This document shows positions 1-63,841 of a stretch of 63,841 nt of DNA, piece by piece. The notes under the pieces are model-generated. The model was not told where the DNA came from, did no database searches, and worked only from the letters and a program-made list of their open reading frames with translations. Source of the stretch: a virus (Duplodnaviria; Caudoviricetes). The DNA lies in IMG/VR virus record IMGVR_UViG_3300021168_000030, positions 1 to 63,841 of that record; one strand, given 5' to 3'. Numbering within the stretch: the stretch's first letter is position 1; each line of letters starts with the position of its first letter. The position numbers and the translations under genes are program-made.

Positions 1-3000
1 CGAGCCGCCGAGAAGGCGCGTATGGCCGAGCAGCAGCCGGTCGAGCACGGCCAGGCTTACGTGTCGCCCGAGACCGAGCCCGCCATGGCTGCGATGCCGG
101 CGCTGCTGACGCGCGAGACTGCCCAGAAGCTAACTCTTCGGCGGCTATCTCCAATGGCACGCGAAGCCCGCGCCGAGGCCGAGTCTCAGCCAGTCGTACG
201 CGAGCGCGCTAAAACTACTACAGTAGTAGAAGATGCTGGCGTCGAGAAGCCCCGATCGGCACAGACCACCAACAAAGAACGCATTTTAAGCGACCTAGAA
301 AGCAAAGTTTCCAACGGACTGATGACCGCTGCTGAGGCAGATCGGGTCTATGGGCGCAAGGAGCCCGGCATCAAAGCCGGCCGCCAACGCAAATTCTCTG
401 ATTTCGCGTCTTATATACGTGACCGCCTACAACGGGCCAGTGACCCCGATGTCGAGCGCGAACTATTGTCCCGTGCCGAGCAGATCCAGAGTGACAAAAA
501 ACTAACGACGGCCCAGAAGCTAGCGCAGTCGCGCGAGATTAATAAGGCACTGCAATCTGTCGGGCCGGAACACGCTGCGAAGCTGCGCGGTATCCTCAAT
601 GAGCTCGAAGGCAAAGACCGGGTCGCTTACGCACCACGATCAACCATTGAAAGTTTATATCATGATGAGCGTATAAACTACCCATTATGGGATATTCTTG
701 ACAGACCGTCTGGTCGAGCGAAAGAGCAAGAATATCTCGACCGGATCGCAAATGACCCGGTCGTTAAGGTCCGTCTGCCGCAAGCAGTGGCTCTCGCGCG
801 GCGGCTCAAGGAAATGCTTCCTTCGAGCTTGGAAGTGCTGCCTAAGCATATTGCCGAAGCGCAATTTGGTACAAGCTACCCAGACTATGCGGCAGGCGGC
901 TTTGATCCACGACACGATATTATTTTCCTTCATCCATCCGCTAGAGAAAGCAGCGCTTTAGAGGTTGTACTGCATGAAGGTATGCACGCAGTTACGACTC
1001 GGTTCCTGCGTGAAAAACCACAAAATTCAATGGCTGCGCTAAATGCTATCCGCGATGAACTGCGCCGATATAATGACCAAGCTAGCCAGGAAGGTACTTT
1101 TGACACCTTTGATTATGCCTTATCCAATAACGAAGAATTGCACACGATGCTGATGACCAGCCCGGTCATACAGAAGATCGCGGCTAGTATTACACCTTCC
1201 CGAGAATTCCGCGCCAAGATGCGTGAGCTGGGGTATGCCCCACAAGAGAGTCGGTCATTATGGAAGGCTTTCACTGGCTGGGTTCGACGGGCATTAGGAC
1301 TTAACCAGAAAGAAGTTGGCGACACATTACTTGATCATGCTCTGCGCCCACTTCAAGACATAACGGACAAGGCCGATAAGTTCAACCGGGGCAAGTTCCA
1401 ATTCATTAACGAGCAGGCGAGAGAAACCGCCGACGCAGCAATCAGCGCGATGCCTCGGTTTGGTCGGGACGATGTTAGTAGAGCGCTTAAGTATGTCGAG
1501 GTAGACCGCGCGCGGCGGATGCTATTGCAGGGAGTACCGACTGACGGCATCATTAAGTGGAACGGGGAGTTGTTTGAGAGCCGCGACAAGGAAGCGCCCG
1601 GTAATTCACTGAAAGACTATCGCACGGCATACGAGGCACAGGCTGCTAGGTCTAAGAGATTCAGCGACGAGAATGCTGATCGCGTCAAAGACATGATTGG
1701 TACAATGACTGAACCAGTCGCTCGATTAATGAATGATGCGACGTTGGCAGAGGCTCATCTGGGGCCCAGCGACCCGAATGCCAACGCGCATTTCAAAACC
1801 CGGGAGCAGCAGCAAGCGCTGAGCAACCTACAAACGCGCTACGACGCGCTCTCCGACAGTGATAAGAAGACCTATAGCAATTTCCGAGATTGGTATAGAG
1901 AGACTGACGGGATTGAGCGCGTCGCCAGATTTAAGTCGATGGTCAAAACTGCGCTTCCCGACGCGACTTCGACACAGGTGCGCGCTCTAGCTCAAGCACT
2001 GCGGACGATGCGGGGGATCAAGGAACTTATCGACGACCCCGATAAATCGCCGGTCGCCGCTGCATTCGCCGAGGCTTGGAATAGCAAGCGCGCGATCGCG
2101 CGTGAGATCGCTAAGGTCCACCGTGATGGCTTCGTCCAAGGTGACTATTTCCCACTCCGTAGATATGGCGACTACGTGATTCGCTACGGTACTAAGGGTA
2201 CCGACGATTATGGCGTGGAGCGGTTCGAACGCCGGGGTGAGGCTGAGGCGCGTCGGGCCGAGCTGGCGCGGGAAGGCGCCGAGCCGAGCAATGTCATGCT
2301 GGCAGACGATACGGCGCCCAGAAATATGGTTCCTACTGGCGTGATGGATGACCTGAACAGGGCGCTGAATAAGGCTGGCGGCTTCAGTGAGGACCAGCTT
2401 GACTCGGTGCGCGACGCCTTCGCGTCGATTATGCTGCAAAACGCGAGTCGGTCAGAGGCCGCGCGCACCCGGATGCGCCGCCAAGGAGTCAAGGGCGCGT
2501 CGATCGATCACGCCAAAGTTTTGTCGCGGGATTTCCTAGCTCTGTCGTCGAGGCTTGGCTACCTCGAACACGGACCCGATCGTGTGCAGGCGATCGCGGC
2601 GATGGGTCGGCAGGTTGGTTGGCTTGAGCGCAACGGCGCTGAGGGTGAGGGGATACGCGCTCAGTCTGTGTTGAACGAAATCAAACAGCGGCAGCCGGCT
2701 GGTGACGACGCGTCGAGTAAGTTCGCTGGCTTCACACGCAGGGCGTCGACGCTGGGGTATGTGCAGTCATTGATGTCGTTTTCACATCTGTTTACGTCGA
2801 CCTTCGAAGCGCACACGAACTCAATCGCTTTGATGGGCTCCCGTCACGGGCTCCGCGCTAATTTAGCATTGACGAAGGCCCTTAAGGACATCACGCCGAC
2901 AATGGCAGTGAATGCCGTCGGTAAGACGATAAGAGCCGCGAAGGCAGCAGCGTTTCTCGGACCCGAACTCAAGACTGCCGACTGGAATCTTTCGAACGTT

Positions 3001-4353
3001 ATTCGTGATCGGCTCATATCTGCGGGTGCTGATCGTGCCGCAACGACAGACTTATTCGATGGACGTGATGGGCTGAATGCTGCCGGTCTTATTGACCATA
3101 CGATGATACGTGAGATGCAGCGTATCGCTAGGTCAGGAACTACCGGGGTTGGGAAGTGGTGGGACCGGTTCATGGATTTCAACGCAGTCGCTGCGCATAC
3201 CGTCGATGCCACGAATAAATCAGCCATCGCCAAAGCCGCCTATGATCTAGAGTTGCGCAAGACAGGCAATCACGAGCAAGCGAAGTTATACGCCGTCGAT
3301 ATGGCGCGCACGGCTATGCCGAATTACAACCTAGGAAATAAATCCCGCATCTCGACCAATAGGGGCATTCTTGGTGGGGTTGCTGCACCGCTGACTCAGT
3401 TCAAGCAGTACGGCATCAATATGTACTCCGTGATGGCTAACCTTATGCGCGCGTCCGTTCATGGCGCGTCGAGCACTGACAGATGGGAGGCGCGCAAAGC
3501 GTTCGCTGGAATACTAGCGACGCATGCCATGATGGCCGGCGTGCTCACCTGGATAGCCGACCCCCTGCGCTACATCGGTGGACTTTACGACCTGATCACC
3601 GGCGCGGCTAAACCGCACGACTACGAAAACGATGCCCGGCGTTGGATAGCCGGCGCGTTCGGGCCCGAGCTGGGCGAGATCATCTCACGTGGCGTGCTGC
3701 ACATGGCGGGGATCGACATACATCGCCGGGTTGGGTTGTCGAACCTGCTCGAAGTCCCCGAGCTTAAATCGTTCGACAAGAAGGGCTTCGCCGAGATGGT
3801 CGCTTCGGCAATGACGGGCGCCGCCGGCGAGGACGCTGCTACGATGGCTGGCGGCATGATGAAGGTCTTCCAGGGCGATATCATGGGCGGCATCAAGGAT
3901 ATGGTGCCCCGCGTTGTCCGCGACCCGATGAAGGCTTATGGCTTAGCTACTAGCGGCGTTACCGACTCCAAGGGTAAAACCATCTTGCCTGCGTCAAAAC
4001 TGTCAGGTGGTGACATCGCGGCGCAGGCATTGGGCTTTCAGCCGGCTCAGGCTTCGGAATTCCGCGAGGGGCGCAACGCGGTATTAGAGGCTAAAAATGA
4101 AGCCATCGTGGATAAATCCCGCGCGCTCAACGCGTTCGTTACCGCCTCACCGCCGGGCAGAAAGTCCGCGCTGAAACAGGTGCAGGATTACAACCGCTCC
4201 AACCCGACGTCTCCGATCACCTATGCGCAACTCATGGGCGCGCTGAAACGTCAGCAACAGCAGATACAGACCCCCGGCAGCTTCGGTTTGACGCTTTCGA
4301 AAAAATCTGCACCGGCGCTATCTAAACAAGGCAACTTCGCTAACGTCCGATGA
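1..4353 (+). CDS. Giant internal virion/ejected polyvalent protein, C-terminal part (zincin metallopeptidase + PLxRFG-like domain); probably 5'-truncated
   Basis: Frame is open from base 1 (first ATG at 22). VLHEGMHAVT is an HExxH motif; DYFPLRRYGDY resembles PLxRFG. Helical, Ala-rich, and follows the ejection genes if the genome is circular. Confidence 0.75.
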   Translation, partial: RAAEKARMAEQQPVEHGQAYVSPETEPAMAAMPALLTRETAQKLTLRRLSPMAREARAEAESQPVVRERAKTTTVVEDAGVEKPRSAQTTNKERILSDLESKVSNGLMTAAEADRVYGRKEPGIKAGRQRKFSDFASYIRDRLQRASDPDVERELLSRAEQIQSDKKLTTAQKLAQSREINKALQSVGPEHAAKLRGILNELEGKDRVAYAPRSTIESLYHDERINYPLWDILDRPSGRAKEQEYLDRIANDPVVKVRLPQAVALARRLKEMLPSSLEVLPKHIAEAQFGTSYPDYAAGGFDPRHDIIFLHPSARESSALEVVLHEGMHAVTTRFLREKPQNSMAALNAIRDELRRYNDQASQEGTFDTFDYALSNNEELHTMLMTSPVIQKIAASITPSREFRAKMRELGYAPQESRSLWKAFTGWVRRALGLNQKEVGDTLLDHALRPLQDITDKADKFNRGKFQFINEQARETADAAISAMPRFGRDDVSRALKYVEVDRARRMLLQGVPTDGIIKWNGELFESRDKEAPGNSLKDYRTAYEAQAARSKRFSDENADRVKDMIGTMTEPVARLMNDATLAEAHLGPSDPNANAHFKTREQQQALSNLQTRYDALSDSDKKTYSNFRDWYRETDGIERVARFKSMVKTALPDATSTQVRALAQALRTMRGIKELIDDPDKSPVAAAFAEAWNSKRAIAREIAKVHRDGFVQGDYFPLRRYGDYVIRYGTKGTDDYGVERFERRGEAEARRAELAREGAEPSNVMLADDTAPRNMVPTGVMDDLNRALNKAGGFSEDQLDSVRDAFASIMLQNASRSEAARTRMRRQGVKGASIDHAKVLSRDFLALSSRLGYLEHGPDRVQAIAAMGRQVGWLERNGAEGEGIRAQSVLNEIKQRQPAGDDASSKFAGFTRRASTLGYVQSLMSFSHLFTSTFEAHTNSIALMGSRHGLRANLALTKALKDITPTMAVNAVGKTIRAAKAAAFLGPELKTADWNLSNVIRDRLISAGADRAATTDLFDGRDGLNAAGLIDHTMIREMQRIARSGTTGVGKWWDRFMDFNAVAAHTVDATNKSAIAKAAYDLELRKTGNHEQAKLYAVDMARTAMPNYNLGNKSRISTNRGILGGVAAPLTQFKQYGINMYSVMANLMRASVHGASSTDRWEARKAFAGILATHAMMAGVLTWIADPLRYIGGLYDLITGAAKPHDYENDARRWIAGAFGPELGEIISRGVLHMAGIDIHRRVGLSNLLEVPELKSFDKKGFAEMVASAMTGAAGEDAATMAGGMMKVFQGDIMGGIKDMVPRVVRDPMKAYGLATSGVTDSKGKTILPASKLSGGDIAAQALGFQPAQASEFREGRNAVLEAKNEAIVDKSRALNAFVTASPPGRKSALKQVQDYNRSNPTSPITYAQLMGALKRQQQQIQTPGSFGLTLSKKSAPALSKQGNFANVR

Positions 4354-4407
4354 CGGCCTTGCATTTCTGATTTAATGGTACTACTGTAGTAATTATAGGA
4401 GCGATAA

Positions 4408-4674
4408 ATGGCAGATACGTTTCCGAGCACCCCCAACCCAGAAATGGTCTCGCAGGTAGCTGTGATTTTGCGGCATCTCATTACAGCCGCAAGTACGCTT
4501 GGCCTTGCAGATGGCGCTTATAGTGATAGTACGCTGACGATGGCTGCCTCGGCTTTAGTGCTCCTGGGGAACACAGCTTACGCGCTTTATGATCTCTGGA
4601 AAAAGAAGCGCCTTGATCATGCAGGAAATGTTCTAAGCGCCCGGATGGGTAAGCCGGTACAGCCCGCAGTATGA
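4408..4674 (+). CDS. Putative holin
   Basis: 88 aa, two hydrophobic segments, basic tail (WKKKR), AGGAG RBS, first gene of the lysis cluster. Confidence 0.6.
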   Translation: MADTFPSTPNPEMVSQVAVILRHLITAASTLGLADGAYSDSTLTMAASALVLLGNTAYALYDLWKKKRLDHAGNVLSARMGKPVQPAV

Positions 4675-4937
4675 GCCGCGGCGGTAACTGTCTTTACAAT
4701 CTCGACAGGGCAGTAGCGTCCTTATTCGGCGCGCCGCCGCAGGAGACTATCAGCTCGGAAGTCGGCCGTGTCGCGCGTGGCACTGCACATGGGCACAACC
4801 GCGTTGAGCAATGGGCGGCGCTTTTGATCGCTCGCTGGCTCGATACGGATAAGCATCTATGGGGCCAGGATCATACGTTAAAAGCAATTCTGCACGCTGA
4901 CCAACTAGATAAAGCCGATGATGGAGCTGAGCAATGA
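4671..4937 (+). CDS. Conserved phage hypothetical protein
   Basis: LDR..ASLFG.P.ETISS.VGR...DH pattern of a common small phage family; ATGA overlap with neighbours. Confidence 0.55.
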   Translation: MSRGGNCLYNLDRAVASLFGAPPQETISSEVGRVARGTAHGHNRVEQWAALLIARWLDTDKHLWGQDHTLKAILHADQLDKADDGAEQ

Positions 4938-5233
4938 GCATGGATGTAAATCAACGCGAGAACATCGATAAGACGAAGCACCTTCCCGCCGGCCAGATGT
5001 CGCAGCACCATTACCCGCGCCTTGCCGTGGGCGACCCGGGCCCCAACGGTGAGATAACTATTCGGCTTATCCTGGGGCTGCCGTGCTGCGGCGTGGACCT
5101 GGACCTTGAGTGTCCGCCGAGCATGACGATCGAGGAGTTGGGCGTCACGGCACGAGGGTTCTTTGAGTTGTATCAGATGATCGCCGCACTGCCTACGTTT
5201 AGCCAGTGCCTAATATCAGGTACGTCCAAATGA
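4934..5233 (+). CDS. Hypothetical protein
   Basis: ATGA overlaps on both sides; GGAG RBS. Confidence 0.5.
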   Translation: MSMDVNQRENIDKTKHLPAGQMSQHHYPRLAVGDPGPNGEITIRLILGLPCCGVDLDLECPPSMTIEELGVTARGFFELYQMIAALPTFSQCLISGTSK

Positions 5234-5415
5234 GCGACAAGATCGGTATGTCGATAAGTGCAGAGTGGGAAAACAACCGAGTTGAGCGTGTGTGCGTTGC
5301 TTTTAGCGAAAAGCTAACGAAAGCTCAGCGGCGGGAATGCGCTAAATTTATCTTAGACTCAGCCGAAGTTTTTACACACGACTATGACGAAGTCCTCGAC
5401 GAGGGCCCGAAATGA
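5230..5415 (+). CDS. Hypothetical protein
   Basis: ATGA overlaps with the upstream gene and the endolysin. Confidence 0.5.
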   Translation: MSDKIGMSISAEWENNRVERVCVAFSEKLTKAQRRECAKFILDSAEVFTHDYDEVLDEGPK

Positions 5416-6080
5416 GCGACGAACAACAGACCTTTATCGACATGGTCGCCCCATTGGCACAGGCCGCCCAGGCCCGTACTAAGGTTCCGGCCTCCGTGAC
5501 AATCGCGCAGGCGATCCTTGAGACTGGTTGGGGCAAGCACACGATTGCCGACGCTAACAACCTATTCGGGATCAAGGGCACCGGTCCCGCTGGGTCGATC
5601 ACCGTCCCCACCCATGAAGTGGTCAACGGCGCAGAGACAACCGTCGACGCCGCTTTCCGCAAATACCACAACATTGGCGAGAGCGTCGAAGATCACGCCG
5701 ACTTCTTCGTGGTCAACAAGCGATACGCGCACGCATTGGAAGTAGCTAGCGACGCGAACTCGTTCGCTCAGGAAATCCAGCGCGCCGGTTACGCGACAGA
5801 CCCCGACTATGCCGCCAAGTTGATCAGCCTCATGCAGGGACACAACCTCTATCAGTACGATGGAGGCCCGGTGCCGGTGATCCCGCCGGTAGTGCCGTAC
5901 CTACCGTCGCAGCCGCCCCTGCCCCTGCCCGCCCCGGCCCCGGCAGACCCCGCGCCCACCGACGCTCTCGACCCTGAAGTTCAAGCGATGTCTGACATGC
6001 TCGACATCCTCCAGGGCCTCAGAACTATGGACGGTAGGAAGCGGGTGCTCACTTACGTCACTGCGAGGTATGGAACATGA
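5412..6080 (+). CDS. Endolysin, GH73 glucosaminidase (FlgJ-like)
   Basis: AQAILETGWG, NNLFGIK, FRKY and GYATDPDYA motifs; Pro-rich linker and short C-terminal helical domain. Confidence 0.92.
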   Translation: MSDEQQTFIDMVAPLAQAAQARTKVPASVTIAQAILETGWGKHTIADANNLFGIKGTGPAGSITVPTHEVVNGAETTVDAAFRKYHNIGESVEDHADFFVVNKRYAHALEVASDANSFAQEIQRAGYATDPDYAAKLISLMQGHNLYQYDGGPVPVIPPVVPYLPSQPPLPLPAPAPADPAPTDALDPEVQAMSDMLDILQGLRTMDGRKRVLTYVTARYGT

Positions 6081-6415
6081 CTAAGATAGTTTTGCGCCTT
6101 GCAGCCTTCGCTTTCGGATTGGGAGTCGCACTAACGGGCTGCGGGACCGTCGGTTCCCCGCCGGCTCAAACGGATCCCAAAGTAATGGCTCGCATCGTCA
6201 ACATCTGTATGTCGAGCGGGCTGTTCAAATTCACCGATGGCGTGGTGGCGACGCTCGTTCCGGTCGCCGCCCTCCCCATCGCCTTGGTGAATGCGGGAGT
6301 CGACCAGGTCTGCACCCACCCGGAAACCTTCGCCGCCGACGCAACGACCGTCGAGTGGCTCGTCAAGAACTTAGTTGTAAGGAGACATGATGTTCAACCT
6401 ATTCAAGCGAAGTAA
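6077..6415 (+). CDS. Lipoprotein, possible spanin component
   Basis: Signal peptide with LTGC lipobox, directly after the endolysin. Confidence 0.6.
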   Translation: MTKIVLRLAAFAFGLGVALTGCGTVGSPPAQTDPKVMARIVNICMSSGLFKFTDGVVATLVPVAALPIALVNAGVDQVCTHPETFAADATTVEWLVKNLVVRRHDVQPIQAK

Positions 6416-6581
6416 ACCTCTTGCAACGCTCACGGGAAATCCTTCTATATTTCCTGGCGACCGTGAAGGTGATCGCGGCAAGATCCGCATGGATCTACCA
6501 CTTGTCTTCGACAATGGAGATGACGTCCGGGAATTCTTGATTCGAAACAGTTTATCGACGCTGATCTTAGATCGCCGCTGA
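6387..6581 (+). CDS. Hypothetical protein
   Basis: AAGGAG RBS; last ORF before the terminator. Confidence 0.45.
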   Translation: MMFNLFKRSKPLATLTGNPSIFPGDREGDRGKIRMDLPLVFDNGDDVREFLIRNSLSTLILDRR

Positions 6582-6633
6582 GGTTCCTCGGCGGCCTTCC
6601 AAACCCCCCTGCCTGGTAAGGCCGCCGAAGACG

Positions 6634-6670
6634 GTGGCCGCCGCGATCCAACCGCGGCGGCCACTTTTTT
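6634..6670 (+). terminator. Rho-independent terminator of the late/lysis transcript
   Basis: GTGGCCGCCGCG-atccaac-CGCGGCGGCCAC-TTTTTT; a second hairpin precedes it at 6588-6628. Confidence 0.9.
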
Positions 6671-6908
6671 ATCCACAGGCTAAGCCTCTGCTAAGAAACG
6701 GTGCACGATAAGGGTGCGACCCTCTGCCACAGTTGCTATAAATATAGGAAAGATGTTTTATAAAAAGTTAATCGGGTTTTGCTAATCTTAAGTTGAACAT
6801 ACCGTTGACAGCCTAAGTAGCTTATCGATAAAGTGGGCTGCCGGCCAGGCAAACCTAACTAACGCGGATTGTTTCCAGAGTATATATTATGCGACAAATA
6901 CCACCGGT

Positions 6909-7154
6909 TTACACACGCAGGGGTAGTACCAGCCCTTTTTCGGTGTTCCCCGAGGCCATAACGAGCTTGTTTCCGATCCACAGCTCGGGGCCTGCGACAA
7001 TATGCCCGGTCTTCTTATGGATCGCTCGAAGGGCATAGAACAATCTCCAAGCCGAGACTGCGTCACGGTTACCTCGGACGAAGCGTTTGTGAATGCCGTC
7101 GATTTCGACCCACCACACCACCTTTGCGTTGCGTTTAGCCATACACTCCTCCAT
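6909..7154 (-). CDS. Hypothetical protein
   Basis: GGAGGAG precedes the internal ATG (MAKRN); end of the leftward arm. Confidence 0.45.
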   Translation of the reverse strand: MEECMAKRNAKVVWWVEIDGIHKRFVRGNRDAVSAWRLFYALRAIHKKTGHIVAGPELWIGNKLVMASGNTEKGLVLPLRV

Positions 7155-7196
7155 AATCCGCGCAGGACATACGGAGGGAGTGTATCGACCGTCAAA

Positions 7197-7517
7197 TTAT
7201 TGCGCGATTCTGTAGCGGTAGAACTCGTCCGGCGACGAGACGATTTCGACGGCCCGCCCGTCATGATTGTCTAGCCTGCCCCTTTGGTGATCCGCTCGCC
7301 GCCAGTAAGTGGTGGTGGTCCCGGACCAATGAGAGGACTCCTCCTCTATCCCACAGGACTGGCAGATTCGGCGGGCTGGTATTGTGCTGGAAATCTGCTT
7401 TACCGAAATATGCTCGCATTCAAGCTGGACCCGCTCGGCGACCATCTTGACGGTCTCCCGCGCGGCATGCAGATCACGCTCGGCCGCAGCAAGTTCGGGA
7501 TTGCGGGGGAAGTTCAT
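7197..7517 (-). CDS. Hypothetical protein with CxH/CxxC motifs
   Basis: CEH...CQSCG; GAGGAG RBS; ATGA overlap. Confidence 0.55.
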   Translation of the reverse strand: MNFPRNPELAAAERDLHAARETVKMVAERVQLECEHISVKQISSTIPARRICQSCGIEEESSHWSGTTTTYWRRADHQRGRLDNHDGRAVEIVSSPDEFYRYRIAQ

Positions 7518-7720
7518 TGTGCACTCCTCGCGTTCAGCCGCCGCACCCGATTGTACGAGTTGTATCTATTTCGGTTTCGGCGTCGCCACGCACGCATATA
7601 GAGGGCCTTCCGATTAGCTTCTCCCCGCACTTGTTGGTACTCACGGAGGAACTGGATAATAGCATCTGGGCCAGCACCCCAGCACTCAGTGTGATTTAAT
7701 ACCCACAGTCCCTTGCTCAT
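7514..7720 (-). CDS. Small Arg-rich hypothetical protein
   Basis: GGAGG RBS; ATGA overlap with the primase stop. Confidence 0.5.
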   Translation of the reverse strand: MSKGLWVLNHTECWGAGPDAIIQFLREYQQVRGEANRKALYMRAWRRRNRNRYNSYNRVRRLNARSAQ

Positions 7721-10653
7721 ATCGGTTTACCTCCACTCAGTACGTTTAAGGGGCTGCCAGTGTTTGTTGTGGGATTACTATTGTCGTAGTTATAGTCTTC
7801 GAGATCAGGGTGGCTAGTCGGTATCTCGATGTAGTAAATCCGACCTGTTGTGTAGTGAGTGCCGGCGCCTAGCATGCCCCGTCCCTCTTTAGCGCCGTAG
7901 CGGGCCACTAGTTCGTTCTGATAGTCGCCCGAAGGTAAATTCCTATCGCGGCACCACGTCTGCCAGACGCTCTTGTCGATGCGCATCAACTTATCTTTCT
8001 GCGCAGTTTGAATAACAAGAGACTTTATGTTTGGATTTGGGAATGAGAGGACGCTAAATCTTGGATCAGGTTTTCCTTTACGTTGAAATATCGTAGTGAG
8101 CATACGCTCTCTCGTATGCTCCGTGTGAAATCTACCAAGAACGCGCTCAATATCCAGCTGGCCGTCATTGACGGGCAGGTCTCGCTTGCGCCTGTCGCGC
8201 GCCTGAGCAAGCGCTGCTTTTAAGTAGGCATCCATCGCGGGGATGTCGAAGCTCACAAGCTTTAACTTGTTCGCGATCCCCGCACCGGCTAGGATGCAGG
8301 TGATCCCGGCCATGTGAAACCGTTCCCCTGAAGAAGGATCGAGCTCCTCCTCTAGTTTCTTCCCGACCCTCGACACGACGCGTTGCGCCGTCTCGGCGTT
8401 GCTCGCCAGCCACTTAGCGTAGATGCGTCCGGCACTACCGTAGTTAGTCTCAGTCAGTTGGACCGTCTGCCCCGCGGCGATGCTAAGCGGCATCTGTGGG
8501 TGTGTGATCTGGAATTCGAACAGACGTAACGCGGCGGCGTCAGTCTCGGACCGCTCGGCAACGACGTGTTCCATTATCGCCGCATTGCTGGCCATCATCA
8601 TAATGGTTTTCCAATCCCTAGCTTCCCGTAACTTGATATCAGCAGTCATACGCGCCTTTTCCCGCCCTTGACCCATGTCAAAAAAGCCGCGGATACGTTT
8701 CTTTGCGTCGTCTTTGTCGAGCTGTACTTCATCCCAATAAGCCGGCATTATTTTAGTCTGTCCGACCTTATATAGTATCGCGTTGTCAGTATCCTTGAGC
8801 GACATCATGGAGTTCAACGGGTGGGAATAAACCGCCTGACCGACTCTGAACGCCGAGCTCTTCCCAACCGCGCTGTCGCGCGACCACGCCGATATGACCA
8901 CGCCTGACTGGCCGGTGAATTCGAGCAGCGGCGCAGCGAAGCTGACGGCAACGAGCACCTGCAAGTCGGGCCGGTTTTGCGTAACGAAGTCGCAGGCTTT
9001 ACGCCAGTCTTCCAACGTACCCCTCGGGCGATACCACTCGACTATCTGTGGGTCGCCGCCGGGCGCCGGCTCCTCGGTGCCGTCTGCCTTATAGAGCACG
9101 CCGCCGACCGCAAACCCGTCGTAGCCCCCATTCAAGTTCTTCGCCCATCCGAACGGGTAAGTTGCGATACTGCGAACAGCGCACATAGCGCGCAACTTGC
9201 TGATCCACGCCACGATGAAATCTCCGAAGTGCAAGGCGTTGTGTCTGTCGAGGGTGATGCCCTTAGGGCCAAAGTGCGCCATGATCCTGCCTGCCTCGGG
9301 CGATGGCGAGGCTGTCACAACGTCAAAGGTCTTCTTTTCAGGACCGAGATAGGTAAAGGTGATCTGATGGCCGGTCCCGGGGACCTCGTCGAGCACTGCC
9401 CGGTAGACATCGCCGGTGATCAGCCTAAGCCACTCAGCGTCGCCGGTTTTCTTATCCACGATCTCGCGCTGGATCTCGCCATTCTGGCGGCGGAAACCGC
9501 TAGGGAGTTCGTCGGTTCCCTCTGTCTCTTTCTCGACGCCTAGCGAGAAGGGAGAGCCGCCGATGCGCCCCCAAAACGGACAGCCCTGGCAAACCCCCGG
9601 CCGCATACTGTCGAACGTTTTACAGAGCGGCGCGCCGTTGCCCTTGCTCCGCTGCTCGTTGGCAGCACGTTGTAGCTCGGCGTCGGTCTCTGCTGGATCG
9701 TACGCGGGGTGCGCCTTACCGATCTCGTGGGCGTAATGCGCGCCATCACTACAGAAGCTAGCGAGAGTGATAAATCCGAGATACCAAAGCCGACGGTCAT
9801 CGTCGACGCCGTTGACTGCGAGCGACCGCTTGGCCTGCAGGCATTGGGTAGCAATCCGCTCGAAGGTGTGTTCGCGCCGAGATGAGACACCTGCCTGCGC
9901 AGCAGCGGTCAAGCTGCTCTTGCGCACCTTCGCCAGAGCCGGCGGCGTGCCAGCTAGCACATGTCGATCGAGCTGCTTGGTCGGCATATTGTCGATGGAG
10001 CGCTTCGATGCATAAGGACTAAGCGACCGCCATAGCTGGTTGTTGCCGTACTCACTACGGGAGTATTCGGTTAGCACGCGGACCGGCGCCGGCGATCCCG
10101 GGACCTTGCAGTTGAAAGTCCCTGGGAGACGCAATACCCGCGCGCTGTCGGTGGTCAGCCCTACGTCGCCCTTGGCGCCGTGATGGATCAGCGCTGCCTT
10201 GAGCGCCTCGGCATACGGTAGCCATTCATGGGGATCGAGAGGGTCTACGAAGACCCAATAGAGATGCAGGCCATAGCCGCTATTAACGATGAGGTTCGGC
10301 GGCAGTACCCCACTGTCAGTAAGCTTCTGAACGAATGCCAGCGCCTCGGCCTCGTCGGCGAAGGCTGTGCCGGGCCTCTTTTTGTCACCTGGGCGCGAGA
10401 TGTCAGCGTCAAACCAGAGACATTTGAACTGTTCGGCATTATCCTGCGTGCGCTGGCCGGCTTCGTGATACGACGCAACGGCGAACCATACATCGGCGCC
10501 TTTACGGGCTGCCCAACCGGCGTAGCCGACTGCAGAGCCTATATCGGCGCGCGGGAAAAATCTAGCGCTCATTCCCCTATCAGGGAACTTAAACGTAATG
10601 ACGAGGTAATTCCCCGGCGCGACAACGAGCGCTAAAAACTGTGCGGCGTCCAT
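7717..10653 (-). CDS. Primase-helicase (RepB/AEP-like primase + Cys motif + DUF927/Cch-like NTPase)
   Basis: WFDAD, SGYGLHLYW, RVLRLPGTFN; C..CQGC cluster; Walker A AVGKSS, Walker B YWDE. Confidence 0.85.
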   Translation of the reverse strand: MDAAQFLALVVAPGNYLVITFKFPDRGMSARFFPRADIGSAVGYAGWAARKGADVWFAVASYHEAGQRTQDNAEQFKCLWFDADISRPGDKKRPGTAFADEAEALAFVQKLTDSGVLPPNLIVNSGYGLHLYWVFVDPLDPHEWLPYAEALKAALIHHGAKGDVGLTTDSARVLRLPGTFNCKVPGSPAPVRVLTEYSRSEYGNNQLWRSLSPYASKRSIDNMPTKQLDRHVLAGTPPALAKVRKSSLTAAAQAGVSSRREHTFERIATQCLQAKRSLAVNGVDDDRRLWYLGFITLASFCSDGAHYAHEIGKAHPAYDPAETDAELQRAANEQRSKGNGAPLCKTFDSMRPGVCQGCPFWGRIGGSPFSLGVEKETEGTDELPSGFRRQNGEIQREIVDKKTGDAEWLRLITGDVYRAVLDEVPGTGHQITFTYLGPEKKTFDVVTASPSPEAGRIMAHFGPKGITLDRHNALHFGDFIVAWISKLRAMCAVRSIATYPFGWAKNLNGGYDGFAVGGVLYKADGTEEPAPGGDPQIVEWYRPRGTLEDWRKACDFVTQNRPDLQVLVAVSFAAPLLEFTGQSGVVISAWSRDSAVGKSSAFRVGQAVYSHPLNSMMSLKDTDNAILYKVGQTKIMPAYWDEVQLDKDDAKKRIRGFFDMGQGREKARMTADIKLREARDWKTIMMMASNAAIMEHVVAERSETDAAALRLFEFQITHPQMPLSIAAGQTVQLTETNYGSAGRIYAKWLASNAETAQRVVSRVGKKLEEELDPSSGERFHMAGITCILAGAGIANKLKLVSFDIPAMDAYLKAALAQARDRRKRDLPVNDGQLDIERVLGRFHTEHTRERMLTTIFQRKGKPDPRFSVLSFPNPNIKSLVIQTAQKDKLMRIDKSVWQTWCRDRNLPSGDYQNELVARYGAKEGRGMLGAGTHYTTGRIYYIEIPTSHPDLEDYNYDNSNPTTNTGSPLNVLSGGKPI

Positions 10654-10673
10654 CCCACTCCCTGAATGTTACA

Positions 10674-10706
10674 GAGAGAAAAAGGGCGGAGAGTTTACCT
10701 CCGCCC
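10674..10706 (-). terminator. Rho-independent terminator after the SSB-like gene
   Basis: Minus strand GGGCGGAG-gtaaact-CTCCGCCC-TTTTTCTCT. Confidence 0.75.
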
Positions 10707-10718
10707 AATATCAAAGAC

Positions 10719-12083
10719 TTAGACGGGCGCGTTCAAAAGTTCGTCAATGGCCGACTGCATATCAATCGGTGCAGGCTGTACTGCAGCGACAGGAGCAGGA
10801 GCAGCTTGCGCAGCCGGCGTAGGCGGTGCCGCCGGTGCTTGCGTCTGCTGCGGCGCCTGGAACGCAGCCGCGCCATTGGCATGGCCATTGGGTTGCTCCA
10901 TCGCCGGGGTCGCACCAGTCATAAACGGGTTCGCCTTACGGGGTGTAGCGGGAGCTGGCATTCCCGGATGAGGTACTCCTCCGATGAGCGCACCGCCGAT
11001 CATAAACGGCGCTCCCTTTTCTTCATCTGCCTGCTGCACGGCAGCCGGAGTGGGTTGAGGGGCTTGAGTTGCTTCCTCGTACTGCTGCTTCTGAGCCGCA
11101 GTGGCTTGGTCGCTAGGGGGGCCCGACACGCCAAACGCATCTTCAAATTCTTGTACGCTAGCGAATCTTAAACGATGCGCATACTGGTCTGGTGTAGGCG
11201 CCGGTCGCGAAGAAGTCTGAGCGGCCTGGGCCTGATACGGTGCATTCAGAACTGGGTTATGAGCAGTTACCTGCCGTGGCATCTGCACGACGTTCGGCGG
11301 CGTACCTGGTATTTCGGCGGCTGGAGCCGGCTGAGGGGCCGAGCTGTCGACCATACCGAGGATGCGCGCGACCTGCTCGCTGCCGCTTATTCCGCCGTTG
11401 CCGTCTGCCCCGACGACGAGTTCTGCCTGCTCGTCGGATAACCAGCTCGAAGCTTCGAATGTGATCAACGGGTAGGAGACGTCGTAATTGAAACCGAGAC
11501 GGGTCGCGACGAACTCCATCGACGCCCCCTTGCGTTCTAGCATTTGCGCGTAGTTCGCTAGTTGATTAAGGCTCATCGGCGGGATGCGCAGCATCATCGG
11601 GCCGCCGTAGCTTTCGTTCTTGGGATCGCCGAGCGGCACAACGGCGATGCGGCGGTTGTCCTGGCACGCCTTGCCCTTCCGGCCATCCTCGGTGATCCGT
11701 GAGCCCCACTGAGCACGCGGACAGACGGCGCAGGTCGAGCATTGCAGCTTGGTGCTGGTCGGATCTGGGGCGATACCGTCGACCGAGAAGCAATCCGGTG
11801 AGTCGTCGTCCCCCTCGGTATATTTTTTCTCATACCACTGCTTCGCGACGACCTGCGCGATGCCGACAATGATCACGTCAAGCGACGGGACCGGGGCCCC
11901 GCGGGCATCCGTCACCATGTTTTCTTCGCCGCGATATTTGATGCGCCAGTTACGGCCTTTGTAGCCGATCACCGCAAAGGACGCCTGGACACCCGCCATC
12001 GCCGCGGCGTTGAGCGAGGATTTCCGGTTGGCGAATAGCGCTGGCGGCCGGCCTGCAACGGGAACGATTGCGTTGGAGCTCAT
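10719..12083 (-). CDS. Putative ssDNA-binding protein with Zn-binding motif and long Pro/Ala/Gln tail
   Basis: PDCFSVDG..CAVCP..QWGS..GKACQ..RRIAV pattern of a conserved phage replication-module family; acidic-hydrophobic end (IDELL). Confidence 0.6.
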   Translation of the reverse strand: MSSNAIVPVAGRPPALFANRKSSLNAAAMAGVQASFAVIGYKGRNWRIKYRGEENMVTDARGAPVPSLDVIIVGIAQVVAKQWYEKKYTEGDDDSPDCFSVDGIAPDPTSTKLQCSTCAVCPRAQWGSRITEDGRKGKACQDNRRIAVVPLGDPKNESYGGPMMLRIPPMSLNQLANYAQMLERKGASMEFVATRLGFNYDVSYPLITFEASSWLSDEQAELVVGADGNGGISGSEQVARILGMVDSSAPQPAPAAEIPGTPPNVVQMPRQVTAHNPVLNAPYQAQAAQTSSRPAPTPDQYAHRLRFASVQEFEDAFGVSGPPSDQATAAQKQQYEEATQAPQPTPAAVQQADEEKGAPFMIGGALIGGVPHPGMPAPATPRKANPFMTGATPAMEQPNGHANGAAAFQAPQQTQAPAAPPTPAAQAAPAPVAAVQPAPIDMQSAIDELLNAPV

Positions 12084-12086
12084 ATT

Positions 12087-12248
12087 TTATTCTCCTTCCA
12101 ATTCGATGTTGATTTGCGCTGTGCCGTCCGGCCATTGGACAGCGTGCAGTGTATGCTCGATGGCATCTGACAGATCATTAGATTCGAAATACACTTCGCC
12201 GAGGATAAGGCTCTCGGCGTCCATCAATGTCAGCTTGTAGCGCTTCAT
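12087..12248 (-). CDS. Small hypothetical protein (53 aa)
   Basis: MKRYKLTLMD...ELEGE; fills the gap and carries the RBS of the next gene. Confidence 0.45.
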   Translation of the reverse strand: MKRYKLTLMDAESLILGEVYFESNDLSDAIEHTLHAVQWPDGTAQINIELEGE

Positions 12249-12283
12249 CTCACATTCTCCATACGATGGTTGCTATAGTTATC

Positions 12284-12964
12284 TCACGCGGTCCGGACGC
12301 GCAAGACCCGGATCTGACTAACCTTCACCCCCGGAATGGGCTTCTTAGTCTCTTCGATGGTCGCCAGGACCGCGCCCTTAGCGACGCGCCGTTCAAGCAG
12401 ATCCCAGGCTTGGTTAGCCTGGATGTAATCGAGCGTCTGCTCCCAGTTATCGACCGTCGCCGAGGTTTCGACCTGCGTAAACGCCGTGCCCCGATCGGTT
12501 CTGAGTGATGCGGCGCCTAGCTTGTCGAGTTCGGCCATAAGGACCCCCTCGATCTTCTGTTGCAGCTCAAGGATTGGCGTGATACGCGTCTTAAAAGCCT
12601 CCTTCAACTCCGCGATCTTGTTACGTAGCTTGATGTAGTTCTCGACCAACTGCGCGGCATTGACCCCCGCTTGCTGCATTTCTACTACAGTAGTAGTTTC
12701 TGTTGGTGTTTCTTTTGGTGTTTCTTTTGGTTCACGTGCCTCGCTCTGCTCGTGCACTGCCTTCTTTACTCTCGCCATGACCTCCTCCGATGTGTTGAGT
12801 AGTGATTTCCGAAACTGATGCAGGTTCGCCGTAATGACGTGGTGTTCTAGTGGGTATGGCGCGTCGCAGTGCCACGGCATCCCGTCGAGGATCCAGCGTA
12901 CCGCCCAAGCCCGAGTGTTCGGTTTGAACCCGTCGAGCTGCCGGATGATGTCGTCAGCGGTCAT
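12284..12964 (-). CDS. Conserved phage replication-module protein
   Basis: YIKLRNK..LRTDRGT..WDLLERRVAK..PIPGV pattern, typical between SSB and SNF2 helicase genes. Start uncertain. Confidence 0.6.
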   Translation of the reverse strand: MTADDIIRQLDGFKPNTRAWAVRWILDGMPWHCDAPYPLEHHVITANLHQFRKSLLNTSEEVMARVKKAVHEQSEAREPKETPKETPTETTTVVEMQQAGVNAAQLVENYIKLRNKIAELKEAFKTRITPILELQQKIEGVLMAELDKLGAASLRTDRGTAFTQVETSATVDNWEQTLDYIQANQAWDLLERRVAKGAVLATIEETKKPIPGVKVSQIRVLRVRTA

Positions 12965-13054
12965 ACCGATAGATCTTACGGCCTGCACATAGGCCCCACA
13001 TGCCCCCGGCACAGAAGCCGAGACCGAATATGAGGACGTATCCGACCACCTCCA

Positions 13055-13513
13055 TCATGTAGTAAACTCATGCAACTTCGCCCGTGCGCGCCAGAGCCGT
13101 GAGCGCACCGTACCTATTGGAATGCGTTCGCGGCGTGCTGCCTCGGCATAGCTTGCGCCGCCTGTAATAAGCTCTATAAGGCGGCGCTGTGTTTGGGGCA
13201 GCCGTTCAATCTCCTCAACAACCTCATGTGCTAAAATGCTAGCATCAGCATTGCTATAAGATGGAGCATCGCTATCGAGCAGCACTGTAGCTCTACGAGT
13301 CGACCGCCTCGTATTGTTTACGTAGCAATTGTGCATGATCGTGAACATCCACGCGCGTAAGTCACCTTCGACGTAGAGGCGCTGTTTACATAGTACCATC
13401 AGTACCGTGTCTTGCACCAGATCATCGGCGTCGACAGTGCTTTCGGTGAGCTTCAGCGCGTAGCGGCGCAACCTCGGCAGCTCAATAATAATGCGCCCCT
13501 GGTCGATTGTCAT
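13055..13513 (-). CDS. ECF (group 4) RNA polymerase sigma factor
   Basis: Region 2: LPRLRRYA..DADDLVQDT..LRAWMFTIMHN. Region 4: SYAEAA..IPIGTVRSRLWRAR. Start may lie further upstream. Confidence 0.92.
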   Translation of the reverse strand: MTIDQGRIIIELPRLRRYALKLTESTVDADDLVQDTVLMVLCKQRLYVEGDLRAWMFTIMHNCYVNNTRRSTRRATVLLDSDAPSYSNADASILAHEVVEEIERLPQTQRRLIELITGGASYAEAARRERIPIGTVRSRLWRARAKLHEFTT

Positions 13514-13640
13514 AGCCCCAGTCTCCGCCATAGTCTGCGTAAACGTTGTGCCAGCCGTTTGCGGCGCATTGCGTAAGGCCGGCGCCGCCACGCGTTTTGA
13601 TATTCACGGGTTATTGACTTCATCTCCGCGCTCCCGTCAG

Positions 13641-15200
13641 TCAGAACTCCACGTCCTGGTTTTTGAACAGCTCCAATAGCATCCCCTGCAAACTCGCGCG
13701 GTCTTTTAGCCTCTTATAGGCTGCCTTCTCGGCCGGCGTTGCGGCCAGATGCACGATTAAGGTATTGGATGTCTGCCCTGGCCTGATGGGCCTGGCGTTG
13801 GCCTGCTCGTAGATCTCCAATGAGTTTATCGCCGTGTACCAAACGATCGTATTGGCCGCAGTGAGTGTGAGCCCATGCGCCATACACTGAGGGTGCGCCA
13901 CCAGGACTCGCGGCTGTGGGGTATTCTGGAATGCGTCGAAGATTTTGGTTCTGGCGGCGCGCGAGGTTTCCCCAAAAACTACTCCCACCGTGATTTTATT
14001 CTTCTGGAGGAACTTCGCGATGCCGCCGAGCGCATGGATGAACGGCACGAACACGATAACCTTGCGGCTGGCCTCGTGTATCACGTCGAGCAGCTCGTCT
14101 AACCGTGACTGATTGGGTAGCTCGTAGACCCCGCGCCGGTCGGTGTAGATATAGCCGCAAGACACCTGCAGGAGTTTGTTCTGTAAGACCCCCTCATTGA
14201 CCGCAGTGATCGTCTCGCCGGCTTTGGTCGTCATGACCATCTTGTCGAATAAAGCTTTGTAGGCGTAAGCCGCGGCGGGGTCGAGCTTGACTTGGCGTGT
14301 TGTCCAGGTCGTAGGTGGTAGCTCCATTACGTCGTCGCGCGTAAATCTCACCGATGGCTGCATCTGCGAGAACACGATGTCGTTGGCTTGGTCCCGCGCG
14401 ATCCATTTAAAATTACCGACCTGACGCATCGTCATGTCTTTGAAGCGCACCAGTGATTTCGTCGTGCGGTCGGGAGTGAGTAATTTGATCTGCCCCCAGG
14501 CATCGGTTGGCGCAGTCGGCGTCGGCGCGCCGGTCATACCCCACACGTATTTCGCAGCGGTGCCCTGGATCACGGCGTTGGCCGACTTCCATAGTTGCGA
14601 AGACTTATTCCGGAACACCGCGAGCTCGTCGATCACGATGATATCGAAGCCGCGATTGACAATCTCGTCGATTAGCAGTGCTAGGCCGTGGTGGTTGATG
14701 ATGAACCAGTCGGCGTCTTCAGATAATAACTTAACTCGCTGCATCCGTGACCCATAGACAATGCGCACCTTGGATTGCGGGAGCAGCTTGAACAGCTCGC
14801 GCTCCCATACCAGTGTCAGGGTCGATAAGGGTGCGGTGATCAGCACCCGACCCATGCCCTGGGCCCGGCGCAAGTAGTCGCTTGCGTAGATCGCTGCCCG
14901 GGTCTTACCCGTCCCGAGGTCATTCAGAACATAGGCGCGGGGGCTCTCCGTCGCCAGCGCCGCAGTGAGCTTCTGGACCCTCCAAGCCGGTGGACTGCCG
15001 CCGCACCAATCATACCGCGTCAGGATAGGCGACGGGACCGGCACGCCGAGATTGCGAGCTACTTTCGCTTCTTCGTGGCGGTTGGGGATCACCAGCATGC
15101 GCTGGCCCTGATAGGCCAGCTCGCGAGCGTGGGGGATTAACTGTGCTAGTCCCTCGTGCCACGGGATCACGATGTGATTGGTGTCGGCAGTTACGAACAT
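13641..15200 (-). CDS. SNF2-family helicase
   Basis: DLGTGKT, VIDEL, MTGAP, HGLTLTAA, YEQANAR.IRPGQ. Confidence 0.92.
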   Translation of the reverse strand: MFVTADTNHIVIPWHEGLAQLIPHARELAYQGQRMLVIPNRHEEAKVARNLGVPVPSPILTRYDWCGGSPPAWRVQKLTAALATESPRAYVLNDLGTGKTRAAIYASDYLRRAQGMGRVLITAPLSTLTLVWERELFKLLPQSKVRIVYGSRMQRVKLLSEDADWFIINHHGLALLIDEIVNRGFDIIVIDELAVFRNKSSQLWKSANAVIQGTAAKYVWGMTGAPTPTAPTDAWGQIKLLTPDRTTKSLVRFKDMTMRQVGNFKWIARDQANDIVFSQMQPSVRFTRDDVMELPPTTWTTRQVKLDPAAAYAYKALFDKMVMTTKAGETITAVNEGVLQNKLLQVSCGYIYTDRRGVYELPNQSRLDELLDVIHEASRKVIVFVPFIHALGGIAKFLQKNKITVGVVFGETSRAARTKIFDAFQNTPQPRVLVAHPQCMAHGLTLTAANTIVWYTAINSLEIYEQANARPIRPGQTSNTLIVHLAATPAEKAAYKRLKDRASLQGMLLELFKNQDVEF

Positions 15201-15226
15201 GGTTATCTACTACTGTAGTAGTTGTT

Positions 15227-15571
15227 TTACTCTTCGTATGGTGAATGTAGCCAGCTCTTCGTCATAGATACCGACTGGAGCCAATCCTCGAATTCAGTCA
15301 GCGACTCGTCGTCGTTGATGATGAAAACCTGTGCCAGTGATTCACGTATCTGCTTGATCACGACCTCTTGCCTGGATGTCGGCTTTTTATCAGGGCGCTT
15401 CGCCTCGATTGCAAACCCGAGTCCATAGAAGAACCCAAGATAGTCCAGAGTCGCCTTACCGTACCCACCGGGCACCGGCATGTACGAGTACATATGGCCT
15501 TCAACCTTGTACTTGTCAAGTATTTTATTGATCTTTTTCTTGATCTTTCCTTCGGGTGTACTAGCAGACAT
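15227..15571 (-). CDS. VRR-NUC nuclease
   Basis: TPEGKIK..LDYLG..FAIEAK.P.KKPT.RQ. Confidence 0.88.
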   Translation of the reverse strand: MSASTPEGKIKKKINKILDKYKVEGHMYSYMPVPGGYGKATLDYLGFFYGLGFAIEAKRPDKKPTSRQEVVIKQIRESLAQVFIINDDESLTEFEDWLQSVSMTKSWLHSPYEE

Positions 15572-15579
15572 TCGGAAAC

Positions 15580-15846
15580 CTACACTACAACACAGAGATG
15601 AGCGATAAACGCTTCTGGAATATGCAATTTATGTTCTCGGTCTTCTTCCAGGATACACTCGAACCAACGCCCTGCTTTATCTGTAAAGATCGCGCGGAAC
15701 TGGAAGCCATACGTCAATGCAGTGCTCTCGATGTAGAGAGATAGCCGCTGGCGCAATTCACGAGGCAACTGGTCGTGGACCTCCTGTCTTGCCCCCGGCA
15801 GCTCCCCATACCATACACGGTTCCAGCTAGTCTCACGCTCTTCCAT
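15580..15846 (-). CDS. HLCxVV-family small protein, copy 4
   Basis: QLPRELRQRLS...IPEAFIAHLCVVV*. Confidence 0.7.
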   Translation of the reverse strand: MEERETSWNRVWYGELPGARQEVHDQLPRELRQRLSLYIESTALTYGFQFRAIFTDKAGRWFECILEEDREHKLHIPEAFIAHLCVVV

Positions 15847-16088
15847 CACACCACCGCGCACAGATGAGCGATAAATGCTAATGGGATAACCAGCTCCCCC
15901 TCGGGTGTCTCTTCCAGCCGGCAGTTAAACCTGCGCTTAGTCTGAATATCGACGAATACCACGAGTACGTGCAACCCGAACGGGTCGCCGGTGATCCCCA
16001 GTGATAAACGTTCTTGTAAGGCGCGCGGAAGCTGTCTGCGCAACACATCGGACACGCTATAAAGCGGCAGGCTATCGGAGTAACTCAT
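15846..16088 (-). CDS. HLCxVV-family small protein, copy 3
   Basis: QLPRALQERLS...IPLAFIAHLCAVV*. Confidence 0.7.
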   Translation of the reverse strand: MSYSDSLPLYSVSDVLRRQLPRALQERLSLGITGDPFGLHVLVVFVDIQTKRRFNCRLEETPEGELVIPLAFIAHLCAVV

Positions 16089-16089
16089 A

Positions 16090-16416
16090 TCATACTACCA
16101 CACACAGATGCGCAATGACTTCGTCGCTGAGGCGCAGATCCAGCCCGACCGTGCAGTTCACTCGCTCAACACCCCAACTAATACTAACTCCAAAAGTAAT
16201 GCCGGGCCCCTCGACTGGCCTAACGATGACAGCTACCTTCTCACGAACGCTCCGCGGGAGCTGTTCTCGTATACGATCCCCGATCACCGGGCCAACACTA
16301 GCCCAATGCCGATCGACCACCGGGCCAACACTAGCCCAATGCCGATCGACCGCTCGCCGCTGCGCCGTGCGCCGCTGCGCCGTGCGCCATGCCTCATCGG
16401 TCAGGTCTCTTTCCAT
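16090..16416 (-). CDS. HLCxVV-family small protein, copy 2 (internal tandem duplications)
   Basis: QLPRSVREKVA...VIAHLCVVV*. Confidence 0.7.
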   Translation of the reverse strand: MERDLTDEAWRTAQRRTAQRRAVDRHWASVGPVVDRHWASVGPVIGDRIREQLPRSVREKVAVIVRPVEGPGITFGVSISWGVERVNCTVGLDLRLSDEVIAHLCVVV

Positions 16417-16650
16417 TCATACCACCACACACAGATGCACGATGAATGTGTCGGGGAGCTTTCCATCGTCGGTCAAACGACAGCGGAACTTGCGGTAAGT
16501 GCGCACGTCCCTTATGACGACAAAATTACCACCCTGCGGAAATACGGCGAGGCGGTCACTGAGCGTGCGCGGTAACTGCTTCCTAACTTGCTGCGCAAAC
16601 CACGGATTTGGCTGCGCAAACCATGGATTCGTGGGCTCAAAGCCGCTCAT
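16417..16650 (-). CDS. HLCxVV-family small protein, copy 1
   Basis: QLPRTLSDRLA...LPDTFIVHLCVVV*; ATG overlaps the exonuclease stop. Confidence 0.7.
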   Translation of the reverse strand: MSGFEPTNPWFAQPNPWFAQQVRKQLPRTLSDRLAVFPQGGNFVVIRDVRTYRKFRCRLTDDGKLPDTFIVHLCVVV

Positions 16651-17309
16651 CTTCCCCCCACTCCATGAAACGGACATGATACCACCGCGCAGTATTTCTT
16701 GCATAAGCCATTGGGAGTGGGCGGGAACTCCTGGGTCTCGTGAGCACGCTGGAACTTTTTGACACGGGGCAGGATCTCGGCCCATAGCGCCGGCAGGTTT
16801 TCGCGCCGGGCCTCATCCCGCACGATCTTGTCGTAGTTTACGTAGACCAGCGCCGACCGAATACGAGTTAAGAGGTTCGGCTGGTGTGCGAACAGCACCG
16901 CGGCGCTTAAGCGCAACTGCGTCAGGTCTTCTTTGGGCTTGCCAGTCTTCCAGTCCAGTATGACGGCATAGGTCCCGTTGATCTTGACACAGTCTATTAC
17001 GACGCGCAGCCACGCGTTCTTACCCATATATCCGACTGGTCTGAAGGTAGCGCTAATCGCCAATTTCTGCTCGTAATAGAATTTACCGGGCGACGCGGCG
17101 ACGCTTGCCAGTAGCCCCTCGTGCTGGACGTATCCAAGGGGCAAGGCCGTGCCGTGTTTCAGCCGCGCCTCGAAGTACGCATGCAACTTATCCCCCTCGT
17201 CGCGGTGCGGGGTCGGCCCTTCAGAGATATCCCGGGCAATGTCGTAATGGTAGTGTTTTTTCGGGCACGTCTCGAAGTTGTTGAGCTTGCTGAAGGACCA
17301 GGCGGTCAT
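16647..17309 (-). CDS. PD-(D/E)XK Cas4/RecB-like exonuclease
   Basis: WSFSKL..FETCP, LDWKTGK, QL, and C-terminal LC..YC....CP. Confidence 0.88.
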   Translation of the reverse strand: MTAWSFSKLNNFETCPKKHYHYDIARDISEGPTPHRDEGDKLHAYFEARLKHGTALPLGYVQHEGLLASVAASPGKFYYEQKLAISATFRPVGYMGKNAWLRVVIDCVKINGTYAVILDWKTGKPKEDLTQLRLSAAVLFAHQPNLLTRIRSALVYVNYDKIVRDEARRENLPALWAEILPRVKKFQRAHETQEFPPTPNGLCKKYCAVVSCPFHGVGGR

Positions 17310-17581
17310 TGGCAGCTCGTCGTGTACATGCCTTGGCCTAACCTGATCGTGGTGCAGTTCTGCGGCAGGGGATAGTAGACCGGAGGATTATAGATAGGCA
17401 TAGGCGCCTCACCTGACCATTCCGGGTGGTAGGTGTGGCAGCATGGAACATAGTTATTGCCCAGTGCCATACCCTGTGAGAATCCGTCGTAGAACCCTTG
17501 CGAGAAGCTACCGACTTGCGCCGCTGCGGCAGTGGACAAGCTAACACAAAACGCGGCTGCGACCATGAGAGTTTTCATCAC
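17306..17581 (-). CDS. Small secreted protein
   Basis: Signal peptide MKTLMVAAAFCVSLSTAAAA-Q; terminal NCTT...TTSC pair. Confidence 0.65.
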   Translation of the reverse strand: MMKTLMVAAAFCVSLSTAAAAQVGSFSQGFYDGFSQGMALGNNYVPCCHTYHPEWSGEAPMPIYNPPVYYPLPQNCTTIRLGQGMYTTSCQ

Positions 17582-17802
17582 TTATTTCCCTTCTCTACTG
17601 CATGTGGAACCGCGGCACACCAGACCGTAAAGTCCTCGCCCACATTAAAAAAATCCCATCCGATTTTATCCCTTTTGCGTGCGCACTCCGCCTCATTTGC
17701 AAAAAGCTGAGGGTACACACTGGCTGGCACTGCATCCACCGTACTCGGATATGTTCCGGTTAGGTGAGCCGCGAAAGTCAGTAAGATCCATTTGGTCATC
17801 AC
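17578..17802 (-). CDS. Small exported/membrane protein
   Basis: MTKWILL N-terminus; F.NEAEC...WC pattern. Confidence 0.55.
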   Translation of the reverse strand: MMTKWILLTFAAHLTGTYPSTVDAVPASVYPQLFANEAECARKRDKIGWDFFNVGEDFTVWCAAVPHAVEKGNK

Positions 17803-17984
17803 GTATTCTCCTTCTTCTGTACATAATCTATAAGCTCCTTCTGAGACCGCAATAATATATTCTCGGTAACAATCTTTTCTTTACCGTTATAAGTAATCCT
17901 ATCTCCACGACAAAAATAACCGGGGTAAGAAACTAGAAATTCTCGATCCTCCCAAATACTACGAATTCTTCTTAGGATGCCCAT
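17799..17984 (-). CDS. Hypothetical protein
   Basis: GAGGAG RBS; coupled to neighbours. Confidence 0.45.
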   Translation of the reverse strand: MGILRRIRSIWEDREFLVSYPGYFCRGDRITYNGKEKIVTENILLRSQKELIDYVQKKENT

Positions 17985-18136
17985 CACGTGTCCTCCTCTG
18001 CGCCAAGCTCGCGGCAAAGATCAATAACGTCCATGCCTGGATAGCATTCGGCAGCAAGGCGCAATATCGCTAAGAACTTGTCGTCCACCAGCTTGCTTAA
18101 AATATCGAGCATCAGCGCTAGCTTTTCCTCATCCAT
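17984..18136 (-). CDS. Small hypothetical protein (50 aa)
   Basis: MDEEKLALML...; TGATG overlap with the polymerase stop; AGGAG RBS. Confidence 0.45.
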   Translation of the reverse strand: MDEEKLALMLDILSKLVDDKFLAILRLAAECYPGMDVIDLCRELGAEEDT

Positions 18137-20061
18137 CACGAGTTCTCCTTCTTCTCAGCTGCCAATAGAGTCTTACCCCATCCCCCCTCTGACGCAAGGG
18201 GTAAGTCCGGCGCCCACGCCGGCCGTATTGCGAACTGCCGATCGAGCTCCTGATCCCACCACTCGACTTCTCTTTCAGGCACACAGTAGTCAAGGGAGTC
18301 GTGAGTAGATAGGAACGGATGGTAGCCTGTCAAGTCAAAAACACGCACGGCGATGTCAGTTACTACGATCCGTGAAAGAGCCTGCGAGATGTTCTCAATC
18401 GATTTCCCGCCATATATTTTGTAATACCCGCCGGTAGTTCGATTGTCGTATACTATAGCTGTAGTATTATCCGGCATACGCTCGAACCGTAAATTCGGAT
18501 ACATTAAACATAGGTAGTTCGGCAGCCACAGACAATCAAACCCAGGCTCGACCACTGGGAATGTGGACGCACGATAGGCGAGATAATCGATGTTCAACAG
18601 TTGGCGGACATTCTGAACACCCCGCGATACCACCAAGACATACTGAATTAGCTGCTCACCGCGGTGCCACAAGGTTCGGATCTCCGGGTACTCACTACGG
18701 TAGTGAGAAATGATCTCCACGGATTGCTCCAGGGTTACCTCGACACTGATCCCGCCGTTACCCAGGAACAACATATGCCGAAATTTCGGAGCGCCACAGC
18801 CATAGCCTAACCCCAGGATCCCTGTTTTGCCTACGAACCGCTCCTTGGTGTCGGCCTTGGTTATGGTTCGCTGGTATATAGTCGACGCAAACTCGGAATA
18901 GACATCGCGACCCTCGGCAAACGCCCTCAGAAGTTTCATGCACTGGGCTAGCCATGCGACCATGCGCGCCTCGATCTGTGAGGAGTCGCGGTGGACGATG
19001 CGATATCTCGGTGGCGCGGCGATGCCGGCGCGAATGGGCGACATCCTCGTGAAGTTCTGCCAGTTGGTCTTGTCGTCACCCGATAGCCTGTGCGTGCGCG
19101 CGCCAGAATACTTCAAGGGCACGGCGCCCCATCGCTCGCCATGTCCCCGCCAATCCAATAACGATAGGTCTAGTAGTTTCTGGGTGCGGGTTTCTTCGAG
19201 GGTGCTCTTTTGACTGGTACGCGCTGCTAGTATGGCCTGGACCTCGAGCGGCTGCTCAGGGTCCATGCATAGTTCCTTGAACTCGCGGTCGCCCTTGGCC
19301 AGCGCAAAGGTCTCCTTACCTGTAACGGGTGAGATCTTCAATGGCACGTCGACGCCGTAGCTCTCCAGCAAAGCAGCGAATTTCGGGTTGGACCGAAAGA
19401 CCTCCGGGTCGATAGCCGACACCCGGTCGAGGACCTCCTGCTTCCGGGCCCTGACTGCCCCCAGATGCACCGCCAGCGGCTCTGGGTCAAGTTTGACCTG
19501 GGGCAGTATGTGCATACGCGCCACGAGATCTATAAGGCGCAGCTCAGTAGGGCTAAAAATCTTTTTGAGTTTTAAGAATATACTATAGCAGTTCTCATTA
19601 TCGCGGTTGCAGTAGTCGGCGTATTCCCATAACTCAGGGTCAGTGAAATTTTCGAGCCGCTTACCGACGGCACGCACGACCGCGTCGCCTTTGTCTGGCA
19701 GCTCTAAGTATTTGGACACAGCGGCGAGCGACGATCTGCCGACAACAGCGTGCGTCGTCGCTCGCGCCATGCTCAGCGGGTCGAGGTATAACTCCGCGGC
19801 GATTCCGAAATGCCAGGCTAAAATGCTACCGTCGAACCTGACGTGATAGGCGCACAGTGCCAGCTTAGACCAGTCGTAGGAATTCAGTCTACGCCGCACG
19901 TTCTTATGACCAACTTCCACAGCTGATGGCTCGTCGTCGAGCTTGAACGAGCACATGATGACCTGGAACCGAGGGTCTAAGATATACTCGGCCGTGGTCA
20001 TCTTCTTGAGGCTGTAGTCTTTGTCGTAATAAGTTTCATAATCAATCGTTAGGATCGCCAT
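18136..20061 (-). CDS. DNA polymerase family A with 3'-5' exonuclease
   Basis: Exo I IDYET; motif A DSSQIEAR; motif B RFVGKTGILGLGYG; motif C THDS. Confidence 0.93.
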   Translation of the reverse strand: MAILTIDYETYYDKDYSLKKMTTAEYILDPRFQVIMCSFKLDDEPSAVEVGHKNVRRRLNSYDWSKLALCAYHVRFDGSILAWHFGIAAELYLDPLSMARATTHAVVGRSSLAAVSKYLELPDKGDAVVRAVGKRLENFTDPELWEYADYCNRDNENCYSIFLKLKKIFSPTELRLIDLVARMHILPQVKLDPEPLAVHLGAVRARKQEVLDRVSAIDPEVFRSNPKFAALLESYGVDVPLKISPVTGKETFALAKGDREFKELCMDPEQPLEVQAILAARTSQKSTLEETRTQKLLDLSLLDWRGHGERWGAVPLKYSGARTHRLSGDDKTNWQNFTRMSPIRAGIAAPPRYRIVHRDSSQIEARMVAWLAQCMKLLRAFAEGRDVYSEFASTIYQRTITKADTKERFVGKTGILGLGYGCGAPKFRHMLFLGNGGISVEVTLEQSVEIISHYRSEYPEIRTLWHRGEQLIQYVLVVSRGVQNVRQLLNIDYLAYRASTFPVVEPGFDCLWLPNYLCLMYPNLRFERMPDNTTAIVYDNRTTGGYYKIYGGKSIENISQALSRIVVTDIAVRVFDLTGYHPFLSTHDSLDYCVPEREVEWWDQELDRQFAIRPAWAPDLPLASEGGWGKTLLAAEKKENS

Positions 20062-20076
20062 ATTACCCTCAAAACC

Positions 20077-20117
20077 ACTACAGTAGTAATTATATGGTAT
20101 GCTGTCTTATTTCACAA
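20077..20117 (-). promoter_or_regulatory. Sigma70-type promoter for the polymerase operon, with the palindrome over the start site
   Basis: Minus strand TTGTGA-17 bp-TATAAT-t-ACTACTGTAGT. Confidence 0.65.
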
Positions 20118-20813
20118 CCCCGACCAAGAAGCGGTAATTTCGCGGGTAACCTTGGATGAGGGCTTAGGCAACATAACCGCGCTGGTGAGAACTATGTCGG
20201 CCAGCTTCATCGCCTTCCTATATTTAGCCAGCCATGTGTGGTCTGGGCCAGGAAGTTGCCACTGGTAGCGTTTGAGGTTTTTGGGTGGTGCGTTGAAACG
20301 CTCGGTCCAGATTTGATCTCCACTGATCAACAAGCTCAATGTCGGCCACTGCGCCAATACGTGAGCTACAGTGAGCGTCACGCCGCGGGTCAGGTAGCTT
20401 TTCACTACGTCATGGGTAACAGCAGCTATACGAAATTCCTGCGTTGCTTTGGTGCACCACTCGTTTAGCCTAATTCTCTTTAGAGGGGATAGGTGATCGA
20501 CGTAAAACATATGATTACCATTCGCGTCCCAGTTGCTATTGTACAGCTCTTTATTAAAATTAAGCTGAACATACGAAGTAGTATCCGGCATATTAATTTT
20601 GGCGTACCTAATTACGCGCAACATATGCTGCGATTTATTATTTACAATAGATTTCACAGCTCCGCGGACTTCCGGCGCGAGAAGCCCAGTCTGTACTTCA
20701 TCCAGTGTAAGCGGGAAATCATCGCACATGACGGCCGTGCGCCGTCCGGCTAGCTGTCGCGCGCGCTCCAGCATCGACGAGATTACGCGCGGAGTAATGG
20801 TGTAGTTCGGCAT
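20112..20813 (-). CDS. Hypothetical protein
   Basis: 233 aa ORF with AGGAG RBS. Confidence 0.65.
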   Translation of the reverse strand: MPNYTITPRVISSMLERARQLAGRRTAVMCDDFPLTLDEVQTGLLAPEVRGAVKSIVNNKSQHMLRVIRYAKINMPDTTSYVQLNFNKELYNSNWDANGNHMFYVDHLSPLKRIRLNEWCTKATQEFRIAAVTHDVVKSYLTRGVTLTVAHVLAQWPTLSLLISGDQIWTERFNAPPKNLKRYQWQLPGPDHTWLAKYRKAMKLADIVLTSAVMLPKPSSKVTREITASWSGL

Positions 20814-20825
20814 GGTGTCTACTCC

Positions 20826-21020
20826 TTACGCATCAACCATAATCGTGACCCTCTTTGCCCGCCACCCTTGGCGCCTAGCCACAGCCTTCGACGTGATGGT
20901 TCCCAAGCATTCATTTTCCTCAAACATCTGCCACACCTCAGCCGCCGTACGGCCAGCGGCGCCATACACTACGGCTTTGTTCTTTATGTGAACGATCATG
21001 TACGGTTCGTCGATAACCAT
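20826..21020 (-). CDS. Hypothetical protein
   Basis: GGAGG RBS. Confidence 0.55.
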   Translation of the reverse strand: MVIDEPYMIVHIKNKAVVYGAAGRTAAEVWQMFEENECLGTITSKAVARRQGWRAKRVTIMVDA

Positions 21021-21030
21021 GTGACCCTCC

Positions 21031-22350
21031 CTATACCTTGATCCTCACGACGTCACCCCACGGTACCTCGTGCTCAGTGGTCGCGCACCAGATCACATGA
21101 TACCCCGGTTTCTCCACGGGGAACGAACCCAACAAGTCCGTCATGTACATCAGCATGTCCGGCTTAATGTCTTGCTCAGCTAACCATTCAAAGGGCGGCC
21201 GGAAGTCGGTCCCGCCGCCACCGACGCCGCCCTTGACGCGTATGGCTTCGAGCTCGTCGAACGAACTGGCTTCGTCGATGCGCTGGATCTTCGCGTCACA
21301 CCATATCAGGATCATGCGTCGCGGCCTGACATTCGCCAATATGCTACCGATCTCGGCGAAGAACGCAGATAGCTCCTTATCGCCAATGCTCCCCGAGCTA
21401 TCGATCGCACAGACCACTGTGCCAGCGCCATAGTCGGCACGGCCAGGAACTATAATGATAGGATTAAGCACTAAACGCCTCCTATTGGGCCTATTCCATG
21501 TCTCAGTCTTATTGCCAATGCGCCCCGTAATCAGCAATCTGAGCTGCTCACGCCATGACACTTGCGGTTCCAGGATCTCATCGACCATGCGCTGGAAGCT
21601 CGCCGGCATCTTGCCTATGGCCTTGGCGGCGGCCGCAGCGCGCGCAACAGCCTCGCGGTGCTCGCTCTCGCTAGGGAGATCCTCGCGGCCGGTCACCGTG
21701 TCGGTATACGGCTCCCGTAGTTCGTCAAACCTACCGCCATTGTTCGCGGCGTAATTATCTGGCTTACCAGGGACGCGCGAGCCCCGGGCCTGACCGTAAG
21801 TCGAATTACCTTGACCATGCTGACTCTGCTGACCATTACCACCCTGACCACCATTAGGCGGCGGCGGTACAAAATATTTCTCATAGAGATCCTCGACCAG
21901 ATCCTTGCCCGATACCTGGGGATCGTACAGCCACGCTGGATTGCACATCCCGATGTTGCTGGCTACTAAATCTGCGTTGATGATATAGTCCGCGCAGACG
22001 TTAAAGAGCTCCTGGTCCCAGTCGAGGTTTCTCAGCTTTCCTACACTACTGTAGTGCTTCATGCGGGATGGGTGCCTCTGGATCGCGTGGTAGACCTCGT
22101 GCGCCAGCACAAACACCCGCTCCGGGCCTTTTAGGGTCTGGAGGTAATCCGGGTTGTAGTATACGCGCCTACCATCGGTGGCCGCCGACGGAATCGCTGC
22201 AGTCGGATATTCCTCCATCTCGCTATAAAAATAATAGCAGAAGAATGGGCACGCGTTCATGAACCCAACGCGCGCGATCTCCATCATTTGTTTTTGATCA
22301 GGTGTTAGGGTTACCTTGAGGGGTAACCCACTATTCTGCATATTGCTCAT
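21031..22350 (-). CDS. DUF2201-type metallopeptidase + VWA-domain protein
   Basis: AATDG, LAHEVYH (HExxH), D.IIN; MIDAS IDSSGS, GGGGTDFRPPF, YMTD. Confidence 0.9.
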   Translation of the reverse strand: MSNMQNSGLPLKVTLTPDQKQMMEIARVGFMNACPFFCYYFYSEMEEYPTAAIPSAATDGRRVYYNPDYLQTLKGPERVFVLAHEVYHAIQRHPSRMKHYSSVGKLRNLDWDQELFNVCADYIINADLVASNIGMCNPAWLYDPQVSGKDLVEDLYEKYFVPPPPNGGQGGNGQQSQHGQGNSTYGQARGSRVPGKPDNYAANNGGRFDELREPYTDTVTGREDLPSESEHREAVARAAAAAKAIGKMPASFQRMVDEILEPQVSWREQLRLLITGRIGNKTETWNRPNRRRLVLNPIIIVPGRADYGAGTVVCAIDSSGSIGDKELSAFFAEIGSILANVRPRRMILIWCDAKIQRIDEASSFDELEAIRVKGGVGGGGTDFRPPFEWLAEQDIKPDMLMYMTDLLGSFPVEKPGYHVIWCATTEHEVPWGDVVRIKV

Positions 22351-22358
22351 TAGCTTTC

Positions 22359-22595
22359 CTACTCTAGGATATGGTCAAATATGCTGCAAAATACGTCGAA
22401 GATCTTGTTGCGGTCGACCTGCAGCGGATAGGCTCGATAGATGGCGCACATACTATGGTTTACGAAGGTCGCGTCTTCACCTTGGAAAGAGCGAGATTTG
22501 CCATCACTTTTGCGGATTAGCTTGTATTGTCCGGGGCAATCCCTATCAAGGGAGTATTGCTCAGTCTCATAGAAGATTACTTCATCAACACTCAT
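22359..22595 (-). CDS. Hypothetical protein
   Basis: GAGG RBS; ATGA overlap. Confidence 0.5.
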   Translation of the reverse strand: MSVDEVIFYETEQYSLDRDCPGQYKLIRKSDGKSRSFQGEDATFVNHSMCAIYRAYPLQVDRNKIFDVFCSIFDHILE

Positions 22596-23539
22596 GATCT
22601 GATCCTCTCCACGATACCTTTGGCTTGGGCCAGCACGCTAGCACGCGCGCCAGCGTCCTTACGCAAGGTCTCGGCGTCCACGCCGTCGAGCATGGTCTTA
22701 ATGTCCTCGACGACGCGCGTTACCTCCGGCGCGCCGGCCAGGTTCCACCCCGGGAGTAACACGGCCAGCTCGCGTACATTCTCGATCGTAGACTTCTTAA
22801 AACGTGTTGTTATCTTCCCAGTCGCGTTCGTCATGTCCCCCTTATCTCCCAGGTCGGTCGCGCTCCCTTCCAAGCGCTCGACGATATGCTCGACCCGAGT
22901 CCTAACCTCGTCCCACATAGCCTGCGAGGCGCTCTCGACCATCCTGGCCTGACGCGCTTGGAGGGATTTGGTCAGCCGCTCCATCACATGCGCGTCTAAC
23001 CCCTTGAACGCCGCACCGGCGGGTATTGGCTCGAAGTCGAAGTGGATCCGGAACTGACGACGGATGTCGTCAACTCCCGGGTAATCCGCATCCGCCATCA
23101 GGCCGAGGTTCGTTTTGGCCTGGCTGACCAGCACGGGATACTCGACGAGAAACTCATCCAGTAGCCCCATCGCGACGCGCTTTTGCCCAGATAGGGCGCC
23201 GAGGTATTTGTCGAGCAGCAGGTGTGGGAGCAGCCTCGGCCCGGTCTGGCGCTCGGCGTGCGGATCGGATACCCACGGTAGCGTCAGGCTGTAATGCAGG
23301 GTGCGCACCTTCGCAAAAGCATTACGGGTGTTCTTGAGTTTGTCGTCAGCACCCGCCATGATGTTCTTGACGAACCGCCCGACATCGCCGGTTGCGTTGG
23401 CGTCTTGTTTGACCTTCTCTAACATGGTTCGATCCGATCGCTCGGCGTTGAACATGCCTATTGTCACGTTTGCTAAGAGTGCACTTTCGCGCACTGCCTG
23501 CAGCATATCATCTTGGGTTACTGTGAAGTTTCCGTCCAT
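22592..23539 (-). CDS. DUF3150-like protein
   Basis: TLPW...G.RLLP...YP....IR..F...F.FEPIP pattern; lies between the AAA and VWA genes. Confidence 0.65.
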   Translation of the reverse strand: MDGNFTVTQDDMLQAVRESALLANVTIGMFNAERSDRTMLEKVKQDANATGDVGRFVKNIMAGADDKLKNTRNAFAKVRTLHYSLTLPWVSDPHAERQTGPRLLPHLLLDKYLGALSGQKRVAMGLLDEFLVEYPVLVSQAKTNLGLMADADYPGVDDIRRQFRIHFDFEPIPAGAAFKGLDAHVMERLTKSLQARQARMVESASQAMWDEVRTRVEHIVERLEGSATDLGDKGDMTNATGKITTRFKKSTIENVRELAVLLPGWNLAGAPEVTRVVEDIKTMLDGVDAETLRKDAGARASVLAQAKGIVERIRS

Positions 23540-23641
23540 TGGGTTACCTTTCTACTACAGTAGTGGTGGATTTTAGGGTAGAGCGTACCGTGAAGACCCG
23601 CCGTATCGACGGGTCTCTGCGCTGCGCTCCCTGGGAAGCAG

Positions 23642-23872
23642 CTAGTCTTCGGCTAGTGGTCTGAACACCCTCGCGACGCAGCGCCTTACGCGTTGTGCTA
23701 GGCTCGGCTTCTGGTTCACATACACATGGGTCACGCAGCACAGTCCATGGTCCCGTTCACACTCCAGGGCCTCGAAGCATTGGCTGCAATAGAGACCGTC
23801 GGGATCAAGGTCCTCGTCACACATGTGCGCGACTACTAGGAATTTATAACCGCATTTGGCGCAGGTCATCAT
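23642..23872 (-). CDS. Small Cys-rich (Zn-finger-like) protein
   Basis: CAKC and CSQC motifs. Confidence 0.45.
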   Translation of the reverse strand: MMTCAKCGYKFLVVAHMCDEDLDPDGLYCSQCFEALECERDHGLCCVTHVYVNQKPSLAQRVRRCVARVFRPLAED

Positions 23873-24208
23873 TTGTTTTCGTCCTTATCGTCAACTAATT
23901 TTTCGTCGCGTGATACAACTATTATACCAAGCTCGATACACTTCTTCCGGTATGCTTGATAATCGCCTGCGAGAAGCAGCCGATTAAGTTCCGCAAATTC
24001 ATACCAAGCGTGCGTTTGTTCTTTTTCCGTCATGGATATGGTTTCCTCCCAATATCTACATAGTAGGCTTTACCACGAAGCACTTGGTCTTCGGCCCAAG
24101 CGCGAGGCACTCTTGCGGTATCCCTTATAGCTGGATGAGTTGCTCTGTATTCGACTATATCGTTATTCTTATCAAATACCCGCTCAATTTTTACACCCTG
24201 CGTTTTCA

Positions 24209-25444
24209 TCATTCCCGGCTCGCTACCAAAAGTTCCTTGTTCTTCATGAGCCATTGGACGTACGCAGGTTCAGAAACTATAAGTTTCGCACGGTTCTCGA
24301 CCGCAGATATGGCCGCCACTGATAACACCTGCATCTCGACCACCAGCCTATTGATATAGGCCATGATCTGCTGCGCGTTGGCTTCGGTTATGTTATGTGC
24401 CAGCATATACGCGCAGACCATCTGGGCGTCCTTTGCCTCGGGAAGTTTGGCCCTAGCCGGATCATTCTCGATGTCCGCTATGAGCGGGATTTCATCCGAG
24501 TATTTTAGATGCGTGAAGAACTGCGCACCCGCGCCGGGGCCGATCCACCCCGACGCAACCTCACGCGCGATCGGATCGAAGGGGAGCCTATCATGAGAGA
24601 TATCCTCTTCTGATCTGAGCGCGCTCAGGTCTTTATCGAGCAGACATAGCGTTCTGGGCGTGCAGAACGGATCGGTGCCCTCGGGCACGCTCTCCCGGAA
24701 CACGATGCCCGGGTGCTGCTGCGCGAATGAGATGGTCAGATAGTGCGGTGGAATGGTCTGTTTATTGGCCCATTCTAACCAAGCTGGCAGTGAGGCATCG
24801 ATCGACAGCCTACATCTCCGGTTCACCAAAAACATGAGTTCGCGTAGGACACCCGACCGATCACTCATACGGTTTTGAGCGGCGATCACACGCCAGCCTA
24901 CTGGTAGCTCAGTCGTGCCGACCGCGCCCTTGTATAGCAGCTCAGCGGCAGCTTTCTTCACGTCGTCCTCGGCCTGCCCGAACTCATCGAGGAAGAGGAT
25001 ACCGACATCAGGAACCTCACCATCCCATGTGCTAGGACCCCTCGCTACGCCTTCTATGAAAGGAGGCTGCTCCTGCCACGGCTTCCCGGTGGCTGTTCGC
25101 AGCTCACCAGGCTTATGCCAAATACCGTTGGGCTCGACCACATGCGTATTTGACTTAGCAGGATACCACGGCGGGGTACTGAATATCGTATCGAGCGAGC
25201 TGGCGCCCTTGACCGGCAGCATAAATCCCCGCACGTCGACCGACGATATGGTCGCCAGCATGAACTGCACGAGGCCGACGGGCTTGTTGACGCTGCGCGC
25301 CAACTTCGCAGCGGTCTGGAACACGGTATCCGATTTACCGATGCCGGGCCCGCTTTCCAATAGGAGGGCATTGGCGCGGGTGTTGTGCTGGAGTGATGCG
25401 AGCTGCGTGCGCAGGATGACTTCGCTAGCTGATTTCAGATCCAT
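24209..25444 (-). CDS. MoxR/dynein-like AAA+ ATPase
   Basis: SGPGIGKS, DVRG, LFLDEF, AAQNR..D, L.NR, TPR. Confidence 0.9.
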   Translation of the reverse strand: MDLKSASEVILRTQLASLQHNTRANALLLESGPGIGKSDTVFQTAAKLARSVNKPVGLVQFMLATISSVDVRGFMLPVKGASSLDTIFSTPPWYPAKSNTHVVEPNGIWHKPGELRTATGKPWQEQPPFIEGVARGPSTWDGEVPDVGILFLDEFGQAEDDVKKAAAELLYKGAVGTTELPVGWRVIAAQNRMSDRSGVLRELMFLVNRRCRLSIDASLPAWLEWANKQTIPPHYLTISFAQQHPGIVFRESVPEGTDPFCTPRTLCLLDKDLSALRSEEDISHDRLPFDPIAREVASGWIGPGAGAQFFTHLKYSDEIPLIADIENDPARAKLPEAKDAQMVCAYMLAHNITEANAQQIMAYINRLVVEMQVLSVAAISAVENRAKLIVSEPAYVQWLMKNKELLVASRE

Positions 25445-25471
25445 CTTGATAGGTCCTCTCTACTACAGTAG

Positions 25472-25648
25472 TTATAGTTTTTGAATGTTTTCGATCGCGA
25501 TGAGTGTGCTCTCTACCATCACCGCAGTATCAGGATGCTTCGCCGCAATCGCCTTAAGGGCGTGAACAGCAACTCTCACTATTTGTGTGGCTTTCTGTTT
25601 CTCTTTGAAGAGCGCTTCGATGTCGCGTTGTATATCTGGAGATAGCAT
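25472..25648 (-). CDS. Small helical hypothetical protein
   Basis: AAGGA RBS before MLSPDIQ. Confidence 0.5.
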   Translation of the reverse strand: MLSPDIQRDIEALFKEKQKATQIVRVAVHALKAIAAKHPDTAVMVESTLIAIENIQKL

Positions 25649-25664
25649 GTTTGGTCCTTTGGTT

Positions 25665-25877
25665 TTAGGGTTTTGAGCGGCTATGCCGAGCAACCAGCTT
25701 GTCGCTGTACGTAGTAAGCCAATCTGTGTAAGCTGGGAGCACCGCAAGCTGTTTGACCACCGCCGGCGCGCGAAGCACTACTAGGAGCGTTTTGACTATG
25801 GTATCGAAGTCGAACGTGAGCAGTCGCTTGAACGCGCTTTCGGCGTCTGTCTCGAAGTCTGCTGTTGTGGGTACCAT
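25665..25877 (-). CDS. Mini-protein resembling the AAA+ C-terminus, copy B
   Basis: GAGG RBS; paralogue of 25913-26128. Confidence 0.65.
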   Translation of the reverse strand: MVPTTADFETDAESAFKRLLTFDFDTIVKTLLVVLRAPAVVKQLAVLPAYTDWLTTYSDKLVARHSRSKP

Positions 25878-25912
25878 GTGATTTGATCCTCGTTCTACTA
25901 CTACAGTAGTTT

Positions 25913-26128
25913 TTAGGTCAAACGCGCGATCAGCTCGTGCTTATTTGCGATAAGCCAATCGAGGTAAGTCTTCGACGCTAGGAGCTTTTTCCTAGCTGGC
26001 GGTGACAACTCGCGAAGCCCCTGCAGTGTTTTGACTATGGTATCGAAGTCGAACGCTAGCAGTCGCTTGAACGCATCTTCGGCGTCTTCCTCAAAGTCTT
26101 CTAGTGTGGGTACGCTGAGTGCTACCAT
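25913..26128 (-). CDS. Mini-protein resembling the AAA+ C-terminus, copy A
   Basis: Same leader (ACGAGGATCAAATCACATGGTA) as copy B; shared AFKRLL.FDFDTIVKTL. Confidence 0.65.
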   Translation of the reverse strand: MVALSVPTLEDFEEDAEDAFKRLLAFDFDTIVKTLQGLRELSPPARKKLLASKTYLDWLIANKHELIARLT

Positions 26129-26279
26129 GTGATTTGATCCTCGTAAACTCGTGCGGTTGCCTTTGGTTCTACTACAGTAGTGATTTATAAGATCACGCCT
26201 ACCTGATAGGCGAGGATGGCTCCGAGTAGCATAGCCGCTACTATGAGTATGATGAACGCGAAGATCGTACTGAGCGTAT

Positions 26280-26570
26280 TCATCGACGGACCCCGAGCAG
26301 GCGGTCAACTACGATCTGAGTTTCGTTCCACGCACGGATCCCACACGGATCGTTGTAAGTTATGGTGATTTCGTAGCCTGGATTAGACCAGTCGGGGCCG
26401 CCTTCGACGATAGCGCCTGCTTCATGGATTTCGTCGAAGTCTGCGTCCACTGATTTTAAGTCTAGTGGATTGCCACCAGTACCAGGCTCGATGTGGATAT
26501 GCCAGCGTTTGATTGTCATTGGGTCCTCTTTGGTTGGTTGAACGTCTTGTTTCATGGTCTGCGTTCCCAC
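26280..26570 (-). CDS. Hypothetical protein
   Basis: ORF in the early cluster; start uncertain. Confidence 0.45.
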   Translation of the reverse strand: MGTQTMKQDVQPTKEDPMTIKRWHIHIEPGTGGNPLDLKSVDADFDEIHEAGAIVEGGPDWSNPGYEITITYNDPCGIRAWNETQIVVDRLLGVRR

Positions 26571-26776
26571 CCGCGCACAGTCAGCACCATGTCGCGATTG
26601 TCCATGTTTTGCTGGAATTCATATCCCTCGGACACGCCGCGCTCGAATTCACGGGCGATGTGCAAAGCAGTTCCGCGCTCTGGCGCCATAAAACTGTCTC
26701 CCGTCAATCCACGGCCCTGGTTCCAGCCGGCGACAAACGCGTCATCGATGTTCGTAGGCGTGAAAGGGTGGCGCAT
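26552..26776 (-). CDS. Hypothetical protein
   Basis: GGGAG RBS. Confidence 0.55.
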   Translation of the reverse strand: MRHPFTPTNIDDAFVAGWNQGRGLTGDSFMAPERGTALHIAREFERGVSEGYEFQQNMDNRDMVLTVRGWERRP

Positions 26777-26792
26777 ATTTCGTTCTCCCTAT

Positions 26793-27050
26793 TTAGATCT
26801 CGTGATTACCCGACGGAAACCCAGGTCTCTGCAGGGCGCAGTGAAACGCGCTGGCACCGAATTGGTGAAACATCGCCAGTGATTTCACGGCGAATAGGTA
26901 ATCGACCTGCGCGGTGCTCAGGGCCTCACCGTATAATTCGCCCATTCGCGCATTCATGCGGTCGGACTGAGACGCCGCCGCGACGGTCGATCGAGCGAGA
27001 TCATATGGCATTACGCTGTAGGGTATGGGAACGCTTGGTGATTGGTTCAT
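26793..27050 (-). CDS. Hypothetical protein
   Basis: GGGAG RBS; ATGA overlap. Confidence 0.5.
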   Translation of the reverse strand: MNQSPSVPIPYSVMPYDLARSTVAAASQSDRMNARMGELYGEALSTAQVDYLFAVKSLAMFHQFGASAFHCALQRPGFPSGNHEI

Positions 27051-27403
27051 GCCTGCAACTCCCCATTGAGTTCATCGCGCTTGTCAAAGAAAGCGTTGTA
27101 TTGAGCTTTCGACCAGTCCGCTTTGGGGGCAGACCAATCGAAATGTGGAGCAAACTGCTGCATTTCGTCCGTGGTCGGTATGCGCACCTCTAGCCTAATG
27201 GGCTCAGAGCTATTTTCTACTATAGTAGTAGGTTTAGATGGCTGCAACTCTGAGTTGAGTTCAGAGTACCCCCTACCATCGAGATAGTTCGCGATCCAGC
27301 CACGCAGTACCTCAGTCATAGCGCGGCCGGTTCGCTGCGCCTCGACCCGCAGCATACGATAGGCGTCATAAGGCATCGTGAATTTGAAAACTTGGTTTCG
27401 CAT
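27047..27403 (-). CDS. Putative ribbon-helix-helix (CopG/Arc-like) DNA-binding protein
   Basis: Alternating strand VFKFTM, then YRMLRVEAQRTGRAMTEVLRGWI..YL. Confidence 0.6.
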   Translation of the reverse strand: MRNQVFKFTMPYDAYRMLRVEAQRTGRAMTEVLRGWIANYLDGRGYSELNSELQPSKPTTIVENSSEPIRLEVRIPTTDEMQQFAPHFDWSAPKADWSKAQYNAFFDKRDELNGELQA

Positions 27404-27465
27404 TGTAGCTTGAACCGCTGTAAGAGGGTGTTCCTATAAATATAGCTACGATGGTTTTTAGTCAA

Positions 27466-27636
27466 GGGTCAGTTTGGGGTATCTTTGGGGTATGTTTGGG
27501 CCGATGGGCCAATCTGGGCCAAGGGTCAGTTTGGGGTATGTTTGGGGCTGATTGGGGTCAGATTAGGGTCAGTTTGGTCCTTAGGTCAGTTTGGTCCTTA
27601 GGTCAGTTTGGGGTCGGTTTAGGGTATCTTTGGGCC
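27466..27636. repeat. Array of about 15 degenerate ~11-bp G/T-rich repeats (GGGTCAGTTTG / GGGTATSTTTG)
   Basis: Read directly; includes a tandem 17-mer GGTCAGTTTGGTCCTTA x2. Confidence 0.9.
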
Positions 27637-27699
27637 GAGACTATGCAATTTATTGGCTTTTTCCGTGTAGTTATATGATCGTTACAGTTGAAAATGTGT

Positions 27700-27991
27700 T
27701 TCATTCCCAAATTCACTCCGGGAATGAAAAACTTGTAAGTCATTGATATTGCTATTTGTTCCTTTATTCCCAAAACTTTTACCCTAGAGACGCGTAGACG
27801 CCACGACGCCAATGCGTGAAAATCAAAAACTCTTACGTATCTCTTATTTTTTATTGGGAATGAAAGGAATGAAAGGAATGAAAGAAAAAAGCTAGGATTT
27901 CTGCGGCTTTCGTCGATTGTTTCGCGCCCGTTTCGTTCCCAAACGGTGTTTTTGTCGGGAATGGAACCCTTAATCGCCGCAGAAAGCCTAG
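27700..27991. repeat. Direct and inverted GGGAATGAAA repeats in AT-rich non-coding DNA
   Basis: TTCATTCCC/GGGAATGAA pair at 27700-27728; three tandem GGAATGAAA at 27857-27883; CTAGGATTTCTGCGGC / GCCGCAGAAAGCCTAG arms. Confidence 0.85.
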
Positions 27992-28033
27992 GTTTTGTAT
28001 CCTCAAATTAGTGTAAAGAACCGTGAATATGAG

Positions 28034-28063
28034 AAACCCTGCAGGATATTCCCCGCAGGGTTT
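28034..28063 (-). terminator. Probable terminator hairpin
   Basis: AAACCCTGC...GCAGGGTTT just downstream of the 28085 stop. Confidence 0.6.
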
Positions 28064-28084
28064 AATCTCCGCTCGATAGACCAG

Positions 28085-28900
28085 TTATGCCGCTTCGATA
28101 TCCCGCAATGCTTCGTCTAGAAGATCACTTACGCCCATAGCAGGGGTTATTTCCTCTATTGCGTCGATAGTTTCAGGCGCCGATGGGCTCTTTCGTACAC
28201 TAGTTTGTTTGACAACTGACTTAGGCTGCTCGTTCTTAAAATCCCCTATCGTGAGTGTACTAAGCTCTTCGCAGCACGCACGCAGCTGCTCGATATGCGG
28301 GAATTCGTCCGACATGGCTCTGATTTGCGCTAGGAGGGCCGTACGGCGCTTGAACGCCTTGGAGGGGTCTTTCGCCGGGTCGAGCGAAATAGCCCACTCA
28401 GCGACCTCCGCAGGGGTTTCTAGGGGACGTTTGGTATCGATGCACTGGCTGATCATCCGTTGGAGCATATGGTAGCGCCTAGCGAACGCGGTGCGCAGCG
28501 GTCTTGGCGCGGATTTATCCTCGGTCGCGAGTTCCGCATCCCACACGTTTTGCGCGAGTTCCTGCATCGAAGACACATAATTGCATGCATTAGGGTGGCA
28601 AGCGCGCTTGATTTCACCGGCGAATGTATTTATTGCAGTGTCTTTGCCGTTGCGCGTTTTGAGCGCGGCGTCAACACCGCTCTCGATATCGATCAGCTCC
28701 CAGCGTTCCCTGGCACTGATATTTGCCAGTGTCACAAGCTGGCCTTCACGTGTATTGACTGCGTCGTCAGCCGCTACAGTCAGAACGTCTTTCGCGTCGC
28801 GACGATCTTGGTCCTTTGTGGAGACTGCTGCGAAGCTGGCAGTGACCACATCCGATACGCGCGAGACGCGTGATACGTGATTTGTGGTATTGGCTGTCAT
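28085..28900 (-). CDS. Hypothetical protein, first gene of the leftward arm
   Basis: 271 aa; GGAG RBS. Confidence 0.7.
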   Translation of the reverse strand: MTANTTNHVSRVSRVSDVVTASFAAVSTKDQDRRDAKDVLTVAADDAVNTREGQLVTLANISARERWELIDIESGVDAALKTRNGKDTAINTFAGEIKRACHPNACNYVSSMQELAQNVWDAELATEDKSAPRPLRTAFARRYHMLQRMISQCIDTKRPLETPAEVAEWAISLDPAKDPSKAFKRRTALLAQIRAMSDEFPHIEQLRACCEELSTLTIGDFKNEQPKSVVKQTSVRKSPSAPETIDAIEEITPAMGVSDLLDEALRDIEAA

Positions 28901-29153
28901 TGGGGTTTACTCCGTTAGGTTACACTACTGGATGGATGTTTTTTCGACTACTGTAGTGATAGATTTAGTGGTGCAGTGGACTACGGGTGGGACCGGGGGG
29001 AGGACATGGCCAGACGGGGGGGTCGGGGTGGCGGCCGCGTGGTGAAGCTCCCATATGGACGGCACCAAAAAATACCATTGCCATATTTATGTCAACTATG
29101 GTAGATAGCTGCACCGCGCCGAGCGGCGTCTCGGCAGCTCTAAGGGAAACTAA

Positions 29154-29348
29154 ATGACGAAAACACTTACTATGAGTGCACTGATCCTGGTCCTAATCAT
29201 GTCGTTCGCCGTGCCTAGCAAGGCTGACTGGTTCTCCGATTTCGTGGATATGTTCAACGGCATTGGAGACGGCCTCGGTAACGGCGGGACCAGCAACGGC
29301 AACGGCAATGGGAACGGCAATGGGAACGGAAACATTACTTTCGGGTAA
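29154..29348 (+). CDS. Small secreted protein with (NG)n repeat
   Basis: Signal peptide ending PSKA-D; SNGNGNGNGNGNGN; followed by a hairpin at 29367-29405. Confidence 0.55.
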   Translation: MTKTLTMSALILVLIMSFAVPSKADWFSDFVDMFNGIGDGLGNGGTSNGNGNGNGNGNGNITFG

Positions 29349-29407
29349 GCTGTAAGACCGATCAGCGGGCCGCTTTCCTCAGTTTTACGCTGGGGGGAGC
29401 GGCCCTT

Positions 29408-29891
29408 ACAAACCATGGTGGATGCACCAGCGCGGCCTACGCTGGTGCTGGTGGGAGATAAAATGATGGCAGATGAAACGGCGCAGCCGGAAACACCGGA
29501 ACAATACACAATGCGGCGTGCCAAGACGGTGCTCGCACGTCAATTAGAGGATGCGAAGCTGAAGGCAACTAATCCGAACGCCGAACACGCCCATAAGCAT
29601 ATGCGCGTCGATGTCTACGCTAAGCCTATCATTTAGGCTGGGGGCCCCTTCATGGATACCGATCGCTGGCGGCGGCAACCGCATGCAGCGCGCGAATTTG
29701 TCCGCCTCTTCGTCGAGGCGCTGACAAAGCACCGAAAACGCGGCAACCGTCACCTGCCACCGCTCGGCATCAAAAAGTCCCTGCGTATGGCGCAGTGTGG
29801 CCGGGCGATCGTGCTTGGGCCGCCCTATCACAAACTACGGTGGATGCACCAGCGTAGGCCGCGCTGGTGCTGGCGGGAGATAAAATGATGG
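29408..29891 (+). repeat. Two copies of a 62-bp leader (29408-29469 and 29830-29891) with hairpin, RBS and start
   Basis: GGTGGATGCACCAGCG-N7-CGCTGGTGCTGGyGGGAGATAAAATGATGG. Confidence 0.9.
29463..29636 (+). CDS. Hypothetical protein
   Basis: Starts in leader copy 1. Confidence 0.5.
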   Translation: MMADETAQPETPEQYTMRRAKTVLARQLEDAKLKATNPNAEHAHKHMRVDVYAKPII

Positions 29892-30073
29892 ACGTCGAAC
29901 AGCTAAGACCCGTCGCCGCCAAGCTGGCTAACTCCCTGGGTGTCTCCTTCTTCATCCGCGATGGGTCGATACACCAGCACGGCCCCGGCGAACGGGTCGA
30001 CCCGCCGCCCAGCGCTCAGCCGGGTTTAAGCCACGGGCGCTTCGAAATCTCAAATGTGGAGGTAAAAGAGTAA
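29885..30073 (+). CDS. Hypothetical protein
   Basis: Starts in leader copy 2. Confidence 0.5.
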   Translation: MMDVEQLRPVAAKLANSLGVSFFIRDGSIHQHGPGERVDPPPSAQPGLSHGRFEISNVEVKE

Positions 30074-30077
30074 CAGG

Positions 30078-30257
30078 ATGGAACAGTTTTCTGCGACGGT
30101 AAAACGGATAGCCGGCGAGCAGGTCAAGGTCACTATGTCAGATGGATTAGAGGTATTTTGGGTATTCAGCCTGCCTTACATACACCGGTCTGGAAGCAAT
30201 GACTTGTTCTCCTTGGATGAGGCAGAGCAGGCTGGGATCATTACCGTCGAGCGCTAG
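30078..30257 (+). CDS. Hypothetical protein (59 aa)
   Basis: MEQFSATVK...; fills the gap. Confidence 0.4.
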   Translation: MEQFSATVKRIAGEQVKVTMSDGLEVFWVFSLPYIHRSGSNDLFSLDEAEQAGIITVER

Positions 30258-30269
30258 GGGCCCAAAATC

Positions 30270-30809
30270 ATGACCATTATCGTCTACCGCGACGGTGTGA
30301 TGGCGAGCGATTCGCGGATCACCGACAATGGCATTGTGCGTGGCAGTGTCTCGAAGATATTCCGCGCGCCCTATGGTTTAATCGCCGGCGCCAGCGGTGA
30401 GCACGGAGCTGCGAAACGATTCGAGCGCTGGCTTTGTGATCAGCGTTTTGATGGGGGCTTTCCCGCGCCCATCGCAAGCTCGTGCGGTAGCGAATTCGAT
30501 CCGAAGACTGAGCCGGGATGTTTTTCGGCCATAGTCGTGCACCCCAGCACCGGCGGGCATGCGGCCAGCACCTGGCTCGTCGATCACCGCGGGACATTCT
30601 TCCCGATTGAGGCCGATTTTATCTGTGAGGGGTCCGGCCGGGAGATCGCTATGGGTGCGTGTGCGATGGGCGCGGGGGCGGTCGAGGCCGTCCTTATCGC
30701 CATACAGTACGACACCGGATGCGGCGGCGAGGTTCAGGTTCTCAATCTGAAGCCCATTGTTACTGATCGGTCAGTCGACCTCCCGTGTGAGGTAGTTCAC
30801 ACTTATTAA
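30270..30809 (+). CDS. Ntn-hydrolase (proteasome-beta/HslV-like) protein
   Basis: M-T-IIV..DG.MASDSR.T, K.F, GSG...AMGA..MGA.AVEAV..A..YD..CGG. Confidence 0.8.
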   Translation: MTIIVYRDGVMASDSRITDNGIVRGSVSKIFRAPYGLIAGASGEHGAAKRFERWLCDQRFDGGFPAPIASSCGSEFDPKTEPGCFSAIVVHPSTGGHAASTWLVDHRGTFFPIEADFICEGSGREIAMGACAMGAGAVEAVLIAIQYDTGCGGEVQVLNLKPIVTDRSVDLPCEVVHTY

Positions 30810-30839
30810 CTATAGATCGTGTATTTATTTGATTCCTGA

Positions 30840-30868
30840 TTGACAAATAGAGTTCGTATTCATATCTT
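30840..30868 (+). promoter_or_regulatory. Sigma70-type promoter
   Basis: TTGACA-17 bp-TATCTT upstream of 30908. Confidence 0.65.
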
Positions 30869-30907
30869 CGCCGCATTCCAAGAGGGCTTGGATACGTGAG
30901 GAAAGAT

Positions 30908-31381
30908 ATGGCCGACCAGGACCTACCGGAGGTTTCGCCGTTTGTAGTTGATGCAATCATTGAGATGCTAAAAGCAGACAATGGCAACCTGCGTCCGGCC
31001 GATAAGGCCGCGCATATGCTGGCGCTGATTGTCGAGTTGCACAAACAGCATAAGCCGTTCCCGCCACGTAAAGACGTCGCGGCGGCTATCAAGGGGTCGA
31101 TAGCTGCGGTCGACGCGGCGCTCAACAGCAGGCTGGCCGAAGGGTATATTACTTTGGCGGTCGACACCGAGCCAGGTAATGTGCAGCGTCGCAATAGTGT
31201 TATTAGGCGACGTTTTATTATACCATCCAAAGACTTACTGGATGTTGTCGCTAACGCAAAACGGCAAGAGGCTAGTATAGTTCGATCGCGACTGCACGAG
31301 CCTGCGAGGCAGAAGGATGAGTTTGCGAGGCAGCAGGCTCGCAAAGAGGCCCGAAAAAAGACACACGAACCGAAAACTTAG
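30908..31381 (+). CDS. Putative winged-HTH DNA-binding protein
   Basis: FPPRKDVAAAIKGSIAAVDAALNSRLAEGYI followed by beta-wing-like strands. Confidence 0.55.
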   Translation: MADQDLPEVSPFVVDAIIEMLKADNGNLRPADKAAHMLALIVELHKQHKPFPPRKDVAAAIKGSIAAVDAALNSRLAEGYITLAVDTEPGNVQRRNSVIRRRFIIPSKDLLDVVANAKRQEASIVRSRLHEPARQKDEFARQQARKEARKKTHEPKT

Positions 31382-31980
31382 GAAGGTTTATAGCCACAGG
31401 GTGAATTAACCGATATACCCCCTTGCTTACTATCGTTAGGGGTTATATGTGTGGTGTCTTCCTTTGGTGGAATGGTTAACAAGGAGAGTTGGGGTGCCAG
31501 TCGATCTATCGTTGCAACTCCGCGCCGAGAAAGCCATAGCTGCGGATATGGTAGAACCGTCCGGCAGTCGTACGGTTACGGTAAGCTTCCCCGTCGATAC
31601 CATTGCCAGCGTTCGATCGGCGCTGGAGCGCATTGTGCTCGTGGCCACTGGGGCACTGTCTACACTTGATGCGGGTGTTGCGAAGTATGGCGACGCCGAG
31701 ACTCTGAGAGGGGTCGGGCAGTTGCTCTCGGCGCTCTCCCAGTCGATGGTCAAGATCTTTTATTTTCTTTTACTCGTCCCGGTCCTGCACGGTCATGCCT
31801 GGTTCGGCAAAGCGTGCGTATTGCATTCGTTGTCTGGGATATTATGACACCTTGGTCCGATTGCCGGTCAAGACCTTAAACTAGCACCGGCACTTTCCGT
31901 CAAAAATTGGTTGCATCCATGTCGATAGTGGGCTATATGCCCTCGGGATGCAACTAGCGTTATCGTAGTTGTTACAGGCG

Positions 31981-32553
31981 ATGAGCGATCAGCGACTCGG
32001 TCTCAATATTCCGATCCCGGACCCGTCGCTCCTAACTACGGAACAGTTTAATCGTGGGCAGGACAACGCGCGGCGCGAAATGTCGTCGCTGCGGGAATAC
32101 CTCATCAGCGAGATGACGCGGATTGAGAAGGTGCACGAAGAGAAGTTTAAAGGGATCGAAGTTCGTTTTGCGGAGAGCAAGATCGAGGGTAAGACCGCTT
32201 TAGAGGCGGCGTTGCGCGCTGCACAGAACCTGGTCGATGCCCAGAACAAATCAAACTCCGCTGCGGCGGAGAAAAGTGAGCAGAATTTCACGAAGCAGAT
32301 CGAGGCTCTCAATACGCAAACCACCACCATAACGGGGGCGCTGGCTGCCCAGGTGAGTGACATTAAAGAGAGGATAACCAGCTCTGAGTCGACCCACAAG
32401 GGCGCAACAGACAATACGGCCCGGCTGATGGCGGCGGCAATGTTCGTCGTTGCCCTTGGCATGGCCATTTTTACGGTAATGGAAAACCGCGGCGCTTCGG
32501 TGCCTACAGTAGTTTCACCGGCAGTCGTTCCAGTGCAACCAAACGGAAAGTGA
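31981..32553 (+). CDS. Coiled-coil protein with C-terminal transmembrane helix
   Basis: Heptad-rich body, then LMAAAMFVVALGMAIFTVM; upstream TTGCAT-17-TATATG. Confidence 0.7.
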   Translation: MSDQRLGLNIPIPDPSLLTTEQFNRGQDNARREMSSLREYLISEMTRIEKVHEEKFKGIEVRFAESKIEGKTALEAALRAAQNLVDAQNKSNSAAAEKSEQNFTKQIEALNTQTTTITGALAAQVSDIKERITSSESTHKGATDNTARLMAAAMFVVALGMAIFTVMENRGASVPTVVSPAVVPVQPNGK

Positions 32554-32559
32554 AATGCT

Positions 32560-32790
32560 ATGATAAGAACAGTTTTTCTTGCACCAGCGTCGGCCATGCT
32601 GGTGCTGGGCGTGCTCGCAGCACCGGCCCAGGCGGATTGCCGGTGGACAGGGTGGTCGTGGGCATGCGGCCAGCCACGACAGGAGCGGCACGAGCAGGAG
32701 TGGCGTGAGCGCCACGAATGGCGTCCGCCGGTCCGGCTTCACGAGTACGAGCACGAACGCGAGCAGCACGAGCATGACTATAGGAGGTAG
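32560..32790 (+). CDS. Small secreted His/Glu/Arg-rich protein
   Basis: Signal peptide ending PAQA-D; C..C pair; ERHE.W repeats. Confidence 0.6.
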   Translation: MIRTVFLAPASAMLVLGVLAAPAQADCRWTGWSWACGQPRQERHEQEWRERHEWRPPVRLHEYEHEREQHEHDYRR

Positions 32791-32792
32791 GC

Positions 32793-32969
32793 ATGGAACT
32801 GGTTCTCATCATCGTTGTGCTGCTCGTCCTCTTTGGTGGCGGTGGGTACTGGTATTCCAGTCGCAGCGGGCCTGGGTTCGGCGGCGGTAATCTGATCTGG
32901 CTGGTTATTGTGGTGATTGTGCTTCTGGCCCTGTTCGGTGGCGGCGGTCATTACATCGGGAGGTGGTAA
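32793..32969 (+). CDS. DUF3309-like small two-TM protein
   Basis: MELVLIIVVLLVLFGGGGYWY...GGGNLIWLVIVVIVLLALFG; AGGAGG RBS; below the ORF-track cutoff. Confidence 0.7.
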   Translation: MELVLIIVVLLVLFGGGGYWYSSRSGPGFGGGNLIWLVIVVIVLLALFGGGGHYIGRW

Positions 32970-33226
32970 TGGATCAATTCCTCGACAGCACGCTCGATAA
33001 GCTGCGCGAAATGAAATGGCTAGTCGTTGCGCATTACGAGTTCATGCTGCATAGGCAGTTGCGCACTGTCTGGTTCTTCGTTCATGTTTGCGGGCAGTCG
33101 ATCAAGGCAGAAGGCGCGTCTAGCTCTGAGCTTCTCGTGCTGCAGATGGCACTAGGCGACGCCCTGGCGCATACGTGCAATCATCGCGACTGTACGAGTT
33201 TACGAGGTGAAGAGGGTAAATCATGA
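32969..33226 (+). CDS. Hypothetical protein
   Basis: TAATG coupling; GGAGG RBS. Confidence 0.5.
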   Translation: MDQFLDSTLDKLREMKWLVVAHYEFMLHRQLRTVWFFVHVCGQSIKAEGASSSELLVLQMALGDALAHTCNHRDCTSLRGEEGKS

Positions 33227-33284
33227 TTGAGATCATTCGTGTGGTGCTCATGATCGTATTGATCGTCGCGGAGGCGTTTTGGAT

Positions 33285-33824
33285 ATGATTCAGTGCAGCT
33301 GTCTTATACATGAGCACTGCGCTGTCTGTAATCCCAAGGCATTCGCTGAGGGTGTGGGGTTGCGTCGAGTGCCGCGGCATGCGGTCAATTCACCGAATCC
33401 GAAGCAGCGCTATGGCGACCTGAAGGTCCCGGTGCATCTCGTTCCATCTGCCGGCGTGCTTTATGAGGCGCTGGCGTTTGCCGAGGGGGCTAGGAAGTAT
33501 GGCCCCTATAACTGGCGTGAGAAGTCGGTCGAGGCTATGACGTACATCGGCGCGGCTATGCGGCACATACAGTGCTACCTCGACGGTGAAGAATATGATC
33601 CGGAGATTACCGAGCGGCCGACGCACCATCTCGGGTTGGCACGGGCCTGCCTTGGGATCTTGGCTGACTGTATCGAGACGGGGAACTTGATCGATAATCG
33701 GCCACCGAAGGGTCGGGCGGGGCCATTCCTTCGCGAGAACTCCTTAAGTCCAGCCGGCCGCGGGGATGCGGTCTTTGGGGTCTGTGCTCCGTGCGCGATC
33801 CCGCAGGAGAACTCTTCCGACTAG
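33285..33824 (+). CDS. dATP/dGTP diphosphohydrolase-domain protein (DUF5664-like)
   Basis: NPK..YG..KVP.HLVP...GARKYG.YNWR...Y..A..RH...DGE..DPE...HL..A.A. Confidence 0.85.
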   Translation: MIQCSCLIHEHCAVCNPKAFAEGVGLRRVPRHAVNSPNPKQRYGDLKVPVHLVPSAGVLYEALAFAEGARKYGPYNWREKSVEAMTYIGAAMRHIQCYLDGEEYDPEITERPTHHLGLARACLGILADCIETGNLIDNRPPKGRAGPFLRENSLSPAGRGDAVFGVCAPCAIPQENSSD

Positions 33825-35153
33825 GCCCATCTGGGCGCCTAGGCAGAAATACTGGAGCGCATCGCAAATATCTGACCATGGGTGAAGCTTCTCGGGGGTG
33901 TCCTCGAATTGCCCGTCGCGCTTTTTACGGTAACGGTATTTGTTGCCTAGAGACTGAATTAGGATAGGGCAGCCTTCGCGGTTGATCTGTATTGCCGGCT
34001 CGCCCGAGATCTGCTTCGTGAATAGTCTTTCAACTGCTAATAGTCTATTGTCGATATTGTTCGTGCTGGCAGGGTAAGCCAGCAACCCTTCGTCTTTAAG
34101 CACGTCGAATGGGGTTTCTTCGGTAACTTGTGACCTCTGTCGTCCGGCAGGATCGCCGACTATGAAAATCCTTCGGCCGGCGAACGGCTCGGACATTAGG
34201 ACTGGCTTGAGATGATCGTCGACCATTTGGAGCAAGCCCATCCCCTCGGTGACGACCTCCTTCATGATGATCGCCCGGCCGTAGTTGTCGATCTGGCCTA
34301 TCAGCGCACAGGGGGTCCGGCCGAAATCCAGTCCGACCATGAGCGGCCGGTTCGGGTTCACGATTAGTTTCATGTCTTTGACGTGGGTCGGTGCGTGGAA
34401 GGACTTCCGGAACACTGCTTGGCCGGCGTTCGAGGTTCCCCATTGGCTTTCTACATAAACTTGGTATTCGTCGATATCATGTTCGCTACTGACGGTTTCG
34501 TAATATCCCGGCGGTAGGTTCTCGACGTTCTCGGCGTAAGGACCGACGCCCGACGGTTGATGGTATAGCGCCCATTTCGGGTCCGGATTTAGGACTAGGC
34601 GATCGTGATAGGGGCTGTCGGTATCCCACGGGTTCGTGTCGCCGATGAGCCCGTACCAGCTCGGGCCGCCCATCTCTTTGCTGGGGTAGCGTCCTAATCG
34701 GCGAATTAATCGAGGTATGATTTCTATTGGGATCTCGCGGAGCTCGTTGATCCATGCTCCGGTGAGCTGCATGGATAGTAGTTTTCGTACGTCTTCTTTG
34801 GTGTCTAGTGGTAATAGCAACCAATCTGAATGAATACGCGTTCCATCGGGTAGTCGAAGCCTGATTTGGATTGTGCTATCTGAAACGAAATAATGTATGA
34901 TCGACCCAAAATATTGTTGGATATCTGAGAGAACAGTTTGTTTTAATTGTTGCAACGTGTTTCTTATTAAAGCCCAGCGGGTGTATCTTATTTCGTTGTA
35001 GGGGGTTTGTTGGGTAGACCGGCGCATGATTTCTATGATAGAGCCCATCGACTTACCAGAACCGACCGGTCCGACAAGCACCCGTACTAAATGTTCGTTA
35101 TCGAGCATGAACCGTCCGACCGTGGGCGGCGGAGTATAATTTCGTCCGTACAT
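33744..35153 (-). CDS. terL: Terminase large subunit
   Basis: GPVGSGKS, IRNT..QL, Walker B WINE, DTNP, GLDFG.TP, SDICDALQY. Confidence 0.93.
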   Translation of the reverse strand: MYGRNYTPPPTVGRFMLDNEHLVRVLVGPVGSGKSMGSIIEIMRRSTQQTPYNEIRYTRWALIRNTLQQLKQTVLSDIQQYFGSIIHYFVSDSTIQIRLRLPDGTRIHSDWLLLPLDTKEDVRKLLSMQLTGAWINELREIPIEIIPRLIRRLGRYPSKEMGGPSWYGLIGDTNPWDTDSPYHDRLVLNPDPKWALYHQPSGVGPYAENVENLPPGYYETVSSEHDIDEYQVYVESQWGTSNAGQAVFRKSFHAPTHVKDMKLIVNPNRPLMVGLDFGRTPCALIGQIDNYGRAIIMKEVVTEGMGLLQMVDDHLKPVLMSEPFAGRRIFIVGDPAGRQRSQVTEETPFDVLKDEGLLAYPASTNNIDNRLLAVERLFTKQISGEPAIQINREGCPILIQSLGNKYRYRKKRDGQFEDTPEKLHPWSDICDALQYFCLGAQMGLVGRVLLRDRARSTDPKDRIPAAGWT

Positions 35154-35155
35154 AA

Positions 35156-35680
35156 TTATTCTTTTGAATCGTCGGGCGCTGGCAGCGCGGCGGTTGGTGC
35201 TTCCACTACAGTAGTGAGCCGCTCAGTTTTGCCGTCTGGCATGTTTATGACTAGGTTGAACTGCGTTCCGGCGGCGGCCTCGCTGTTTCTATTAGCAACA
35301 GCTACGCCGTCTATTCCAGCCATGCGGTTGAGTTGCTTGAATGCGTCGATGCGCACGGCGGCTGAGTGTTTGGGGTCCGCAGCTATCCCGGCCATGTCCG
35401 GGACGAGCTCTATGCTGGCGTGACCCGCCATAGTCCTTCCGAGTTCGGGCACACTCACATCGCTTGATTTCAAGGCGCGAAGTGTTTGGGCCTCTTTCTT
35501 GAACTCGGGGTTGTCGTGCAAGAATCTCTTGAGGCCCTCTATTCCACCTAGACCATAACGCCGGCCTAGGTCTTCGGGCTCGTGCAGCCCGTAGGCAAGG
35601 TCATGCAGCAACGGTATGCGTAATCGGGGGTCGAGCTCGGGCGCGGCTGGCATCCTGAGAAGTTCATCGGTGTCGTCCAT
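35156..35680 (-). CDS. Probable terminase small subunit
   Basis: Directly upstream of terL; HTH-like N-terminus, helical middle, FNLVINM beta tail. Confidence 0.7.
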   Translation of the reverse strand: MDDTDELLRMPAAPELDPRLRIPLLHDLAYGLHEPEDLGRRYGLGGIEGLKRFLHDNPEFKKEAQTLRALKSSDVSVPELGRTMAGHASIELVPDMAGIAADPKHSAAVRIDAFKQLNRMAGIDGVAVANRNSEAAAGTQFNLVINMPDGKTERLTTVVEAPTAALPAPDDSKE

Positions 35681-35757
35681 GGGGGTCTATCTCACAACAC
35701 TGTTGATTTTACGCATCGGCATATATAACTATAGGAACTGTAGTTTAGGAAAGGTAG

Positions 35758-37941
35758 ATGCCGCAGGCGATTCCAGGCGTCAGCTCGTCCACACCTCCGG
35801 CGTCGAGCCGGGCCGGTGGCCTGCTCCGCGTGGTCAGCCCTGCCCAGCTCGACGAGCAGGACCGCGCCAGGCTCGCGGCGGCATCCGCGCAGAATCGGCC
35901 GGGCCGGTCTGATCCTGCGACGGATCTGGGCGCTTACGTGCGCATTCGGTGGATGATGTTCCGCAACCACCGGAACCAAGGCAACAACCCGCTGAATTGG
36001 CGGTTGTTACGTGCTCAAAGGATGTTCGAGGGTAAATACGACCCGGATAAGCTCGCCGCTATATTGCGGTTCGGCGGCTCGCAGGTTTATTCGCGCCTGG
36101 TCGCAGTCAAGTGCCGCGGCGCCACGAGTCTTTTGCGTGACGTGTATATGGGCGCCGATCGGCCGTGGGATATCACGCCGCAGCCCGACCCGCCAGTGCC
36201 GCCCGAGATTAAGGCCAACATCGTCCAGTTGCTGTCGTCCGAGGTCATGGGGTTACAGCAGGCCGGGCAACCGGTCATTATGGATCAGGTGCACGCCAGG
36301 TTTTCGAGCCTGATGCATGCGGCACAGCAAGCTGCGCTGCGCACCGCGGGCGTCCAAGCAAAGAATGTCGCCGATAAGATCCAGGATATTCTGCACGACG
36401 GTGGGTTCTATGACGCCCTCGCGCAGTTTTTGGTTGATCTGCCGCTGTTTCCGTTCGCGTGCATTAAAGGCCCTATCGTTAGGATGGCGCCCAAGCTTAC
36501 TTGGGTCGGGGGCCGGCCGATCCTCCAGAAGAAACCTCAGATGTTTTGGGCACGGGTCAATCCGTTCAATATCTATTGGTCGCCTGGCGTGACGTGTATT
36601 GAGGACGCCGAGGTCATCGAACGTATGCGGATGACGCGCACCAACTTGAATGACTTGCTTGGTTTACCGGGGTACGACGAGAGCGCGGTTCGCGCCGCCA
36701 TACAGGATTACGACAATGGGCTGCGTGATTGGCTCGACGCGATCGACACTGAGGAAGCGCTCAATGAGGGGCGTGAGGACCCGAACTATAACCAGTCGCA
36801 TATGATCGAGGCAGTTGAGTATCATGGGAACGTGTACGGTAGATTGCTACTGGATAACGGGGTGGACTCTAAACAAATCCCCGATCCGGATCGGGATTAC
36901 GCGGTGCAGACCTGGGTGGTTGGGCGTCACACACTTAAGACCCAGATAAACCCCAATCCTCGTAAGCGGCATCCCTACTATCTTACCAGTTTCGAGAAGG
37001 TGCCCGGCACCGTGGCGGGGCATGGCCTTCCTGATATCCTCGAGGATATACAGGAAAGCGCTAACGCAACGCTGCGTGCATTGGTGAATAACCTGGCTAT
37101 TTCTTCAGGTCCGCAGGTGGTCATCAATGACGAGCGATTGGCGCCGACCGAGAACGGTGACGAGCTTTATCCGTGGAAGCGTTGGCATGTCCTTGATGAT
37201 CCTATGGGTAGTCAGCGCGAGCCGGTGACGTTTTTCCAACCGCAGAGCAACGCACAAGAGCTTCTTACGGTTTATACCGCGCTCAGTGGCATGGCCGATG
37301 ATATCTCGGCGATTCCGAGATACGTTACTGGGGAAGCGATGTCGGGCGGCGCCGGGCGTACGGCATCCGGACTGTCCATGCTGATGGGCAATTCGTCGAA
37401 GGTCCTTCAGACGGTCGCGGCCAATGTCGATCTCGACGTGATGGAGCCGAGCCTGTCCGGCCTCTACGACATGATCATGCTGACCGATACGACCGGCCTG
37501 CTGACTGGCGAGGAGGAGATCGAGGTTAACGGCGTCAACGTCGCGCTGCAGAAAGAGACTGAGCGCCAGAAGCAACTACAGTTCCTACAGATTACGGCCA
37601 ATCCAATTGACGCGCCTATTATCGGGGTTCCAGGGCGGGGCAAGGTTCTTAGAGCGGTGTCGCAGAATCTCGGCCTTCCGGATGATGTTGTTCCCGATGA
37701 TGAGGCTTTGGCGCAGATGGTCAAGGCCCAGCAGCAGATGCAGGCTGCCCAGGCTGTCGCTCAGGTGGTTCACGGGCCGGCTCAAGGTCAATCGGGCCAG
37801 CCGGGTCAGCCGGCTAAATCACCGGGTGCACAAGCGGCCGGAAATCAGGCGCCAACGCCCACGCCAACACGGCTCGCCGATCAGGCGTTGCCCGTCAATT
37901 CGTTCCAGCAAGGTAACCCAGGAGTATCGTCTAATGTCTAA
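35758..37941 (+). CDS. Portal protein
   Basis: 727 aa; KGP, G.GLP..L.D.Q..AN..LR.LVNN..ISSGPQ, GAGRTASGLSMLM. Confidence 0.9.
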   Translation: MPQAIPGVSSSTPPASSRAGGLLRVVSPAQLDEQDRARLAAASAQNRPGRSDPATDLGAYVRIRWMMFRNHRNQGNNPLNWRLLRAQRMFEGKYDPDKLAAILRFGGSQVYSRLVAVKCRGATSLLRDVYMGADRPWDITPQPDPPVPPEIKANIVQLLSSEVMGLQQAGQPVIMDQVHARFSSLMHAAQQAALRTAGVQAKNVADKIQDILHDGGFYDALAQFLVDLPLFPFACIKGPIVRMAPKLTWVGGRPILQKKPQMFWARVNPFNIYWSPGVTCIEDAEVIERMRMTRTNLNDLLGLPGYDESAVRAAIQDYDNGLRDWLDAIDTEEALNEGREDPNYNQSHMIEAVEYHGNVYGRLLLDNGVDSKQIPDPDRDYAVQTWVVGRHTLKTQINPNPRKRHPYYLTSFEKVPGTVAGHGLPDILEDIQESANATLRALVNNLAISSGPQVVINDERLAPTENGDELYPWKRWHVLDDPMGSQREPVTFFQPQSNAQELLTVYTALSGMADDISAIPRYVTGEAMSGGAGRTASGLSMLMGNSSKVLQTVAANVDLDVMEPSLSGLYDMIMLTDTTGLLTGEEEIEVNGVNVALQKETERQKQLQFLQITANPIDAPIIGVPGRGKVLRAVSQNLGLPDDVVPDDEALAQMVKAQQQMQAAQAVAQVVHGPAQGQSGQPGQPAKSPGAQAAGNQAPTPTPTRLADQALPVNSFQQGNPGVSSNV

Positions 37942-38176
37942 GGAAACAGCACAGCGTACTGAGTACGGCAATAAGACTGGTGAGATCGGCCACGATAAGG
38001 CGCTCTCCAGCAAGGCTGGCGAGATGATCAAGGGTGGCGGCTCCGGCGACGGCGGTGGGCCGACCGGGAGTTCGCGGTCTTATCCCAAGAGTTCAAAGGT
38101 CAATCTGTCGCCCGACTTCAACCCGATGCGCGATAAAAAGCGCTCGGGTACTGACTGGGCGGTAGGCGGGGTCTGA
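37934..38176 (+). CDS. Small Gly/Lys-rich protein
   Basis: AGGAG RBS. Confidence 0.55.
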   Translation: MSKETAQRTEYGNKTGEIGHDKALSSKAGEMIKGGGSGDGGGPTGSSRSYPKSSKVNLSPDFNPMRDKKRSGTDWAVGGV

Positions 38177-38178
38177 AC

Positions 38179-38376
38179 ATGAGAGGACATTATCTACTGC
38201 AGTTTTTTGCTTACGATCACTTGCCTGAGCATCTTCAGATAGTGAGTAAGCTATTTAGCGACTTAGCAAATAATCTGGAGGGCTTACCACAAAATCCGGA
38301 GAGCACGGCAGCGCTACGTAAACTGCTTGAAGCAAAGGACTGCGCTGTTCGGGCTATGTTGTTTAAGGATCTGTGA
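38179..38376 (+). CDS. Conserved small helical-hairpin phage protein (possible Acb2/Tad1-like fold)
   Basis: FFAYDHLP.HLQ.VSK.F..LA...P..PE..AALRKLLEAKDCAVRA. Confidence 0.6.
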   Translation: MRGHYLLQFFAYDHLPEHLQIVSKLFSDLANNLEGLPQNPESTAALRKLLEAKDCAVRAMLFKDL

Positions 38377-38801
38377 ATATGGCTTATCTCCCTGGAGTGC
38401 CCGACATGGGGCCGGCGCCGGTCAGCCCTATCGTTGGCAGCAGCAAGACGCCGATTGGGGCCCCGAAGGGCATCTCCGCGATCGCGCACAGCGTCGGTAA
38501 GCCCGGCCATGCGCAGCACCTCGGAAACATCGTCGGGACGCGTGGCGCTGGCTCTACCGCGCTTGGCGGCGGCGACCCGGCCATGCACAGCCTCGGACAC
38601 TACGGGAAGAAGGCCCCTCCCCTTTTGGGCGGTCAGACGGCCGGTATCGACCCGACGGCGCATGCCGGCGCGAACATGATCCGTGGTGGTGGTGCTAATC
38701 CCATGCGCTCGCATATCCGTGAGGGCGGCCTTGGGCCAGGGAAGATGAGCTCGCCAGGCGGGCCCGGCACCCAGTACAACATGGCTGGGGATACTGAATG
38801 A
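38373..38801 (+). CDS. Gly/Pro-rich hypothetical protein
   Basis: Coupled ORF in the head module. Confidence 0.55.
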   Translation: MNMAYLPGVPDMGPAPVSPIVGSSKTPIGAPKGISAIAHSVGKPGHAQHLGNIVGTRGAGSTALGGGDPAMHSLGHYGKKAPPLLGGQTAGIDPTAHAGANMIRGGGANPMRSHIREGGLGPGKMSSPGGPGTQYNMAGDTE

Positions 38802-39076
38802 GCCTTAATCTTGGAACTCCGGCTATTGAGGCTATGCGCCGGCTCGGGATGAATTCCGACTGGAAGCACATACGCGAGGCCGTGCTCGAGCAGGCGCGCA
38901 CGAAGATGAACATAGCGTTGGAGTCTCAGCATGGGAATCCCGCTGACGCTTGTGGGTACGCGCGTGCTCTACGTGACATATCCGTTGCCTTTGAGTCGGC
39001 GACAATGGGTGTGCGGGTGAAGAAGCCAGGACTGCCAGGACCTCGGGAATCGCAGGAACAGTCCTATGCCTCTTGA
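38798..39076 (+). CDS. Hypothetical head-module protein
   Basis: Small helical ORF before the scaffold gene. Confidence 0.6.
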   Translation: MSLNLGTPAIEAMRRLGMNSDWKHIREAVLEQARTKMNIALESQHGNPADACGYARALRDISVAFESATMGVRVKKPGLPGPRESQEQSYAS

Positions 39077-40064
39077 TGACAACGACAAATACCAGAATCA
39101 TATCCCTGCCGCAGTTCGGCGGCAGTCGGAGCATGCCGATGAGATCGCCCGCGAGTTGGGGTTTGCCAATGTAGACGGGCCGGCGCCGGCGGATGGCGAT
39201 GACCAAACCCCGTCGGCCGATGCAGCTACTACAGTAGTTGAGCCGTCTGCACCGCCCGCGCCGTCCGACGAGTGGGAGCAGCGCTATCGTACGCTGCAGG
39301 GCAAATACGATGCTGAACTGCCCGCGCTCCGCGGTGAGCTTACATCGTTGCGAAATCTCATCGCGAACATGCAGACGCAGACGCCGCGCGAGCCGGCGCC
39401 GGCCGCCGACACTCCGCATGATTGGGCTGCGCCCAAGGAAGATGTCGAGGCGTATGGCGACGATCTCATCCAGGCCGTGCGCCGCTGGGCGGCCGCGGAG
39501 TTTCAGCCACGGATTAAGAAGCTCGAAGACGAGCTTACGCAGGTGCGCGGCGGTCAGACTGAGATCCGGACTGAGAACGGGCAGCAGCGCGTCATGAACG
39601 CGCTCGACGCCGATCCCGCGCTCGCCGGCAAATGGCGCGTGACTAATGACGATCCAGAATTTATTGCCTGGCTGAACCAGGTCGATCCCTTCGCTGGAGC
39701 GCTGCGTATGCAGCTCCTCCACGATGCCTTTGCCCGTGGCGATGCGGTTCGCACGGGCAATTTCTTTAAGACGTTCATCGCAGAGCATACCGCAGTGACC
39801 CAGCCTGCGGCGGCTCCTGGCCAGACCCCTCCGACAGAGGTCGCGGCCCGGCCGTCGCTGGAAGATATGGCTGCGCCTGGCCGGCTCTCCGGCCCGGCGC
39901 CTGGGAATGGCGGCGCTCCTACAGAGAAACGTATTTGGTCTAACCGCGAAATCAGTGCGTTCTACCGTGACTGCACCAGTGGGAAGTATGACGCGCGCGA
40001 GGCGGATAAGGTCCGCATCGAGGCGGACATATTCTCGGCAGCCGCGGAGGGACGCGTCCGGTAA
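39066..40064 (+). CDS. Capsid scaffolding protein
   Basis: WEQRYRTLQGKY.AE coiled coil; C-terminal I..A..EGRV; directly before the capsid gene. Confidence 0.8.
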   Translation: MPLDDNDKYQNHIPAAVRRQSEHADEIARELGFANVDGPAPADGDDQTPSADAATTVVEPSAPPAPSDEWEQRYRTLQGKYDAELPALRGELTSLRNLIANMQTQTPREPAPAADTPHDWAAPKEDVEAYGDDLIQAVRRWAAAEFQPRIKKLEDELTQVRGGQTEIRTENGQQRVMNALDADPALAGKWRVTNDDPEFIAWLNQVDPFAGALRMQLLHDAFARGDAVRTGNFFKTFIAEHTAVTQPAAAPGQTPPTEVAARPSLEDMAAPGRLSGPAPGNGGAPTEKRIWSNREISAFYRDCTSGKYDAREADKVRIEADIFSAAAEGRVR

Positions 40065-40091
40065 CCGTCTCTCTGAGGGAGTCCTCTTCAC

Positions 40092-41126
40092 ATGCCTATT
40101 TCAGAAACTGGCGCAGGTAGTTTATACGGCGGCGCAAGTAGCTTAGCCCCGAGTCCAGCTTACTCGGGTAATCCGGCGACTGGTTCATTTGTCCCGGAAA
40201 TTTGGTCTGGTAAGCTCATTGAGAAGTTTTACTCCGCGACGGTATTGGCGGCTATTGCCAATACCGACTACGAAGGCGAGATCCGCAACATGGGCGACAA
40301 GGTCAAAATTAGGACCAAGCCGACCATTACGATCAGGCCCTATACCTTGGATCAGAATTTGCTGGTCGATCGGCCGTCTTCGAGCACGGTTGAGCTGCAA
40401 ATTAACTTCGCGTTCTACTTCAACGAAGTGCTCGACGACATCATGGAATTGCAGGCGGATATGAACCTGCTTTCTATGTGGGCGGACGACGCCAGTGAGC
40501 AGCTCAAGATCACGATCGATACGCAGGTGCTGGCTGGTATGGCTGGGTACGCTACCGGTGTTACTGTTAATGGACCCGGTGGCGGTTCTCCGACCAATCC
40601 GCTTGGTACAATCGCCGCTGCGAATGTGGGTGCGGCGGCGGGTAAGATCACTGCGGGTTACAATATGGGGGCCTCCGCCGCACCGATTGCTCTGACGCCG
40701 TCTAACGCCCTTGATTTTATTGTAGATGCCGGAAGTGTGTTAGATGAGCAGAACATCCCGGAAACTGGGCGTTGGATGATCATTCCGGCGTGGCTCGCTG
40801 GTATGATTAAGAAGTCCGATCTGCGCAATGCCAGCATCTCCGGCGATGGCGTATCGCTGATGCGCAACGGCCGGCTTGGCATGATCGACCGGTTCACGCT
40901 ATATGCGTCGAATCTGCTGCCGCTGGGAACGGCTGGTGTCGACCCGACGGCGACGGCGATCTTTGCCGGTCATCCGCACGGACTGACTTTCGCGTCTCAG
41001 ATTAGTAAGGTCGAGACGCTGCGGTCGGAGCAGACCTTCGGTACGCTGTTGCGTGGTTTGCAGGTCTTCGGTGCTCAGATCCTCGACGGCATCGCGCTTG
41101 TCGAGCTTTGGGCTATCAAAGGCTGA
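40092..41126 (+). CDS. Major capsid protein
   Basis: FVPEIWSGKL, NTDYEGEI..GDKVKI, LDEQNIP..GRW, NG.LG.IDRF, RGLQVFG. Confidence 0.92.
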   Translation: MPISETGAGSLYGGASSLAPSPAYSGNPATGSFVPEIWSGKLIEKFYSATVLAAIANTDYEGEIRNMGDKVKIRTKPTITIRPYTLDQNLLVDRPSSSTVELQINFAFYFNEVLDDIMELQADMNLLSMWADDASEQLKITIDTQVLAGMAGYATGVTVNGPGGGSPTNPLGTIAAANVGAAAGKITAGYNMGASAAPIALTPSNALDFIVDAGSVLDEQNIPETGRWMIIPAWLAGMIKKSDLRNASISGDGVSLMRNGRLGMIDRFTLYASNLLPLGTAGVDPTATAIFAGHPHGLTFASQISKVETLRSEQTFGTLLRGLQVFGAQILDGIALVELWAIKG

Positions 41127-41167
41127 TTAGTAACTATAGTAGTGGTGATTAACCTAGGAGAGTAAAC

Positions 41168-41488
41168 ATGGCAGAGACTAAGAAGGTTATGTCGATGAAG
41201 GGAATCATTGGCGAGTTGGCGGATGATATTGAGGGCTCTCTACTGGCTATGCATGCGGGGATGAGGGCTGGCGACCAAACGGCTATCAATACTGCGTCGG
41301 AGGCACTTGAGGATCATATTCGGGAGTTGCGAATTATGGCTGATACTCTTCCGGATCCTGAGCCTCTGCCTCTGCCGCCTATTGTAGGTACTGCGCTTAC
41401 ACCTGTGCCTGAACCTGTGCTTGAACCTGTGCCTGAACCTGTGCCTGAACCTACGCCTCCTCCATCTTCCGAGCCTGCGCCTGCGTAG
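41168..41488 (+). CDS. Hypothetical protein with PEPV-repeat tail
   Basis: AGGAG RBS; 12-bp ACCTGTGCCTGA repeats at 41401-41452. Confidence 0.6.
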   Translation: MAETKKVMSMKGIIGELADDIEGSLLAMHAGMRAGDQTAINTASEALEDHIRELRIMADTLPDPEPLPLPPIVGTALTPVPEPVLEPVPEPVPEPTPPPSSEPAPA

Positions 41489-41514
41489 GAGGTAATTGAT
41501 CGGGAGTTACTTGC

Positions 41515-41883
41515 GTGGCGCTGACAATCGGCGGCCTGCTGACTGAGGCAAGGGGAATACTCAACGATGTAGTCCCCTTGTCCGGCGGCGTCACGCGCTA
41601 TTCCGATCAGGATCTAGTCGCGGCGTTTAACGACGCGCTGCTGCAGGCCCGGGGTAAGCGGCCCGATCTATTTTTATCGATGGGACTTCGCAATCCGGTT
41701 CCTCAGTATGTGATGCCTTATGACGCCAATACGGTGTTTCCGCTCGATCCAATGGTCTATCCAGCCTTTAAGTATTACGTCGTTGGGTTGTCAGAGCTAC
41801 GTGAAGACACCTTCGCGGATGATGGGCGTGCGACCACGCTGATGAACAAATTCGCTAGTCAGCTCCTACAGGTAGCGAGCTGA
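41515..41883 (+). CDS. Head-tail adaptor-like protein
   Basis: AR.ILND...RYSD..L...NDA......RPDLF pattern; GTG start. Confidence 0.7.
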   Translation: MALTIGGLLTEARGILNDVVPLSGGVTRYSDQDLVAAFNDALLQARGKRPDLFLSMGLRNPVPQYVMPYDANTVFPLDPMVYPAFKYYVVGLSELREDTFADDGRATTLMNKFASQLLQVAS

Positions 41884-42533
41884 TGGCAGCGACGGTAACT
41901 CCGACGTATGATCTGACGATTGCTACCGGCCCTAGCCCGGATTTGCAGCGGCTCTACGACAACGTGCAGGCCGGCGTGCCGGCGGTCGCACTCCCGCTGA
42001 TCACGCTCCAAACATGGAATACGATCGAGGAGTTTTACCTGCGCTCGACTGTGCGGCGCGCGGAAGTCATCTGGACGATGGGGCCCGGCGCAAATACGGT
42101 TGACTTCAACCCATTCGACGAGGATTGGCTGGTCGCCTGGATATTGGATCTAGGCCCTGCATACGGCGTGCCGAATCTTCCCTCTAGCACGAGTGTCTCC
42201 GGATATGATCTCAGGGTCTACCCACCTGCTGTGTTGCGGGATATCCATAATCCCGTCTCTACTCAGACTCGAACCGGCGGCGCGCTGCTGGCGCTGAAGC
42301 CGGTCAGCCTCGACATTGAGTTTCCATCGGAGCTGTGGATGCATTGGTTCGATGTCATCCTCGATGGCGTGCTAGCCCGGCTGTATGGGATGCCGTCTAA
42401 GCCTTTCTCCAATCCGCAATTGGGGACTTATCACAGTACGCGCTACCGCGGCGGTATACGGCGGGCACGTGCCACCGTTAGCGGTGGCCGCTGGTGTTTT
42501 CCTTATTTCTCACGAGGACACAGAAAGCAATGA
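41883..42533 (+). CDS. Adaptor / tail tubular A-like protein
   Basis: EF..RS...R, ALKP, I.DG.LARLY.MP.KPFSN. Confidence 0.7.
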   Translation: MAATVTPTYDLTIATGPSPDLQRLYDNVQAGVPAVALPLITLQTWNTIEEFYLRSTVRRAEVIWTMGPGANTVDFNPFDEDWLVAWILDLGPAYGVPNLPSSTSVSGYDLRVYPPAVLRDIHNPVSTQTRTGGALLALKPVSLDIEFPSELWMHWFDVILDGVLARLYGMPSKPFSNPQLGTYHSTRYRGGIRRARATVSGGRWCFPYFSRGHRKQ

Positions 42534-43051
42534 GCATGAATGGCGCAGTTAAAGTCCACGGTAGGTACGATGTCGTCTGCATTGGGCCGGACGGAAACGA
42601 AAAGTGGCGTGACCACATTGATAACGTGGTTGCTACAATCGGCAAGAATTTTGCTTTGGACACTTACCTAGCCGGCAGTGCCTACACAGTGACCGGTCCT
42701 TTTATGGGGCTCATCAGTTCCGTCAGTTTCTCTGCTGTGGCCGCGGGCGATACTATGGCCTCGCACGCCGGCTGGCTGGAAGCGGGGAGCACCAACGCTC
42801 CGTCGTTTGCCGCGCGCGGCACGTGTGCGTGGAGTGCTGCGGCCGGTGGTTCCAAGGCGCTGTCGGCTAATATCAGCTTCTCGATCACGGCCGCCGGTAC
42901 GGTTCAAGGCGGTTTCATCGTCTTTGGCTCGGGTGCTGTCAATACACTTATGAGCACCGCTGGCGTGCTCTACTCGGCGGGCACCTTCGCTACGGCTAGG
43001 GCCGTTAATAACGGGGACACTCTACAAGTTAGCTACACGGCTTCGATGTAA
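42530..43051 (+). CDS. Virion structural protein (fibre anchor-like)
   Basis: G..KW.D...N.V...G, LYSAG.F...R.V.NGDTL.V.Y; no signal peptide. Confidence 0.65.
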   Translation: MSMNGAVKVHGRYDVVCIGPDGNEKWRDHIDNVVATIGKNFALDTYLAGSAYTVTGPFMGLISSVSFSAVAAGDTMASHAGWLEAGSTNAPSFAARGTCAWSAAAGGSKALSANISFSITAAGTVQGGFIVFGSGAVNTLMSTAGVLYSAGTFATARAVNNGDTLQVSYTASM

Positions 43052-43078
43052 TTTATCGGTTCGGCACCTAGGACTACT

Positions 43079-44107
43079 ATGGCTGCCACCGATATTGAGC
43101 TGTCGATTGGTGGCCAGACCGTTCTGTCGATTGGCGGCCAGACCGTTCTCGATATTGGCGGCACTTCGTCTTTAACAGAAGTCGCGACGGCAGTAGACGC
43201 TGTCAACGCAACGGTTATTTATCGCGTATCTTTGACTGAGGCTGCGGCGGCCGTCGATGCTGTCGGAGCGGCGGTGCTCTATACGGTAACTTTGACCGAG
43301 GCCGCGACGGCTGGCGCCGCCATTAGTTCGACGGCGCCTTTGGTCGAGGCCGCGACGGCCGTTGACGCTATCAGTGCGACGGTGCGCTATGCGGTAGTAA
43401 CCTTAACCGAGGCTGCGACGGCAGTAGACGTTGTAAACGCAACGGCTACTTATAGATTACCTTTGACTGAGGCCGCGGCGGCCGGCGACGCTATGAGTGC
43501 AGTGACCGGCACTGGCTCATTCTTATCAGAAGCCGCGACGGCAGCAGATGCTGTAAGTACTACGCTTATTGGCGCTCCATCCTTAGCAGAAGCTGCGACG
43601 GCCGCCGACGCTATTAGCGTGAAGGTGCTCTATACAGCAGCTTTGACCGAGGCTGCATCTGTTGGCGATGCCGTAAGGCTGATAACTGCGCCGGCTATCG
43701 TAGGTTTGGTTGAGGCTGCAGTTGCCGCCGACGCTATAGATGTGTCAACTGCGTATGCGGCGATTCTGATTGAGGCCGCGATGGCCGGCGACCTTGTAGG
43801 CGCGACGGCTGGGGGTGTTGCAGAGCAATTCGTCATTGCGTTTAGCGGTCTGCTGCCGCCATTGATTACGAATACAGTCAAGGTATCGGCTGATCAGATG
43901 TTTTTGGTGCCATATAAAAGAGCTTCTTCAGGAGGAACACCATTGACCCTGGCTCAGGCAGTAGCTCAGGCAGTAACGCTGGCTCCGACAGTGGTGCCAG
44001 GTCAGACGTTTGTAGTTGGTGGCTACATGTTCTTTGTTGACACTGATGGCGGCTTGAAGATTCGGGCGCCTGATGGTACGGTTATCACTCTAGTAGGGAG
44101 TCACTAA
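43079..44107 (+). CDS. Repetitive fibre-like protein
   Basis: About ten LTEAA.A.DA(V/I) repeats of ~17-24 aa; LSIGGQTV repeats at the N-terminus. Confidence 0.7.
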   Translation: MAATDIELSIGGQTVLSIGGQTVLDIGGTSSLTEVATAVDAVNATVIYRVSLTEAAAAVDAVGAAVLYTVTLTEAATAGAAISSTAPLVEAATAVDAISATVRYAVVTLTEAATAVDVVNATATYRLPLTEAAAAGDAMSAVTGTGSFLSEAATAADAVSTTLIGAPSLAEAATAADAISVKVLYTAALTEAASVGDAVRLITAPAIVGLVEAAVAADAIDVSTAYAAILIEAAMAGDLVGATAGGVAEQFVIAFSGLLPPLITNTVKVSADQMFLVPYKRASSGGTPLTLAQAVAQAVTLAPTVVPGQTFVVGGYMFFVDTDGGLKIRAPDGTVITLVGSH

Positions 44108-44108
44108 G

Positions 44109-44729
44109 ATGTTCTGTAAGTGTCATGTTTGCCGGTCAAGCCGACGGCAAGCTTTATGGCTAACGCCCGTCATCTTCTTCGGGATAATGGGTATAACCTA
44201 CGCGGCTTACCAGCCGGGCTTTCTCATCCCTTCGAATAATTTGTCGGACGTGACTGTGGTTGCGACCGCGAGGACAAACCTTGGTCTTGGTACGGCCGCG
44301 GTGAAGGCGGCATCGAACGCCGCGGACGCTACCGTGGCCTCGGTTACTGGTTCCTACACCGTCGGCCACGTGGCGACCTATGCCGATACGACTGGTTCTC
44401 TGCAGGACGGCGGCGCAGCTTCCGTGGCTCCTACAGTGGCACTGGCAGCGACTTCGGCGGGGATTACTCTGGCGTCGACACCTAACCTGACCACCATTGT
44501 GAGCAATACCACGGTAACTTCGGCAACGCTACCGAGCGCCATCACTGTGGGCGCCGGGTTCCGCGAATGCATCAAGGACGGAACGGAAGATTTTAACGCG
44601 CACAATGTCACGCTCAAAAGCACGGCTGGAACGATCGACGGTGTGGCTGCGGCGACTGGAATCGTAATGAACCAGACACACCAAGAGATGTGCGCTATCA
44701 GCGACGGCACCAATTGGTTTGTTGAGTGA
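44109..44729 (+). CDS. Fibre-domain protein with signal-peptide-like N-terminus
   Basis: RR..LWLTPVIFFGIMGITYA-A; NNLSDV...ARTNLGLGTAA fibre motif; C-terminal TLP..IKD..TIDG..SDGTNW. Confidence 0.7.
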   Translation: MFCKCHVCRSSRRQALWLTPVIFFGIMGITYAAYQPGFLIPSNNLSDVTVVATARTNLGLGTAAVKAASNAADATVASVTGSYTVGHVATYADTTGSLQDGGAASVAPTVALAATSAGITLASTPNLTTIVSNTTVTSATLPSAITVGAGFRECIKDGTEDFNAHNVTLKSTAGTIDGVAAATGIVMNQTHQEMCAISDGTNWFVE

Positions 44730-44738
44730 TGGCTCGGT

Positions 44739-45707
44739 ATGCGGAGCTTTTTACTCGCTGCCAGTTTAGCAACAATTATTTTGACTGGAGGCGCCAAGGC
44801 AGCTTATAACGTCCCTAATGTGATCCAGGGCGGGCTCACTGTTAGCGGACAGCTTTTAACGAATGCTGGTTTGGGGCTGGGCGGCTCTGCGACAGGCAAC
44901 GCCTTCTCGTCAATGACATCGAATACAAATACACTATTTCCTTCGACAGCGACAACGACCTATACATTTAGCGACCATTTTGCAGGTCTGCGCGAAATGG
45001 ATCTGTGGAACGATGACTCGGTGGCTACTACGTCGTTCAACTTTTATCAGATGACGGGCACGGGTGCGGCGACATTAGAGGCGTCGCTGGCGCTCGCTGG
45101 CCTGACGTTGGGGAAGAGCATCCCGCTGATCTTGTCGGGCGCGACTTCAGGCACAACCACTGTGCAGGCGCCCGCCGTTGCGTCAGGCACACTGACTCTG
45201 CCGGCGGCCACCGATACCTTGGTTGGCAAGGCGACGACGGATACGCTGACGAACAAGACGCTGACAGACGAGATCAATCAGGAGTTCGAGGTTAGCACCG
45301 CAGCCATCACTTTTACCAGCAATACTACGCTAGCGACAGTTACGGGCCTGTCGCAGGCTTTGACGGCGGGCAAGACCTACAACTGCCATGGCCATCTGAC
45401 GGTCACTGCGGGAAATGCAACTGCGGGAATTAAGGTCGCTATGGTTGGGACGGGTAGTTTGACAGCTACTAGTAGCAGCTTTGTGTTTATCAATCACAAT
45501 GCCGCGGTCATAAATTCAGTGACAACGGAAACTGTTCTTGGAACGGCCGCCGGCACTACTGCAGCGGTAACCGACATTTTCATGGATGGCGCCATTGTCG
45601 TAAATGTTGCCGGGACGATCAATTTTCAGGCGGCGCAGAATGTCTCTAACGCAACCGGCACGACGATCGGTCAAAATTCGACAATGAATTGTGTTCGCGT
45701 AAATTAG
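44739..45707 (+). CDS. Fibre-like protein with signal peptide
   Basis: MRSFLLAASLATIILTGGAKA-A; TLTLPAATDTLVGKATTDTLTNKTLT fibre motif. Confidence 0.75.
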   Translation: MRSFLLAASLATIILTGGAKAAYNVPNVIQGGLTVSGQLLTNAGLGLGGSATGNAFSSMTSNTNTLFPSTATTTYTFSDHFAGLREMDLWNDDSVATTSFNFYQMTGTGAATLEASLALAGLTLGKSIPLILSGATSGTTTVQAPAVASGTLTLPAATDTLVGKATTDTLTNKTLTDEINQEFEVSTAAITFTSNTTLATVTGLSQALTAGKTYNCHGHLTVTAGNATAGIKVAMVGTGSLTATSSSFVFINHNAAVINSVTTETVLGTAAGTTAAVTDIFMDGAIVVNVAGTINFQAAQNVSNATGTTIGQNSTMNCVRVN

Positions 45708-45762
45708 TGATGTTGTTGCTGCTCAATGCGTGTATGGTGCTGATTTTACCGAGGAGTCACTG

Positions 45763-46464
45763 ATGTATATTGGTAGGATTATAAAAGAAACCAACGACAT
45801 CCGCGAGGTCACTATTGACCTGTCGCGGTGGCTCGATCTTGGCGAGCTCGTAGGCCGCGTAAATATTTTGCCGGTGGCGCTGACGACGTTCAACAGCGCG
45901 GTGTTGAACACTGGCACTGGCACTTTCCAGTTAATTGAGGACCTTTCTGTACCGCCGCCGCTCGCTTCGCCGCCTCCGCCCGATATTACGCCGCTGGCTA
46001 TATCGCAAGTGTCTAGCGACGGTGTGAGGGTGCGTATGATGCTGGCCGCTGGGACGCCTGGGCTCGCTTATACAGCCTCAGTGCTGGCGGTCTCTAATTC
46101 ATCACCCCGCCAAAAAGAACTCGACGTTCTGGTGATCGTCGTGGCGTCGCTTAACATACTTCAGCCTTCGGGGCCCCCTCCAATGACTCAGGTTGTTTCC
46201 GGGAATACGGTACTACCGATAGGGTTTTCTGGCCTTGTGGTTGTACAGAACATCGGTGGCGGATCGATCACGATCACGCTCCCCCAGAATCCAACTGTCG
46301 GGCAGGCAGTCCGCGGGGTAGATGATACGGGGAATGCCGGGGTTAGTCCGATCCATTGGCAGAGCGCGGACGGCAGTCCTATCGTCAATCAAGTGATATT
46401 TGATTTCACCGACAACTTCCAGTCTGCGACGTTTACGTGGACTGGCAGCAGATGGAGTCTATAA
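45763..46464 (+). CDS. Fibre-attachment adaptor (no signal peptide)
   Basis: K...DI....IDLS.WL..GE adaptor motif; C-terminal ITLP.NP.VG...D..GNA...PI..W domain. Confidence 0.65.
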   Translation: MYIGRIIKETNDIREVTIDLSRWLDLGELVGRVNILPVALTTFNSAVLNTGTGTFQLIEDLSVPPPLASPPPPDITPLAISQVSSDGVRVRMMLAAGTPGLAYTASVLAVSNSSPRQKELDVLVIVVASLNILQPSGPPPMTQVVSGNTVLPIGFSGLVVVQNIGGGSITITLPQNPTVGQAVRGVDDTGNAGVSPIHWQSADGSPIVNQVIFDFTDNFQSATFTWTGSRWSL

Positions 46465-46468
46465 AGCC

Positions 46469-47800
46469 ATGTTACGCTTAGCTACTACGGTAGTGGTATT
46501 TTTGCTTGGGTTATGGGCTGCACCGGCGCATGCCGATAACCCGGGTGTTTGCCCGGTGAATACGGTGTACGCTGGTCCGGGCAGCGGCGGCGGGGCGGTT
46601 CCTAAGTGTCGACCGTTGGTAGATGCGGATATGCCGGGCGCACTCTCTTCGTTCCCGGATACTTGCCCGGCTGGTACGGTCTATGCTGGCCCGCCTACCG
46701 GCACTCCGTCGGTGGGGACGTGCCGCCCATTGGTCTTCAGTGACATATCTGCGCTGCTGCCGATTCCGAGTACCTGCTTAGCAAACACTATATTCGCTGG
46801 GCCACCCAGCGGTGTCGCGGTGGCGCCGGCGTGTCGCGGGCTGGTGTCGAATGACTTCCCGCCGTCGCTTACGATGGGCGGGGATTTGAGTGGTCCGTTT
46901 CAAAATCCGACGGTTTCTAGGATCCTTGGGAAGGTGCCGGCCGCGTCGGCAACGACCGACACTACCAACGCCAACAATATCGTTAATGGCGTTTTAAACT
47001 CTAGATTGCTGCAAGGCGCTTATCCTGGAATTTCTCAGGCTGGATTTCCGACGCTGACAGTTCCTAATCTAGTTGTCGACTCTACATTAGGCGGCAGTGG
47101 TAATATCGCGATAGACAATAACCATCTCTTCGTTATAAAAAATACTGGTGGCGCGTATTCTTCTGCGTTGTCATTAGATAGTGGTAATAACCTTCTTGTC
47201 GGCGGTGTACTTGCTTCCGGCGGTGTGTATTTTTATTCTAACAATAGGGAGCAAGGGCATTTTGACGGGGGTGGGAATATATTTTTAGGTGGAAATACAG
47301 TACAACTCGGATCGTCGCCTAGACAACTTATATATGCGTCGACTGGTACTCCTGGTTTATATGTCCTTAACTCCCCCGCAAATAGCTATGTTGCGGCGGC
47401 AGACAATGGGACCGTCATCTTACATATATCTACCGGGGAGAACTGCACATATAGCGGTGGCGCGAGCATCGGGTGTTCTTCCGATAAGAGCTATAAAACT
47501 GGAAAGCCGCTAAAGGCCGCCGGGATCGTACCGAGCGCGCAGGCTACTGACACAATGACATCGGCGATCAATGCGCTGACTCCGATTTCTTATACCTGGA
47601 ACGGCGATAAAAATCACCAACAGCATCTTGGGTTCAATGCTGAGGACGTTGGGGCGATATTCCCGCAGCTCGTACACACTAGCCCGGACGGGACTATGAC
47701 CCTTGATTACGCGGGGCTGATCGCGCCGCTGGTCCAGTCGGTACAGGAGCTCTCCGCGCGCGTCGATGCTTTGGAGGCGGCGGCGAAAAAGGGGCCCTAG
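46469..47800 (+). CDS. Tail fibre with S74-type intramolecular chaperone and a signal peptide
   Basis: MLRLATTVVVFLLGLWAAPAHA-D; SSDKSYK...L.P.SY.W...GF.AEDV..IFP.LV...LDY..L..PLV.SVQEL..RV..LE. Confidence 0.85.
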   Translation: MLRLATTVVVFLLGLWAAPAHADNPGVCPVNTVYAGPGSGGGAVPKCRPLVDADMPGALSSFPDTCPAGTVYAGPPTGTPSVGTCRPLVFSDISALLPIPSTCLANTIFAGPPSGVAVAPACRGLVSNDFPPSLTMGGDLSGPFQNPTVSRILGKVPAASATTDTTNANNIVNGVLNSRLLQGAYPGISQAGFPTLTVPNLVVDSTLGGSGNIAIDNNHLFVIKNTGGAYSSALSLDSGNNLLVGGVLASGGVYFYSNNREQGHFDGGGNIFLGGNTVQLGSSPRQLIYASTGTPGLYVLNSPANSYVAAADNGTVILHISTGENCTYSGGASIGCSSDKSYKTGKPLKAAGIVPSAQATDTMTSAINALTPISYTWNGDKNHQQHLGFNAEDVGAIFPQLVHTSPDGTMTLDYAGLIAPLVQSVQELSARVDALEAAAKKGP

Positions 47801-47862
47801 CAACTACAGTTGCTATAGCTTTTCCCCGGTGCTATATACTACAGTAGTGGTAGGAGGTTTTG

Positions 47863-48081
47863 ATGGCTAAAGGTTCAGGTAAACCAGGCATGAAGTCGGT
47901 CGACGAAGCGTCCCGTGGGTCGAACCCGGCGAATAATTCAGGCGGGCATCCCGGCGGGAGCCGGCCGCAGTCACCGATCCCCGGGCCAGCGAGCCCTGGT
48001 ATGCCGATCGCAAGGAAGAAGGCTCTTGCGAAGAAGAATATTCCTGACCGCGGGAGTTCGTTTCCCGGTCTCGTCCGATAG
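47863..48081 (+). CDS. Small basic protein
   Basis: AGGAGG RBS; Lys/Arg/Gly/Pro-rich. Confidence 0.55.
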   Translation: MAKGSGKPGMKSVDEASRGSNPANNSGGHPGGSRPQSPIPGPASPGMPIARKKALAKKNIPDRGSSFPGLVR

Positions 48082-48091
48082 GAGAGTCTCA

Positions 48092-48442
48092 ATGCCCTCG
48101 TTTCAAAATCCGGATGGCAGCTTCTTCGAGGAAGCCACTGGTGATCCGATCATGGTGGTAACAAACCCCACTAGCCCGGTTAAGATGGGGCAGGGGAATC
48201 GGTCGTTGTACGTTAATAATCCGCCAGCGACTTTAGCTATTTGGCTCCCCAATGTGGATACGAACTCGCCGGGTATAGGCAACACCGTCACTATCGGTTT
48301 TTCGGCTGCTCCCACTACGCTTACGTGGGCCGACGCTCGGGGAAATGCCGTAACTGGTCCAAACGCCGCTACTTCGGCTGCTAGCGCGCCTATTTTTCGA
48401 TGGATTCGTGCGCCTGTCAATGCGTGGAAGTTCTGGAAGTAG
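48092..48442 (+). CDS. Small beta-rich structural protein
   Basis: AGGAG RBS; PATLAIWLP..G.TVTI..W pattern resembling fibre domains. Confidence 0.55.
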   Translation: MPSFQNPDGSFFEEATGDPIMVVTNPTSPVKMGQGNRSLYVNNPPATLAIWLPNVDTNSPGIGNTVTIGFSAAPTTLTWADARGNAVTGPNAATSAASAPIFRWIRAPVNAWKFWK

Positions 48443-48445
48443 CCT

Positions 48446-48670
48446 ATGCCCCGCCTTACCCCATCAGGTAAGAAAACCGCGGTCGCCGACGTTGAGGACA
48501 AGCTCAAGCGTCGGTATCCCCGTAATCCGAAAGCAGTTTTCGGCACCCTCAATAAGATCGGCCTCATGAAGGGCAACAAGGCGACTGCGAAGGGCAACAA
48601 GGCGACTGCGAAGGGGGTGAAGGCAACTAAGTCGAATCCATCAGGCAGCACGCAGGACAGACAGAAATGA
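48446..48670 (+). CDS. Small basic protein
   Basis: Lys-rich; 21-bp tandem repeat (KGNKATA x2) at 48568-48609. Confidence 0.55.
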   Translation: MPRLTPSGKKTAVADVEDKLKRRYPRNPKAVFGTLNKIGLMKGNKATAKGNKATAKGVKATKSNPSGSTQDRQK

Positions 48671-57613: not shown

Positions 57614-59509
57614 ATGGCTTATGACGAGAATATACCCGGGTCGACGATCGTTCCGACAGATCAGCCGCAGCTTGGTAGTCGTGTCCAGGCGAGGCTTCAG
57701 AACCTCCCCGGTTCGGAGGATCAGAACCAGCCGCAGTCTGCACTGCCGGTAAACCAGCCGGCCGCCGCGGTACCAAATCAACAGGCCGCTGCGCCGCCAC
57801 CGGAGCAGCCGCCCGTAACGGCGGGCACCAGAGGGCAGCCGCCGCAAGCCGTCTCGACGGTGCAGTCCGAGCCGACGCCACAGATCAATAAGCCTCCATT
57901 TGATCCCCGGCCCTATGCTTGGCTAGCCGAACACAACCCGCAACTCAAAGCTAAGATTGACGACGCGGCACAGCTTACCGGCGTCGATCCAGATCGCATT
58001 GCGTGGCACGCTTGGAAGGAATCTAAGTTTAAGCAGGACGACGACAACGGTCGGCCGGTCCGTAGCAATACGGGCGCAATTGGGTTGATGCAGCTTATGC
58101 CGGGGACCGCGCATGAGCTGAGCCAAAACGGTCGCCTCGACCCGTTCAACCAGGATGACAATCTCCTGATGGGAGCGCAGTACATCGCGAAGATGGATGC
58201 ACAATTTGGTAAGAACTCGCCGAGCTCGTTTGCTGCTTACTACGGCGGTCCGGGTGGCATCAAAGGCGAGAAGACGCAGCAATACGCGGCGAGTGCGTTC
58301 CCTGGCGCACAGGTAAGCTCCAAGGATTTCGTCGGCCAAGGATCGATGACGGCGCCCGGGCTGGTCCAGGCCGGAACGCAGGGTGGGCCCGATGGGTTCC
58401 TGCGCTATGCGGTCGATACCGCGCCGGCAGGCATGCCAATGTCTGACGCGTGGCGCCATGCCGAGGCGTTGCTGGTAGGTGCTTTTGTTGGAAAGGGCGA
58501 TATGGCCGGTGCGCAGCACGCCAAGGACTGGGTCTTTCAGATGAGTCATGTGGGTACGAATCAAAATCTGATGGCAGCTCATCAAGCGCTTAGTGCAGGA
58601 GATGGCGTCGGCGCATCGCAATATCTTGCCAAGGCGCACGCATTTTTCCCCGACGGTACAATCGGCCGGTTCAGATCAGATGGAAAAAACGTTTACGCCG
58701 AGCGGCTCGACGAGAACGACCCGTCGCATCGCATCGGCTCGCCCATGATGATCACGCCGCAGGATATCGCCGGTCAGTTAAACCAGACGACGGACCCGGA
58801 AAAGTATCTCGCGACATTGAGCGCGCAGCAGAAGCTAGCCTCCGAGACGCGGCTCAATGACTTGCACGGGCAATATTATGCAGGAATTAACGAAGGGCGG
58901 GAACGCGCCGCCGAGCTGCGCGCCAACGCTCAGGTCGAAGCCGCTAATACGCGTGCCGACGCGGCTACACAGTCGGCTGAAACTCGAGCCAACGCCACAG
59001 TCGAAGCTGCAAATATCCGCGCGCAGAACAGTAACGCTGGCGCCGCGCAGCAGGCCGCGGCGGGCCGTGAGGCTAATAAGGATGCCGCTACTCGTTATGA
59101 TAAGTTAATGAATCCAGACGCGACCATGGATCAACTCGGCGATATGTCCGAAATTCACAAAGACGCTATGATGCAGGGCGCGACGGGGCCGCAGGCTGAG
59201 CGCATCGCCCGAGGAATATCGAACCACTCACTGCAGGTGCAGCGGGCGACCGACGGAACTTATGCCGTGATTAAGGCCGGTGACAAAACTGGGCAGCCTA
59301 TCGGATATCTGTCGAAAGCGTTTGGCGACCATCTCGCCGGTGCGGCTGCCCCCAATCCCCAACAGGGATCGACTAGTGCGATTGGTGCCGGCGCCAGCAC
59401 GCCCTATGCGATGGGCGCAGGCGTAACGAATAACCTGACCGGGACCGTCATGCCGCAGCAACAGCAGCAGGTCCCCGTGAGCCAGTCGTCGGCGCTTCCT
59501 GTGAAATAG
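57614..59509 (+). CDS. Internal virion protein with lytic transglycosylase (SLT) domain
   Basis: KES, S.TGAIGLMQLMPGTA, DP....N...GA.Y, AAYYGGPG. Confidence 0.85.
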   Translation: MAYDENIPGSTIVPTDQPQLGSRVQARLQNLPGSEDQNQPQSALPVNQPAAAVPNQQAAAPPPEQPPVTAGTRGQPPQAVSTVQSEPTPQINKPPFDPRPYAWLAEHNPQLKAKIDDAAQLTGVDPDRIAWHAWKESKFKQDDDNGRPVRSNTGAIGLMQLMPGTAHELSQNGRLDPFNQDDNLLMGAQYIAKMDAQFGKNSPSSFAAYYGGPGGIKGEKTQQYAASAFPGAQVSSKDFVGQGSMTAPGLVQAGTQGGPDGFLRYAVDTAPAGMPMSDAWRHAEALLVGAFVGKGDMAGAQHAKDWVFQMSHVGTNQNLMAAHQALSAGDGVGASQYLAKAHAFFPDGTIGRFRSDGKNVYAERLDENDPSHRIGSPMMITPQDIAGQLNQTTDPEKYLATLSAQQKLASETRLNDLHGQYYAGINEGRERAAELRANAQVEAANTRADAATQSAETRANATVEAANIRAQNSNAGAAQQAAAGREANKDAATRYDKLMNPDATMDQLGDMSEIHKDAMMQGATGPQAERIARGISNHSLQVQRATDGTYAVIKAGDKTGQPIGYLSKAFGDHLAGAAAPNPQQGSTSAIGAGASTPYAMGAGVTNNLTGTVMPQQQQQVPVSQSSALPVK

Positions 59510-59519
59510 GAGAGTTAAT

Positions 59520-59744
59520 ATGGCAGAGACTAGTGTACATAAGCGTAAATACATTGTTGAGACCCTACGCGACGTAGAAACTTTTGGTGTTATACTGCGC
59601 ATAGGTAAGCGGCAAGAAGGAGAAGAAGGAGCGAAGATAATCACTAGATTTGTAGGAACAGACGAAGATATTAATGAGCTGCTTGCAGCGATTAGCGAGC
59701 TGTATAGAAATACAGTTCTCGGACTAACGACTACTCGTATTTAG
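59520..59744 (+). CDS. Hypothetical protein
   Basis: AGGAG RBS; lower GC than flanks. Confidence 0.5.
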   Translation: MAETSVHKRKYIVETLRDVETFGVILRIGKRQEGEEGAKIITRFVGTDEDINELLAAISELYRNTVLGLTTTRI

Positions 59745-59775
59745 CTGTAGGAATTAACAGTTGGAGTAGCTTTCA

Positions 59776-61827
59776 ATGAGGTGGTGGTCGAAATGCGCGG
59801 TTTTTGCCAGCTTGCTATTCATGGCATTGCCCGCGTCCGCCGCCGTGTGGGGGCGTGGCTCTGTCGTAGGTCCGTACACGCAGCAGCCGCCGCCACCATC
59901 ACCCCTCGTGCCAACTGCTCAAACGCTGATCCCAGTAGTTCAGCCGGTCGGTGGGCCCTTCCAGTTCCTCGCGGGGACCGGCTCTGCTAATAGGTTAGTC
60001 GGTAAAAATATCATCCCGGCGACGATTTTCCCACCCGCGCCTGCCTTTACCGGAAGCTGGGCAATCACTGGAGGCGCCGACGCCGGCAAGTTTAAGATCA
60101 ACTCGGCTACCGGCGACGTGAGTGTTTGCAACACCGCACCTACCTGTACCGATCTCGCCGCGGGTACCTACACGATCATTGTTACGCTTACTCAGCCGGG
60201 CGTAACGGGGTCGCCAGCTAGTACGACGGTAACCATTCAGGGCGTCGATCCGTCGGACACTACGACACTCTTCCTGACTTCGGACAATTATTACCCGACG
60301 CCAGGCTCAGTAATCAACGTCACGGTCAGAAATACACCAAACACAGCGGGCACCGATTATGTTCAGATCGGTAACGCGCGAGGCGCTTATAGTAACGGAA
60401 ATGTCCAGGGTCTGGATTATCAATGGGTCAGTGGGACTACTCCTACTATTGGCGTACATAATGGGACCGTGGCCTTGACGGTCCCGGCGCCGCCGAGTGA
60501 TAACTACCAATTCCTAAGCCTCATCCTGGTGCCGAATAATCAAGGCGGGTCGAAGGCTACAGCGTTCACTCCGACAGTCATCACGCCGGCGACGCTAGCT
60601 CCAACGGCGCCGACTGCAGCTAATACGCTCACTCCACCGTTCACTCCCAGTCAGACGATCACAGTCTGCCCCTCGGGATGTCAATATCCGCTACTCAGTG
60701 CGGCGCTGATCGGTCTCAGCAACGCTGGTATTGGCGGCGTCATCGACAACACTCTGATCACAATCCAGGCGGGAGCCTATTACGACTGCTCTCAGTTTGG
60801 AAACGCCTCCCCGTTCAACGCACCGACCAGCGATCGGTTATGGCATCTCCCACAGCATCTGTGGATCAAAGGGGTAGGTGGTAATTTTGCCCACTTCATG
60901 GGTGGCTCAACCCTTCTGTGCAACGGAAAGGGAACCTTCGTTTATTGGGGCGGCGCTACTGATGTTACAACTTTCGACAATCTCGAATGCTCTGATTGGG
61001 CCACAAATGGCCCTACTGCTTGCTTCTATCTTGCCAGCGGAAACGCTACGATGCGGAATGACTATCTACACGACGGCGAGGACTGCATCCTCAGCGGCAA
61101 CTCGCAGCCGTTCGTGAATTTCGTCGTACAAAACCTCCACTTCGCGAGATGTGGCGGACCAAATGGGCCCCAGCATAACGCATACTTTGGTGACAACACT
61201 AATACACTGGATTGGAACCATACGTTTTCAGAACAAGCGATGTTTGGACACGGCGCAAAGTCGCGCGGCTTTGTAAACCACTTCACATGTAACCTGTTCA
61301 TAGGCTCGCAGGACCCTTACTATGTGGACAGTGAGGAGATCGACTGTCCAGAGGGGCGGGAGTGTCACATTGACAACAACACCATTGTCAAAGGCGCGGG
61401 ATCGCCGCAGCAGAACCAAATAGGCTGGGCGATGGATGATGAGAATGGTGGCCCGCCGCAGACTTTGCCAGGGGGTGGGAACGCCATCTTCTCTCTTAAT
61501 CTTAACAATAACATTATGATTCAAGATGGTGAGTCCTCGCGGACACACTGGTTTGTTTACATTGGCCCCAATCAAAATCCTGCCCCGACGTTCTTTACCA
61601 ATCCACCCAACACATGGAATACCAACGTCTTTGTGGGAGGGCTTGCGGGGCAGTCTTATCCTTACTCCTCGTTCCACTTGACTACTGCTAGCGGCTATCC
61701 CGACACCTCAGAAGTTACCGAGGTTGGAGATCAACTGTTTACTACTCGCGCAGCGGCGGGGATTACGCAGACCTATCCGCCGCCGCCCGGCTGCACCGGC
61801 ACGATCGGCAACATGGTGGTGCCGTAA
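59776..61827 (+). CDS. Signal-peptide protein with cadherin/Ig-like and parallel beta-helix (depolymerase-like) domains
   Basis: FASLLFMALPASA-AVWGRG; W.ITGGADAGKF.INS.TG; VCPSGCQY, ITI.AG.Y, HN.Y, GH..KSR. Confidence 0.75.
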   Translation: MRWWSKCAVFASLLFMALPASAAVWGRGSVVGPYTQQPPPPSPLVPTAQTLIPVVQPVGGPFQFLAGTGSANRLVGKNIIPATIFPPAPAFTGSWAITGGADAGKFKINSATGDVSVCNTAPTCTDLAAGTYTIIVTLTQPGVTGSPASTTVTIQGVDPSDTTTLFLTSDNYYPTPGSVINVTVRNTPNTAGTDYVQIGNARGAYSNGNVQGLDYQWVSGTTPTIGVHNGTVALTVPAPPSDNYQFLSLILVPNNQGGSKATAFTPTVITPATLAPTAPTAANTLTPPFTPSQTITVCPSGCQYPLLSAALIGLSNAGIGGVIDNTLITIQAGAYYDCSQFGNASPFNAPTSDRLWHLPQHLWIKGVGGNFAHFMGGSTLLCNGKGTFVYWGGATDVTTFDNLECSDWATNGPTACFYLASGNATMRNDYLHDGEDCILSGNSQPFVNFVVQNLHFARCGGPNGPQHNAYFGDNTNTLDWNHTFSEQAMFGHGAKSRGFVNHFTCNLFIGSQDPYYVDSEEIDCPEGRECHIDNNTIVKGAGSPQQNQIGWAMDDENGGPPQTLPGGGNAIFSLNLNNNIMIQDGESSRTHWFVYIGPNQNPAPTFFTNPPNTWNTNVFVGGLAGQSYPYSSFHLTTASGYPDTSEVTEVGDQLFTTRAAAGITQTYPPPPGCTGTIGNMVVP

Positions 61828-61844
61828 ACCTCTTGAGGGAATAG

Positions 61845-63841
61845 ATGGCCGTCGATCTCGAAAACCCGGAAGACCTGCAAGACAATATCGAAGCCGGTGA
61901 CCAAGGCGATACTGGGGCCGCTCCGTCTGCGCTGTCCCTACCTGCTACGCGGGAGTCCGGCGCCGTTGGCCCAACTAACTACGGTAGTGCGGCGCCGCAA
62001 GGGCGTCGCCTCCCTGGTTATCAGCCAGGAGCTCCTCTAGACCCTAACGCGCAACCGTTCTTTGTAGGCAGTGGACCTCCACCAGAGCAGAGTAAATCCG
62101 CGTTCAAGGATTTCGCGCGCCAGACCTACGGCGCGCTCCTCGAAGCGGGCCAGGCGACCGTCGGCGCTGCCAGCGCGGCCGAGCGCGCGCTCGGTATGAA
62201 CCCCGACATCATCGCGCACACCGAGCAGACTCGGCGCGCCGTCGGTGACATCATAGCCCAGAATCTCCAGGCGATGAGCCCGGAGGCCCAGAAGGCTGCT
62301 CACTCTTCGCTGTTCGGGGGTAAGGATGAGAGCGGCGGAGACATCCCGACGCCTGGCGAAGTCGGCTGGGGGAGTTACCTCGGCGCGACGGCGGCGAGTT
62401 TCATCCCGTCGGCCATTCTCGCTATCGTACCGCCTGCAGTCCTTGGGCCGGCCGGCCTCGCCATAACGGGCGCGGCGTTCGGCGCGCAGCAGGCGGGCGC
62501 GGCCTATGAGAAACTGGTCGATCAGATAGACAAGGCCACGCCCGAAGACATGATGGATTCACCTGTTTACGCCGAGTTGCGTAAGCAGGGCGTGGACAAC
62601 ATCAACGCGAAGCGGCAGGTCGTAGCGTCGATCGCGCCGCCTATTATAGCAATGCAAGCCGCGGTCGGCGCGGCCGCAGGGGCGGGCGCTGGTGGGCTTC
62701 TTACGAAGGGCGCACTTGGAGCCGCAGGCGCGAGTGTGGCGCGGCGGGCGGGCATTGGCGCGGCCGAGGGTGCCGCTACGATGGGCGGGCAAGCCGCGGC
62801 CGGCAACGCCCTCGAACAGTCGGCATCGATGCAGGCCGGCCTGCAGAAAGAATTCGACCCCTCAGAGACCGCGCGCGCATTGGTCACCGGCGGCGTCGGC
62901 GGCGCGCTTGTCGGATCGGTAGGCGGTGCGCTGCATCGCGGTGAAACATCCAGTGAAACACCCAGGGTAACGCCCGAGGGTGTCACAGATGATCAGCACG
63001 CGGCGCTGACCGAGGCGCTGCAGATAGCTGGGCCGCTTAAGCAGTTGACGTATCAGCCGGACCGCACACAGGGCCCGGCCACGCCGTGGGCCTCAACCGG
63101 CGAGGGTATGGTTCTAGGCCAGGGCGGCTTTACGACCAGCCCGTCAAGGCCGGCTGCGCTGACGGTGCCCGAGCTCCCCGGCGACATCAAGGCGCAGGTC
63201 GCCGCGCTGGCCGATCCGGAGAACCTCAAGGATTCGGTGTTCATCCCGAAGGGAACATCAATGCCGAAGGATATCCCGGACGGTGTTACGCGTGTCGTCC
63301 GGCCGGAGGGTACGCTCCTCACCAACAACCAGGCGAAGGCGGCGCTATTCCGCCGGCCGGGGGAGCTCAACGACACGATCTTGGCGCATGTCCTCGACTA
63401 CCCCGAGACCAAAGATCAGGCGGCTGCGTCGGGCGCGCCGCGGGTTATCCAGGGTAAGGACGCCGACGGCAATGTGGTCTATGAGGCGGCAGTTAGTCCG
63501 CAAGGCGAGGACGCGGCGCGCACGGCCGCGGCAGCGCAGGTCCTACCGCATGGCTCTGTAGAGGCAACCACCCCCGATGCCGCGGTCGCACGGCGTCTGC
63601 CACCGAGCGGCGGCGAGCCGGCGAAACCATCAGGCGGCATGAACCGGGGGAACCTGGTAGATGCCTTGGAGAAACAGGGCGAGGATCGCAAGGCGCTCAA
63701 CCGAATGAATATCGGCGCTCTGCGCGATCGCTACGACGAGCTCAATACGCCGGCGGTGCCGGCGCCGCGTGAGTTTCGTCCTGAAGCCCCGGCCGAGCCT
63801 CCTATCAAACCTACTCTCGGTGATCAATCAACGGCAGCGCC
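61845..63841 (+). CDS. Giant internal virion protein, N-terminal part (runs off the window end)
   Basis: GAGG RBS and ATG at 61845; start and end translate in one frame (MAVDLENP...DQSTAA); absent from the ORF track, consistent with no stop. Confidence 0.75.
   Translation, partial: MAVDLENPEDLQDNIEAGDQGDTGAAPSALSLPATRESGAVGPTNYGSAAPQGRRLPGYQPGAPLDPNAQPFFVGSGPPPEQSKSAFKDFARQTYGALLEAGQATVGAASAAERALGMNPDIIAHTEQTRRAVGDIIAQNLQAMSPEAQKAAHSSLFGGKDESGGDIPTPGEVGWGSYLGATAASFIPSAILAIVPPAVLGPAGLAITGAAFGAQQAGAAYEKLVDQIDKATPEDMMDSPVYAELRKQGVDNINAKRQVVASIAPPIIAMQAAVGAAAGAGAGGLLTKGALGAAGASVARRAGIGAAEGAATMGGQAAAGNALEQSASMQAGLQKEFDPSETARALVTGGVGGALVGSVGGALHRGETSSETPRVTPEGVTDDQHAALTEALQIAGPLKQLTYQPDRTQGPATPWASTGEGMVLGQGGFTTSPSRPAALTVPELPGDIKAQVAALADPENLKDSVFIPKGTSMPKDIPDGVTRVVRPEGTLLTNNQAKAALFRRPGELNDTILAHVLDYPETKDQAAASGAPRVIQGKDADGNVVYEAAVSPQGEDAARTAAAAQVLPHGSVEATTPDAAVARRLPPSGGEPAKPSGGMNRGNLVDALEKQGEDRKALNRMNIGALRDRYDELNTPAVPAPREFRPEAPAEPPIKPTLGDQSTAA

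What the first reader, a model, noticed from the sequence alone, without database searches (positions are those of the whole stretch)
217..61988. Genome-wide palindrome ACTAC-N-GTAGT at promoters, RBSs and inside genes
Seen: 20 exact copies by eye (16 with central A/T), often extended to CTACTACWGTAGTAG, plus one-mismatch variants at 10054, 27219, 32503 and 41133. A rough composition estimate (assuming ~58% GC) gives about 0.04 expected. Nine copies lie just upstream of starts (holin, helicase, polymerase, DUF3150, AAA, both mini-proteins, 28900, 47863); at 20077 it follows a TTGTGA-17-TATAAT promoter. The rest are in coding DNA, giving TTVV in unrelated proteins (giant protein, 12284 ORF, terS, scaffold, fibre, nozzle) or Y-[SGR]-S in another frame, so selection acts on DNA. 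Inference: sites for a dimeric phage protein working as operator plus roadblock (analogous to mycobacteriophage stoperators, but symmetric), or parS-like/genome-organising sites. Candidate binders are the RHH (27047) and wHTH (30908) proteins. No integrase is visible, so the state being maintained is unclear.
Basis: partly seen in the sequence, partly recalled or inferred. Interest (0 to 1): 0.82.

Follow-up and report, generated by a model that had tools for sequence, protein, structure and literature searches.

The report
Genome-wide palindrome sites in a phage
This phage genome carries 20 identical copies of a short DNA palindrome, and each related phage has its own version, so the copies are most likely docking sites for a fast-evolving phage protein that controls the genome, a layout seen before in other phages but still unexplained.

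Summary
ACTAC-N-GTAGT occurs 20 times (0.03 expected) and survives codon-aware shuffles. Only 4 one-mismatch copies exist. Nine copies sit 8-46 nt before start codons.

New here:
- The window is a complete 63.8-kb virus record from a large soil podovirus family. Of 17 whole or near-whole genomes read, 16 carry their own dispersed inverted repeat: 6-27 copies under the patterns counted, about 20 in nine of them.
- Arms and spacer length (0-4) differ between genomes and change independently of the core phylogeny. Some genomes have one-arm hybrids that run with transcription.
- Sites fill the gap between a stop codon and the next ribosome-binding site. In some relatives they contain that site. 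Long genes also carry them.

Best reading (0.42): duplex-DNA sites for a fast-evolving phage regulator, like stoperators but symmetric. A candidate binder is the 157-aa protein at 30908-31381. It is predicted to fold like MarR regulators and is found only in genomes whose sites have a TAC-GTA core (8 of 8).

RNA-level, single-strand/nick and promoter readings are not excluded. This scan has reported such palindrome arrays in at least 28 other phage genomes, one with a motif I also saw in relatives. The Cluster O 17-bp repeats are the published analogue.

The parts
217..227 (.). site 1, ACTACAGTAGT, inside the giant virion protein ORF (1-4353 +), read as T-T-V-V
4380..4390 (.). site 2, intergenic, 17 nt before the 4408 start (+), 26 nt after the giant ORF stop
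8434..8444 (.). site 3 (centre C), inside the DUF927 primase/helicase gene 7717-10653 (-)
12684..12694 (.). site 4, inside ORF 12284-12964 (-)
15209..15219 (.). site 5, junction: 7 nt after the stop of 15227-15571 and 8 nt before the SNF2 helicase start (15200, -)
18694..18704 (.). site 6 (centre G), inside the family-A DNA polymerase gene 18136-20061 (-)
20077..20087 (.). site 7, 15 nt before the polymerase start; 1 nt downstream of the -10 of the TTGTGA-17-TATAAT match (20117-20089, - strand)
22045..22055 (.). site 8, inside the DUF2201 metallopeptidase/VWA gene 21031-22350 (-)
23554..23564 (.). site 9, 14 nt before the start of 22592-23539 (-)
25462..25472 (.). site 10, junction: overlaps the stop of 25472-25648 by 1 nt, 17 nt before the ATPase start (25444, -)
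25900..25910 (.). site 11, junction, 22 nt before the 25877 start (-)
26171..26181 (.). site 12, 42 nt before the 26128 start (-)
28947..28957 (.). site 13, in the divergent early control region: 46 nt before the 28900 start (-) and 196 nt before the 29154 start (+)
35205..35215 (.). site 14, inside the small ORF upstream of the large terminase (35156-35680 -, putative terS), 52 nt before the 35153 start; 7 of 15 members of this gene family carry a site inside the gene
39228..39238 (.). site 15, inside the gene before the capsid gene (39066-40064 +, scaffold by position), in a variable linker; G001 has its own site about 13 alignment columns away in the same linker
46484..46494 (.). site 16 (centre G), codons 6-9 of 46469-47800 (+)
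47838..47848. site 17, 14 nt before the 47863 start (+); by eye, TTGCTA, 16 nt, CTATAT lies directly upstream
53555..53565 (.). site 18, inside 52070-53857 (+)
55898..55908 (.). site 19, in the last codons of the acyltransferase-like gene 55462-55944, 25 nt before the 55934 start (+)
61978..61988 (.). site 20 (centre G), inside the N-terminal part of the giant protein ORF (61845-63839 +)
41133..41143 (.). one-mismatch copy ACTATAGTAGT, 6 nt after the capsid gene stop (41126) and 24 nt before the 41168 start; 8 of 16 genomes have a site right after this gene
27219..27229 (.). one-mismatch copy ACTATAGTAGT inside the RHH-like ORF 27047-27403 (-)
10054..10064 (.). one-mismatch copy ACTACGGGAGT inside the primase/helicase gene
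32503..32513 (.). one-mismatch copy CCTACAGTAGT inside 31981-32553 (+)
30908..31381 (+). candidate reader of the sites: 157-aa protein predicted as a winged helix plus a long C-terminal helix, nearest PDB folds MarR-family regulators

Best explanation
The palindromes are recognition sites on duplex DNA for one fast-evolving, phage-encoded, sequence-specific protein. The protein probably binds as two like halves. It reads the whole genome at about one site per 3 kb.

Sites are placed wherever the compact genome tolerates them. In operons that is the few bases between one gene's stop codon and the next gene's ribosome-binding site. In long genes it is a linker region. Bound protein would act as an operator where a promoter is adjacent, as at 20077. 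Elsewhere it would block transcribing polymerase. That makes the system a symmetric counterpart of the stoperator/immunity-repressor system of Cluster A mycobacteriophages.

The rapid retuning of the site between relatives is what competition between co-infecting or resident relatives would favour (heteroimmunity). In this window the best candidate for the protein is the MarR-like winged-helix protein encoded at 30908-31381.

Shown: the sites, the selection on them, their family-wide retuning and their placement. Inferred: binding to duplex DNA, the blocking action, and the identity of the protein.
For: 1. Twenty exact copies against 4 one-mismatch copies, kept against codon-aware shuffles. 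Isolated half-sites are not enriched: 106 outside palindromes against 106 expected. So the dyad as a whole is the unit that is read.

2. The trait is family-wide and genome-specific. Of 17 genomes read whole or nearly whole, 16 show an enriched inverted repeat or near-repeat. Examples: ACTAC-N/NN-GTAGT, CACTAG|CTAGTG, ACTCC-N-GGAGT, TAGTAC-NN-GTACTA, CCCTAC-N-GTAGGG and TTACCT-N3/4-AGGTAA (in cultured Rhizobium phage RHph_TM3_14A). Counts under the patterns used run from 6 to 27 per genome; nine genomes have 18-27.

3. Motif distance does not follow core phylogeny (rho 0.125, P 0.20). That pattern fits a specificity under diversifying selection.

4. Intrinsic hairpins are weak. For sites with 4 nt of flank the median RNA MFE is -3.5 kcal/mol in G000, and the centred hairpin is the MFE in 7 of 20. 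The medians are -0.8 in G008 and -0.3 in G010. There is no sense-strand G-U excess at the flanks: 59 G-U against 74 A-C over four flank positions. Sequence is therefore read, not structure alone.

5. Sites cluster in the divergent early control region: 3 sites between the two divergent genes in G002 and G008, and two sites 20 bp apart in G003.

6. The protein of 30908-31381 gives a confident model (pLDDT 85.8). Its best PDB matches are MarR-family repressors (MepR, AdcR, FabT, SlyA, MarR; E about 1e-3, probability 1.0).
- It belongs to a small unnamed family: 236 clusters at E <= 0.001 among 1.84 billion representatives.
- It occurs in 8 of 17 genomes, and all 8 have a TAC...GTA site core. Of the 9 genomes without it, 2 have that full core (table 8/0 against 2/7, hand-computed Fisher P about 0.002; the genomes are not independent).
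- Its members are 26-36% identical, while the capsid proteins are about 62-73% identical.

7. A temperate or carried state is plausible. A PF00589 integrase is present in 4 of 16 close relatives. More distant capsid relatives lie in Bradyrhizobium and Candidimonas isolate assemblies and in MAG contigs. In 4 of 5 checked genomes an integrase match lies on the contig whose number matches the capsid contig's accession (my inference; the contig map was not checked).

8. Stoperators have the same overall signature: 20-30 dispersed sites, most not at promoters, with a consensus that differs between heteroimmune relatives (PMC6550527, passages read).
Against: 1. Spacer length varies within single genomes: 11 N1 and 10 N2 in G001; 16 N1 and 6 N0 in G004; 5 N3 and 16-20 N4 in TM3_14A. 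That is unusual for a rigid dimer on duplex DNA.

2. Five genomes (G006, G008, G010, G012, G014) carry hybrids in which only one arm has changed. The hybrids are co-oriented with the local gene, 49 to 13, or 28 to 10 without G008. G006 and G012 are near-identical. A symmetric homodimer has no reason to produce this.

3. The centre base is a purine on one DNA strand genome-wide in four genomes (50 of 65) and overall (65 of 98), regardless of gene direction. Duplex binding by a symmetric protein cannot sense that.

4. G000 itself has no integrase and no recognisable repressor family hit.

5. The candidate protein is absent from 9 of 17 genomes. Eight of those nine still have arrays. No universal binder emerged from the covariation screen. 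Its best hit was an acyltransferase-like protein, which probably reflects clade structure.

6. In G004, G006, G015 and TM3_14A the 3' arm is the Shine-Dalgarno sequence itself. In early gene arrays nearly every cistron has a site next to its ribosome-binding site. Both facts also fit an RNA-level role.
Confidence: 0.42

Rival explanations
1. RNA-level element. The transcribed repeat, read as a short hairpin or as a sequence by a phage RNA-binding protein or nuclease, acts at cistron junctions. It would set translation of the downstream gene (sequestering or presenting the ribosome-binding site, or enforcing coupling to the upstream ribosome), or define and protect mRNA ends.
For: - Junction geometry in 54 co-directional junction sites: the stop codon lies a median 3.5 nt before the site and the start codon a median 14 nt after it.
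- In G004, G006, G015 and TM3_14A the 3' arm is GGAG or AGGT at 5-10 nt from the start, and the 5' arm is its complement.
- In G008, 10 sites in 4.8 kb precede nearly every early cistron, each 0-3 nt from the Shine-Dalgarno sequence, with no conserved promoter upstream.
- Variable loop length is natural for a hairpin.
- Hybrids run with transcription, 49 to 13.
- The Cluster K start-associated sequences are a published precedent for repeated elements at ribosome-binding sites (PMC3203893, passages read).
Against: - Predicted hairpins are weak or absent: medians -3.5, -0.8 and -0.3 kcal/mol in G000, G008 and G010.
- The hybrids place C-A, U-C or A-G mismatches in the sense-strand stem.
- There is no G-U excess on the sense strand.
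- Sites inside long genes are the rule: giant gene 15 of 17, primase 12 of 15, polymerase 8 of 15. They are not followed by starts.
- Rapid retuning between relatives has no obvious benefit for a translation or stability signal.
- The centre-base bias follows the DNA strand, not the sense strand.
Confidence: 0.22
2. Strand-specific DNA signal. The sites are read on single-stranded or nicked DNA. They would be either recognition sites of a phage nickase, as in T5, phiKMV-like and tf/LUZ24-like phages, or hairpin signals for lagging-strand priming by the phage primase.
For: - The statistics match known nick motifs. Phage tf has 14 copies of TACT/RTGMC with only 3 further one-substitution sites, at similar positions in relatives, with a consensus that differs between relatives (PMC3517423, passages read). 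Phage Rembedalsseter has 13 copies of WACTRTGAC against 0.7 expected (PMC11780129, passages read).
- Density is about one per 3 kb, and spacing is more even than random in 4 of 7 genomes at P < 0.05 (CV 0.53-0.66), with a fifth at P 0.07.
- Long genes carry sites at about the genome-wide density.
- The centre base is a purine on one DNA strand whatever the gene direction (65 to 33).
- Contig ends of relatives lie within 130 nt of a site in 4 of 24 cases against 1.0 expected (weak).
- A VRR-NUC-like nuclease and a PD-(D/E)XK nuclease are conserved in the family.
Against: - Known nick motifs are asymmetric and all on one strand. A palindrome would be cut on both strands.
- Site density rises to about one per 0.5 kb in early gene arrays, which neither priming nor nicking requires.
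- The hybrids follow gene direction rather than one DNA strand in G010, G014 and G006 (28 to 10 against 22 to 16).
- The replication origin seems to have its own iterons (5 copies of an 11-mer at 27467-27611).
- No raw reads or RNA runs were available to look for ends.
Confidence: 0.15
3. Phage-specific promoters, or junction cassettes. The repeat would be the core of a promoter read by a phage-modified polymerase. Alternatively it is a standard linker that spreads by recombination and marks points of module exchange, like the promoter-early stem-loops of T4-type phages.
For: - Exact copies before many genes and some inside upstream genes, with a genome-specific sequence, resemble T7-type promoter sets (recalled, not from a call).
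- In G004 the unit ACTCC-N-GGAG-TAA carries the upstream stop, the downstream Shine-Dalgarno sequence and a fixed distance to the start. That looks like a standard junction.
- G000 encodes an ECF-type sigma factor.
Against: - No polymerase was found. The giant protein shows only an N-terminal likeness to the non-catalytic N-terminal domain of N4 gp50 (E 0.0018). It shows none to the N4 polymerase domain (hhalign probability 0.2%).
- The sigma factor has no detectable homologue in G001-G005.
- Where the Shine-Dalgarno sequence lies inside the site, a start point downstream of the site would exclude it from the mRNA.
- A perfect palindrome gives no direction.
- Sites inside 7-kb genes are not junctions.
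Confidence: 0.12

Closest known systems
17-bp dyad repeats of Cluster O mycobacteriophages (TGTTCGG-N3-CCGAACA; PMC4351075, passages read)
   Same: - Dozens of copies spread over the genome (34 in Corndog).
- Invariant arms, with only 3 one-mismatch copies.
- A variable centre.
- Sites both between ORFs and inside ORFs near their 5' ends.
- No link of centre asymmetry to transcription direction.
- Function unknown.
   Different: - Different sequence, host phylum and virion type.
- One fixed spacer length and one motif across the five published genomes.
- Here the arms and spacer length are retuned from genome to genome, hybrids occur, and in some relatives the site contains the ribosome-binding site.
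Stoperators and immunity repressor of Cluster A mycobacteriophages (PMC6550527, passages read; PMC9283540, search listing only)
   Same: - 20-30 dispersed sites.
- Most are not at promoters.
- The consensus differs between heteroimmune relatives.
- Sites are oriented with transcription, as the hybrids are here.
   Different: - Stoperators are 13-14 bp without dyad symmetry and are bound by a monomeric two-domain repressor in temperate phages.
- Here most genomes have perfect dyads.
- G000 has no integrase.
- No binding has been shown.
Nick-associated motifs of T5-, phiKMV- and tf/LUZ24-like phages (PMC3517423 and PMC11780129, passages read)
   Same: - About 10-14 exact copies of a 9-mer or longer word.
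- Almost no near-copies.
- Similar positions in relatives.
- A consensus that drifts between relatives.
- Function unknown.
   Different: - Those motifs are asymmetric and all on one strand, with physical nicks demonstrated.
- Here the site is a palindrome, and only its centre base is strand-biased.
- Nicks are untested.
Start-associated sequences (SAS/ESAS) of Cluster K mycobacteriophages (PMC3203893, passages read)
   Same: - A repeated 13-bp unit at the ribosome-binding site, 3-7 bp before start codons.
- It sometimes holds the upstream stop codon.
- A linked inverted repeat has a variable spacer, and its consensus differs between subclusters. This resembles G004 and TM3_14A.
   Different: - SAS is non-palindromic, in one orientation, and confined to the non-structural half.
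- In G000 the site does not contain the Shine-Dalgarno sequence, and half of the sites are inside genes.

Membership tests
Stoperator / immunity-repressor system (Cluster A mycobacteriophages) | 20-30 copies of one short site dispersed over the genome, mostly not at promoters | tested here: met
   20 exact copies. 1 of 9 sites in 14.5-30.5 kb lies next to a sigma-70-like match.
Stoperator / immunity-repressor system (Cluster A mycobacteriophages) | Site lacks dyad symmetry and is oriented with transcription | tested here: not met
   The G000 sites are perfect dyads. Only the hybrid sites of five relatives are oriented, 49 to 13.
Stoperator / immunity-repressor system (Cluster A mycobacteriophages) | Consensus differs between related phages together with the repressor | tested here: inconclusive
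   The consensus differs between relatives. The candidate protein is fast-evolving and co-occurs with one core type, but binding is untested.
Stoperator / immunity-repressor system (Cluster A mycobacteriophages) | Temperate life cycle (integrase or partition genes) | tested here: not met
   No PF00589 candidate in G000. Present in 4 of 16 close relatives. Partition genes were not searched.
Cluster O-type dispersed dyad repeats | Tens of copies with invariant inverted arms and a variable centre, between and inside ORFs | tested here: met
   Comparison with PMC4351075 (passages read).
Nick-associated motifs (T5, phiKMV-like, tf-like) | All copies on one DNA strand | tested here: not met
   The palindrome reads the same on both strands. 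Only the centre base is biased, 15 purines of 20 on the + strand.
Nick-associated motifs (T5, phiKMV-like, tf-like) | Physical single-strand breaks at the motif in virion DNA | not testable with these tools
   Only assembled contigs of soil metagenomes hold the sequence.
N4-type hairpin promoters | A virion RNA polymerase with a T7-like catalytic domain | tested here: not met
   A profile of the giant proteins against the N4 mini-vRNAP domain gives hhalign probability 0.2%. Pfam finds only LPD39. Only an N-terminal motif matches N4 gp50.
Cluster K start-associated sequences | Unit contains the Shine-Dalgarno sequence 3-7 nt before the start | tested here: not met
   In G000 the sites end 8-46 nt before starts and the Shine-Dalgarno sequence follows them. 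The feature is met in relatives G004 and TM3_14A.
MarR-family winged-helix regulators (for the 30908-31381 protein) | Winged-helix fold like solved MarR proteins | tested here: met
   Model pLDDT 85.8. Top Foldseek PDB hits are MepR, AdcR, FabT, HcaR, SlyA and MarR, E 0.9-5e-3, TM 0.35-0.5.
MarR-family winged-helix regulators (for the 30908-31381 protein) | Sequence match to the Pfam/NCBIfam MarR models | tested here: not met
   No MarR hit in Pfam, PHROGs or NCBIfam. Only a marginal GabR wHTH hit, E 0.04.
MarR-family winged-helix regulators (for the 30908-31381 protein) | Binds a palindromic operator as a homodimer | not testable with these tools
   Needs EMSA or footprinting.

The most novel reading that the evidence does not exclude
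The sites are 'self' tags read along the whole chromosome by a phage machine, for example the conserved helicase/nuclease set, the packaging motor or the replisome. In this they would resemble Chi sites or DNA-uptake sequences. The tags would tell the phage's own DNA from host DNA and from co-infecting relatives. The genome-specific versions would then be dialects. The one-arm hybrids would be caught intermediates of a dialect switch: ACTAC/GTAGT to ACTAC/GGAGT to ACTCC/GGAGT.
Probability: 0.1. Interest if true: 0.85.

Novelty: new variant of a known kind. Interest (0 to 1): 0.6.

Why it matters
Dispersed exact palindromes have been noted in a few phage groups (Cluster O) and repeatedly in this scan. 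No reader protein or function is known for any of them.

This family gives an unusually good handle on the question:
- It has hundreds of relatives: 449 capsid relatives in one collection.
- At least ten different site versions occur among 17 genomes.
- Apparent intermediates of specificity change are visible.
- There is a candidate reader protein.
- There is a cultured member on a harmless host (Rhizobium phage RHph_TM3_14A).

If the immunity reading is right, it would also show how specificity and some twenty sites change together.

Tried and rejected
Searches and folds that led nowhere
- Near-DNA search against named phages: no match.
- N4-like hairpin promoters: rejected, because no polymerase domain was found.
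It has no detectable homologue in G001-G005, and the site is not bipartite.
- Independent Chi-like half-sites: rejected, because isolated half-sites are not enriched.
- The motif as a -10 element (TAnnnT): it fits G000, G001, G008, G010, G011 and G014 but not G003, G004, G005 or TM3_14A (by eye). Dropped.
- tRNA and Rfam scans of the window: nothing found.
- Family searches of 50 window ORFs and 10 ORFs of relatives found no repressor, methyltransferase or nickase.
- The 271-aa first gene of the leftward early operon folds as an all-helical protein with no PDB match.
- Covariation screen of 30 core families against motif distance: the top hit was an acyltransferase-like protein (partial r 0.45, permutation P 0.0035 before correcting for about 30 tests). 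I read that as clade structure. The primase and the 454-aa neighbour gave P about 0.05.

Sequencing runs and reads
- Six soil-metagenome holders were listed, all kept as contigs. No RNA holder was listed.
- Read laying was not used, because contigs cannot show molecule ends.

Complex prediction
- Two copies of the 157-aa protein gave no verdict. I draw nothing from it.

Papers
- A search for the cultured relative's name found 0 papers.
- A search on HMO-2011 with palindrome terms found nothing specific.
- I found no paper describing this family's repeats in searches.
- Supplementary files were not opened. The Cluster A orientation counts (Fig. S1 of PMC6550527) and the Cluster K site tables were therefore not seen.

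Full report
What is there

The window is a whole IMG/VR virus record of 63,841 bp, rated 100% complete. ACTACNGTAGT occurs 20 times at the coordinates given, against 0.03 expected from dinucleotide shuffles.

Eleven sites lie inside genes as I called them. Permuting synonymous codons gives 0.435 such sites on average. Permuting codons gives 0.042. None of 1000 shuffles of either kind reaches 11.

Nine sites are intergenic, although only 8.9% of the window is non-coding. They end 8-46 nt before a start codon, and a tenth ends 25 nt before one. The base before the core is a pyrimidine in 17 of 20 sites. The base after it is a purine in 16 of 20 (counted). The full 15-bp form occurs only 3 times. 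Isolated half-sites are not enriched.

The genome

The capsid protein is 54% identical to that of Rhizobium phage RHph_TM3_14A. It is more distantly related to capsids of HMO-2011-type and phiM6/CHOED-like podoviruses.

Genes run on the + strand at 1-6581 (giant protein end, lysis region). They run on the - strand at 6909-28900, and on the + strand from 29154 (small early genes, then structural genes; the terminase genes lie on -).

The - block holds these genes:
- a DUF927 primase/helicase;
- an ECF-type sigma factor;
- an SNF2 helicase;
- a VRR-NUC-like nuclease;
- a PD-(D/E)XK nuclease;
- a family-A polymerase;
- a DUF2201/VWA protein;
- an ATPase.

The giant protein shows only LPD39 in Pfam, plus an N-terminal stretch like the N-terminal domain of N4 gp50. 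It has no likeness to the N4 polymerase domain.

The family

449 capsid relatives were found in IMG/VR, and the best 80 were kept. Twelve of those 80 loci hold the same 11-mer. I read 15 relatives whole or nearly whole, plus the cultured Rhizobium phage. Sixteen of the 17 genomes show their own enriched inverted repeat:

| Genome | Repeat | Copies |
|---|---|---|
| G001 | ACTAC-N/NN-GTAGT | 11 + 10 |
| G002 | CTAC-N/0-GTAG | 26 |
| G003 | CACTAG\|CTAGTG | 20 |
| G004 | ACTCC-N/0-GGAGT | 16 + 6 |
| G015 | ACTCC-N-GGAGT | 13 |
| G005 | TAGTAC-NN-GTACTA | 19 |
| G007 | CCCTAC-NN-GTAGGG | 9 |
| G009 | CACTAC-N/NN-GTAGTG | 9 |
| G011 | CCCTAC-N/0-GTAGGG | 17-18 |
| TM3_14A | TTACCT-N3/4-AGGTAA | about 25 |

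Five genomes carry hybrids in which one arm differs. G008 has ACTAC-N-GTAAT and G010 has ACTAC-N-GTCGT. G014 has CCCTAC-N-GTCGGG, and G006 and G012 have ACTAC-N-GGAGT. G013 showed no clear motif.

Motif distance does not track core phylogeny (rho 0.125).

The hybrids run with the local gene in 49 of 62 cases, so the sense strand reads 5'-ACTAC-N-changed arm. Without G008, whose sites are nearly all in one gene block, the count is 28 of 38. With the symmetric forms they make series such as ACTAC/GTAGT, ACTAC/GGAGT, ACTCC/GGAGT.

Placement

In 54 junctions between co-directional genes, the site starts a median 3.5 nt after the stop codon. It ends a median 14 nt before the next start. It therefore fills the space before the ribosome-binding site.

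In G004, G006, G015 and TM3_14A the 3' arm is itself the Shine-Dalgarno sequence, 5-10 nt from the start. In G004 the upstream stop (TAA) follows GGAG directly.

In early arrays of small genes nearly every cistron has a site, with no conserved -35/-10 upstream. G008 has 10 sites in 4.8 kb.

Long genes almost always carry internal sites: the giant gene in 15 of 17 members, the primase in 12 of 15 and the polymerase in 8 of 15. A site follows the capsid gene stop in 8 of 16 genomes. In-gene sites sit in linkers or variable spots and move between orthologues.

Spacing is more even than random in 4 of 7 genomes at P < 0.05. A fifth gives P 0.07. G003 and G004 do not show it.

Tests between readings

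Hairpins are weak. Median RNA MFE is -3.5 kcal/mol in G000, -0.8 in G008 and -0.3 in G010. Flanks show no sense-strand G-U excess. Pure structure is therefore unlikely, and a sequence-specific reader is needed.

Spacer-length variation and oriented hybrids argue against a rigid symmetric dimer.

The centre base is a purine on the capsid-sense DNA strand in 65 of 98 single-spacer sites. In G000, G001, G002 and G011 the figure is 50 of 65. The bias holds whatever the gene direction; relative to the sense strand it is 52 to 46. I cannot explain this.

Only one of nine sites in 14.5-30.5 kb abuts a sigma-70-like promoter.

Life style

G000 has no tyrosine integrase, but G001, G005, G011 and G013 do. 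Capsid relatives at 45-65% identity lie in bacterial assemblies:
- two Bradyrhizobium isolates have phage-sized contigs, and in the one checked an integrase match lies at the contig's end;
- a Candidimonas isolate scaffold and two large MAG contigs each have an integrase match on the contig number that fits their accession. That assignment is my inference.

A carried or lysogenic state is thus available to the wider group.

Candidate reader

The 157-aa protein of 30908-31381 gives a confident winged-helix model with a long C-terminal helix. Its best PDB matches are MarR-family repressors. No sequence library names it. It belongs to a small family of 236 representative clusters.

With a profile of 150 homologues it is found in 8 of 17 genomes: G000, G001, G002, G005, G008, G010, G011 and G014. 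All eight have TAC...GTA site cores. In G002, G008, G010 and G011 its gene faces the 271-aa early gene across a control region. That region holds sites in G002, G008 and G011. The other nine genomes lack it, although eight of them have arrays, so it cannot be the universal reader. A fast-evolving or replaced reader is what an immunity-type system would show.

The RHH-like ORF has only marginal hits and no orthologues in G001-G005.

Verdict

I rank the readings as follows:

| Reading | Confidence |
|---|---|
| Duplex-DNA regulator sites (symmetric stoperator-like) | 0.42 |
| RNA-level junction element | 0.22 |
| Strand-specific DNA signal (nick or priming) | 0.15 |
| Promoter or junction cassette | 0.12 |

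The remaining 0.09 is left open.

Earlier notes of this scan report the same kind of array in at least 28 other phage genomes. One carries GTTACC-N6-GGTAAC, a motif I also saw in TM3_14A and in locus L139. Those notes also pointed me to the Cluster O paper, which I then read in passages.

Noticed in passing
window 27467-27611: Five exact direct copies of the 11-mer CCAAACTGACC (- strand), spaced 57, 43, 17 and 17 nt, in the non-coding stretch between the RHH-like ORF and the 271-aa gene. They look like iterons of a replication origin and are distinct from the palindromes.
   Followed up: partly
window 61845-63839 and 1-4353: The giant virion protein ORF runs off both ends of the record. The two open frames do not join in frame (1997 + 4353 nt), so the record is permuted and probably lacks or doubles a base or more at the junction. 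Residues 203-399 of the N-terminal part resemble residues 285-479 of N4 gp50 (E 0.0018).
   Followed up: partly
window 10083, 38411, 39179-39190, 39392-39403, 53503: A second over-represented word, CCGGCGCCGGC: 7 matches on the two strands against 0.27 expected. Most are in the region of the gene before the capsid gene. It may be coding (Pro/Ala-rich linkers).
   Followed up: no
all single-spacer sites of G000, G001, G002 and G011: The centre base of the palindrome is a purine on the capsid-sense DNA strand in 50 of 65 sites, whatever the direction of the local gene. No reading offered here explains it.
   Followed up: partly
relative G009 (L115-L118): Besides 9 palindromes, this genome has about 35 copies of a non-palindromic word: CGGTTCTCTC (21 copies) or CGGTACTCTC (12 copies). 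It is possibly a different regulatory motif.
   Followed up: no
ends of relatives' contigs (G001, G002, G010): Contig ends lie within 130 nt of a site in 4 of 24 ends, against 1.0 expected (P about 0.02). This could be chance, an assembly effect, or physical breaks at the sites.
   Followed up: partly
window 14500-30500: Sigma-70-like promoter matches are fewer than in shuffles (4 against a mean of 12.2). This hints that host-type promoters are avoided or unusual in this region.
   Followed up: no
window 30270-30809: An HslV/proteasome-like peptidase gene (PHROG 1040, E 5.5e-31) lies among the early genes, just before the winged-helix gene.
   Followed up: no
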